NCBI GenBank assembly: GCA_913048125.1
Contig: CAJWWL010000003.1
Span: 1-36,988 of the forward strand
Origin: an uncultured Opitutia bacterium
Lineage (GTDB): Bacteria > Verrucomicrobiota > Verrucomicrobiia > Opitutales > JABJCN01
Length of the DNA: 36,988 bases
Reading direction: 5' to 3'
Part shown: one piece after another, positions 1-36,988 of the stretch
How the letters are laid out: every line of letters starts with the position of its first letter
Position numbering within the stretch: the first letter of the stretch is position 1
Position numbers and translations under genes: made by a program
Notes under the pieces: model-generated
Told to the model about the DNA's origin: nothing
The model's input: only the letters and a program-made list of their open reading frames with translations
Database searches by the model: none

Positions 1-1
1 C

Positions 2-55
2 GTCTGGGGCGACGATGGTCACAGTGGTCGTCATGGTGGTGCAATCTTTCCGTAG
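2..55 (+). CDS. Partial (5'-truncated) C-terminus of an upstream esterase domain, in frame with the 86..916 esterase and ending at TAG 53-55
   Basis: Frame starting at 2 reads [27 protein letters not shown] then M86. This aligns with the C-terminus of the downstream esterase ([24 protein letters not shown]). Confidence 0.6.
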   Translation, partial: VWGDDGHSGRHGGAIFP

Positions 56-85
56 TCTGCCCAATGGATTTTCTCTGATACTGGG

Positions 86-916
86 ATGGAAGAGAACCCT
101 TCTAAGGAAAAAGAGGTTCAAGAATTTGAGTTAGGTGAGGATTCAAAACGTCATCCCGGGGTTCCTAAAGGCAGTGTCACAAGACACATCCACGAAAGTA
201 AGATTTTTAAGGATACACGCCGAGAGTACTTCTTGTATGTCCCTGCGCAATACAAGGCTGATCAACCAGCTTGCGTCATGGTTTTTCAGGATGGACATGC
301 CTTCGTTAAGGAGGACGGTGACATTCGTGCTCCCATTGTGTTTGATAATCTAATTGCGAAAGGGGATTTGCCTGTAACGATCGGCATATTTCTCAACCCT
401 GGTCATCGTGGTGAGAAGTTTCCGGAGAGCCGTTGGAAATCGAACAATCGGAGTTACGAGTACGATTCTCTGGGGGATGGATACGCTCGATTTCTGCTGG
501 AAGAAATTTTGCCGTCAGTTAGCAAGAAGTACAACCTCTCGGACAAAGCCGAAGATCGTGCCATCTGTGGTGCTAGTTCGGGAGGTATCTGTGCGTTCAC
601 AGTGGCTTGGGAGCGTCCGGATGCCTTCTCCAAAGTTTTCAGTATGATCGGGAGTTTTACCAATATTCGAGGCGGTCATGTTTATCCAAGTTGGATTCGC
701 AAGACTGCGCCCAAGCCTATTCGTGTTTACTTGCAGGGTGGCGAAAACGATCTGGATAATATTCATGGTCATTGGCCCCTTGCCAATTTACAAATGGCTG
801 CTGCACTTAGCTACATGGGCTATCAACATAAGTTTGTATACGGTAAGGGTAAACACAATCTCAAGCATGGTGGTGTTCTCCTTCCTGAAGCCCTGCGCTG
901 GCTTTGGGCAGAATAG
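86..916 (+). CDS. Alpha/beta-hydrolase esterase (enterochelin esterase/Fes-like family)
   Basis: Nucleophile elbow GASSGG, MVFQDG, NRSYEYD and a His-containing C-terminal GKHNLKHGG motif typical of PVC Fes-like esterases. Confidence 0.85.
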
Positions 917-923
917 TTTTTCA

Positions 924-1877
924 ATGTCCAATTTACGTAGATTACAAGTTATTGATTCACATACGGGCGGTGAACCCACACGGGTTGTTGTAGGGGGTGC
1001 GCCTGAATTTGCTGGTAGGACACCCAGCGAAATACGAGAGCTTTTGCAAAGTGATCATGACTGGGTCAGATCCGCTTGTATCCTTGAGCCCCGTGGTCAT
1101 GAGGCAATTGTGGGTGCTTACCTATCAGAGCCTACTCTTGATGACTGTGTGGCTGGAGTCCTGTTTTTCAATAACGTAGGCTACCTCAATGGTTGTGTGC
1201 ATGGTACGATTGGGCTTGCTGTGACCTTGGCTCATCTCGGACGTATCGGTCCTGGCGTCCATAAGGTTGAGGCACCAACTGGAGTGCTTTCCGTAGAAGT
1301 CACTGGTCATGGCGAGGTCACGGTTCAAAATGTCCGTAGTTATCGCTATCAAAAAAATGTTCCAGTGCATGTCCCTGGATATGCTGAGGTACTTGGTGAT
1401 ATTGCTTGGGGTGGCAATTGGTTCTTCCTTGTCGAGGCTGGTACACATATCGACATCAATATCACCAATCTCGACAAACTAACTCAGTTCTCCGAAGCAA
1501 TTCGTGATTCTTTAGTCAAGGCTGGCATCACAGGAGAGGATGGGGGCGAGATTGACCATATTGAAGTCTTTGGACCGCCGATGAATCCTGCACAGGCTGA
1601 TAGCAAAAACTTTGTCCTCTGTCCGGGGGGCGCCTATGATCGTTCTCCTTGTGGTACTGGTACGAGTGCAAAGTTAGCATGCCTGCATGCTGATGGTAAG
1701 CTACGTCCCGGGGACATCTGGCGTCAGGCTGGAATCTTGGATACTGTTTTTATCGGCTCCATCGAAGAATCTGCCAAAGGAGGAATCTTACCGACCATAA
1801 AAGGTAGTGCATTCATCACCGCTGAGTCTGAACTTATCATCGACGATGCTGACCCCTTCCAGCATGGGATCGTCTGA
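924..1877 (+). CDS. Proline racemase family protein, probable 4-hydroxyproline 2-epimerase
   Basis: IDSHTGGEPTR N-terminal motif, EPRGH, two catalytic Cys motifs (GCVHGT and DRSPCGTGTSAK), WGGNWF. Start moved from 678 to ATG 924, 7 nt after the esterase stop. Confidence 0.9.
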   Translation: MSNLRRLQVIDSHTGGEPTRVVVGGAPEFAGRTPSEIRELLQSDHDWVRSACILEPRGHEAIVGAYLSEPTLDDCVAGVLFFNNVGYLNGCVHGTIGLAVTLAHLGRIGPGVHKVEAPTGVLSVEVTGHGEVTVQNVRSYRYQKNVPVHVPGYAEVLGDIAWGGNWFFLVEAGTHIDINITNLDKLTQFSEAIRDSLVKAGITGEDGGEIDHIEVFGPPMNPAQADSKNFVLCPGGAYDRSPCGTGTSAKLACLHADGKLRPGDIWRQAGILDTVFIGSIEESAKGGILPTIKGSAFITAESELIIDDADPFQHGIV

Positions 1878-1941
1878 TTCGAGACTTTATTGCTTCATTG
1901 GAAAGACGACTTTTTTCCTCCAAGAAACAGTATTCCTCTAG

Positions 1942-3201
1942 ATGAACTCAGATTCTCAGCGTGTGCTCATAATCGGTGGCGGAATCATTGGCCTATGTTC
2001 AGCCTGGTACCTATCCAAGGCTGGATATAAGGTTGTCATACTCGACCGTGACTCCACTCACCGTGAATCATGTTCTGATGAAAATGCGGGCATGATCGTT
2101 CCCAGTCACTTTATCCCTTTGGCCGCGCCGGGCGTAATTGGGCAAGGTCTGCGATGGATGCTAAATCCCAGAAGTCCTTTCTATCTTCGCCCTCGTCTCG
2201 ATCTGGAATTATGGCGCTGGTGCTGGCAGTTTTTCCGATGTTCCAACAAGGCCAATGTAATTAAGCAAAGACAGTTGCTGGCTGACTTAAGTCTCAAGAG
2301 TCGAGAACTTATTATCTCGATGGGGGAGGAACTGGAAGTTGAAATCGTAAAGCGTGGGCTTGTGATGTACTGCCGTACGCATGAGGGTTTGGAGGATGAG
2401 TCTGCGGTCGCAGAGATGGCCAGATTAGTCGGGATAGAAACTGAGATTTGCTCTCCTGAGCGCATACGTGAACTGGATCCTGATGCCACGATGGATGTGG
2501 TAGGTGGAGTTTGGTTTCCGCAAGATTGTCACCTCGATCCAACTCTGCTTTTGTCTGCACTTAGAAATTCAATCACAATTCGGGGAGGAGAGTTCGTACA
2601 TGCAGATGCTATTCGTTTCAACCGAGTTGGTGCTCGAGTACATAGTGTGGAAGTGGCAAGCGGTGAAGATTTTGCTGCGGACCATTTTGTCATTGCATGT
2701 GGTGCATGGTCGCCTGAGTTAGCACGTGAGTTCAATTTGAGAATGCCTATGCAGGGAGGCAAGGGATACTCCATGACTTTGGAGAAACCGGCGGAGTTGC
2801 CTCGTGTCTGCTCGTTGCTCAAGGAGGGCCGGGTGGCAGTGACTCCTATGGGTGAAAAGCTCAGGGTGGCTGGCACAATGGAGATTTGTGGTCGGGATCT
2901 CTCCGTGAATGAGCAAAGAGTTCAGGGGATCATCGATTCATTCTGTCAATTCTTCCCCGCCTTTGATTCCGCTCATTTTAAGGGTTTGGAGGTCTGGTCG
3001 GGACTACGTCCATGCACTCCTGATGGGATGCCATACGTGGGCAAGGTCCCTTCAGTCGACAACACCATCGTTGCGACAGGTCACTCTATGCTGGGATTGA
3101 GCCTAGGGGCAGTTTCAGGGAGACTGGTCGCGGATCAGATAAACAACTCTGATTCCTTGCCTTTAGACATTACAAATCTCGATCCAGCAAGATTTGCCTA
3201 A
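1942..3201 (+). CDS. FAD-dependent D-amino-acid dehydrogenase (DadA/DAO family), probable D-hydroxyproline dehydrogenase
   Basis: GGGIIG Rossmann motif, NAG, GKGYS, WSGLRPCTPDGMPYVG, GHSMLG. Substrate inferred from the adjacent epimerase. Confidence 0.85.
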   Translation: MNSDSQRVLIIGGGIIGLCSAWYLSKAGYKVVILDRDSTHRESCSDENAGMIVPSHFIPLAAPGVIGQGLRWMLNPRSPFYLRPRLDLELWRWCWQFFRCSNKANVIKQRQLLADLSLKSRELIISMGEELEVEIVKRGLVMYCRTHEGLEDESAVAEMARLVGIETEICSPERIRELDPDATMDVVGGVWFPQDCHLDPTLLLSALRNSITIRGGEFVHADAIRFNRVGARVHSVEVASGEDFAADHFVIACGAWSPELAREFNLRMPMQGGKGYSMTLEKPAELPRVCSLLKEGRVAVTPMGEKLRVAGTMEICGRDLSVNEQRVQGIIDSFCQFFPAFDSAHFKGLEVWSGLRPCTPDGMPYVGKVPSVDNTIVATGHSMLGLSLGAVSGRLVADQINNSDSLPLDITNLDPARFA

Positions 3202-3272
3202 TCTCTTCTGTACCCGAGATTCCTTCAGCAGTGAGAGCCTTCAGGTACAAGCCATCTGTGAAAAGTCTGAGA

Positions 3273-3728
3273 CTATTTCACTGTGATGGTGATCTTCTCG
3301 GATACAACCGGCTTATCGTGCGGGATGTGTGCAAAGTCTGCGAAGACGAGCTGCAGGGTATGTTTGCCGGGTTTGAGTTCTAGCATGGTCTCAGTTTGGC
3401 CAAGGCCGAAGTGCTTTAGCTTATCGCTGGCGGCAAGCGGCTGGTCCATCGGAGGAAGCTTTTCCATGTCGATGAGTAAGTGGTGGTGTCCTGTGTTGGC
3501 TGGTGCTTTACCGTCGGGTCCGACAATGCCTGCGGGGCAAACGCCCATACCCTTGAGACCAAAAACAACTTTGAACTTGGTCTTTACTGTTTTGCCGTCC
3601 TTGGGAGATATGATATAAGTCTTGGCTCCTTTAGGAGATGGAGAACGGGGAAGCTTGGGCTCATCTTTTGCGTTGGAAATCAAGCCCGATAGAAACAGTG
3701 AGGTGATAAGAATTATTATTTTGTTCAT
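3273..3728 (-). CDS. Secreted DUF4399-domain protein
   Basis: Signal peptide; YIISPKDG, FGLKGMGV, TGHHHLLID, HFGLGQTE, LKPGKHTLQL, HIPH. Confidence 0.85.
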   Translation of the reverse strand: MNKIIILITSLFLSGLISNAKDEPKLPRSPSPKGAKTYIISPKDGKTVKTKFKVVFGLKGMGVCPAGIVGPDGKAPANTGHHHLLIDMEKLPPMDQPLAASDKLKHFGLGQTETMLELKPGKHTLQLVFADFAHIPHDKPVVSEKITITVK

Positions 3729-3795
3729 TTGATAAGAGAGGTTTGCTTAGGTGATTTATAATGGGACATGAAGATTTGCTTTAAGACAACTTTGT

Positions 3796-6384
3796 CTAGT
3801 TCAGCTTGATGGGCTTGCCGTAAATTTGCATTTCATGAATGGACCAGTAGAGGCTAGGTGCTGAGCCTGTTTGCATGATTTTTAGATACTTTGCTTGTGT
3901 TGAGGGAAAAATGATATCCGTCAAGGGATGGCGTCCCGCACCTTTACTGATCGGACTCGACCACTTTTTCCCATCTAAGGAAGCCTGCACTTCATAGCCT
4001 CGAGGATAATCTCTAGAGGATCCTGCAGAGTCGAGTAGGATACGATTTACAGTCGAGGTTTCTGGTAGTTCAACTTGGAACCACATTCCGGGTACCTGAG
4101 AAGTTCCTGTATCGAAGCGGGAACGTCCGTTGCCATCCACGACGTTCTTGGCAGCACCCGAGTTGTGACTAGCGGCGAATTTCCACTCACTGCGATTTGT
4201 GAGCAAGGGCGGTTCGAGTTCTTCAAGTTCTGCTTCTGTCCATGGCAGTTTGCGCTCAAGAGACTCTTTGCGAATAGCGGCTACAAATTCCTTGGAGATG
4301 GGCCCTCCTTTGTTACCGAAACTATTACGGATATAGGTGGAGACTGCGGCGATCCACTCGTCGTCGTTGGCGGCGAGCGGAAGCATCTGTCCCGGATAGG
4401 TCTTACCATCAAGTGGCCCAGTCAGACCGTGTAGAATAGTGCGCACAAGACTTCCGCCAGACCCTAGGACACGACCTGAGCCTGGTAGAGGTGGGCCTAG
4501 GGTAACCTTAGGTTGGCCTGCCATGGGCGTTCCCTTACCATCTCCACCGTGGCAGGCATAGCAGAGTTGCTTGTAGATGACAGAGCCTTGCTCCATCTGT
4601 TTTGCATAAAGCGCATCGCGGCGGCGTTGCTCGGCGAGACGGGCACGTTCGATGGCGAGGGAGGCGCGGTTGCTGGCAATACGCTTCAGGATGGGTTTGT
4701 CACCGTGGGCTTGGAGAAGAGAATTTTCAATGCTAGCGAGAGCTTCTGATCCCGCTGTTCCACCACTGTATGCAATCGAATTAATGACCTGGATGGCGAC
4801 ATCTGCATCCTTCTCTTTCTTGAGTTTGCCTAGGGCGGAGATGATGGTTGTATCTCTGTCTGTAAGATGAGGTTCGCTGACCCGGATGGCGGCTTGGCGG
4901 ACGCGCGGGTCGGCGTCCATGATTGCCTCGGCAAGAAGTCCGGGCTTGGCGGCTTCCAGTCCTTCAAGAGTCCAGAGTGCGTGAACTCGACCCAGCGGAG
5001 ATTCGTTTTGGCGGACAATCTTTTCTAGGTCGGGAACGACCGATTTGCCGTTCTCCCGCAAGATAATGAGCTTTTGCGCAGTGTCGCGCCACCATCCGTT
5101 TGGGTGCGAGAGGTGAGTGACAAGCTCAGCCGTGGACTCGTTGAGCATATTAGGCTTGGGACCGGGCTTGAAGGTTTTGTGGACGAGGCGGTAGATACGT
5201 CCTTTGCCTACATTTTTATCTAGTCCCCACTGATCGATGATGCCGCGCAGGTAACTGCCTCGGCGAGTCCAGTTACCCTGCTGAATGATGCCGCGATGCA
5301 TATCAATAAAGAACATGGAGCCGTCTGGTGCTGTCTCGGCCCCAAGTGGACGAAAGTTGATATCCTTTGCGCGTATGAACTCACTGCCTGGATTGGCATT
5401 ACTTAGTACGGTAAGGCCGTTCTCCCGGGTTACATTGGCTCGGCGAATCAGACGGCCCACGGGTTCTGGGATGAACAGATTTCCGTGAAGTTCCTTGGGA
5501 AGACGATCTCCCCTGTAGATTCCTTGTCCTGCGCAACCAGTGAAGGCATTAAGCCCTCCATGGGAACCGACTCTGCGACGACCACCTTGGACGTCTGGCA
5601 CTGCAGCTATTGGATAGACGCGTCGAAAGTCGGGAGTGGTTTGGCCAGAAGCGTCAAACATGCCATAGATGGGTGGTTGCTGGAAGAAGAAAGCAGGGTT
5701 CTCTCCTCCGCCGGTAGAGTAGTAGACGCGGCCCTCATTGTCGCTGGTCAACCCCCATTGACCGCCACCGCGTGGTAGTTGCTCTTTGCGAAATGTGCCA
5801 TCGGTGTAGCGGTAGCGCACGTTCTGATAGGTGATGTAAATCCAATTATCCAAATTCCAGATTAGCCCGCTGGGTTGGTGTTCCATGTTGCCGCCTCGTC
5901 GACCACCTTCAAAAATCTTTACCTTTTCATCAGCGACTCCATCCCCGTCGGAGTCACGGTAGTTCCATAGATCTAAGGTATTTGTGACGCCGACCATCAC
6001 GCGATCGTCCAATGGAAGTACCATGCGCGGAAGAAGTAGATTATCGATAAAAACAGTGCTCTTATCGTAGTTTCCATCTCCATTGGTGTCTTCATGTCTA
6101 CTGATGCGACTATTGGGGGCTTGCTCGTCGGTGGCGTCGGCGGTCTGCATGTAGGTGAGCATCTCTACCACGTATAGTACGCCATTGCCATCCCATGCGA
6201 GGGCCACCGGTTCCTCTACCTGTGGTTCGCTGAGGACAAGTTCGAGTGCGTAACCATCCGGCAATTCGATGGACTTTAGGGCCTCTTCCTTGGATAGAAA
6301 GCCACGTTGGTAGATTTCTTCTCCAATAGCCGAGTAAACCTGAAAGGAAAGAAGTAAGATTGCGCCAAGGATGATTCTGTTCAT
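3796..6384 (-). CDS. PVC-type secreted heme-binding dehydrogenase-like protein (beta-propeller + HEAT repeats + cytochrome c + F5/8 type C domain)
   Basis: Signal peptide; EPVALAWDGNGVLYVVEM, FRP...PDG, GRIYRL propeller motifs; HPNGWWRDTAQKL and HALWTLEGL HEAT repeats; CYACHG with distal MLPL; C-terminal discoidin-like segment (DGNGRSRF...WFQVELP...YWSIHEMQIYG). Confidence 0.8.
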   Translation of the reverse strand: MNRIILGAILLLSFQVYSAIGEEIYQRGFLSKEEALKSIELPDGYALELVLSEPQVEEPVALAWDGNGVLYVVEMLTYMQTADATDEQAPNSRISRHEDTNGDGNYDKSTVFIDNLLLPRMVLPLDDRVMVGVTNTLDLWNYRDSDGDGVADEKVKIFEGGRRGGNMEHQPSGLIWNLDNWIYITYQNVRYRYTDGTFRKEQLPRGGGQWGLTSDNEGRVYYSTGGGENPAFFFQQPPIYGMFDASGQTTPDFRRVYPIAAVPDVQGGRRRVGSHGGLNAFTGCAGQGIYRGDRLPKELHGNLFIPEPVGRLIRRANVTRENGLTVLSNANPGSEFIRAKDINFRPLGAETAPDGSMFFIDMHRGIIQQGNWTRRGSYLRGIIDQWGLDKNVGKGRIYRLVHKTFKPGPKPNMLNESTAELVTHLSHPNGWWRDTAQKLIILRENGKSVVPDLEKIVRQNESPLGRVHALWTLEGLEAAKPGLLAEAIMDADPRVRQAAIRVSEPHLTDRDTTIISALGKLKKEKDADVAIQVINSIAYSGGTAGSEALASIENSLLQAHGDKPILKRIASNRASLAIERARLAEQRRRDALYAKQMEQGSVIYKQLCYACHGGDGKGTPMAGQPKVTLGPPLPGSGRVLGSGGSLVRTILHGLTGPLDGKTYPGQMLPLAANDDEWIAAVSTYIRNSFGNKGGPISKEFVAAIRKESLERKLPWTEAELEELEPPLLTNRSEWKFAASHNSGAAKNVVDGNGRSRFDTGTSQVPGMWFQVELPETSTVNRILLDSAGSSRDYPRGYEVQASLDGKKWSSPISKGAGRHPLTDIIFPSTQAKYLKIMQTGSAPSLYWSIHEMQIYGKPIKLN

Positions 6385-6506
6385 GAGCTTTGTCGTAGGT
6401 ATGGAAATCAGAAGTCGATAGATAATGTGCCGAATTATTGAACTGAGACTAAGTGGATGTTAAGCTTGAGGGACAAATCTACATTGGTCTTGGGCTAGTG
6501 GAATTA

Positions 6507-7970
6507 CTATTTTTTTTCTGTGCTGGTTTCCTCTTCGCTTTTAACTTTCGGGATCTTGAGCCAGAGCCAGGTTGTTTCGTTGATGAGATAGTCTCCCCGG
6601 CTTTCGCTAGTCTGGAATGATCGGGTAACGGTTTGCTCAAATGCCTTTTCATGGGTTTCCGATATATGGATTTGAAAAGGGTGGTTACCTTTGGGGGTAT
6701 CTTTGTGGATGGTGAGAGATACGGTTGCTTCCTTGGTGTCCTCGGCAATATCAAGGCCTTCTGCGCAGATTGGTTCAGGGAGTCCACTCAGCTTTACTTT
6801 GAGTGGTTGCTTGTGGCCGTTTTTTCGGTTAAGGTTAATCTTGATCTCCAACTTTTTTTCGAGTTTAGCCTCGTGGATGTCTTTTGCTATGGTGGGTTCG
6901 AAAGAAGGTTTTGGTTCATTTATTGAGAGCCTGTAATTGTAGTTTTCACCTGCGTTTCCATAGCGTTCTCGAATTTTGAGAGTGTACGGGGTGTCAGTCC
7001 CAGACTTTAGAAGATAACCTGCATCGGGGCTGTTGCGGTCTTCATCATCGACTTCTTTGATAAGCTTTTCGCCATTGTAAACTTCCAGAACAGTGTCGGT
7101 GGGAAATTGAAGTGAATGTGCTTCTACATGTATGTGGGCTGACGTTCCCTTTGATACTTTGACTTTGTAAGTGTCGGTTTCGTCTGGGAGTTTGAAGATT
7201 CCCGCGAGAGAACTTGGGACATTTAGAACTTTTGTAGGGGATAGTTCGGCATGCTCGGCGCTGGGTGGGGGAGAACTCGGCTTGCCGAGGCTCAGTTTTA
7301 GGCGATAGACCGAATTTTCGTCGCCTGCATATTGGATGCTTGTTGAGGCTTTTGATGTGACGGCAAGGACTTGTAAGGTATGCATTCCATTTTGGCGAGC
7401 GGTGTAGACGAGGTGTGGGTCTAGGTTGTGTGTGTCGCTGGCAACCGCTAATTCATACCCGCGAGGGTCAAGGATGTGGAGGAATGCATCGATAGGGGAA
7501 TATAGGCTATAGCCGTCGAGCTTTGCTGATAGAGTCTCTCCTTTTTTAAGATGAAACTGAAAGAAGTCGGTATCGCCTTTCTTCTGAAGACGGCCGTTGA
7601 TCAGGGCTGGAATTTTCTCAATTTTCTGCGCCTCAGCTAGGTGATTGTTTGGTTCGGATTCGAGAGTTTCCTCTTGCTGGGAAATGACAAATGTATGGGC
7701 GATAGAGATTCCTTTTTGTCCCAGAAGCCTAACAAGCACTGGCCCTGGTTGAGCATCCTTTGCAATTGTGATCTTCAATTGTCCGGATTTTTCAAGAGCT
7801 TCAATCGTGAGACCTTTGCGTGAAACCCAGAAATCTGGCGGCCAATCTTCGTGTTTCCCTGTAGCAAGAACCTCAATGGTGGTACCAGTTTGTCCACCTG
7901 GCGGGTGAAGTGCCGACGTCGCTGAAAGAAATGGAAGCAGGCTCGCGCCAAAGGTAAGGATTGCCCGCAT
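6507..7970 (-). CDS. Secreted PPC (pre-peptidase C-terminal)/Ig-like domain protein of DUF1501 module A
   Basis: Signal peptide; PPGGQTGTTIEV, ESEPNN, DTDFFQF, DETDTYKV, YRL repeats. No protease catalytic domain recognisable. Confidence 0.75.
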   Translation of the reverse strand: MRAILTFGASLLPFLSATSALHPPGGQTGTTIEVLATGKHEDWPPDFWVSRKGLTIEALEKSGQLKITIAKDAQPGPVLVRLLGQKGISIAHTFVISQQEETLESEPNNHLAEAQKIEKIPALINGRLQKKGDTDFFQFHLKKGETLSAKLDGYSLYSPIDAFLHILDPRGYELAVASDTHNLDPHLVYTARQNGMHTLQVLAVTSKASTSIQYAGDENSVYRLKLSLGKPSSPPPSAEHAELSPTKVLNVPSSLAGIFKLPDETDTYKVKVSKGTSAHIHVEAHSLQFPTDTVLEVYNGEKLIKEVDDEDRNSPDAGYLLKSGTDTPYTLKIRERYGNAGENYNYRLSINEPKPSFEPTIAKDIHEAKLEKKLEIKINLNRKNGHKQPLKVKLSGLPEPICAEGLDIAEDTKEATVSLTIHKDTPKGNHPFQIHISETHEKAFEQTVTRSFQTSESRGDYLINETTWLWLKIPKVKSEEETSTEKK

Positions 7971-7984
7971 CCTATACAGGTTAT

Positions 7985-9310
7985 TTAAGCAAAGAGCTCC
8001 TTGATCAGACGCCCGTTATCGATGAGCTGTACAGGGCGTCCAGCCGGCGTGTGCAGAATCTGGTTAGGGTCGATGCCCATCTTGGTGTACAGACTGGCTG
8101 CGAAGTCTTCCGGAGAATAGACGTTGTCGTTTGCATAGTATCCTTTGACATCGGTAGCACCAACAATCTGGCCACCAGGAATGCCAGCGCCAGCCATCAG
8201 TACGCTCATGGCAAAAGACCAGTGGTCACGTCCACCTCGGTCATTGATTTTTGGTGTGCGTCCAAATTCACCGAGGCATATCACTAGGGTGTTGTCTAGA
8301 GATCCCCGTTCATGGAGGTCCTCAATTAGGGCACTTAACCCTTGGTCGACTGGTGGGAGTGCTTTATCTTTAAGACTAGGAAATATGTTGGTGTGATGGT
8401 CCCAGCCACCACTGTAAACCGTAACGAAAGGTACTCCAACCTCAGTCATACGTCTTGCTAATAGAAGCCGTTGGCCGAAACCATTGCGACCATAACGTTC
8501 GCGAGTCTTTTCCGGTTCCCGGGAAATATCAAAAGCTTCCTGTGCTGGCTTCGAGTAGACAAGTTCGTAACTTTGGCGATAGAATTCATCGATGCTTACA
8601 GCAGGATCCGCTGCAACCTTGTCCTGAATGCGTTCCAGATTGTCCAGCGTGGCCCGCAGTTCTCGTCGATTTTCTGCTCGTGGGTCTGCGATGACATCAG
8701 GTATGCTGACGTCTCGCACTTTGAAGGAAGAGCTATTCGGATCGTTTGAAAGAACGAAGGGCGCATAGGGGGCTCCAAGAAAGTTTGGCCCGCCGGAACG
8801 AGACATTCGAGGCATCGAGACATAGCCGGGTAAGCCGTTGCGCAAGTTGCGTTCTTTGGAAACAACTGAGCCCAAAGAGGGGTGGAAAGTGACATGTGCG
8901 CCGCATCCCACAGGCACAGGAGTCGGGCGGCCAGTCATGAGGTAGTGATTGCCCGCGCCGTGATTGTTCTGTTTGTGGGCAATAGACCTAACGACAGTGT
9001 ATTTATCCAATGACTTTGCCAACTGGGGAACTAGTTCGCAGAAGTGAACACCCGGCACAGATGTCTTTACCGTACCAAATTCCCCACGAATCCCATCTGG
9101 GGCTTCGGGCTTTGGGTCGAAGGTTTCGTAGTGGCTTGGGCCACCGTCAAGCCACACTAAAATACAACGTGTGTCGTTAGCGGTTTTGCTTGGATTGCCT
9201 GAGGCCTCTGCACGAAGATTCAGCAACTGTGGGAGAGTCAATCCACCGAGGGAGGAGAGGCCCACTTGAAGGAAGTCACGCCTTGTAGTGCCGTTGCAAT
9301 TACTGTGCAT
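7985..9310 (-). CDS. DUF1501 family protein (Tat-exported), copy A
   Basis: Twin-arginine signal TTRRDFL; LDGGPSHYETFDPKP, GWDHH, GEFGRTPKIN, GRDHW. Confidence 0.9.
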   Translation of the reverse strand: MHSNCNGTTRRDFLQVGLSSLGGLTLPQLLNLRAEASGNPSKTANDTRCILVWLDGGPSHYETFDPKPEAPDGIRGEFGTVKTSVPGVHFCELVPQLAKSLDKYTVVRSIAHKQNNHGAGNHYLMTGRPTPVPVGCGAHVTFHPSLGSVVSKERNLRNGLPGYVSMPRMSRSGGPNFLGAPYAPFVLSNDPNSSSFKVRDVSIPDVIADPRAENRRELRATLDNLERIQDKVAADPAVSIDEFYRQSYELVYSKPAQEAFDISREPEKTRERYGRNGFGQRLLLARRMTEVGVPFVTVYSGGWDHHTNIFPSLKDKALPPVDQGLSALIEDLHERGSLDNTLVICLGEFGRTPKINDRGGRDHWSFAMSVLMAGAGIPGGQIVGATDVKGYYANDNVYSPEDFAASLYTKMGIDPNQILHTPAGRPVQLIDNGRLIKELFA

Positions 9311-9370
9311 GGATTTATCTTACTATCCTAAGAATATTCGAAGCGAGACTTTTTACGACATCATTATCCT

Positions 9371-12300
9371 TCAATGATTAAGCATGAACTCGGCGGTATT
9401 TAGGAGCGCCCAAATCAGATCTTCTGTAGCTGTTTGGCGTGTGGCGTCCTTTGAGGCGAAGGATGCAATGGCTGCTTCCTGTTCCTTCTCAGTAGGCAGA
9501 CGAGAGAAGGCTGCGAGATATATCTCCTCAACAATATGTTCGGTTGAAAGGTCGCTCTTGGCTAGTTTTGTCGCCCGACTGGCACCAAGGGCAATACGGT
9601 CTATGAGTTTACTGGAGTTGGCGAGGTGGAGTGCTTGCGTGATGGTTGGAGCGGGGTCGCGCTCACAGGGACACTCCGCGCTAGAGTCGGGCCTTCCAAA
9701 GGTATCGAGGAAAACAGAGGGCATGGTGGTGTTCCAGACGTGCATGGCACGAGAGCGAGCAGGAAGACCTTGGAAGTCGGCAGCAATGTCTGTGACGGAA
9801 GTGACCGCATCGGCCATGACCTCGGCGCGCAGTCTGCGACGTAAGGATCGGCTGAAGTTTCTGTGGTCGCCTGAATTGGTTGCATTGGGTAAGCTTGAGC
9901 TCTGGTATGTCCGGGAATGCAGGATGCGACGCATGAGATGCTTAAGGTCATATCCGTTTTCTACAAAATCTTTGGCAAGCCAGTCCAGAAGGAGAGCGTT
10001 GCTAGGTGGGTTCGATTCCCTAAAGTCGTCTACAGGTTCTACAATTCCAATACCAAAGTAAGCCGCCCAGATACGATTCACTATTGCTTTGGCGAAGTAG
10101 GGGTTGTCTTTTTCTAGCATCCACTCAACGAGTGCGGTTCTAGGGTCTTTGGAGTCTGCTATGGTGAGTGTATGGCCGCCCGGTGGTGTAGGCTTCATTA
10201 CGGCGTCAGTGACTGGGTGTTTGACTGTGCCGCCTGGTTGGAACCACCAGTACTCGGGTTCGCCGGAGATGGGCGCGGATATTCCTTGCCCTTTTCGCTT
10301 CATGGATCCGAAGAATGCTGCAAGTTGATAGTAGTCGTCTTGTCCCCACTTCTCGCTGGGGTGGTGGTGGCATTGAGCACATTCAAGGCGGACACCCAGA
10401 AATATTCGGCTGGCAAATGCCCCTGCTGTGTGGGGTTCACGCTTGTCGCGGAAAAAAGCCACAGGGCCATACTTATGAGAACTTCCTGTTGCAGTGAGTA
10501 GTTCACTGACAAAGGTATCCCAAGGCGTATTTTCACGTAGTTTCCGTCTTACCCAGCGGTCAAGAAGATAGACGGGTTTCACCCCAACGCGCTGAGTGTT
10601 TGGACGAAGTAGGTCGTTGAAGCGTGTCGCCCAGTAGTCGGCCCAGTCGGGATTATTGAGGAGTTTTTCAATGTAGTGCTTACGCTTGTCTACGGAGGTG
10701 TCCTTGAGGAATTTGCGGGCGGTCTCGGGATGGGGGAGTCGACCGATGGTATCCAGGGTGGCGCGGCGTAAGAACTCACTGTCTGAACACTTGTCAGATA
10801 TCAGAAGCCCTAGTTGTTTGTGTCTGTCATAGTTGTGTCGATCGATTGGATTGCTGATGAGCAAGTTCTCGTAGGATGCTGGTGGAAGGTTTGTCTCGCT
10901 GGGAATGGCGACTCTAGCCACTTCTACAGCATCCATGTATCGGACGATAAGTGCGCTTTCGCCTGATTGGTTACCTAGTGTGGCATGGCCGTTTTCATCG
11001 ATTGAAGCGATGCCTAGATCATTGCTCTGGTAGTGGGCAAGGTGCGTCACATCGCGAGTTGACCCGTCGGAATAGTGAGCCTTTGCATTCAGGCTGACCT
11101 TAGCTCCTTTCAAATATGTGCCTTCCTTGGGGGAGACTGATAGACGTTCAAGTTTGGGCTCGTCTTTCTGACCGTAGGGCGTTCCTTGGGCAATCCAGTC
11201 GTGAATAATTTGGTAGAATTCAGAATCCGGCTTGATACGTTGGCCTCCTTCATGACTGATGCTCTCTGTTGCCTTTCGGAGCAGTAGACTCTGCGCTGGT
11301 GCATCGGGCATAGTGCGGCGACCGCGACCTGCAAACGCTAAGGCATGATGGTCAGTCTTGGGATCATAGGAGAAGATAGAAAGCTGAAAGCCATTTTGGC
11401 CTCCGGATTTGGCGTGGCAACTACCGTCGGCACAGCCAGCTCGCGTTAGGATTGGGAGGATGTCATTTCGGAAGCTTAGTGTATTGGCTTTTTTGATCGG
11501 CTCCTTGATTGCATTATCTTTGGGCACTTGTGGCTGCCAGTTTTTTCCAGAGGAGTCTAGGAAGTGAAGCTGACCATCACCATCGGTCATCAAGATGCGT
11601 TTGTATTCAGATGACCAAGCTATGGCGTCATATCCATACTTGCCGACCGAAGACCATGCCCTTTCTTTGGCGCCAGTGGAGGTTTGTTTGCCCTCATGGT
11701 TTACGAGTGAAGTGTAGAGGCGAGGTGTGTTGTCATCTGATATCGTGACGATCCAGTCATCAGTTTGCTCGGGCTTTTCCTTGTTGGGGTCTAGGGTCCA
11801 GACTATTCCAGTAGCATCGGCCTTTGCATTCCGAGCAGAAAAAGTGATGTCTTCATTGAGAGTTTTGGGGTTCCATATCTTCACCGATCGGTCGGCGCTG
11901 GTTGTGGCGATTCGCTGGCTATCTGGACTGAAGGTGGCTGCCAGTACATAGCCAGTATGTCCTTCCAAGTTGCCAACTGGTTGTAGTGTGTCGGCGTTCC
12001 AAAGTCGGGTCAATTTATCGGCGCTTGAGCTTGCGAGGAGTTTTCCGTCAGCACTGGCGGTAAGAGCAAAAATGGAGTCGGTGTGGGCTCTTATGCTTTT
12101 TACATGGGTCCAACCAAGGGGGCGTATAATGTGGAGTTGTCCAAGTTGGGTGGGTAGGCTATCTGCGATGATGAGTCGTTGTCCTTCATTCAAGAAGGTC
12201 AAGGCTGTGATACTACCGGTGAGTTTATCCTCGATTGTAGTTTCGATTTGTCCTGTCTCAATATTCCAAATGTTGACCTTGCGGAAGCTTCCTCCTGCGA

Positions 12301-12862
12301 GAACTTTGCCATCTGGGCTCCATGCCAGTGAATGGATGGGTCCTTGATCGGTGATAAACTGGTGTATCGGGGTGATCCCTTTTTCCTCGATCCTTCGGAT
12401 ATCTACGGTTCTGCCTCTGGATACAGCAAAGGTCTTGCCATCCTGCGCCATGGCAAGGGCGTGGGATGGTTGGTGGAAGGGTGAAGGTTGGTCCCAATCA
12501 ATAGGATTGAGATCGGGCACGGCTTTAAGGATGGCGGCGTCCCATTTGAGTCCTTTAGCTATCCATTGGCTAAGGCTGGATATGTCTGTTTTCGAAAGTT
12601 GCTTCTTGGGAGGCATGTGTGGGTCTGCATCTTTTTGGAGAAGCTTAATGAGGAGACTTTCTTCCGGTTTTTCCAAATTTATGGCTTTGCCGGTTTCGCC
12701 ACCTTTTAGAATTCCTTGGCGCGTGGAGAGTAGAAGTCCCCCCTTACGTTTTTCTTCCGAGTGACAACTTATGCAGTTGTCTCGAATGATAGCGAGGGGT
12801 TCTGCCACCATGGCTTGAGCGAATAGGCTGCCTAGTATCCAGAATTTGCCTAATCGATTCAT
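9371..12862 (-). CDS. Fusion: planctomycete cytochrome c + WD40 propeller + Ig-like + DUF1549/DUF1553 (PSCyt2/PSD1)
   Basis: Signal peptide; CISCH...MPPK; WD repeats (HTDSIFAL, GHTGYVLAATFSPD); CADGSCH; FLRRATLDTIGRLP; CAQCHHHP; NPYFAKAIVNRIW; NPPSN; C-terminal WALLNTAEFMLNH. Confidence 0.88.
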   Translation of the reverse strand: MNRLGKFWILGSLFAQAMVAEPLAIIRDNCISCHSEEKRKGGLLLSTRQGILKGGETGKAINLEKPEESLLIKLLQKDADPHMPPKKQLSKTDISSLSQWIAKGLKWDAAILKAVPDLNPIDWDQPSPFHQPSHALAMAQDGKTFAVSRGRTVDIRRIEEKGITPIHQFITDQGPIHSLAWSPDGKVLAGGSFRKVNIWNIETGQIETTIEDKLTGSITALTFLNEGQRLIIADSLPTQLGQLHIIRPLGWTHVKSIRAHTDSIFALTASADGKLLASSSADKLTRLWNADTLQPVGNLEGHTGYVLAATFSPDSQRIATTSADRSVKIWNPKTLNEDITFSARNAKADATGIVWTLDPNKEKPEQTDDWIVTISDDNTPRLYTSLVNHEGKQTSTGAKERAWSSVGKYGYDAIAWSSEYKRILMTDGDGQLHFLDSSGKNWQPQVPKDNAIKEPIKKANTLSFRNDILPILTRAGCADGSCHAKSGGQNGFQLSIFSYDPKTDHHALAFAGRGRRTMPDAPAQSLLLRKATESISHEGGQRIKPDSEFYQIIHDWIAQGTPYGQKDEPKLERLSVSPKEGTYLKGAKVSLNAKAHYSDGSTRDVTHLAHYQSNDLGIASIDENGHATLGNQSGESALIVRYMDAVEVARVAIPSETNLPPASYENLLISNPIDRHNYDRHKQLGLLISDKCSDSEFLRRATLDTIGRLPHPETARKFLKDTSVDKRKHYIEKLLNNPDWADYWATRFNDLLRPNTQRVGVKPVYLLDRWVRRKLRENTPWDTFVSELLTATGSSHKYGPVAFFRDKREPHTAGAFASRIFLGVRLECAQCHHHPSEKWGQDDYYQLAAFFGSMKRKGQGISAPISGEPEYWWFQPGGTVKHPVTDAVMKPTPPGGHTLTIADSKDPRTALVEWMLEKDNPYFAKAIVNRIWAAYFGIGIVEPVDDFRESNPPSNALLLDWLAKDFVENGYDLKHLMRRILHSRTYQSSSLPNATNSGDHRNFSRSLRRRLRAEVMADAVTSVTDIAADFQGLPARSRAMHVWNTTMPSVFLDTFGRPDSSAECPCERDPAPTITQALHLANSSKLIDRIALGASRATKLAKSDLSTEHIVEEIYLAAFSRLPTEKEQEAAIASFASKDATRQTATEDLIWALLNTAEFMLNH

Positions 12863-12905
12863 ATCAATCTTTAACGTATCGCTTTTAAATAGAGCCCGAA
12901 AAACT

Positions 12906-13889
12906 TTAACGAACCAAGTTGACTACGTTTTGAGGTGTGCCTTTCAGAAAAGCCTTAACATTTGCTACGACGGTATTCATTAAGCGGGTTCGAGCCGCCT
13001 GCGTAGCCCATGCGATGTGGGGAGTGATGATACAATTTGGGATTCCGATCAGTGGATTGTCATTAGTGGCAGGTTCGATACTTAGCACGTCTAATCCCGC
13101 ACCAGCAATTTGACCAGTTTTCAAGGCCTTAGCTAGAGCGCCTTCTTCGATAAGTGGTCCGCGGCTGGTGTTAATCAGGAAGGCAGTTGTTTTCATCATT
13201 GCGAGTGCCTCAGCGTTGATGAATTTCTCATTTTTTGCAGTAAGCGGGCAGTGAAGGCTAACGAAGTCGCTTTCCTCGAGAATTTTATTGATTGAGGCTG
13301 TGGAGATACCCTCTTCCAGTTCGCCACGCCCTTCTAGGGATGGACTGTAGACCAGTAGTTTCATGCCGAAACTTCTAGCGATGCGGCCAACCTGTTTTCC
13401 GATGCTACCGTAGCCAATGATGCCTAGTGTTCGCCCTTCCAGTTCGATCAGCGGGTAGTCCCAGAAGCAAAAGTCTGGGCATTCATTCCATCGCTGGTTA
13501 TCGACGGCTGTTCCGTGATGGGCGACACGTTGGGTGAGGTTTAAAATGTGCGCAAACGTCATCTGTGCGACTGACGCAGAACCGTAGTCCGGCACGTTTG
13601 TGACCGCTATGTTCTTCTCTGATGCCGCCTCGACATTCACGATATTGAAGCCAGTTGCTGTGACGCCAATATATTCAAGGGCATCTAGTTTGGCGATTGA
13701 TTCACGGGAGAGGGGTGCTTTGTTGGTGAGGACAATTTTGGCTCCCTGAGCACGCTCAATTACTTCTTTGGGTGAAGAGCGTTCGTAAACCTCGCAGGTG
13801 CCAAGGGTTTCAAGTTCTCCCCAGTTTAGGTCTCCGGGGTTAAGGGTGTATCCATCGAGGACTACGATTTTTATTTTATCAGTTGGCAT
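12906..13889 (-). CDS. D-2-hydroxyacid dehydrogenase (glycerate dehydrogenase/hydroxypyruvate reductase-like)
   Basis: LDGYTLNPGDL N-terminus, GIIGYGSIG, SLHCPL, INTSRG, LDVLSIEP, TPHIAWA. Overlaps the enolase-like gene by 11 nt. Confidence 0.9.
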   Translation of the reverse strand: MPTDKIKIVVLDGYTLNPGDLNWGELETLGTCEVYERSSPKEVIERAQGAKIVLTNKAPLSRESIAKLDALEYIGVTATGFNIVNVEAASEKNIAVTNVPDYGSASVAQMTFAHILNLTQRVAHHGTAVDNQRWNECPDFCFWDYPLIELEGRTLGIIGYGSIGKQVGRIARSFGMKLLVYSPSLEGRGELEEGISTASINKILEESDFVSLHCPLTAKNEKFINAEALAMMKTTAFLINTSRGPLIEEGALAKALKTGQIAGAGLDVLSIEPATNDNPLIGIPNCIITPHIAWATQAARTRLMNTVVANVKAFLKGTPQNVVNLVR

Positions 13890-15297
13890 TATTTAGCTGA
13901 ATTTCATCGAGAAGAGACCAAGCTGGTTCGAAGTCACCTCCGTAACCTGTCTCAAGAATGCGATCCACATTTATAGCTCCATTTTCGATTCGTAAATGGG
14001 GGCAACCGGTGTCGCTGTTGACATAGAGTTCAGGATAGTTTTCCAAAGCCCAGCGAGATTCTTCTAGTTCTAGGAACTCCAGGCCCTTTACGAAATGATG
14101 GCCGTTTCGTTCCGTATGGCTAATTCCCAATGTTCCGGCAACGCATAGATCCTGATGCAGGGGAAGGACAGGAAGGTTTGTTAGATCTTCACTGGAAAGG
14201 TAGAGAGGGTTCTCTGGCGATTGTGAATTGTGTCTCTGGATAATCTCAAAGTTCTTCAACGTACGGAATGGACCCTTACAGTTCTTGGCGCTGACGCCTC
14301 GATAACCGAGGGTTATGGCTTTCTCAAAAGCGTCGTCGGTGCCGTTGGACTCATCAATAATTACAGGGATTCGCGAATTCATTCGATGAAGTTCTTCGGC
14401 CAGATCTTCTTTCAGAGCGTTGTCACGGTGAAGTGGTTGTTCGATCCAAAGTACTTGTTTGCGTAACGTAGCCAAAGCTTGGTCGCCTTCATATTCATCA
14501 AGAAAGCTAAGGAAATCTACTGGGGTGTGGAAGGCTTCGTTGGCATCGATGGTCACTTGATAGTTTCCGATCCCCAGTTTTTTATTTAAAATTACCGAGA
14601 CTTCTCGAAGGCGTGCCAATACAGCCTCTGTATCGGCAGATATCTTAAGCTTGAACCAACGTATTCCATATTCATCGATGACTTCCTCCAAAGATTGGGG
14701 AAGTCCGTCCTTCAGAGGATCTGACAATTCGCTGTTTTGCAAGGCGTCAACGAGACCTAGTGTGTGGCGTACATTTAAGCTCTTTGGTGGCGTTTCGGGT
14801 AGTAGGGTGGGTAGTTCAGGACCAAGACCGAGAGAGTTTGTGGTGATGGCCCCCCGAATACCTTGGTCGGTTGCTCGGCATACAGCATCTATAACTGCGC
14901 TATCTAGGAGGGCGCATCCGAATCCTGCAGTCAAGTCGTTGAAGCGCTTATTGGTATTGATTCGACGGGTTTCGTTTTCAATTTCTTGGTGTAGGTTCCA
15001 AGCTGGGGCACCATCGTGCGATTGATATAATCTCGCTGCCTGAGCGATTGAATCCTCCAGTGCACGCTGGCGCTCCTCGAAACTCTTTTCTGGGTTTTTC
15101 TCAAACCACATTGGAGAGAAGATAGTGGCACCAATTCCTGGGATAGAGGTACCGTGCTCGTCTTCGACAATCGTTCGAAGCAGAGCGCATTCCAGATATT
15201 CAATCTTGGCATTACCAAAGTGGAAGGGCATCCGTAATGAGGCTGGGCGTGAGTATAGCCGAACCTCCCGAACTTTTACCTTTTTTGGAGCATCCAT
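13879..15297 (-). CDS. Enolase-superfamily (mandelate racemase-like) enzyme of unknown substrate
   Basis: KxK motif FKLKIS; metal-ligand motifs DANE, EQP, DES; KNCKG, EDL, ERNGHHF. Confidence 0.75.
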   Translation of the reverse strand: MDAPKKVKVREVRLYSRPASLRMPFHFGNAKIEYLECALLRTIVEDEHGTSIPGIGATIFSPMWFEKNPEKSFEERQRALEDSIAQAARLYQSHDGAPAWNLHQEIENETRRINTNKRFNDLTAGFGCALLDSAVIDAVCRATDQGIRGAITTNSLGLGPELPTLLPETPPKSLNVRHTLGLVDALQNSELSDPLKDGLPQSLEEVIDEYGIRWFKLKISADTEAVLARLREVSVILNKKLGIGNYQVTIDANEAFHTPVDFLSFLDEYEGDQALATLRKQVLWIEQPLHRDNALKEDLAEELHRMNSRIPVIIDESNGTDDAFEKAITLGYRGVSAKNCKGPFRTLKNFEIIQRHNSQSPENPLYLSSEDLTNLPVLPLHQDLCVAGTLGISHTERNGHHFVKGLEFLELEESRWALENYPELYVNSDTGCPHLRIENGAINVDRILETGYGGDFEPAWSLLDEIQLNNAN

Positions 15298-15396
15298 AGC
15301 GAAGGATTTCTAGTTTTCTAGTTTTGTTTGTTAGGTCAAACTGAGAGTTGGTCTGCACTTTACAACTCATAGAGGATAACGAGGATACACCAACAG

Positions 15397-16434
15397 ATGA
15401 ACATTGAGATTCCTGAATTTAGCGACGTTCTTTCTCTTGAGGCACACTTATCTGAACCAGGGGATGCCTTGGTTTCTGACTTTTCTGAATTGTCTGGAGA
15501 TATCCTCGTTCTTGGAGCGGGAGGGAAGATGGGACCGACTCTAGCCAAGATGGCTAGAAAGGCTATGGATCGAGCGGGTTGCTCTGCAAAAGTAATTGCC
15601 GTCGCTAGGTTTTCAGATTCTGAGGTCAAATTGCGTTTGGAGGCTTCCGGAGTGGAGACTGTTACCTGTGATTTATTGGATACAGACTCGGTGCGCGAGT
15701 TACCAGATGCACCTAATGTGCTTTTTATGGCAGGAATGAAATTCGGTGCTTCCGGCAACCCTGCTTTCACATGGGCCATGAATGCCCTTTGCCCAGCTAT
15801 TGTTGCGGAACGATACTATAATTCCAGAATCGTAGTTTTTTCCTCTGGCAACATTTACCCTTTTGTTAGTGCGGGTACCAAAGGTGCCTCAGAAGATGTA
15901 CCTACAAGTCCTGTAGGAGAGTATGCTCAATCTGTATTAGCTCGGGAACGTATGTTCGAGTACTTTGCATGTGAAATGGGCACACATATTCTTCAGTATC
16001 GCCTCAACTATGCTGTTGAACCTCGTTACGGAATACCCGTTGATCTTGCTTTAAAGATCCTTTCTAACGAACCAATAGATCTTTCTATGGGCTTCGTAAA
16101 TCTTATCTGGCAGAGAGATGCAAATGAGATCGCTCTTCGCTCTCTCAATCGGGCATCGAATCCTCCAGAAATTCTTAACGTTACCGGTCTTGAAATTCTT
16201 TCTGTTCGCGCCCTTGCTGAAAAATTAGGCGAACGGCTGGGACAGGTGCCCATGTTCCTTGGGCATGAAGAGCCTGAAGCCTTGCTGGCAGATGCCTCCA
16301 AGTGTGCACAATACTTTGGTGAACCTCCTACTACCGTTGATGCTATGCTGGACGCTGTAGCTAGGTGGGTTCAACAGGGTGGGTCACTACTAGGTAAACC
16401 TACCAAATTCCAAGTTCGCGATGGCAACTTTTAA
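15397..16434 (+). CDS. NAD-dependent epimerase/dehydratase family (atypical extended SDR)
   Basis: LVLGAGGKMG Rossmann motif, AGMKFG, FSSGNIY, GEYAQS, RLNYA. GAGGA SD-like sequence upstream. Confidence 0.85.
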   Translation: MNIEIPEFSDVLSLEAHLSEPGDALVSDFSELSGDILVLGAGGKMGPTLAKMARKAMDRAGCSAKVIAVARFSDSEVKLRLEASGVETVTCDLLDTDSVRELPDAPNVLFMAGMKFGASGNPAFTWAMNALCPAIVAERYYNSRIVVFSSGNIYPFVSAGTKGASEDVPTSPVGEYAQSVLARERMFEYFACEMGTHILQYRLNYAVEPRYGIPVDLALKILSNEPIDLSMGFVNLIWQRDANEIALRSLNRASNPPEILNVTGLEILSVRALAEKLGERLGQVPMFLGHEEPEALLADASKCAQYFGEPPTTVDAMLDAVARWVQQGGSLLGKPTKFQVRDGNF

Positions 16435-16528
16435 AAAAACTGTCAGAAAAAAATAACCTTTACCTATATATAGTGAACGCATTGCACGAGCGCGCGAGGA
16501 ACTAGCAAATTTTCACAAAAGCAAACAG

Positions 16529-17869
16529 ATGAATAACCACATGACCAAAAACCAATCCATGAAGTGTAACGACCTGCCTGGGCATTTTTCCCGTCGCGAA
16601 TTCCTCCATGTTGGCATGATCGGAGGATTGGGTCTGACCCTTCCTGAGTTCTTGAGAATGAAAGCTCATGCGGCTCAGAAGCATTATGATTCTGTGGAAG
16701 GCAAAGCCAAGAGTGTTATTCATATCTACCTGCCTGGTGGAATGGCTCACCAAGAGTCTTTCGATCCAAAACCTTATGCGCCCCTAGAATATCGAGGCCC
16801 CATGTCTCACATTCCAACCAAGATCACTGGTGAACGTTTTGGGGAGACTTTTAAAGAAACTGCCAAGATTGCGGACAAAATCACGGTATGCCGTTCCATG
16901 AGTCATGGTGAGGCCGCTCACGAGCGTGGCACTCACAACATGTTTACAGGCTATCGCCCAAGTCCAGCAATTCAGTTTCCTAGCATGGGCAGTGTGGTTA
17001 GCCATGAGTTTGGTTCACGCAAGAGCCTTCCTCCCTATGTCTGTATTCCTAACGTACCCAACGAGTTTGCAGGCAGTGGCTACCTAAGCAGTGCATACGG
17101 GCCGTTTGGCCTTGGTAGTGATCCAGCCTCGGATGGTTTCTCTGTGCGAGATCTTGGCTTACCCAAAGACATCTCACTTGGACGCTTCGATCGGCGCAAG
17201 AGCATACTCAACACAGTTGATGATCATTTTCGAAAGATGGAGAAGTCCGACAAGCTAAGCGCCATGGACAGTTTCTACAGCGACGCTTATCAGCTCATCA
17301 GTTCTAAAGAAGCTCGCGAAGCTTTCGACATCAACAAGGAAGATGCCAAGTTACGCGAACGTTACGGTCAGAATCAGGCTGGTCAGCGTATGCTTCTTGC
17401 CCGCCGTCTCGTCGAGGCTGGTGTTCGTTTCGTTTCTCTTACATACGGAGGTTGGGACCACCACCAAAATATTGAAGCGGCTTTTCAGCGGCAAGGACCC
17501 GACTTGGATAAGGCTTTTGCGTCTCTTATCACCGATCTTGATGATCGTGGACTGCTTGACGAGACGCTTGTCATGATCTCTTCCGAATTTGGTCGCACAC
17601 CCAAGATCAACGCGAACAATGGTCGTGACCACTGGCCACGAGTTTTTAGTGTCGTATTGGCAGGTGGAGGGATCAAGCGAGGCAGCATCTACGGATCTTC
17701 AGATGCTTTTGCAGCAATGCCTGAGGATGATCCACTATCTGTGGAAGATTTAGCAACCACTGTCTACAACCAACTGGGTATTGTTGCCGATAAGGAATTA
17801 ATGGCTCCGGGTGACCGACCAATGGAAATCGTAGATGGCGGAAAGGTCGTCAAGGAACTGCTCGCCTAG
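16529..17869 (+). CDS. DUF1501 family protein (Tat-exported), copy B
   Basis: Twin-arginine signal SRREFL; LPGGMAHQESFDPKP, GWDHH, SEFGRTPKIN, GRDHW. The start could be 16541 or 16559. Confidence 0.9.
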   Translation: MNNHMTKNQSMKCNDLPGHFSRREFLHVGMIGGLGLTLPEFLRMKAHAAQKHYDSVEGKAKSVIHIYLPGGMAHQESFDPKPYAPLEYRGPMSHIPTKITGERFGETFKETAKIADKITVCRSMSHGEAAHERGTHNMFTGYRPSPAIQFPSMGSVVSHEFGSRKSLPPYVCIPNVPNEFAGSGYLSSAYGPFGLGSDPASDGFSVRDLGLPKDISLGRFDRRKSILNTVDDHFRKMEKSDKLSAMDSFYSDAYQLISSKEAREAFDINKEDAKLRERYGQNQAGQRMLLARRLVEAGVRFVSLTYGGWDHHQNIEAAFQRQGPDLDKAFASLITDLDDRGLLDETLVMISSEFGRTPKINANNGRDHWPRVFSVVLAGGGIKRGSIYGSSDAFAAMPEDDPLSVEDLATTVYNQLGIVADKELMAPGDRPMEIVDGGKVVKELLA

Positions 17870-17948
17870 GACACCGGATGTTCCGGAATTACAAGCTTTG
17901 GAGTCCACAAGACTTTTTGGCCGTTAAACCCTTAGCTACTAAGCCACA

Positions 17949-20447
17949 ATGACTCGCTTGCTACCGAATCTGCTTCTCTTTTTATTTAGCGTAACCGCCA
18001 GCCTTGATGCGGCTTCTCCTATCCTTTCTCGTATCCTACCGAGAGGTGGTCAGCAGGGGAGTACGGTTGAGATGGTCTTTACCGGTCAGCGGCTAAATGA
18101 TATCCACCAAGTACTTTTCTACACCCCCGGGTTTTCGGTTGAAAAGGTAGTTGGGGACGAGAAGAACGCCAACCGAGCAACCGCAACTGTAACGATTGCT
18201 CCAGACTGTAAGCTTGGTGAGCACAAGTTGCGTATTGTCACACGAACTGGCTTGAGTACTCTCAGCACTTTCTGGGTTGGGCCCTATGAAACGGTTTTGG
18301 AGGTTGAGCCCAATAGCGACTTTTCAAGTCCTCAGGTCATTGCAATAAATCGTACTGTTGAAGGGCGAGTAGACAATGAAGACGTGGATTACTATGCCGT
18401 TGAAGCAAAGAAAGGTCAGCGATTGAGCGTAGAGGTTGAAGGTATTCGCCTAGGAGGTCAGAATAACGTTATCTTTGATCCTTACGTTGCCATTTTAAAC
18501 AGCAAACGCTTCGAGCAGGCTGCTGCCGATGATACGCCTCTGCTCTTACAGGACTGCTTTGTCTCAATTGTTGTTCCAGAGGACGGCACCTACTGGGTAG
18601 AAGTTCGCGATAGCTCCTACGCTGGGAACGCCAACAGCAGATATCGTCTCCATATTGGTAACTTTCCTCGTCCTCAGGTTGTCTTTCCTGCTGGTGGTAA
18701 AGCAGGTACTGAACTGGAGGTCAGCTTTCTTGGAGACAAGGCAGGCTTGCCGAAAAAGAAGATTCAACTGCCTGCAAAATCAGATCCGGCCTTCGCTCTT
18801 CTAGCCGAAGCAGACGGTCAACGTTCGCCTTCTGCCAACCGCTTTCGTGTTAGCGACTTCGCCGATGTCCTAGAAGTTGAGCCCAATGAAAATCGCACCA
18901 AGGTTCCCGTTCCAGACGTTACTCCGCCCATGGCCTTTAACGGAATCATACAGGACGAGGAAGATATTGATTACTTCACCTTCATGGGGAAGAAGGGCCA
19001 GCGCCTAACATTTACCGCTCATGCACGTTCTCTACGCTCTCCTCTTGATCCTGTCCTGAACGTCTACTTTGGCGAGGGCAAAGAGTTCAAGAATCTGAAG
19101 GGAAGCGATGATGTTGGCCGTAACCCTGACAGTAAATTTGATCTAACTCTGCCCGCCGACGGAAAATACTACGTCCGCATCACAGATCATCTTCGCAAAG
19201 GCGGTCCTGATTACATCTACCGCATAGAAGCCGAAGCCATGCGCCCAGAGCTCAAGACATTCCTTCCACGCTATGGCAACAACGATACCCAGTCTCGTCA
19301 GATGATTCCGGTGGCTCGAGGCAATCGTTATGCTAATGTTATTCAGGTGACCCGTCGCAACATTCGCGCTGAACTAGATTACATCGCTCATAATTTGCCT
19401 GCAGGGATTACGATGCATGCAGCACGTCTTCCAGCTAGCATCGATAGATTCCCTGTCGTATTTGAGGCTGCCCCGGATGCTCCTCTCGGCGGTTCGCTTG
19501 TGGACCTCAAGGTACGACAGGTTCTCACCGAAGAAGAGGCTAAACAGGCCAATCGAACTCCGGCAGAAGGGGGCTATGGACATAGTTTCACTCTCGTCCG
19601 TGGTCCTAACAACACAGACATGTACATGACCACGGTTGACCGTTTAGCTGTTTCTGTAACCGAAGAGGTTCCTTTCCATATAGAAATCGATAAGCCTGCC
19701 ACCCCTATCCTTCAAAGGGGTTCCATGAACCTAAAGGTTCGAGCTATCCGAAAGGAGGGTTTCGATGATCCAATAGTTTTGCGAATGCTTTGGAATCCAC
19801 CGGGCATCGGTTCCCGAGGAACGGTTACCATCCCTAAGGGCAAGAGCGAAGCGAATTATGGCTTAACCGCTAACGGTGGTGCCACTGTTGGGACATGGAA
19901 GATTGCTATTCTTGGCGAGGCCGCTGCGCCAGGCGGACAAGTCTTTGCCTCCTCTCGGTTGACTGATCTTGTCATCGAAGAGCCGTATCTAAACATGACC
20001 ATCGAGATGGCCGCCATCGAGCGCGGAAAAGAAGGAGAGGTATACTGCAAGATTGAAACACTTCGTGAATTTGAAGGTGAGGCAGATATACGACTCGTGG
20101 CCCTTCCAGCACTGACCAGTACTGTTCCTCTCAAAATCAATAAGGACACCAAAGAAATTTCCTTTCCCGTTAAGACTGAAATCAAGGCTCGTGCTGCCAC
20201 CACGAAAAACCTTTTCATTTCCGCCAGCATTCCGGTGGCCGGACACAATCTCAGCCAGACAGTTGCTAGTGGTGGGCAAATCCGCATCGATAACCCACCA
20301 CCACCTCCGAAAAATCCCACAACAAAGCCTAAAGCATCACCAAAGCCAGCCAAAGTTGTAGCAAAAGCACCGGCTGAAAAACCGAAAAAGCCCCTCAGTC
20401 GCTTAGAAAAGCTTCGTCTAATTGCCAAGGAACGTGCCGGGAATTGA
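17949..20447 (+). CDS. Secreted multi-PPC/Ig-like domain protein of DUF1501 module B, with Pro/Lys-rich C-terminal tail
   Basis: Signal peptide; PRGGQQGSTVE, two EVEPN repeats, DVDYY/DIDYF, YRL/YRI. Paralog of 6507..7970. Confidence 0.8.
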   Translation: MTRLLPNLLLFLFSVTASLDAASPILSRILPRGGQQGSTVEMVFTGQRLNDIHQVLFYTPGFSVEKVVGDEKNANRATATVTIAPDCKLGEHKLRIVTRTGLSTLSTFWVGPYETVLEVEPNSDFSSPQVIAINRTVEGRVDNEDVDYYAVEAKKGQRLSVEVEGIRLGGQNNVIFDPYVAILNSKRFEQAAADDTPLLLQDCFVSIVVPEDGTYWVEVRDSSYAGNANSRYRLHIGNFPRPQVVFPAGGKAGTELEVSFLGDKAGLPKKKIQLPAKSDPAFALLAEADGQRSPSANRFRVSDFADVLEVEPNENRTKVPVPDVTPPMAFNGIIQDEEDIDYFTFMGKKGQRLTFTAHARSLRSPLDPVLNVYFGEGKEFKNLKGSDDVGRNPDSKFDLTLPADGKYYVRITDHLRKGGPDYIYRIEAEAMRPELKTFLPRYGNNDTQSRQMIPVARGNRYANVIQVTRRNIRAELDYIAHNLPAGITMHAARLPASIDRFPVVFEAAPDAPLGGSLVDLKVRQVLTEEEAKQANRTPAEGGYGHSFTLVRGPNNTDMYMTTVDRLAVSVTEEVPFHIEIDKPATPILQRGSMNLKVRAIRKEGFDDPIVLRMLWNPPGIGSRGTVTIPKGKSEANYGLTANGGATVGTWKIAILGEAAAPGGQVFASSRLTDLVIEEPYLNMTIEMAAIERGKEGEVYCKIETLREFEGEADIRLVALPALTSTVPLKINKDTKEISFPVKTEIKARAATTKNLFISASIPVAGHNLSQTVASGGQIRIDNPPPPPKNPTTKPKASPKPAKVVAKAPAEKPKKPLSRLEKLRLIAKERAGN

Positions 20448-20466
20448 ACGCAAGACACCAAATTTG

Positions 20467-23400
20467 ATGAGACAAATTACAAAATTCCTTTCCTTCATTT
20501 TCATTCTTGGGTGGTCCCACTGGTGCTTTTCTGAGGATGCTCCAAAACCTTCTCAGATTAACCAGTCTGAGCAGAAAGATTCCCCTGAACCAGCTAAGCC
20601 TATCGAGGCAGTGAGACCGACTGAGTCTGCTACAGCACTACAGACTAAACCCAGTCCCACTGAGCCGAAACCAACCGATACAAAGCCTGCTGAGGTCGAG
20701 AAGCCTGAAACTCCTGCTATCGCCAAACCTGTTGCTGCTGCTCCTGTTGCTCCAGACTTTCATTCTGATATTCGTCCAATTCTTGAAGTGGCATGTGTCC
20801 AATGCCACGGTGCCGAGAAACAAAAGGGAGACTTACGGCTCGACCAACTTGTTCACGCGACCAAGGGCGGAGACGGTGGTCCTGCAATCGTTGCCAAGGA
20901 TATCGTAAATAGCCTTCTCATCGAGCGTATCGAATTGCCAGCTGACGATGACGAAATTATGCCACCTAAGGGTGATCCACTCAGTCCTGAACAGGTCAAG
21001 CTTCTAAAAGACTGGATTATTGCTGGTGCGCCTTGGCCTACTGAAGTGGCGCTTCGACAAAAGACCCTCGAAGATCTTGCCCGTGAACGACGTTTCGCAG
21101 CAAAGCAGATCGTTGACGTAAAGGTGTACCCACCTGAAGTCAGCTTGGAGACATCTTCTGACCATCATACCCTCGTGGTCATGGCAACATACGCAGACGA
21201 GAGTACTCGTGATGTAACTCACGACTCCAAATTTGTAATATCGGATTCATCTATCGCCAAACTTGAAGGTCAAACTCTTCTTCCTGCAAAGGATGGTAAT
21301 ACAAGTCTCCGCATTAGTTTTGCTGATCACAATGTCGATGTACCCGTCAACGTGAAGGAGTCGTCTACGCCTCGTCCAAATAGTTTTCGCCTGGATGTGA
21401 TGCCAGTTCTCATGCGCGCTCAATGTAACAATGGTTCATGCCACGGTTCGGCTCGCGGACAGGACGGTTTCATGCTTTCTCTCTTTGGTTATGATCCAGA
21501 AGGGGATCATCATCGGATCACCAGAGAGGAGTCTACTCGCCGCATTAACCTTGCTCTGCCACACGAGAGTATGCTCCTTGAAAAGGCTATTGAGGCGGTC
21601 CCCCACACAGGTGGTAAGCTTTTCGAGAAGGACAGCCAGTATTACAACGCGATTCTTGCTTGGCTTAAAGGCGGTGCTAAGAACGACCCCGCAGATATCG
21701 CCCAACCCACCAGTATTGAAATCCTTCCCTCTAAACTCCTCCTCGAAGGTGCTGGAGCGACTCAACAGATGACCGTTACTGCCCACTATTCTGACGGGAC
21801 TGACCGGGATGTAACTTCATTGGTTATCTTTCAAAGTAACAACGATAACAGCGCGACTATCAGCGAGGATGGTCTTGTCACTGCTCACAAGCCAGGTGAA
21901 GCCTTCATAATGGCTCGCTTTGCCACCTTTACAGTCGGTAGTCAGGCAATAGTTATCCCAGCAGGACTAAAGTACAAACGTCCAGAAGTCGCAGAAACCA
22001 ACTACGTGGACAAGCTTGTTAACGAGAAGCTCCATAAATTACGCATCATACCCTCTGGTAAGTGTACAGACGAATCCTTCATTCGTCGTGCCTCACTAGA
22101 TATCATCGGAAAGCTCCCTACACTTGAAGAGCAGGAATCTTTCCGAACCAGCGCTGATCCTAAGAAGCGTCAAAAGCTAATCGACAATCTTTTGGACCGC
22201 AAAGAGTTCACTGAGATGTGGGTTATGAAGTTCGCCGAACTTCTGCAAATCCGCACCCAGCAGAACAATCAGGTCAGTTACAAGGCCACACTTCTTTACC
22301 ACAACTGGCTCAAGGAACGTATTGCTGCCAACGTACCTATAAATAAAATCGTTCAGGAAATTCTCTCCTCGACTGGAGGCACGTTTAAGACCCCTGCCAC
22401 CAACTACTATCAGATCGAGCGTGATACCCTCAAGGTCGCCGAGAATGCTGCACAGGTTTTCATGGGCATGCGTATTCAATGCGCACAGTGCCACAATCAC
22501 CCTTTTGATCGCTGGACAATGGATGATTATTACTCCTTTGCTGCTTTCTTTTCCCAGATTGGTCGCAAGAACGCAGAAGATCCAAGGGAGGTCATCGTTT
22601 ACAATCGTCGATCTGGAGACATGAAGCACATGGTCGATGGTCGTGTTATGGAGCCAAAGTTTCTTGGTGGCGCTGTTCCTGAAATACCCCGAAGTGCCGA
22701 CCGTCGTGCTATTCTCGCTGAGTGGCTTGCTTCAGAGCAGAACCCTTACTTTGCTTCCAACTTGGCAAATATCGTCTGGCAACACTTCTTTGGAGTCGGG
22801 ATCATTGAGCCTGTTGACGATGTTCGTATCAGCAATCCAGCCTCGAACCCTGAACTGCTCGAAACCCTTGCCGGAAAGTTCACCGAGTACAATTATGACT
22901 TCAAACGACTTGTCCGCGATATCTGTAACTCCCAGACCTACCAGCGTACCACTCGCACCAATGAGAGTAACGAATCCGATACTCGCAACTTCTCGCATGG
23001 TAATCTCCGCAGACTTCGTGCAGAAGTCCTGCTTGATGTTATAACGCAGGTCACTCAGACGAAAAATAAGTTCCGAGGTCTACCACTTGGAGCTCGCGCA
23101 GTGCAGATCGCAGATGGCAACGTCAGCAATTACTTCCTCACGACTTTTGGCCGTGCCACTCGTGAAACAGTTTGTTCTTGCGAAGTCAAAATGGAACCCA
23201 GTCTATCTCAGGCGCTCCATTTACTTAATGGCGATGTTACTCATAATCGAATTCGTAGTGGTGGACTCGTAAATCAGCTCGTCAACCAAGAGAAGAAGCC
23301 TCCCTCTGAAACGCTAGAATTCCTTTACCGTCGCACCCTTTGTCGTCCCCCGACCAAAGAAGAGGCTGCGCCCATATTAGCTGTTGTTGAGAAGGAGGAA

Positions 23401-23472
23401 GACAAACGCGCTATTTTTGAGGATGTCTTCTGGGCACTACTGAACTCTAAGGAGTTTATTTTCAACCACTAG
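20467..23472 (+). CDS. Planctomycete cytochrome c + two Ig-like domains + DUF1549/DUF1553 protein
   Basis: Start moved to ATG 20467, which is followed by a signal peptide. Pro/Thr/Glu/Lys linker; CVQCHG...MPPKG; two ATY/AHYSDG..RDVT Ig domains; CNNGSCHG; CAQCHNHP; WALLNSKEFIFNH. Confidence 0.88.
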   Translation: MRQITKFLSFIFILGWSHWCFSEDAPKPSQINQSEQKDSPEPAKPIEAVRPTESATALQTKPSPTEPKPTDTKPAEVEKPETPAIAKPVAAAPVAPDFHSDIRPILEVACVQCHGAEKQKGDLRLDQLVHATKGGDGGPAIVAKDIVNSLLIERIELPADDDEIMPPKGDPLSPEQVKLLKDWIIAGAPWPTEVALRQKTLEDLARERRFAAKQIVDVKVYPPEVSLETSSDHHTLVVMATYADESTRDVTHDSKFVISDSSIAKLEGQTLLPAKDGNTSLRISFADHNVDVPVNVKESSTPRPNSFRLDVMPVLMRAQCNNGSCHGSARGQDGFMLSLFGYDPEGDHHRITREESTRRINLALPHESMLLEKAIEAVPHTGGKLFEKDSQYYNAILAWLKGGAKNDPADIAQPTSIEILPSKLLLEGAGATQQMTVTAHYSDGTDRDVTSLVIFQSNNDNSATISEDGLVTAHKPGEAFIMARFATFTVGSQAIVIPAGLKYKRPEVAETNYVDKLVNEKLHKLRIIPSGKCTDESFIRRASLDIIGKLPTLEEQESFRTSADPKKRQKLIDNLLDRKEFTEMWVMKFAELLQIRTQQNNQVSYKATLLYHNWLKERIAANVPINKIVQEILSSTGGTFKTPATNYYQIERDTLKVAENAAQVFMGMRIQCAQCHNHPFDRWTMDDYYSFAAFFSQIGRKNAEDPREVIVYNRRSGDMKHMVDGRVMEPKFLGGAVPEIPRSADRRAILAEWLASEQNPYFASNLANIVWQHFFGVGIIEPVDDVRISNPASNPELLETLAGKFTEYNYDFKRLVRDICNSQTYQRTTRTNESNESDTRNFSHGNLRRLRAEVLLDVITQVTQTKNKFRGLPLGARAVQIADGNVSNYFLTTFGRATRETVCSCEVKMEPSLSQALHLLNGDVTHNRIRSGGLVNQLVNQEKKPPSETLEFLYRRTLCRPPTKEEAAPILAVVEKEEDKRAIFEDVFWALLNSKEFIFNH

Positions 23473-23474
23473 AT

Positions 23475-26411
23475 ATGCCTGATTTTTCGATGAGACTCGC
23501 TATGAAACTACATTCAACCGCTATTTTTCTTGCAGCTCTGCTAGCACAAAGCCCTCTCGCTATAGCTGAGTCTGCCACGAAAATCACATGGGACGATCAT
23601 ATCTTCGCACTCATGGAGGGTGCCTGCATTTCCTGCCATAACCCCGATAAGACCAAGGGCGGTCTCGACCTTAGTTCTTACAATAATCTCCTCAAGGGAG
23701 GCAGTAGCGGCGAGAGCGTGACTGCTGGCGATCCAGAATCCAGTCTCCTCTACAAGGTGACTGCCCATCTCGAAGAGCCATTTATGCCACAGAACAAGGA
23801 TAGGCTTCCTGACGCGCAAATTGCTCTGCTTAAGAGCTGGATTTCTGGCGGTCTCCTTGAAACTGCAAGTAGTAAGGCTAAGAAGGCAAAAAGCTCTGGT
23901 TTCAATCTTGCGCTAAAGGTGACTAACTCTGGGAAGCCAGAGGGGCCACCGCCCATGCCTGAGCATCTTCCGCTGCAACCTCATGTTTTGAGTGAACGCC
24001 CCGCTGCCGTATCAGCACTAGCTACCAGCCCTTGGGCACCACTGGCCGCTGTTGCTGGTCAAAAGCAGGCATTACTTTACAACACTGATACTTTTGAACC
24101 TGTAGCCATTCTACCTTACGAAGAGGGGTTCATTGAATCCCTAAAGTTCAGTCCAAATGGTGCCTTGCTTGTAGCGGGTGGAGGACGTGGAGGCAAGGTG
24201 GGCCGCGTAATAGCTTGGGATGTAAAGACTGGTCAGCAAGTCCTCAAAGTTGGGCAAGAGTACGACACTGTTCTATCTGCTGACATAACGGCTGACCAAG
24301 CTACTGTTGCCATTGGTAGTCCAAGCAAGCGTATCAAACTTCATGATACAGCCGACGGAGAACTTCTTCACAACATCAAGAAACACTCCGAGTGGGTTAC
24401 TTCCGTATCCTTCTCTCCTGATGGAGTTTTACTGGCAACTGGCGACCGTAATGGAGGTGTTCACGTTTGGGAAGCCTTCTCAGGGAACCTCTTTTACACC
24501 CTCGAAGGAAATAAAGGCGCGATCACTAGCATCACTTGGCGATCCGACTCAAATATTGTGGCTACTGCTTCTGCAGATGGTTCAGTGCGTCTCTTTGCCA
24601 TGACTAACGGTCGCCAAGTCCGGAACTGGACGGCTCATGGAGGAGGGGTACTTTCTTTGCACTTTGCACGTAACGGTCAGCTTGTTTCCTCCGGTCGTGA
24701 CAAACAAGTTAAAGTTTGGGCACAGGACGGCAAACAGATCAAAGCCTTAGGTGGCTTTACTGACCTTCCTCTGGAAGTTGCCTTCACGCAGGATGCCAAG
24801 CGTGTCATTGTAGGCGATTGGCTAGGATCTGTGACCGTCTGGGATATTGAAACGGCCAAACAGGTCGCTACCTTATCCGCTAATCCCCCATCTCTAAACA
24901 ATCGTCTCGCTGCCGCCCAGCAACAGGTTGTCGCTGCTGATGCCGCGGAGAAGAAGGCAAAGTCAGTCCTCGATGCCGCCAAGGCTGTTACTGCACAGCT
25001 TGCGAAGCAGTTGACAGATGCCAGATCAGCGCTTGCTGCACGTACCACTGAAAAGCAACAAGCTGACACTGCACTGGCTGCTTCTAAGCAACAGCAGTCC
25101 GCTGCTACCTCTGCACGAACTGCGGCGAGCAACAATTTGAAGACGCAGCAGGACAAACTTAGCCAAATAAATGCCGTGCTCAAAACAGAGTCTGATAAGC
25201 TGACTGCAAACAAAGCCAATCTTTCAACGTGGAAGGCGCAAGTTACTGCGCGTACTAGTCAGTCTGAGTCCCTCAAAACTGCGGCAGATAATGCAAATGC
25301 CGAGTCTGCCAAAATTCCAGAGGATGCTGCTCTCAAGGATGCTGCCTCTAAGGCGGTTGCTGCATGGCAGGCCATGGATAAAGCCCTTTCTGAAGCGCGT
25401 TCCAAAGAGAATACTGCAGCAACCAATGTTCAGAACTCTGAATTTCAAGTCACTACCGCGCGAAAGCAGTCTGAAACACAGGCAAGTGCCGTCAAGGCTG
25501 GGCAAAACGACCTTGCTACAAAAGACCAAGCCTTAAAGGTAGCTACCGCAAAGGTGACTGCAGATGCCAAGGCTAGTGCTGAAAAGGTGGCGCAACTGAA
25601 GGTCGCACAAGACGCTGTTTCTAAATCCGAGGCTGCTCATAAGGCGCAGGTCGAAAAGGAAAAGGCTCCAGCACAGGCTCACTCGACTTCCGTTGCAAAA
25701 TTAGCCGCTGCCCAAAAGAAGGTTGCTAAGTGGAAGGCTGAGCAACTCAACGTAAACCGACACCTTGAAATTGCTTCATTGAATAACCTAGATTCCGAAC
25801 TTGTTGTTCTGAAAAGTGCTTCTGCAGACACTAAAGCCACCTTTGAGAAGGCTGAAGCAGACCTCTTAGCTGTACAGAATCAACTCACTGAAGCGCCTAC
25901 ACGCATCAAAGAAGCTGAAGTCTCTCTTTCTGGTCGTAAGTCTACGGTAACTGCTGAAGCTCAGAAGTTAGGTACACTCAATGAGGATGTGTCTAGACGG
26001 GAAGCATTTCTCAAAAAAGCCGATGCTTTTGGCTCTGAAATCGACTCCATTCAGTCGAAGGAACCCCAGAACGCAGAGTTGGCGGATGCCTCCAAAAATT
26101 TCAAAGAACAGGTTCGCAGCAAGTTTCAATCAGATCTTGATAATGCAAAGGGCAGAGTTGCTGCACAGCAGCAAGTGCTTGCCCAAGCTAACGAAGCCGT
26201 AGTTGCAGCAGAGAGACATCTAGTGGAAATGAAAACCCTTCCTGAAAAGTTGCCAGCAATCATAGCTGAGCGTACCAAAATTCGAGACTTAGCAAAGTCT
26301 GCCTATGAAAGTGCTCAGGCTTCTGAAATCCAATTTACTCAGAAGGTTGATGCGCAACGTAAGAAGGTTGACGGCTTAACCGGTCAGTATTTAGCCCTTC
26401 TGCCCAAGTAA
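23475..26411 (+). CDS. Planctomycete cytochrome c + WD40 propeller + long Ala/Lys/Gln-rich coiled-coil protein
   Basis: Signal peptide (start may be 23490 or 23502); CISCH...MPQ; WD40 repeats (HSEWVTSVSFSPDG, AHGGGVLSL); about 500-aa helical C-terminal region. Confidence 0.85.
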   Translation: MPDFSMRLAMKLHSTAIFLAALLAQSPLAIAESATKITWDDHIFALMEGACISCHNPDKTKGGLDLSSYNNLLKGGSSGESVTAGDPESSLLYKVTAHLEEPFMPQNKDRLPDAQIALLKSWISGGLLETASSKAKKAKSSGFNLALKVTNSGKPEGPPPMPEHLPLQPHVLSERPAAVSALATSPWAPLAAVAGQKQALLYNTDTFEPVAILPYEEGFIESLKFSPNGALLVAGGGRGGKVGRVIAWDVKTGQQVLKVGQEYDTVLSADITADQATVAIGSPSKRIKLHDTADGELLHNIKKHSEWVTSVSFSPDGVLLATGDRNGGVHVWEAFSGNLFYTLEGNKGAITSITWRSDSNIVATASADGSVRLFAMTNGRQVRNWTAHGGGVLSLHFARNGQLVSSGRDKQVKVWAQDGKQIKALGGFTDLPLEVAFTQDAKRVIVGDWLGSVTVWDIETAKQVATLSANPPSLNNRLAAAQQQVVAADAAEKKAKSVLDAAKAVTAQLAKQLTDARSALAARTTEKQQADTALAASKQQQSAATSARTAASNNLKTQQDKLSQINAVLKTESDKLTANKANLSTWKAQVTARTSQSESLKTAADNANAESAKIPEDAALKDAASKAVAAWQAMDKALSEARSKENTAATNVQNSEFQVTTARKQSETQASAVKAGQNDLATKDQALKVATAKVTADAKASAEKVAQLKVAQDAVSKSEAAHKAQVEKEKAPAQAHSTSVAKLAAAQKKVAKWKAEQLNVNRHLEIASLNNLDSELVVLKSASADTKATFEKAEADLLAVQNQLTEAPTRIKEAEVSLSGRKSTVTAEAQKLGTLNEDVSRREAFLKKADAFGSEIDSIQSKEPQNAELADASKNFKEQVRSKFQSDLDNAKGRVAAQQQVLAQANEAVVAAERHLVEMKTLPEKLPAIIAERTKIRDLAKSAYESAQASEIQFTQKVDAQRKKVDGLTGQYLALLPK

Positions 26412-26463
26412 CCCAAGTAGGATACTTATTATCGTAGATTGATTGATCCCAACAGTCATGGGA

Positions 26464-26491
26464 TTGACATCACCCAAGTGCGGGACACCAT
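26464..26491 (+). promoter_or_regulatory. Candidate sigma70-type promoter of the mod/sulfur-relay operon
   Basis: Perfect TTGACA at 26464-26469 and weak -10 (CACCAT, 26486-26491) with a 16-nt spacer, 9 nt before ATG 26501. Confidence 0.35.
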
Positions 26492-26500
26492 TTTTCCGCT

Positions 26501-28045
26501 ATGTCCGAGCCGAGTTTTCAGCGCAGTAACTCCTGGCCGCTAATTGCCTTCTTCTCCATTGCGGTACTAGTCGTACTTGTTGTGGTAATGCGGAGTCCTA
26601 CTTCGAATTCAATAAATGCAGATGGGGCTAGGGAGTTAAGAGTCTACTGTGCTGCCTGTGTCCGGCTTGCAGTTGAGGAGGCAGCCCGCCAGTTCGAGAA
26701 AGAGCTCGGGGTGAGAGTTGTTCTAGAATATGCCAATAGCGGAGTTTTGGCCAATCGGCTCAAGACTGATCGTGAGGGTGGCTTATCTACTGCCGACGTG
26801 TACATACCCGCTGATTTTTCATTCACTGAACGAGCACAGGCAGAAGGTTTAACTGCTGAAGCTCTACGCGTTGCAACATGGAAAGTCGTACTTGGTGTGA
26901 AGCCAGGACTCGACCTTGGGATTTCCAATTGTGATGAGGTACTGGATAAGAATATCTCTTTCGTACTTTGTGACCCGTTGGCCGGGGTAGGTCGGAAGAC
27001 GAAAAAGATGTTGGTGAACTCTGGACACTGGGAGGCGATTGATGCAGCCAAGGCTTCATCCTTTCCCACGGTTACTGAAGCAGCTTTGGCTGTGAAGGAG
27101 AATGTAGGTACGCAAGCCGCATTTGTTTGGGATTCTACGGCTCGTCAGCATGGTTTGCAGGTCTTGGAATTACCCGAGCTTAAGGCTAGTAAGGCTGATA
27201 TCTCTGCTGCAGTGGCTTCAGCTAGTGAGCAACCCGCGTTGGCTTTGCAGTTTCTTCGATACCTTGCGGCACCTCAAAAAGGTGGGCAGGTTTTTGCACG
27301 TCACAAGTACACACCTTTTCCAGGAGATCCTTGGTCTTTACGACCTAGACTCCGCGTGGATTGTGGGGGTGTTAACCGGGAGGCTGTACAAAAGACCATT
27401 GCCGAATTTGAGCAGCGAGAGGGTTGTGATGTGGATGTTGTTTACGCTGGTTGCGGTACACTGGTTGGCAAGATGCAGACTGGTGACCAGGGGTTACCTG
27501 ATCTTTTTGTAACCTGTGATGCCAGCTATCTTGATAAGGCTCAGGACGCGATGGGCAGTCCATTTGGTCCAGACTTGAAAGTCTCCAGCACGCGTATCGT
27601 GATGCTTGTAGCTAAGGGGAATCCCTTGGGCATTCTAAGGTTGGAGGATTTGGCTAAGGTGGGTCTTCGCCTTGGCACTACAGATCCTCAGGCAAGTACA
27701 CTTGGAGCATTAAGTCATGAGCTTATTCGTGAAACTGGTAAATTTGCACAAGTTGAGTCTAACATCACCATGATGGCAGATACTGCCCACACGCTCATTC
27801 AGAGTATGGAGGCAGGAGAAAAGCTGGATGTAGTTATGGTTTACGAGGCCAATATTCAGCACTTGAAGGATCGCTTTGATTACGTTCCATTGAAGCAACC
27901 TCGGGCAATCGCTGTGCAGAATGTAGCAGCCAGCAAGATATCTGAATATCCTCAATTGGCCCAGCGTTTCATGAATCGATTGGTGTCAGAGATTTCACGC
28001 CACCGTTTTGAGCAACTCGGATTTCAGTGGGTCGCCGAGAAATGA
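26501..28045 (+). CDS. modA: Tandem-duplicated ModA-like (molybdate/tungstate-type) ABC substrate-binding protein with N-terminal membrane anchor
   Basis: Two ModA-like units (LRVYCAAC...EYANSGVL...ADVYIPAD...FVWDS; LRVDCGGV...YAGCGTL...PDLFVTCD...KGNPLGI...VVMVYE). Hydrophobic N-terminal helix without a lipobox. Substrate not proven. Confidence 0.75.
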   Translation: MSEPSFQRSNSWPLIAFFSIAVLVVLVVVMRSPTSNSINADGARELRVYCAACVRLAVEEAARQFEKELGVRVVLEYANSGVLANRLKTDREGGLSTADVYIPADFSFTERAQAEGLTAEALRVATWKVVLGVKPGLDLGISNCDEVLDKNISFVLCDPLAGVGRKTKKMLVNSGHWEAIDAAKASSFPTVTEAALAVKENVGTQAAFVWDSTARQHGLQVLELPELKASKADISAAVASASEQPALALQFLRYLAAPQKGGQVFARHKYTPFPGDPWSLRPRLRVDCGGVNREAVQKTIAEFEQREGCDVDVVYAGCGTLVGKMQTGDQGLPDLFVTCDASYLDKAQDAMGSPFGPDLKVSSTRIVMLVAKGNPLGILRLEDLAKVGLRLGTTDPQASTLGALSHELIRETGKFAQVESNITMMADTAHTLIQSMEAGEKLDVVMVYEANIQHLKDRFDYVPLKQPRAIAVQNVAASKISEYPQLAQRFMNRLVSEISRHRFEQLGFQWVAEK

Positions 28046-29307
28046 GTGGAGCTGAAGACAACTATCGAGTTTCTTCTGACCGACCATTTCTTCTAGTTCT
28101 TGCCGTCCTTGGTGGTAGCTACTTGTTTCTTATCGCAGCCATGGTTGTGGCTGATCTAATATTTTTAGACTACCGTGACCGTCCTGTTTTTGGGCCTGAA
28201 ATTGTCGAAGCTAGCCGCTATCCCGGAGATGCTTCTGGAGTAAAAATCACTTTGGAGTCTTCTCGCCGTTACTACTATCAAGGTGGACGAAACGAATTGG
28301 GGTTCCGGATGGGTGGAAATCTAATCAAAAAGGACGGTGTTTTTGATGCAGTTGAAGAAGAGGTTTTGTTAGTTTCAGAGACTCCCGAAGGGGCGGTCAC
28401 AGCTTCCTTTCGTCCTGAGGTGCGGGTAGTTGGTATCCAACTACATGAGGGGGTGGCCACTTTGCGTATGGATTTGCCTCACGGTTTGCTATGGGGCGAG
28501 TTCATACGTGTGCGGGATTCTGGATCTGAGTTCTGGGATGGTGTTCATGAAATCACAGATACCACACAGGATGAGCTTTCCTTTGTTGTCGGAGAGCAGA
28601 GCAAGATTGTGAATGCCCTCTCACTCAGCCGTCCAAACCCTCTCATACAAGCTCTCAGAAGTAGGGATATACAATTTTCGATCAAGCTGAGCCTAGTTAG
28701 TTGCACGGTGACAACACTACTTTCACTTTGGGTAGCCATTCCGATCGGATATCTCATGAGTCGTTTCACCTTTCGTGGAAAAGCCTTTGTGGATACTTTA
28801 TTGGATATACCTGTTGTCTTGCCTCCACTTGTGGTCGGCCTGAGTTTACTTATCCTTTTCCGCTATGTCCCAGACTGGCTCAGCGATGCAGTAGTCTATA
28901 AGTGGCCCGCAGTTGTGTTGGCACAGTTCATGGTAGCCTGTGCCTTTGCCGTGCGTACAATGCGGGTGACTTTTGACCAGATTTCACAGCGATACGAACA
29001 GGTGGCATTGACTCTAGGTTGCAACCGACAGCAAGCATTTTGGAGAGTTGTCCTTCCACAGGCTCGAGGTGGTGTTTTAGCTGCGGGAACACTGGCCTGG
29101 GCTAGAGCACTTGGTGAGTTTGGCCCCATATTAGTATTTGCTGGTGCAACTCGCCAAAAGACGGAAGTTTTACCCACTAGTGCGTTTCTAGAACTTCAAG
29201 CTGGTCGAACGGAGGGAATGCTAGCCGTCTCTTTGATCATGATTGCCACAGCGGCTCTAGTTTTTGTCGTCGCGCGAACCTTTGGGATGAAAAGGATTTT
29301 TTCATGA
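28042..29307 (+). CDS. modB: ModB/CysT-type ABC permease with a ~155-aa inserted soluble domain
   Basis: LLDIPVVLPPLVVGLSLL, EAA-like loop YEQVALTLG, WARALGEFG. ATGA overlap with the modA stop (start moved to 28042). Confidence 0.85.
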   Translation: MSGAEDNYRVSSDRPFLLVLAVLGGSYLFLIAAMVVADLIFLDYRDRPVFGPEIVEASRYPGDASGVKITLESSRRYYYQGGRNELGFRMGGNLIKKDGVFDAVEEEVLLVSETPEGAVTASFRPEVRVVGIQLHEGVATLRMDLPHGLLWGEFIRVRDSGSEFWDGVHEITDTTQDELSFVVGEQSKIVNALSLSRPNPLIQALRSRDIQFSIKLSLVSCTVTTLLSLWVAIPIGYLMSRFTFRGKAFVDTLLDIPVVLPPLVVGLSLLILFRYVPDWLSDAVVYKWPAVVLAQFMVACAFAVRTMRVTFDQISQRYEQVALTLGCNRQQAFWRVVLPQARGGVLAAGTLAWARALGEFGPILVFAGATRQKTEVLPTSAFLELQAGRTEGMLAVSLIMIATAALVFVVARTFGMKRIFS

Positions 29308-29957
29308 TTGCGGTAGACAATCTTTCTATTCGGCAGGGTGACTTTTTGTTGGACGGAGTTTCGCTTGAGCTCTCCGATGGTGAATATGGTGTGTTGATGG
29401 GCCGTAGTGGTTGTGGTAAGACCACTGTATTAGAAGCAATCTGTGGACTTCGACCCATCATAGGTGGACGCATCCTTCTTGGTGGTCGCGATGTTTCTGT
29501 TTTACCACCAGCAGAGAGAGGCATTGGCTATGTTCCTCAAGATGGAGCTTTGTTTCCCGATATGCCGGTTTGGGAGCAGTTGGCATTCTCAATGCTCATT
29601 CGAAAAATACCAAAATCCCAAGTGGAGGCTCGTGTTCGAGAATTAGCTAAAGATCTTGGTATCACTCATTTGCTCGAGCGTCTGCCAGTTGGTCTTAGTG
29701 GAGGAGAAAGGCAACGGGTGGCTCTTGGACGAGCATTGGCTGTTAAGCCACGTTTCCTGTGTATGGATGAGCCTTTGAGTGCTCTGGATGAGGATATCCT
29801 TGAAGAAATCTGTGAGTTGTTTACGCAAACTATCAAAAAGGAAAACGTGACCGCCTTGCATATTACCCACAGCAAAGCCGAGGCGGCTCGTCTCGGTGAT
29901 ACTCTCTTTCATTTAGTTGGTGGCCAACTTCAGAAAGTAGGACCAAACGAGGAATGA
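29304..29957 (+). CDS. modC: ModC-like ABC ATPase without C-terminal TOBE domain
   Basis: Walker A GRSGCGKT, Q-loop GYVPQD, signature LSGGERQR, Walker B/D-loop MDEPLSALD, H-loop ITH. Only 217 aa. Confidence 0.88.
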   Translation: MIAVDNLSIRQGDFLLDGVSLELSDGEYGVLMGRSGCGKTTVLEAICGLRPIIGGRILLGGRDVSVLPPAERGIGYVPQDGALFPDMPVWEQLAFSMLIRKIPKSQVEARVRELAKDLGITHLLERLPVGLSGGERQRVALGRALAVKPRFLCMDEPLSALDEDILEEICELFTQTIKKENVTALHITHSKAEAARLGDTLFHLVGGQLQKVGPNEE

Positions 29958-30229
29958 AGGTACGGTTTCAGCTATGGGGTCAACTACGTAAGGCGGCTGG
30001 AATACCCGCTCCTGAAGTAGAATTAAGTTTTGGTAGTGTAGCCGCGGATGCAATCAAGGTTTTGGCAGATGATTTTCCTGACCTGCAGTCAATTCTCTTG
30101 GATGATGGGGGAGAAGTACGTCCCATTATCCTCGTATTTCGTGATGGTCAGCAATTGGAACCTCATGATTCAGAGCCGTTGTCAGAGGGCTCCGAATTGA
30201 CGTTGATGTCTCCAATCGCGGGAGGATGA
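29954..30229 (+). CDS. MoaD/ThiS family ubiquitin-like sulfur carrier protein
   Basis: 91 aa with beta-grasp pattern MKVRFQLWGQLRKAAG and C-terminal PIAGG. ATGA overlap with modC. Confidence 0.9.
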   Translation: MKVRFQLWGQLRKAAGIPAPEVELSFGSVAADAIKVLADDFPDLQSILLDDGGEVRPIILVFRDGQQLEPHDSEPLSEGSELTLMSPIAGG

Positions 30230-30230
30230 C

Positions 30231-30983
30231 ATGCTCACAAATGCTGAAAAAGCCATTTATGAGTGGCAGATGTGGGTGCCTGGTATTGGCGAGGAAGGTC
30301 AGCAGAAGCTTAAGGATGCCACCGTATTGATTTCTCGCTGTGGTGGTTTGGGCGGTTTGGTTGCCTATGAGTTGGCCGCGGCAGGTGTTGGTAAGCTTGT
30401 TATCGCTCATGCTGGTAACGTAAAGCCCAGTGACTTACACCGACAGCTTCTGATGACGGCAGACTGGGTTGGTAAGCCACGGATCGATTCTATAGCGAGA
30501 CGCTTGAGTGATTTGAATCCAAGAGTCGAGGTGGTTGGGATTCCTGAAAATATATCTGAAGACAATGTGTCGAAACTCGTGGGCAGAGCCGACGTTGTAG
30601 TCGATTGTGCTCCATTGTTTGAAGAGCGTCTTCTACTCAACCGTGAGTCTGTGCGTCAGTCAAAACCCATGGTTGAGTGTGCGATGTATGAATTACAGTT
30701 TCACATTACGACATTCCTTCCCAGTAAATCACCATGCCTTGCCTGTCTGCACCCCGAAGCGCCTTCTCATTGGAAGCGGAAATTTCCTGTCTTTGGCGCA
30801 GTATCTGGTACGGTTGGATGCATGGGGGCAATGGAAACCATAAAGCTGATTACGGGCATCGGAGAACCACTTACTGGCAGTTTGCTCTCCATGGATCTAC
30901 GTGATTTTCAGGTTATGAAGACAAAAATTGCCCGCAGAAAAGATTGCACCGTCTGCGCAGATGCTGACTTTGGAGCCGAATAA
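30231..30983 (+). CDS. HesA-like ThiF/MoeB/E1 family protein with degenerate adenylation motifs
   Basis: GEEGQQKLKDATVL, GGLG, LAAAGVGKL, LHRQLLMTADWVGKPR (HesA-like), Zn-binding CLAC and CTVC. Confidence 0.85.
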   Translation: MLTNAEKAIYEWQMWVPGIGEEGQQKLKDATVLISRCGGLGGLVAYELAAAGVGKLVIAHAGNVKPSDLHRQLLMTADWVGKPRIDSIARRLSDLNPRVEVVGIPENISEDNVSKLVGRADVVVDCAPLFEERLLLNRESVRQSKPMVECAMYELQFHITTFLPSKSPCLACLHPEAPSHWKRKFPVFGAVSGTVGCMGAMETIKLITGIGEPLTGSLLSMDLRDFQVMKTKIARRKDCTVCADADFGAE

Positions 30984-30995
30984 ATTTTTTTGAAT

Positions 30996-32153
30996 ATGGA
31001 TAACGAGCAACTGAATCGCTACAGTCGGCACATTCTTCTTCCCGAAATGGGAGTGGAGGGACAGGAAAAACTGCTTGCGGCCAAAGTATTGCTGGTGGGC
31101 GCAGGCGGCTTGGGTTGTCCTGCGGCATTGTATCTTGCTGCGGCAGGTGTAGGTCGCATTGGTATCATCGATTTCGACAAGGTAGACGCCTCCAATCTCC
31201 AGCGCCAAGTCCTCTACTCAACAGCGGATATCGGTAAGTACAAAGTGGATGTGGCTAAGGAGCGTATTCAGGCGTTAAATCCAGATGTCCAAGTGGATTG
31301 CATTCGTGAACGCTTGAATTCTGACAATGCGCTAGAACTTTTTAGTCAGTATGATCTTGTAGTGGACGGTACAGATAACTTTGCGACCCGTTATCTTGTA
31401 AATGACGCCTGTGTTCTAACCGGTACGCCCAACATCTATGGAAGTATCTTCCGTTTTGAGGGACAGATGACCATATACGCTCACCCAGAAGGGCCTTGCT
31501 ATCGTTGTTTATTTCCCGAACCACCTAGCCCCGGGGAGGTGCCGAATTGTGCGGAAGGTGGGGTGCTTGGAGTCCTGCCTGGAATGGTTGGTGTTGCCCA
31601 GGCTACCGAGGCGATCAAGCTGATTCTTGGTCAGGGTCAACCTCTTTTAAACCGAATGCTTATCTACGATGCCCTAGAGATGAGATGGAAGGAACTTAAG
31701 ATTAAACGTGATCCACATTGTCCAGTCTGCGGGGATAAGCCTAGTGTAACTGAACTGATTGATTACGAGGCGTTCTGTGGAGGCGCCAAACAAGAACCAG
31801 AAGTTGAAGAGGTTTTGCCTGAAGATGGTATTGTGCAATTGGATGTCGGTTCAGCAGCAAAGATGCTGGAGCAATCTGAACCACCTACGCTTGTAGATGT
31901 GCGAACGGACATGGAATGGCAGATTGCTCGAATCTCCGGAGCGAGGCTGATCCCGCTTCAAGAGTTCGGTGAGCGCTGGCGGGAATTAGATGGATTGCAA
32001 GATCATCCTATTATCCTTCAGTGCCATCATGGGATGCGAAGCTATCAAGCTGCAATGTTCCTTAAAGAAAAAGGATTCAATACGCTCTATAATTTAGTTG
32101 GGGGTATTGATTCTTGGTCCGAACAGATCGATCCAGAGGTAGCTCGCTACTGA
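30996..32153 (+). CDS. moeB: MoeB/MoeZ-type adenylyltransferase/sulfurtransferase (ThiF domain + rhodanese)
   Basis: RYSRH, GAGGLG, DFDKVDASNLQRQ, DGTDNF, CYRC, NCAEGGVLG, CPVC; rhodanese DVR...CHHGMRS...GGIDSW. ATG 30996 preferred over TTG 30990. Confidence 0.93.
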   Translation: MDNEQLNRYSRHILLPEMGVEGQEKLLAAKVLLVGAGGLGCPAALYLAAAGVGRIGIIDFDKVDASNLQRQVLYSTADIGKYKVDVAKERIQALNPDVQVDCIRERLNSDNALELFSQYDLVVDGTDNFATRYLVNDACVLTGTPNIYGSIFRFEGQMTIYAHPEGPCYRCLFPEPPSPGEVPNCAEGGVLGVLPGMVGVAQATEAIKLILGQGQPLLNRMLIYDALEMRWKELKIKRDPHCPVCGDKPSVTELIDYEAFCGGAKQEPEVEEVLPEDGIVQLDVGSAAKMLEQSEPPTLVDVRTDMEWQIARISGARLIPLQEFGERWRELDGLQDHPIILQCHHGMRSYQAAMFLKEKGFNTLYNLVGGIDSWSEQIDPEVARY

Positions 32154-32159
32154 TATCAA

Positions 32160-33635
32160 ATGTTCGAGCAAGTACTGACAATTGAAGGCTTTTGCCTCGT
32201 AGCGCTTGGGACACTTCTCGGTATCACGGTTGGTGCAGTGCCGGGACTGACAGGCGCAATGCTGATTTCGTTGTCCTTGCCTCTGACCTTCTCGATGGAA
32301 GGAACCTCTGCGATGCTTTTGCTGGTCTCAATGTATGTGGGCGCGGTCAGTGGTGGTTTGATTTCAGCAACTTTATTGAGGATGCCTGGTACACCTGCCT
32401 CGGTTATGACGACTCTCGATGGTTATCCTATGGCTCGTCAGGGAAAAGCCAGACGAGCTCTCGTGCTAGGAGCAGGCGCATCTCTGTTTGGAGGTTTGAT
32501 TTCGTGGGGTTTTCTTGTGCTATTGGCAAAGCCGGTCTCTGAGTTATCGACTCGTTTTGGACCGTTTGAATTCTTTTCTTTGGTTCTCATGGCTTTAGCG
32601 ATGATTGCTGGTTTAGGCGGGTCCAGTGGTGTTCTTCGCGGTTTGTTTGCAGGGGCATTGGGAATGCTGGCCGCCATGCCTGGTTTATCCCCAGCAACTG
32701 GTGACCCTCGGTGGACATTTGGTATACCAGCCATGTCCGACGGCTTTAAGCTATTGCCAGTACTCATCGGTTTATTTGCCATTAATCAGGTACTCCGAGA
32801 ACTTCTCGGCCTTGCGGGTAAACCTGAGGAGTTAGGAGGTCAGTCCGAAAGAAGTATGCCTAGAGTGGGGGACTGGTTTCGACAGGTGGGGAACATGCTT
32901 CGTTCATCTTGCATTGGGACTTGGGTAGGTATTCTTCCTGGTGCAGGTGCCAATGTGGGTTCGGTCCTTGCGTACTCTGCGGCCAAGGGTATGTCGAAGC
33001 AGTCGGATAAGTTCGGCACTGGTTGTGACGAAGGTGTGGTTGCCTCAGAGTCGGCTAATAATGCCACTGTGGGAGGTGCCTTGATTCCTCTTGTAGCTAT
33101 GGGTATACCGGGAAGTCTAATTGATGCTATTCTCCTAGGAGCCTTTGTCTTACATGGGTTACAGCCCGGGCCATTACTTTTTCAAAACCATCCCGAAGTT
33201 GTGGACTCGATTTTGGGTGCTGCCTTGGTGGCCAATCTACTGATGTTCGCAATCATGTTCTGGTTGGCGCGTTGGATTGCCAAGCTGGCCTTTGCCCCAA
33301 GAGCTGTGCTTCTCCCAATGGTAGTCGTTTGCAGTGTGGTGGGTGCCTTTGCATTATCCAATCGTATGTTCGACGTCTGGGTTATGCTGGCCTTCGGTCT
33401 AGTGGGTTTCGTCCTTGAGCGCGGACGCATTCCCTTGGCACCATTTGTTATCGGCTTCGTGCTGGCACCGATTGCAGAGGAAAACCTTGCTGCGGGTCTC
33501 ATGGCCTCAGGAGGAAGTCTTGCTCCTATGTTTACACGTCCCGTCTCCCTTTTATTTATAATTGCGGCAGTCGGCCTGCTACTTGGCCCGATCTTGCTTC
33601 AGCGAAGAAAACTTGTTCCAACCAAAGAAGCCTAA
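32160..33635 (+). CDS. tctA: Tripartite tricarboxylate transporter large permease (TctA family)
   Basis: GAVPGL, MPGTPASVMTTLDGYPMARQG, GILPGAG, ESANNA, GIPGS, PGP; highly hydrophobic. Confidence 0.9.
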   Translation: MFEQVLTIEGFCLVALGTLLGITVGAVPGLTGAMLISLSLPLTFSMEGTSAMLLLVSMYVGAVSGGLISATLLRMPGTPASVMTTLDGYPMARQGKARRALVLGAGASLFGGLISWGFLVLLAKPVSELSTRFGPFEFFSLVLMALAMIAGLGGSSGVLRGLFAGALGMLAAMPGLSPATGDPRWTFGIPAMSDGFKLLPVLIGLFAINQVLRELLGLAGKPEELGGQSERSMPRVGDWFRQVGNMLRSSCIGTWVGILPGAGANVGSVLAYSAAKGMSKQSDKFGTGCDEGVVASESANNATVGGALIPLVAMGIPGSLIDAILLGAFVLHGLQPGPLLFQNHPEVVDSILGAALVANLLMFAIMFWLARWIAKLAFAPRAVLLPMVVVCSVVGAFALSNRMFDVWVMLAFGLVGFVLERGRIPLAPFVIGFVLAPIAEENLAAGLMASGGSLAPMFTRPVSLLFIIAAVGLLLGPILLQRRKLVPTKEA

Positions 33636-35035
33636 TGAATGCGAAACGCCCAAACCTTCTATGGTATTGTACTGACCAACAACGATTTGACACCATACGT
33701 GCCCTCGGAAACGAGTATGTCCGCACGCCTGTTCTGGATCAACTCGTGTCTCAGGGTACCGCTTTTACTTATGCATATTGTCAAAGTCCTATCTGTACCC
33801 CGAGTCGTTCGAGCTTTATGACTGGGCTCTATCCGTCGCGGCTACACAACACTCGCAACGGGAACGACACTTTTCCTGAAGGCCCTGAATTGATATCCAA
33901 GCTTTTAGCTGATGCTGGCTATGATTGTGGTCTCGTAGGCAAATTCCACCTTGTGAGTGCAGGTAAGCGTACCGAGCCGCGTCTCGATGATGGTTTTCGT
34001 TACTGGAAACATAGCCATGCCCCTAGAGATGATTGGCCCGAAGGCCACGACTATGCTGAATGGGTCAGAGAAAAGGGGGGAGACCTAGATGCACTGCGCA
34101 ATGATCCCGACCGGGTTCCTCGAGAATTTCACCAGACGACTTGGGCAACCGATCGCTCCATCGAATTCATACAGCAAGAACGGGAAGGTCCTTGGATGCT
34201 CAATGTGAATGTCTATGACCCGCACCCTCCTTTCATACCGCCCAAAAGTTACGCAGATGAATTCAACGCCGAGGATATGCCCGGACCACATTTTGAGTCT
34301 TCTGAACTCGAGCAACAGGCGCGACTCGCCGATGTGGACTTTCAAAATCAAGTACTAACGCCTGAAGAACATGAGGCTAAGGAAAAGCAGGCACTTTACT
34401 ATGCTATGATTGCGCTGATTGACGATGAGTTCGGTCGTCTTCTGCAGGCACTGGAGGACTCTGGTCAGCGTGATAATACGGTCATCATTTTTACCAGTGA
34501 CCACGGGGAAACGCTTGGTGACCATGGTCTCATGTACAAGGGTTGTCGTTTTTACGAAGGACTCGTCCGCGTACCTCTTATTTTCTCTTGGCCCGGCCAG
34601 TTCGAAACAGACTTACGAAGTGAGGGTCTTGTAGAACTCCTCGATATGAGTGCCACACTACTTGAACTGGGCGGCGTCGACCTGCCAGAATCTTTTCAAG
34701 GTCGTAGCCTTCTTCCCATTCTCAGAGGAGAACAGGATTCTGCTCATTTTCGAGAGTCCGTACGTTGTGAGTACTTCGACGCTTTAGATCCCCACTTCAC
34801 CGGTGGTACTGGTTCTTACGGAACAATGTATCGAAATGAACGCTACAAACTAGTTGTCTACCATGGTAAAGGTCAGGGTGAACTCTACGATCTAGATGAA
34901 GACCCTTGGGAGCACAATAACCTCTGGGATCATCCCGATGCTCAGAGTGTCCGTAACGAACTACTCTACAAGAGCTTCGATGCTCACGTATTGTTAACTA
35001 CTGATGTCGGTTCCCGACGGATTGCTCCTATGTAG
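33635..35035 (+). CDS. Cys-type formylglycine-dependent sulfatase (S1), no signal peptide
   Basis: RPNLL..CTDQQR, CTPSRSSFMTG, GKFH, PHPP, FTSDHGE, ELYDL..DP. TAATG overlap with tctA. Confidence 0.92.
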   Translation: MNAKRPNLLWYCTDQQRFDTIRALGNEYVRTPVLDQLVSQGTAFTYAYCQSPICTPSRSSFMTGLYPSRLHNTRNGNDTFPEGPELISKLLADAGYDCGLVGKFHLVSAGKRTEPRLDDGFRYWKHSHAPRDDWPEGHDYAEWVREKGGDLDALRNDPDRVPREFHQTTWATDRSIEFIQQEREGPWMLNVNVYDPHPPFIPPKSYADEFNAEDMPGPHFESSELEQQARLADVDFQNQVLTPEEHEAKEKQALYYAMIALIDDEFGRLLQALEDSGQRDNTVIIFTSDHGETLGDHGLMYKGCRFYEGLVRVPLIFSWPGQFETDLRSEGLVELLDMSATLLELGGVDLPESFQGRSLLPILRGEQDSAHFRESVRCEYFDALDPHFTGGTGSYGTMYRNERYKLVVYHGKGQGELYDLDEDPWEHNNLWDHPDAQSVRNELLYKSFDAHVLLTTDVGSRRIAPM

Positions 35036-35230
35036 TCTCGGTGAAAAATCTCTTCTCTTGAGCACATAATCTACTCCGAGAATTAAGGACTTCAATTATT
35101 AGGTGATGGGGGTGCATTAAAAACGGCTTTCGCAATCTCAACAGGCACTTGCCGAAGTAGAGATTGTTGCATGACTCGTCTTCTGAATCATCTGGTGTCG
35201 ATTGCTCCATAACTCAAAATAGTAAGCAAT

Positions 35231-36826
35231 ATGAGCCGATTTAACATATCTCTTTACGTAGCATTTAAATTCTTGCTGATAGCAACGACGACAATAAATG
35301 CCGCTCATACCAGTCTCCCTGAAAAGCCCAATTTTATCTTCGTCATGACCGACGATCAGGGCTATGCTCCCATTGGTGCACATGGGCATCCTTGGATCCG
35401 GACACCCAACCTCGATAGAATGCATGGCGATTCGATTCGATTCGACCGATTCATGGTGGGTTCGACTTGTGCGCCGAGTCGTGCTGGATTGATGGCGGGA
35501 GACTACAGTATTCGTAATGGTGTAACCCATACCATCTATGAACGCGAAAGACTACGTCTCGAAGCAATAACACTTCCTGAGATTCTCAAGAAGGCTGGAT
35601 ACCTCAACGGTTACTTCGGTAAATGGCACCTCGGTGATGAGGACCCTTATCAGCCGGAGAATCGTGGGTTTGATGAGAGCTTTATTCATGGAGCCGGTGG
35701 TATCGGTCAGAAGTTTCCTGGTTCATGTGCAGACGTGCCTGGAAACACATACTTTGATCCCGTCTTTCGACACAACGGCAAATTTGTTAAAACAAAGGGC
35801 TACTGCACAGATGTGCTTTTTAAAGCGACTTTGGGATGGATCAAATCCGTCAAGGACAAGAAGCAACCATTTTTCGCATATCTCTCACCAAATGCACCAC
35901 ACAGCCCCTTCATCGCACCTCCGGAATACCAAAAGTATTACGAGGATCTTGGTTTCGGAAGTAAGCCTGCTGGATTCTACGGTATGATTGAGCACATCGA
36001 CATGAACATTGGCGTCTTGATGGACAAGCTCGAGGAATGGAAATTACTGGAGAGTACGGTAGTGATCTTCACTTCAGATAACGGTATGACTCGAGGCGGT
36101 TCTGGTCTCATTGGTTTTGAAGGCCAACCCCAGGTCGAACTTGGTCGAAAACAAGACGGTTCCGTCATGATGTCCTACAATGCAGGCATGAAAGGCTTAA
36201 AGGGAACTGCTCATGAAGGCGGAGTGCGCGTACCCTTTTTTGTGAAGTGGAAAGGGCAGATCAATAGAGGTGAGACTCGCGAACAGGTGGCGAGTTACCT
36301 CGATGTCCTTCCAACTCTCGCAGATTTGGCTGGTTCACCGATTCCGCTCCGCCAAAAGTTTAAAGGTCGCAGTCTGGTTCCACTGTTATTTGACGCAAAT
36401 TCCGAATGGGAAGAGCGATATCTCTTTGAGCACGTCACTCGTTGGCCACACAAGGCTAACCCTGATGATTACAAATGGCAGAAGTACTCGGTTCGAAGTC
36501 ATCGCTTTCGGTTGGTCGAAGATGCGCTTTATGATATGAAAAACGATCCTGGACAAAATAAGGACGTAAGTACGCAATTTCCCGAAATTGCAAAACGGAT
36601 GAAGGATGCCTACGAGAAGTTTTGGAACGAGGCTAGACCACTCATGGTTAACGAAGACGTCCCCCTTGCTGAGCTTCGTCCTTATCATTTTAATTATTTC
36701 AAGCAGGAGAAAGCTGAAGGTATACCTTTGTGGCAGGAACCTGTAATAACCATGCCTTCCTCCTACGTTCCAACTACCTACCCGGAGAAGCTACCTGAGA
36801 AGAAGAAAAGAAGACTACGCAAATAG
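35231..36826 (+). CDS. Secreted Cys-type arylsulfatase (S1 family)
   Basis: Signal peptide; KPNFIFVMTDDQG, CAPSRAGLM, GKWHLG, RGFD, PHSP, SDNG, GLKG..HEGGVRVPF. Confidence 0.92.
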   Translation: MSRFNISLYVAFKFLLIATTTINAAHTSLPEKPNFIFVMTDDQGYAPIGAHGHPWIRTPNLDRMHGDSIRFDRFMVGSTCAPSRAGLMAGDYSIRNGVTHTIYERERLRLEAITLPEILKKAGYLNGYFGKWHLGDEDPYQPENRGFDESFIHGAGGIGQKFPGSCADVPGNTYFDPVFRHNGKFVKTKGYCTDVLFKATLGWIKSVKDKKQPFFAYLSPNAPHSPFIAPPEYQKYYEDLGFGSKPAGFYGMIEHIDMNIGVLMDKLEEWKLLESTVVIFTSDNGMTRGGSGLIGFEGQPQVELGRKQDGSVMMSYNAGMKGLKGTAHEGGVRVPFFVKWKGQINRGETREQVASYLDVLPTLADLAGSPIPLRQKFKGRSLVPLLFDANSEWEERYLFEHVTRWPHKANPDDYKWQKYSVRSHRFRLVEDALYDMKNDPGQNKDVSTQFPEIAKRMKDAYEKFWNEARPLMVNEDVPLAELRPYHFNYFKQEKAEGIPLWQEPVITMPSSYVPTTYPEKLPEKKKRRLRK

Positions 36827-36988
36827 TTCTCTAATATTCACTTTCAATTAATCACTATCACTCTTCGAAGATTATTATCGCTTTTGATATACTCTTCTAC
36901 TGTCCTGAAACGCAGCAAAGACCACTACTGTAGTGTTTGTGCGGTCCATTTGGAAGCCTACGAATAAAGCCATGATTCGTATCGAAAA

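Follow-up and report, generated by a model that had tools for sequence, protein, structure and literature searches.

The window, a 36,988-nucleotide stretch of DNA from an uncultured Opitutia bacterium, contains two paralogous operons of the PVC-type DUF1501/PSCyt/PSD1/PPC module that diverged long ago, and the DUF1501 and PSCyt2-PSD1 proteins of one of them are predicted to form a heterodimer, a prediction that is new here. We propose that each operon would produce an exported multi-protein enzyme of the periplasm, with a DUF1501-PSD1 heterodimer as its core, cytochrome, Ig and WD40 parts as accessories and the PPC protein as a third component. We assign this proposal as a whole a probability of roughly 0.55.

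Module A encodes, in order, a fused protein (PSCyt1, WD40, a second cytochrome-like domain, Ig, PSCyt2 and PSD1), a DUF1501 protein and a PPC protein, whose gene starts 14 nt past the DUF1501 stop codon. In module B the order is DUF1501, PPC, a protein with PSCyt1, Ig, cytochrome-like, Big_2, PSCyt2 and PSD1 domains (B3), and a PSCyt1-WD40 protein with a long tail (B4) whose gene starts 2 nt past the end of the B3 gene. The modules are divergently oriented and upstream of each lie one or two genes of cytoplasmic sugar or acid metabolism (Table 1); 43 nt separate the D-2-hydroxyacid dehydrogenase gene from the A fused gene on the same strand, and the epimerase/dehydratase-like gene ends 94 nt ahead of the B DUF1501 gene, also on the same strand. 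Two S1 sulfatases are encoded within the window as well. The open reading frames matched exactly those of the first-pass annotation of this DNA, and Pfam and BLAST bore out the parts it lists, its view of the two modules as homologous, and its finding that the cytochrome c-WD40 unit is fused in A and separate in B.

Table 1. Features of the two modules and the genes upstream of them.
Feature	Position	Strand	Basis
Module A	6507-12862	-	
A gene 3, PPC-domain protein, 487 aa	6507..7970	-	Pfam PPC aa 133-201, E 5.8e-08
A gene 2, DUF1501 protein, 441 aa	7985..9310	-	Pfam DUF1501, E 4e-108
A gene 1, fused protein, 1163 aa	9371..12862	-	Pfam domains and haem-type motifs
A fusion, PSCyt2-PSD1 unit, aa 660-1163	9374..10885	-	Pfam PSCyt2/DUF1549 672-855, PSD1/DUF1553 908-1131; compact, mostly helical body in AlphaFold2 model
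A fusion, cytochrome-like domain, aa ~463-570, C-x4-CH	11153..11476	-	Resemblance to PSCyt1
A fusion, PSCyt1 (aa 30-86) and WD40-type propeller (~144-440)	11543..12775	-	Pfam; separate gene in B
D-2-hydroxyacid dehydrogenase, upstream of A	12906-13889	-	Pfam 2-Hacid_dh_C, 2-Hacid_dh
Enolase-superfamily protein, upstream of A	13879-15297	-	Pfam MR_MLE_C
NAD-dependent epimerase/dehydratase-like protein, upstream of B	15397..16434	+	Pfam Epimerase, E 2.6e-09
Module B	16529-26411	+	
B gene 1, DUF1501 protein, 446 aa	16529..17869	+	Pfam DUF1501, E 5e-117
B gene 2, PPC protein, 832 aa	17949..20447	+	Pfam PPC, two stretches, E 8.7e-14
B gene 3 (B3), PSCyt1-Ig-cytochrome-like-Big_2-PSCyt2-PSD1, 1016 aa from TTG start	20422..23472	+	Pfam PSCyt1 125-184, Ig-like HL_N-beta 267-311, Big_2 430-497, PSCyt2 529-713, PSD1 761-987
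B gene 4 (B4), PSCyt1-WD40 protein, 978 aa	23475..26411	+	Pfam PSCyt1 51-105, WD40 ~178-510

The paralogy of the modules extends to all of their parts. The DUF1501 proteins are 42% identical over 437 residues; residues 463-1163 of the A fusion align with 321-1016 of B3 (36% over 712, E 2e-154) and its residues 23-330 with 44-374 of B4 (28% over 343, E 2e-23); and the PPC proteins share 26% identity over 422 residues (E 2e-24). The last alignment makes an internal repeat visible in the B PPC protein, which has two Ig plus PPC units, more beta-rich parts and a Pro/Lys-rich tail. Its neighbours in the ESM Atlas, PPC clusters some 810-830 aa long, come from Verrucomicrobiota and Planctomycetota. 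For B3, judged by sequence, the ATG at 20467, which is followed by a hydrophobic segment, is a more likely start than the TTG. The 459-residue tail of B4 is Ala/Lys/Gln-rich (Ala 20%, Pro+Gly 3%), a composition that, together with a sub-threshold SMC match at 460-723, suggests that the tail, first described as a coiled coil, is probably helical. By inspection, twin-arginine motifs are present in both DUF1501 proteins (TRRDFL at residue 9 in A, SRREFL at residue 21 in B) and the other five module proteins have Sec-like hydrophobic N-terminal segments (maximum 12-residue hydropathy 1.8-2.4), in agreement with the export signals first assigned to them.

AlphaFold2 modelled the A PSCyt2-PSD1 unit with high confidence (pLDDT 91.0, pTM 0.91), and neither Foldseek (best E 0.44) nor VIA-align (best Z 5.6) found a solved structural relative of it. 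Prediction of this unit together with the A DUF1501 protein gave ipSAE values of 0.82, 0.78 and 0.81 (median 0.81), while the best of three controls scored 0.00; the runs had at least 81% of contacts in common and partner pLDDT was at least 86. Of 157 solved complexes, 116 reach the ipSAE mark applied, as do 2 of 215 mismatched pairs, rates that are a rough guide here as our own alignments were used. Since no solved relative of DUF1501 was found by sequence, a pass that reproduces a known structure is unlikely. The first-pass annotation had proposed a periplasmic complex of all the parts; the prediction supports such a complex for the A PSCyt2-PSD1/DUF1501 pair, and the support is confined to that pair.

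The predicted interface is formed by DUF1501 residues 132-251 and residues 287-504 of the PSCyt2-PSD1 unit (946-1163 of the A fusion). On the PSD1 side conserved columns are over-represented in it, 14 of 54 being at 90% or above compared with 53 of 450 elsewhere (odds ratio 2.6, p 0.009), and it includes the invariant E468, W492, E499 and C-terminal H504. Also in its favour, the segments of pLDDT below 50 in the DUF1501 monomer model (170-176, 198-208 and 222-240) fall inside the predicted interface range. Against it, the DUF1501 side is less conserved than the remainder of that protein (3/50 versus 71/352 columns at 90% or above; odds ratio 0.25), which may stem from paralogues differing in partner specificity or may mean that the placement is less reliable.

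Genes for the two proteins are systematically paired across this genome. A same-strand PSCyt2/PSD1 frame is found within 300 nt for 37 of the 57 DUF1501 open reading frames in its 3.6 Mb and within 6 kb for four more, and 11 of the remaining ones are close to contig ends. A and B account for two of the 57 and are the only modules in the genome that combine DUF1501 with a PPC protein; another contig (C34) encodes a third PPC-like protein, which has no DUF1501 beside it. In public data, the 120 database matches listed for the B DUF1501 protein are 74-99% identical to it, and of the 120 relatives listed for the A fusion 119 carry PSCyt1, WD40, PSCyt2 and PSD1, 118 of them at full length and 42-99% identity, placing the A fusion, on sequence grounds, in a large family.

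The argument from gene fusion was much strengthened by a survey of 80 module-A-related loci in other Verrucomicrobiota, in which PSCyt1-WD40 was fused in 41 and encoded by a separate adjacent gene in 17, with a minimum of five switches between the two states on a tree of these loci. In the split loci the adjacent genes are on the same strand, overlapping by 4 bases in six cases and by 8 in two (gaps of -4 and -8), and some other split calls, with gaps of -541, -79, -67, 302 and 315, could be artefacts of frameshift errors in metagenome-assembled genomes. Among loci with at least 3 kb downstream, DUF1501 and PPC genes followed the fused gene in 24 of 35 cases and the split genes in 9 of 14. Judged from these sequences, recurrent fusion and splitting within one family is a stronger Rosetta stone than the comparison of A with B, and is likewise new here.

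These associations would also arise if the genes were linked by a pathway or shared regulation, with products that act in sequence or on one substrate and form no stable assembly, the fusions then reflecting co-expression. Consecutive enzymes of a pathway also show gene neighbourhood and fusion of adjacent genes, and several counts fit such a reading: no DUF1501 or PPC gene follows 10 of the 35 fused genes, no WD40 frame lies directly upstream at 12 of the 80 loci, 15 of 20 modules found by their PPC gene have no WD40 or cytochrome part, and, by the tool's own description, 7 of 44 blindly picked neighbour pairs also passed the complex test. We nevertheless consider it unlikely, given the separation of the prediction from its controls, the agreement among runs, the engagement of the most conserved C-terminal motif of PSD1 by the interface, and the frequency of DUF1501-PSD1 pairs in the genome.

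The A DUF1501 protein was modelled at pLDDT 74.7 and pTM 0.77, and a Foldseek search with the model returned 169 PDB matches at E ≤ 0.001 (top E 6.4e-07, probability 1.0), with S1 carbohydrate sulfatases at the head of the list together with sulfamidase, LtaS and phosphonate monoester hydrolase. The predicted fold is thus that of sulfatases and alkaline phosphatases, and the formylglycine motif (C/S-x-P/A-x-R) was not found in either the A or the B protein. The invariant residues include D65, H117, D304, H306, E348, R351, R361 and H363, and only T or S occurs at position 63. The metallo-subunit of the first-pass annotation is weaker than stated: the fold and the invariant Asp and His residues suggest a metal site.

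Both large proteins carry an extra PSCyt1-like domain (local BLAST E 2e-06; no Pfam match at E ≤ 10) with a C-x4-CH motif. In the A fusion the haem-type motifs are CISCH at 30, CADGSCH at 477, in the extra domain, and CAQCH at 828; the equivalents are CVQCH at 125, CNNGSCH at 335 (extra domain) and CAQCH at 687 in B3, and CISCH at 51 in B4. In 28 of 28 aligned fused proteins (43-79% identity) C30/C33/H34 with H82/M83, C477/C482/H483 with H537, and C828/C831/H832 are invariant. The claim of an obligate redox assembly is too strong, as 15 of 20 PPC-anchored loci, each from a different genome, have only a minimal PSCyt2-PSD1 protein with DUF1501 and PPC, with neither PSCyt1 nor WD40, and CxxCH is absent from all 16 minimal PSCyt2-PSD1 proteins of such PPC-linked modules in other genomes, 15 of which have the motif loop deleted. 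PSCyt2-PSD1, DUF1501 and PPC occur together at 17 of the 20 loci. Because minimal modules lack them, the haem-type parts and the propeller appear to be an added layer on a three-part core, to which they would be dispensable.

The motifs might instead be structural or metal (Zn or Fe) sites in non-redox hydrolase systems whose N-terminal domains serve binding only. The minimal proteins that lose the loop and keep both domain and DUF1501 partner are consistent with this, as are the location of the PSCyt2 motif in a helical body unlike known cytochromes and the lower confidence of its loop (pLDDT block ~66). We regard it as distinctly improbable, since the CxxCH comes with the invariant His-Met pair (PHMPP), the B3 PSCyt1 domain also passes the Cytochrome_CBB3 gathering score (27.3 versus 27 bits), every carrier has a Sec-type N-terminus, and the genome encodes a haem-attachment system in its CcsA- and ResB-type cytochrome c maturation proteins.

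Based on these data, we propose that the Tat-exported DUF1501 protein would be the hydrolase subunit of the enzyme, probably metal-dependent, and that its variable cap (132-251) would dock on the C-terminal part of the Sec-exported PSCyt2-PSD1 protein, where the conserved terminal helices would provide most of the contact. The accessory modules would be held by the N-terminal extension of that protein, namely a class-I-like c-type cytochrome (PSCyt1), a degenerate C-x4-CH one and Ig domains, with the WD40 propeller as a further module, either fused (A) or as its own subunit (B). Together with the PSCyt2 CxxCH, these modules may feed or sense electrons and hold substrate or partner. The PPC protein would be a third, beta-rich component in the PPC-containing subfamily. 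From fold and genomic context, a glycan fragment modified by sulfation, phosphorylation or oxidation is a candidate substrate, a weak guess since the genes flanking the window's modules differ from those of its closest relative (L057).

The module type is not new. It was first described in Verrucomicrobia and Planctomycetes by Kamneva et al. (2012, Genome Biol Evol 4:1375, PMC3542564), and B corresponds exactly to the "most complex four-gene cluster" as that paper presents it: a DUF1501 protein carrying a twin-arginine signal, a PPC protein carrying a signal peptide, a PSCyt1/Big_2/PSCyt2/PSD1 protein and a PSCyt1/WD40 protein, adjacent on one strand in the paper's listing order. Module A has the identical parts list and differs in that PSCyt1-WD40 is fused to the PSD1 protein and in its gene order (PSD1 protein, DUF1501, PPC); the fused form may already be in supplementary figure S14 of that paper, whose main account gives no interface, fold or fusion/fission analysis. 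The description of these domains as functionally uncharacterised was right, although the module itself is published, and no enzyme activity, metal or haem measured for any member was found in the literature searched.

Kamneva et al. interpreted the cluster as electron-transport machinery that is targeted to membranes and linked to either the intracellular membranes or the cell plan of PVC bacteria, reporting its correlation with intracellular membranes (0.852) and noting cytochrome motifs and signal peptides (PMC3542564). Such machinery is very improbable here: the number of DUF1501 copies in one genome, the very varied accessory domains and the relatives with no haem motif are better explained by a diversified enzyme family, and inspection of the seven module proteins found no transmembrane part beyond the N-terminal signals. 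The passages of He et al. (2017, mSphere, PMC5615132) on freshwater Verrucomicrobia also speak against it, reporting that sulfatase genes are frequently located close to PSCyt genes and that there is an inverse correlation with the density of glycoside-hydrolase genes. The proteins described there resemble ours in being PSCyt1/PSCyt2/PSD1 proteins into which protein-interaction domains (Big_2, WD40, F5_F8_type_C) are inserted, in the adjacency of PSCyt2 genes to a gene family of unknown function, and in many copies per genome, often near sulfatases, of which our window also has two of the S1 type; complex formation is not addressed in those passages.

The DUF1800-DUF1501 pairs of Proteobacteria (Goncalves et al. 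2016, BMC Evol Biol, PMC5122149) likewise combine, in a single operon, a Tat-signal DUF1501 with a neighbouring protein whose function is unknown and, as far as that account goes, are described without cytochrome, WD40 or PPC parts. No true DUF1800 was found in this genome; PSD1-type proteins gave weak DUF1800 matches (E 0.086 at locus L040 and E 1.1e-4 on contig C231), all scored ones being below the cut-off, and two relatives of the A fusion, among the matches listed, have precomputed PF08811 matches. With S1 sulfatases and the alkaline-phosphatase superfamily, DUF1501 shares the fold by structure search and, it seems, conserved Asp and His at typical metal-site positions. It differs from S1 sulfatases in its low similarity (~12% identity, TM only 0.35-0.41), in lacking their signature motif and a Pfam Sulfatase match, and in being Tat-exported with a predicted obligate helical partner.

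The window corresponds to contig C3 of a 3.6-Mb, 407-contig genome, and its ORFs agree exactly with those on which the first-pass annotation had based its observation of two module copies, an observation that held in ORF coordinates, domain content and part-by-part homology. In both modules (Table), PSCyt2 denotes DUF1549 and PSD1 denotes DUF1553.

Table. Module genes, neighbouring genes and genes at related loci. Locations are those of the window or of the fetched locus named (L-numbers); C-numbers are contigs of the window's genome.
Feature	Location	Strand	Length (aa)	Content
Module A, fused protein (A fusion)		minus	1163	PSCyt1 aa 30–86; WD40-type propeller about 144–440; PSCyt2/DUF1549 672–855; PSD1/DUF1553 908–1131 (Pfam)
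Module A, DUF1501 protein		minus	441	60-nt gap after A fusion gene; Pfam DUF1501, E 4e-108
Module A, PPC protein		minus	487	14-nt gap after DUF1501 gene; Pfam PPC, E 5.8e-08
Module B, DUF1501 protein		plus	446	Pfam DUF1501, E 5e-117
Module B, PPC protein		plus	832	Two PPC stretches, E 8.7e-14 (Pfam)
C-terminal tail of module B PPC protein	window 20190–20447	plus		Pro/Lys-rich
Module B, B3		plus	1016	PSCyt1 / Ig-like / Big_2 / PSCyt2 / PSD1 (Pfam)
Low-complexity stretch of B3	window 20422–20760	plus	about 70	Pro/Glu/Lys/Ala-rich, between signal-like segment and PSCyt1
Module B, B4	window 23475–26411	plus	978	PSCyt1-WD40; starts 2 nt past B3 end
DUF7133 protein	window 3796–6384	minus	862	DUF7133/HEAT/cytochrome c/F5/8 type C
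ABC transporter and ThiF-family genes	window 26501–32153	plus		Binding protein (514 aa), permease, ATPase (217 aa), two ThiF-family genes
Two S1 sulfatase genes	window 33635–36826	plus		Pfam Sulfatase and SGSH_C
DUF7133-type protein	L057:16847–19423	plus		
Possible PPC-WD40 fusion	L105:15027–17150	minus	707	Ig+PPC unit (aa about 91–255), PSCyt1, WD40 propeller
Second fused gene	L004 (C294) 224–3301	minus	1025	PSCyt1-WD40-cytochrome-like-PSCyt2
Related locus	L003 (C34) 4311–12771	plus		CCG/4Fe-4S protein; PQQ_2 propeller; Big_2-cytochrome-like-PSCyt2-PSD1 protein
RidA/L-PSP protein	L037:8233–9333	minus	about 365	
RidA/L-PSP protein	L042:11173–12291	plus	about 365	
RidA/L-PSP protein	L047:5103–6197	plus	about 365	
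RidA/L-PSP protein	L054:8774–9967	plus	about 365	

The WD40 family (PF00400) scored 81.4 bits in the A fusion and 109.4 bits in B4, over a cut-off of 27. The last 459 residues of B4 were Ala/Lys/Gln-rich by composition, with Pro and Gly together at 3%. Twin-arginine motifs were present near the N-termini of both DUF1501 proteins (TRRDFL and SRREFL), and hydrophobic N-termini were found in the remaining five module proteins, both PPC proteins included. An extra domain of about 110 residues lies between the Big_2 domain and the propeller (A fusion) or first Ig domain (B3). This domain, hereafter the cytochrome-like domain, had no Pfam match even at E ≤ 10 and was similar to PSCyt1 (E 2e-06), with C-x4-CH in place of CxxCH. 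In NCBIfam, six of the seven module proteins were without a family and B4 had sub-threshold matches only. The low-complexity stretch of B3 may act as a flexible linker or tether, as may the tail of the module B PPC protein.

Each part of one module has a homologue in the other, but the divergence is old, judging from the identities between their products: 42% for the DUF1501 proteins, 36% over 712 residues for the PSD1-bearing halves, 28% for the PSCyt1-WD40 units and 26% for the PPC proteins. These values, and the position of B3 outside all 74 A-type rows of the tree described below, ruled out a recent duplication as the source of the pair. Nor was the adjacency of the modules conserved in the closest relative, at locus L057, where module A is present and no second DUF1501 or PPC gene was found within 8 kb on either side.

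As A and B are old paralogues with differing gene orders, loci related to module A in other genomes offered a cleaner Rosetta-stone test of whether the PSCyt1-WD40 unit belongs with the PSD1 protein. A pattern scan of genome contigs, using an alignment of 28 fused proteins as the query, yielded 80 such loci. The PSCyt1-WD40 unit was fused in 41 and split in 17, the latter having a PSCyt1-WD40 ORF immediately upstream, on the same strand, of an ORF for the cytochrome-like domain, PSCyt2 and PSD1. The WD40 ORF was missing directly upstream in 12 loci, five had no upstream sequence and five were too short for assignment. At the split junctions, 17 in all, the gaps were -4 nt (six loci), -8 nt (two), -79 nt (two) and, once each, 11, 13, 24, -67, 302, 315 and -541 nt. 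The eight short overlaps resemble those of coupled genes, and frameshift errors in metagenome assembly may account for some of the other junctions. Among loci with 3 kb or more of sequence downstream, the fused gene was followed by DUF1501 and then PPC in 24 of 35 loci, by DUF1501 only in one and by neither in ten; the split pair was followed by DUF1501 and then PPC in 9 of 14.

A quick IQ-TREE analysis (LG+G4) covered the C-terminal part common to the fused and split forms in 76 rows, with B3 and the C34 protein as the root. The tree required at least five changes between the fused and split states, and placed the window's protein with those of one Opitutia and two Puniceicoccaceae metagenome genomes. 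Because fusion and fission recurred at one junction while gene order was kept, there is good evidence that the PSCyt1-WD40 unit functions together with the PSD1 protein, which does not prove direct binding of the separate forms. The fused form is also common in public data as judged by sequence searches: 2092 database proteins were related to the A fusion at E ≤ 1e-10, and among the 120 of these listed, 119 had PSCyt1, WD40, PSCyt2 and PSD1. In 118 of those 119, query coverage was 88–100%, identity 42–99% and length 1106–1260 aa; two other listed relatives were shorter forms of 958 and 744 aa. A whole-genome search with the full A fusion in 200 sampled genomes of the phylum gave no other full-length match among the three candidates scored per genome, a blank that reflects a limit of the search, since the pattern scan of contigs then found 41 fused genes.

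One locus had a different arrangement (L105, Table). The Ig+PPC unit of its 707-aa protein matched the module B PPC protein at E 8e-12, and the gene is downstream of a PSCyt2-PSD1 and DUF1501 pair. It is possibly a second fusion, of the PPC part to the WD40 unit, seen in a single case.

In line with a class-I-like c-type cytochrome, the three PSCyt1 domains had CxxCH haem-attachment motifs (CISCH, CVQCH and CISCH), and the proteins carrying these domains had Sec-like N-termini. In all 28 fused proteins, which were 43–79% identical, C30, C33 and H34 of PSCyt1 were invariant together with H82 and M83, as were C477, C482 and H483 together with H537, and C828, C831 and H832–H834. H82/M83 and H537 are plausible distal ligands. 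Haem binding by the window's own proteins is likely, because the motifs and candidate ligands are invariant in the fused family and the genome has a system II cytochrome c maturation set, with genes of the CcsA and ResB types located on C28 and C75.

To view the module from its rarest part, we used the PPC protein as an anchor. Of 201 genomes sampled from the phylum, 53 had a relative of the module A PPC protein, representing 28 of 104 genera, and 20 PPC-anchored loci from 20 genomes were annotated with HMMs built from the genome's own paralogues, together with Pfam spot checks. Fifteen of the loci consisted of a minimal PSCyt2-PSD1 gene (459–646 aa) followed by DUF1501 and PPC, which is the order of module A with no PSCyt1 or WD40. 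Two had the four-gene form of module B, and the remaining three comprised DUF1501 with PPC, PSCyt2-PSD1 with PPC, and PPC alone. When 51 PSCyt2-PSD1 units were aligned, both window proteins and every relative of the fused or four-gene type had the CAxCHxHP loop of PSCyt2; in 15 of 16 minimal proteins the loop was a gap, and in the sixteenth it read CAECKEHP. CxxCH was absent from the entire length of all 16. Thus the PSD1 body, DUF1501 and the PPC protein make up a three-part core that occurs free of haem motifs, and the cytochrome/WD40 layer is separable from it. The first-pass annotation had proposed an obligate redox assembly; because the three-part core occurs without haem motifs, this wording is too strong for the module.

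The haem-free three-gene module was accompanied at nine of 20 PPC-anchored loci by a gene for a cytoplasmic protein (about 365 aa), adjacent except at L051, where it is about 3.4 kb away. The C-terminal domain of this protein is of the RidA/L-PSP type, and the protein weakly matches the chorismatase Hyg5 (PDB 5ag3, E 5e-4). Four of these genes are in the Table, the other five being at five more loci; no homologue was found in the window's own genome.

The PSCyt2-PSD1 unit of the A fusion (aa 660–1163) was modelled as one compact, mostly helical body (pLDDT 91.0, pTM 0.91). Searches for solved relatives by sequence returned Ig-domain matches only, and Foldseek returned nothing at E ≤ 0.001 (best E 0.44). 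The best result of a wide VIA-align search was a phycobilisome linker domain (Z 5.6, 107 aligned residues, rmsd 4.4), with several similar rows at Z 4–5; we do not claim a relationship, as a Z of 5.6 is at noise level for helical proteins.

No solved relative of DUF1501 was found by sequence. Its model was less confident (pLDDT 74.7, pTM 0.77), and Foldseek matched it to 169 PDB chains at E ≤ 0.001, the top matches (E about 1e-06, TM 0.35–0.41, about 12% identity) being S1 carbohydrate sulfatases, sulfamidase, LtaS and phosphonate monoester hydrolase. The predicted fold therefore matches the sulfatase/alkaline-phosphatase superfamily. Assignment to the S1 formylglycine sulfatases was ruled out, as the [CS].[PA].R motif was absent from both window proteins and neither had a Pfam Sulfatase match. 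D65, K67, H117, D304, H306, E348, R351, R361 and H363 were invariant and position 63 was Thr or Ser; the alignment of the genome's own paralogues was clipped at the N-terminus by domain envelopes, and its first columns were disregarded. We infer that these residues form a metal site, with Thr/Ser 63 as a possible nucleophile.

Because the two are adjacent throughout the family, the PSCyt2-PSD1 unit and DUF1501 (residues 40–441) of module A were selected as the single pair for complex prediction, with a separate alignment for each. The ipSAE values were 0.82, 0.78 and 0.81 (median 0.81), and the best of three controls was 0.00. Among solved complexes, 116 of 157 attain the mark applied, as do 2 of 215 mismatched pairs, counts that are rough here as our own alignments were used. 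The runs had at least 81% of contacts in common and partner pLDDT of at least 86. These models support binding of DUF1501 to PSD1 in module A. With the strong evidence from fusion and fission, this one predicted interface gives partial support to the periplasmic complex proposed in the first-pass annotation.

The predicted interface joins PSD1 residues 287–504 (946–1163 of the A fusion) to DUF1501 residues 132–251. The closest contacts involve the last three PSD1 helices, with invariant E468, W492 and E499 and the C-terminal H504, and the DUF1501 range spans three segments of low confidence in the monomer (170–176, 198–208 and 222–240, pLDDT < 50). Conserved columns were enriched on the PSD1 side (14 of 54 versus 53 of 450; odds ratio 2.6, p 0.009) and depleted on the DUF1501 side (3 of 50 versus 71 of 352; odds ratio 0.25, p 0.018). 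Such depletion is consistent with paralogue-specific pairing and could equally reflect less certain placement on the DUF1501 side.

Pairing of DUF1501 with PSD1 is widespread in the window's genome, in which DUF1501 had 60 matches at E ≤ 0.001 (55 over the Pfam cut-off) and phmmer identified 57 ORFs. For 37 of the 57, a PSCyt2/PSD1 ORF was within 300 nt on the same strand, and for four more one was within 6 kb. None was found for the other 16, of which 11 lie within 1.5 kb of a contig end. Relatives of the PPC protein numbered three only, two in the window and one on C34. The cytochrome-like domain occurred in six ORFs, each at a locus with a beta-propeller. The propeller was a WD40 in four of them, fused in the case of module A and C294 and encoded by its own gene in module B and on C231; it was PD40 on C149 and PQQ_2 on C34. 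A quick tree of 46 DUF1501 paralogues clustered the window proteins with those of C231 and C149, at an SH-aLRT of only 86. DUF1800 (PF08811), the partner of DUF1501 outside PVC bacteria, scored 12.4 bits in L040 and 21.7 bits in C231, below its cut-off of 26.1.

The second fused gene of the genome, on C294, is without PSD1 and ends 223 nt before the contig end, and could be truncated, frameshifted or a genuine short form. The C34 locus is without DUF1501 and also encodes a 927-aa PPC-protein relative with no Pfam match, then an FGGY sugar kinase.

The neighbouring genes offer hints only on the role of the module. Upstream of the two modules are genes for cytoplasmic enolase-superfamily, 2-hydroxyacid dehydrogenase and epimerase proteins, and the two sulfatase genes of the window are canonical. 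At L057, the neighbours were of the gluconolactonase, GFO/IDH/MocA oxidoreductase, 3-keto-disaccharide hydrolase, sulfatase and DUF7133 protein types. The DUF7133 protein of the window looks exported, and its gene lies downstream of module A, 122 nt from the PPC gene; at L057 a protein of this type is likewise encoded downstream of module A. The ABC transporter genes begin 89 nt past module B. Their binding protein is an apparently doubled SBP_bac_11, and one of the ThiF-family products that follow has a rhodanese domain (MoeB-like). These genes may form an oxyanion uptake and sulfur-transfer cluster.

Based on these observations, we propose an assembly in which a Tat-exported hydrolase subunit of sulfatase fold (DUF1501) would be held by a Sec-exported helical PSD1 subunit. 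In the PPC subfamily, c-type haem domains, Ig domains and a WD40 propeller would lie on or beside the PSD1 subunit, with the PPC protein as a further component. The broader reading, which is tentative and to which we assign a probability of roughly 0.3, is that an obligate DUF1501-PSD1 heterodimer is the catalytic core of a very large class of periplasmic enzymes in Verrucomicrobia and Planctomycetes, that its formylglycine-free sulfatase-fold subunit is completed by a helical partner whose fold lacks a solved relative, and that in the PPC subfamily this core is connected to a WD40 propeller and as many as four c-type haems. If correct, this would be a hydrolase-cytochrome machine with no characterised counterpart, which might offer an alternative, oxygen-linked way to process modified glycans. 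In many genomes of Verrucomicrobia and Planctomycetes the system accounts for a sizeable share of the content, and most of the DUF1501 genes here have a PSD1 partner. Cultured carriers exist, Prosthecobacter fluviatilis being one among the related loci (L074), which brings pull-downs, activity screens and analyses of haem and metal within practical reach.

The window does not present a new kind of system; it makes an old question more testable, by a confidently predicted subunit interface with residues to mutate, a separable haem/WD40 layer and a WD40-cytochrome unit that appears to belong with PSD1. The literature searched reported no function for the module, although its gene cluster was published in 2012. 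In Kamneva et al. 2012 (PMC3542564), "the most complex gene clusters" around DUF1501 have four genes. Their products are DUF1501, sometimes with a twin-arginine signal; a protein with a signal peptide and a single weak PPC domain or several; a protein combining PSCyt1, Big_2, PSCyt2 and PSD1; and a PSCyt1/WD40 protein. He et al. 2017 (PMC5615132) describe WD40 and Big_2 among the inserted domains of PSCyt proteins, and PSCyt2 genes adjoining a family of unknown genes. Against the cluster as described by Kamneva et al., module B has all four genes in the paper's listing order, with PSCyt1, Big_2, PSCyt2 and PSD1 of B3 all above Pfam cut-offs, whereas module A has its PSCyt1/WD40 unit fused in place of a separate gene and is a variant of the four-gene form. 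The modules of the window are of a published type and occur here in two diverged forms.

Follow-up and report, generated by a model that had tools for sequence, protein, structure and literature searches.

ModABC-type pumps are the textbook suppliers for molybdenum cofactors, and E1-fold proteins are classically the enzymes that carry out adenylation in sulfur-carrier and ubiquitin-like systems; in the eukaryotic heterodimeric E1s, inactive halves without catalytic residues are kept as partners. Passages of PMC12355090 and PMC13139853 give the roles of Gly41, Arg73, Lys86 and Asp130 of MoeB, and in the part of PMC13139853 on the yeast Tcd1-Tcd2 pair, Tcd1 is a ThiF-fold partner kept despite lost catalytic residues. 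HesA is described in a section of PMC6361004 as a ThiF-family protein without rhodanese that is genetically linked to Mo and S supply. Two gene arrangements in passages of Iyer, Burroughs and Aravind (2006, PMC1779556) are also relevant here, namely second MoaD+MoeB clusters away from the main Moco operon, and class 4e, in which a ubiquitin-like protein (Ubl), a rhodanese-less E1 and an ABC transporter for an anion (sulfate/sulfite) share one operon.

The window analysed here is the whole stretch of 36,988 nucleotides from an uncultured Opitutia bacterium (assembly GCA_913048125.1, contig CAJWWL010000003.1, positions 1 to 36,988; source genome G000). All of its genes from DUF1501 (16529) to ThiF+rhodanese (32153) lie on the + strand, and the following features were assigned.

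16529-17869, + strand: DUF1501 gene (Pfam)
17949-20447, + strand: PPC-domain gene (Pfam)
20422-23472, + strand: PSCyt1/PSCyt2/PSD1 gene (Pfam)
23475-26411, + strand: PSCyt1+WD40 gene (Pfam)
26501-28045, + strand: double ModA-like binding protein of 514 aa with two SBP_bac_11 domains (Pfam, NCBIfam, AF2/Foldseek)
28042 (ATG)-29307, + strand: ModB-like permease (ModB/NifC/WtpB type), its N-terminus extended by about 200 residues (BPD_transp_1 at residues 237-417)
29304-29957, + strand: short ABC ATPase of 217 aa (ABC_tran domain; WtpC is the best NCBIfam match)
29954-30229, + strand: MoaD/SAMP-like beta-grasp protein, the Ubl, of 91 aa, ending in ...SPIAGG (ThiS family)
30231-30983, + strand: small E1-like protein, E1s, of 250 aa, with ThiF only (PF00899, 173.5 bits)
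30990-32153, + strand: MoeB/MoeZ-type protein of 387 aa, ThiF+rhodanese (Pfam, NF006444)
32160-33635, + strand: TctA-family membrane transporter subunit (PF01970, 458.7 bits)
33635-35035, + strand: sulfatase (PF00884, 167.4 bits)

A spacer of 89 nt separates the PSCyt1+WD40 gene from the double-ModA gene. Junctions read from the sequence gave ATGA overlaps at 28042-28045, 29304-29307 and 29954-29957 and a gap of 1 nt, at 30230, between the Ubl and E1s genes; this reading and the domain calls bear out the gene order, the three overlaps and the 1-nt gap claimed in the preliminary description. An earlier GTG start is possible for the permease at 28027, and the MoeB/MoeZ-type gene has a further ATG at 30996. 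Tight packing runs beyond 32153, with 6 nt between the MoeZ gene and the TctA gene and a 1-nt overlap of TctA stop and sulfatase start, and the TctA gene is probably co-transcribed with the MoeZ gene. The same-genus genome G002 is missing the TctA gene at the corresponding position, and a sulfatase orthologue (85% identical, locus L028) comes after its MoeZ. The 24 large window ORFs scanned against Pfam included no MoaA/C/E, MogA/MoeA, ThiG, CysM or JAB peptidase, as had been claimed.

All three transporter parts had been called atypical, and the double binding protein, extended permease and truncated ATPase proved to be so. The binding protein has an N-terminal membrane anchor or signal, a first domain at about residues 46-259, a second at about 284-510, and conserved cysteines C50, C309, C318 and C339, with C318 and C339 invariant (32 homologues). 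It passed the modA cut-off (TIGR01256, 70.4 bits against 62.5, a score summed over two domains) and reached merely 34 bits against E. coli ModA by phmmer. Foldseek matched its AF2 model (pLDDT 91.7) best to 3cfx, 8zj8 and 1wod (E about 1e-15), which are ModA/WtpA proteins with bound tungstate or molybdate, and matched sulfate-binding proteins at E about 1e-12. The ~200-residue extension of the permease comprises one predicted helix and about 150 aa; its homologues are 419-441 aa long in the closest groups, compared with 277-328 aa in the rest. The permease scored 186.9 on TIGR01581 (cut-off 210.3 not reached) and 149.1 on TIGR02141 (ModB, below 182.6). The ATPase is a nucleotide-binding domain alone, lacking the C-terminal regulatory TOBE/Mop-type domain; it aligns to positions 1-216 of 347 of the WtpC model and to positions 4-217 of 353 of TIGR02142 (ModC, 158, below 285.05). 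All WtpABC equivalog cut-offs were missed (WtpA 19.9 vs 355, WtpB 125.3 vs 340, WtpC 217.5 vs 440).

Comparison with the ModABC/WtpABC/NifC importers (1AMF/1WOD; archaeal ModA/WtpA 3CFX and 3CIJ; ModBC-A 2ONK) shows the same binding-protein fold, shared permease and ATPase families and a shared three-gene order, and the anion-contacting Ser39, Val152 and Tyr170 of ModA align with Ser80, Val191 and Trp210 of the double-ModA protein. The present importer differs in its two binding domains in one chain, the conserved cysteines of domain 2, the extra N-terminal permease domain (in this lineage), the missing TOBE/Mop domain, a permease and an ATPase under all equivalog cut-offs, and a distribution that does not follow Moco or nitrogenase. 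Fold and profiles say that its substrate would be of the molybdate or tungstate type.

E1s has no rhodanese domain and reached no NCBIfam equivalog cut-off. It resembles MoeB and ThiF (E. coli MoeB 1JW9, ThiF 1ZUD) in its ThiF fold and its length, and retains the glycine loop, Arg73 and all four zinc cysteines, whereas it lacks the catalytic Asp (MoeB Asp130 / ThiF Asp127), the ribose-binding Asp62, Arg14, Lys86 and the loop Cys, and its gene is tied to an importer, not to MoaD/MoaE or ThiS/ThiG. Alignment to 1jw9_B gave the changes Asp130 to Pro128, Asp62 to His60, Arg14 to Trp12 and Lys86 to Arg84. The four replacements are fixed in 120/120 homologues (the 120 best database matches, 64-98% identical, cultured planctomycetes included), as are the retained G39, C169, C172, C239 and C242 of the glycine loop and zinc CxxC pairs; the crossover-loop Cys, deleted in E1s, is changed in 111 of the 120. 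From these residues, E1s would no longer adenylate in the canonical manner. An invariant Glu132, four residues past Pro128, could stand in for the missing Asp, and given such conservation (64-70% identity between phyla) E1s might be an enzyme whose chemistry has changed. Database names of its homologues, 'HesA/MoeB/ThiF family protein' among them, are generic.

Tcd1 and the inactive E1 halves resemble E1s as ThiF-fold proteins that were retained with catalytic residues lost. According to the part of PMC13139853 on the yeast pair, the Asp is still present in Tcd1, which also supplies an arginine finger, whereas E1s is without either. Unlike in Tcd1-Tcd2, no active paralogue stands consistently beside E1s, MoeZ adjoining it only in the family of the source genome. 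HesA, in the nif clusters of Paenibacillus, cyanobacteria and Frankia, is likewise ThiF without rhodanese, but is defined by its nif-cluster place. The label 'HesA-like' found no specific support, E1s being simply a ThiF-family member, and the drawn analogy to HesA and nitrogenase fails: nifDK-type genes were found neither in G000 nor in any of the 19 genomes with the double-ModA gene that are described below (0/19).

The pairing of importer and E1s was examined at 34 loci from Verrucomicrobiota, Planctomycetota and one Poribacteria MAG. E1s lies beside the double-ModA importer, upstream or downstream, in 24 of them, and 6 of the 10 others are too short to tell. In a class-level sample of 151 genomes, counted singly although related and thus not as independent counts, 19 carry a double ModA ('module genomes') and 132 do not. 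Strong E1s matches (E <= 1e-100) occurred in 17 of the 151, all 17 of them with a double ModA, and in 13 of these the two genes share a contig and are no more than about 4 kb apart. The transporter with its small E1-like protein, joined by a Ubl in some lineages, is therefore a real, conserved module (24/34 loci, 17/17 genomes), as the preliminary description had supposed of the operon, and this importer + E1s module of Verrucomicrobia, Planctomycetes and relatives is apparently undescribed so far. Cultured planctomycetes carry it too.

With a probability of roughly 55%, we read positions 26501-30983 as the form that a conserved PVC module takes in this lineage, with a ModABC/WtpABC/NifC-class importer paired with E1s as a non-catalytic partner. 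The double ModA-fold protein, the permease and the ATPase without a regulatory domain would form a type-I ABC importer whose substrate is a small anion from the class of tetrahedral oxyanions. E1s would be cytoplasmic and permanently paired with it. Of MoeB it keeps the fold, the glycine loop, the Arg that contacts phosphate and the zinc site, but it no longer has the loop Cys or either Asp (the Mg/carboxylate-activating and the ribose-binding one). It would perform no canonical adenylation and would instead be a putative receiver, adaptor or regulator of the importer, which may bind the tail of the Ubl in lineages that have one, and possibly also the anion. The Ubl belongs to the module in some lineages, the source lineage included, and a canonical MoeB/MoeZ has been appended in the family of the source genome.

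A more conventional explanation is ordinary molybdate (or tungstate) uptake coupled to a Moco sulfur relay, in which E1s is MoeB, the Ubl a second MoaD for a distant MoaE, and MoeZ the source of sulfur. Other contigs of G000 encode a complete Moco pathway, with MoaC-MobA-MoaD-MoaE, MoaA and MoeA, besides a ThiH-ThiS pair and a YdeP-type molybdoenzyme, and the claim that there is no known acceptor pathway is accordingly wrong for this genome, as it is for the MoeB-rhodanese gene, whose product is the only canonical E1 of G000. The conventional explanation also draws on the sole SBP_bac_11/ModA-type gene locus and the only two ThiF-family genes of G000 being those of this operon, on the modA cut-off passed and the ModA/WtpA structural neighbours, on the precedent of second MoaD+MoeB clusters in the passages of PMC1779556, and on an order-level sample of 41 relatives, where 7/8 double-ModA genomes have MoaE and MoaC. 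We nevertheless consider it unlikely. At class level, where Moco absence was scored by MoaE alone (MoaE and MoaC profiles being identical in the order-level sample), MoaE is no commoner with the module (11/19) than without it (76/132), and completeness is 90-97% for the 8 module genomes that lack MoaE. One genus has the module in 6/6 genomes and MoaE in 2/6; genome G034 has the module without MoaE, MoaC or MoeA, its single PF00384 match being NuoG-like. The single MoaE of G000 is already paired with an adjoining MoaD of 80 aa, no Moco gene occurs in any of the 34 loci, no AOR gene was found in G000 and no Moco riboswitch or other Rfam match in the window, and the Asp130 equivalent is missing throughout the 120 E1s homologues. 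Profiling against the canonical Moco genes, proposed in the preliminary description, was in its favour at class level, the module not tracking them there. The phyletic pattern says that the conserved role of the module is not Moco or nitrogenase supply, while in G000 itself the importer may simply supply molybdate.

The Ubl scored 26.1 bits on the ThiS family (PF02597, cut-off 22.5 passed) and has a C-terminal Gly-Gly, but missed the cut-offs of the SAMP1 (51.3 against 60) and moaD_arch (33.2 against 49.5) models. Orthologues adjoin the E1s gene or lie at most 5 kb from it in G002, G003, G004, G027 and G034 (8/34 loci), and none was found in 3 of the 5 module genomes tested outside the order of the source genome; the Ubl is a facultative member of the module. 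The MoeB/MoeZ-type protein (ThiF 308.8 bits, Rhodanese 65.3 bits) passed NF006444 for MoeB (458.3, cut-off 449) and fell below NF005902 for MoeZ (456.2, cut-off 647). It keeps the equivalents of Arg14, Asp62, Arg73, Lys86 and Asp130, the DxxD motif, the loop Cys and two CxxC motifs. MoeZ adjoins the module only in G002 and G003, and MoeZ-type E1s are found in 17/18 MoaE-positive relatives and in 5/5 MoaE-negative module genomes tested. This enzyme would almost certainly do housekeeping for MoaD and ThiS encoded elsewhere. Sulfuration through a Ubl thiocarboxylate, put forward as the core chemistry of the module, cannot be that chemistry, because the Asp130 equivalent is missing from all 120 E1s homologues and the Ubl was not found in those 3 of 5 genomes.

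That chemistry had been part of a wider proposal, namely that the Ubl thiocarboxylate sulfurates an imported metal oxyanion and that the resulting metal-sulfur centre (Mo/W-S or another), formed independently of pterin, is loaded into Tat-exported DUF1501 proteins. Both DUF1501 proteins of the window do carry an SRRxFL Tat-type motif, and the module has no tie to Moco or nitrogenase. The predicted co-occurrence was also seen: 18/19 module genomes are DUF1501-positive against 30/132 others (p about 1e-9, counting genomes), or 10/11 against 8/23 at family level (p = 0.003), and 8/34 module loci have a PSCyt or DUF1501 paralogue no more than 8 kb away. The link does not extend to the locus itself, for synteny, one of the checks proposed in the preliminary description, is kept only within the genus, the orthologous DUF1501/PSCyt block adjoining the module in G002 alone, and G000, with at least 52 DUF1501 loci, has 13% of its bases within 9 kb of one. 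Against the proposal stand also the 30 DUF1501-positive genomes without the module (in 8 of which all 11 scored DUF1501 candidates matched) and two genomes with the importer and no convincing DUF1501, G013 with no match at E <= 1e-60 and G034 with one at E = 7.6e-4. The Ubl, moreover, is missing from most module lineages tested, E1s is without its catalytic Asp, and a literature search on the metal content of any DUF1501 protein found no data. We regard the proposed DUF1501 centre as very improbable, and judge the DUF1501/PPC/PSCyt block (16529-26411) to be a neighbour and not a component of the module.

The run of the operon straight into sulfatase genes in the source genus raises another explanation, in which the imported anion is sulfate, thiosulfate or a relative of these, set free by sulfated-glycan breakdown, and the Ubl, E1-like and rhodanese proteins handle the sulfur to be assimilated, as a variant of the neighbourhoods of Iyer et al. 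(2006). Sulfatases occur in 19/19 module genomes (90/132 others), and all 10 genomes with at least 100 sulfatase candidates in a first look carry the module, though such richness tracks genome size and lifestyle too. The permease (130 bits) and the ATPase (167.8 bits) also match sulfate-transporter models, and the passage of PMC1779556 on class 4e supplies the precedent of rhodanese-less E1s with sulfate/sulfite ABC transporters. The binding protein, however, has no sulfate-binding model among its 10 NCBIfam matches and, by its model, is structurally nearer to ModA/WtpA than to Sbp/SubI. Compared with class 4e as that passage presents it, the module operon has no JAB, SirA, sulfate-reduction or sulfhydrylase (CysM/MetY) gene among the 24 window ORFs, its transporter is of the ModA rather than the Sbp type, and its E1s is without the catalytic Asp; nor were such genes noted in the 34 loci, which were annotated against our own query set alone. 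E1s moreover looks non-catalytic from its residues, and the Ubl is facultative. A sulfur-oxyanion route is, on balance, quite unlikely.

A more far-reaching reading can be pictured, with E1s as a novel type of cytoplasmic partner for an ABC importer. The remodelled nucleotide pocket of E1s (acidic pair to His and Pro, Lys to Arg) might receive the anion, or a Ubl tail carrying it, and the module would then supply PVC bacteria rich in DUF1501 proteins and sulfatases with a Mo/W/S-type anion for a new, pterin-independent use. This is a long shot; if true, the claim of no known acceptor would be right after all, even with DUF1501 not the client.

The module thus presents a conserved E1-fold protein minus its key catalytic aspartate, with strong matches, in this sample, only in genomes that have a ModA-type importer, and an importer that follows no known Mo/W-using pathway. 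For this module, the PVC-genome annotations 'molybdate ABC transporter' and 'molybdopterin-synthase adenylyltransferase' are probably mistaken. It occurs in bacteria that dominate sulfated-polysaccharide breakdown, and the cultured planctomycetes among them make the module testable at the bench. The identity of the substrate would reveal one of three novelties, in the specificity of the ModA fold, in the cellular use of Mo or W, or in the routes of sulfur.

Gene order in the window, which is the entire contig C3 of a 3.63-Mb genome (G000) of 407 contigs and 91.6% completeness, was derived from an ORF listing combined with Pfam and NCBIfam scans, and the relevant features are as follows.

16529-26411: DUF1501, PPC-domain, PSCyt1/PSCyt2/PSD1 and PSCyt1-WD40 genes, in that order
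26501-28045: binding protein of 514 aa (double ModA, ModA2), two SBP_bac_11 domains
second gene after the 89-nt spacer: ModB-like permease, ~200 additional N-terminal residues
third gene: ATPase of 217 aa, whose match to the WtpC and ModC models is confined to their nucleotide-binding part
29954-30229, fourth gene: ubiquitin-like protein (Ubl) of 91 aa, ThiS family, C-terminal GG
30231-30983, fifth gene: E1-like protein (E1s) of 250 aa, ThiF only
30990-32153, sixth gene: MoeZ, 387 aa, ThiF plus rhodanese
within 32160-35035: TctA large-subunit gene, beginning 6 nt past MoeZ, with neither TctB nor TctC beside it
within 32160-35035: sulfatase gene, overlapping the TctA stop by 1 nt

The spacer of 89 nt separates the PSCyt1-WD40 gene from the double-ModA gene, and the gene order, three ATGA overlaps and 1-nt gap reported in the preliminary description are all present in the sequence. 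In a promoter and terminator scan of 26000-33000, nothing scored higher than the shuffled background and the 89-nt spacer was free of sites; no Moco riboswitch or other RNA element was matched by Rfam in the window. In the same-genus relative G002, the corresponding place holds the sulfatase but not TctA. Elsewhere in the window, a second PPC / DUF1501 / PSCyt1-WD40-PSCyt2-PSD1 block occupies 6507-12862 on the opposite (-) strand, and its DUF1501 protein carries a TRRDFL Tat-type motif. Also on the - strand, 3796-6384 encodes an 862-aa protein with DUF7133, cytochrome c and F5/8 type C domains, another PVC-style heme-plus-carbohydrate-binding architecture.

The preliminary description held that the sulfur relay has no known acceptor pathway. 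Whole-genome search of G000 located the following acceptors on other contigs.

C161: MoaC, a MobA-like gene, an 80-aa MoaD with terminal GG, and MoaE, together
C363: MoaA and MoeA
C62: a ThiH-like gene, then ThiS
C205: FdhF/YdeP-family molybdoenzyme of 767 aa (TIGR01701, 919 bits; cut-off 582)

The second PF00384 match of G000 is NuoG. The same search found two ThiF-family genes, both in the window, and a single SBP_bac_11 gene, likewise in the window. MoeZ keeps all MoeB catalytic residues together with its loop cysteine and rhodanese domain, and is the sole canonical E1 on offer for MoaD and ThiS in G000, so that the absence of a known acceptor is wrong for the MoeZ gene. A MoeZ-type E1 is also retained in all five MoaE-negative module genomes tested. 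In the relative G026, MoaE and ThiF-family matches lie inside one 494-aa open frame (G026:C77:71197-72339), which suggests a MoaE-MoeB fusion. A link to tungsten and AOR was rejected, AFOR_N being unmatched in G000.

These genes fit an ordinary Moco uptake and relay operon, which was our first reading and was then considered highly probable. Within the order, MoaE and MoaC occur in an identical set of 18 of 41 genomes, which includes seven of the eight double-ModA genomes; the exception, G034 (87% complete), lacks MoaE, MoaC and MoeA, and its sole PF00384 match is NuoG-like. This overlap made the Moco reading look good; however, a class-level sample of 151 genomes, requested at a completeness of at least 90%, went the other way.

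Occurrence in 19 module genomes (class-level genomes with double ModA) versus 132 others
MoaE: 11/19 versus 76/132, odds ratio 1.0
nifDK-type genes over cut-off: 0/19 versus 17/132
DUF1501 (E ≤ 1e-60): 18/19 versus 30/132
sulfatase (E ≤ 1e-40): 19/19 versus 90/132

The eight MoaE-negative module genomes are 90-97% complete, and one genus has the module in 6/6 genomes and MoaE in only 2/6. The Moco operon was thereby demoted to a rival, and the distribution says that the conserved role of the module is neither Moco nor nitrogenase. The HesA identity proposed for E1s, with its nitrogenase analogy, was rejected on the nifDK-type count.

With the scores of its two domains added, the binding protein exceeds the equivalog cut-off for ModA; the permease and ATPase reach no equivalog cut-off. 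The AF2 model of the binding protein, built with 32 homologues (pLDDT 91.7, pTM 0.84), contains two complete binding-protein folds. Foldseek placed tungstate- or molybdate-bound ModA/WtpA structures at the top (E about 1e-15) and sulfate-binding proteins at ~1e-12, with the organic-anion-binding ModA-fold proteins PEB3 and AcfC in between; the model and these matches together indicate a fold of Mo/W type. Domain 1 keeps the residues aligned with the ModA anion contacts. Across the 32 homologues of this periplasmic protein (alignment A8), Cys318 and Cys339 of domain 2 are invariant, and Cys309 of the same domain and C50 are nearly so. By-eye alignment appears to place C318 at the position of the anion-contacting Ser39 of ModA in domain 2.

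Besides G000, a full-length double ModA was found in 7 of 40 same-order relatives, among which G002 alone has the complete arrangement with the DUF1501 block attached. The same-family genome G003 has ModA2-ModB-ModC-Ubl-E1s-MoeZ, G027 has E1s-ModA2-ModB-ModC, G034 has Ubl-E1s-ModA2-ModB-ModC, and G013 has the importer without companions. In the G003 MAG (C141; L032/L044), double ModA is split into 174+377 aa and ModB into 183+325 aa, which are frameshifts or assembly errors. A wider scan with one genome per species found 34 double-ModA loci, four of them on contigs already met among the same-order relatives, from Verrucomicrobiota, Planctomycetota, one Poribacteria MAG and a few oddly labelled MAGs. 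E1s stands beside the importer in 24 of these loci; of the ten without it, six contigs are too short to judge and four have ample flanks yet no E1s. MoeZ adjoins the module in only two of the 34 loci, and a canonical Moco gene in none. In the class-level sample, 17 of the 151 genomes give a strong E1s match (E ≤ 1e-100), every one of them a module genome, and in 13 of the 17 E1s and double ModA share a contig, ~4 kb apart or less; two weaker matches fall in non-module genomes.

The ubiquitin-like protein is less constant, being present at 8/34 loci by profile search. Orthologues occur in all six E1s-bearing Opitutales genomes; among five further E1s-bearing genomes, the search gave nothing in three and weak partial matches in two. 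The proposal that Ubl drives sulfuration was not borne out. At one Planctomycetia locus (L047 7453-8058, - strand), Ubl ends ...AIAGGL, one residue past Gly-Gly, so that trimming would be needed before any C-terminal chemistry. In many lineages, in Planctomycetota and Akkermansiaceae, the module is flanked by a second ABC set comprising an FtsX-type permease, an ATPase and a protein without a Pfam family. Its G000 orthologues, an FtsX-type permease, an ABC ATPase and a 384-aa lipoprotein-like protein, are on the short contig C344 (L072 1-3615); C344 and C3 are both contig-limited, so their separation says nothing on linkage.

Residues of E1s were mapped by alignment to E. coli MoeB (1jw9_B). 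Relative to MoeB, E1s has Trp12 for Arg14, His60 for Asp62, Arg84 for Lys86 and Pro128 for Asp130, as well as a four-residue deletion at the site of the MoeZ loop cysteine, and retains Gly41, Arg73 and the four zinc cysteines. The same substitutions are found in 120/120 best database homologues (64-98% identity), some of which come from cultured planctomycetes; Roseimaritima ulvae and Gimesia are among the sources named. In PMC12355090 and PMC13139853, Gly41, Arg73, Lys86 and Asp130 are described as conserved adenylation machinery, and mutation of the Asp equivalent in a relative abolished activity, the arginine finger being dispensable. From these replacements we infer that E1s probably lacks canonical adenylation activity. 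An invariant Glu132 lies close to Pro128 and could compensate for the lost Asp. An ESM Atlas look-up returned generic ThiF clusters only, and complex prediction of the short ATPase with E1s scored 0.00 (18-row alignment each, without controls), which counts neither for nor against binding. In the reduced 2.0-Mb genome of G034, a frameshift within seven consecutive T residues interrupts the E1s gene (L031 8450-9212), reflecting decay of the gene or an error in sequencing.

DUF1501 proteins had been proposed as clients of the module, and the predicted co-profile was indeed observed at class level. The association was strong: Fisher's test gave p about 1e-9 with genomes as units, and by family it was 10/11 versus 8/23 (p = 0.003). 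These counts treat relatives as independent units and do not correct for genome size. The claimed physical attachment did not extend so far, as the orthologous upstream DUF1501 block adjoins the module only within the same genus. PSCyt or DUF1501 paralogues lie within 8 kb of the module in 8/34 loci, mostly on the opposite strand. In G000 itself, tblastn detects at least 52 DUF1501 loci and a first look 134 candidates, and 13% of the bases are no more than 9 kb from such a locus. Weighing against a functional role for DUF1501 are the 30 DUF1501-positive genomes without the module (in eight of them every scored candidate matched), the importer-bearing G013 and G034, yielding respectively no match at E ≤ 1e-60 and a single match at E = 7.6e-4, and the sulfatase control, which gives a similar lifestyle signal: the module is present in all ten genomes with at least 100 sulfatase candidates. 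According to PMC5615132, sulfatase genes frequently lie next to PSCyt genes, and the two are of unknown function.

No description of the module was found in the main texts of the open-access literature searched. What stands of the preliminary interpretation is thus a real module, undescribed in that literature and without a known client pathway; HesA, Ubl-driven sulfuration, DUF1501 attachment and the missing acceptors in G000 do not. The explanation that we favour, at slightly better than even odds (about 0.55), joins an oxyanion-class importer to a non-adenylating E1-like partner: the importer would take up an oxyanion-class anion, E1s would serve as its partner, and MoeZ would be a housekeeping enzyme appended to the module in the family of G000.
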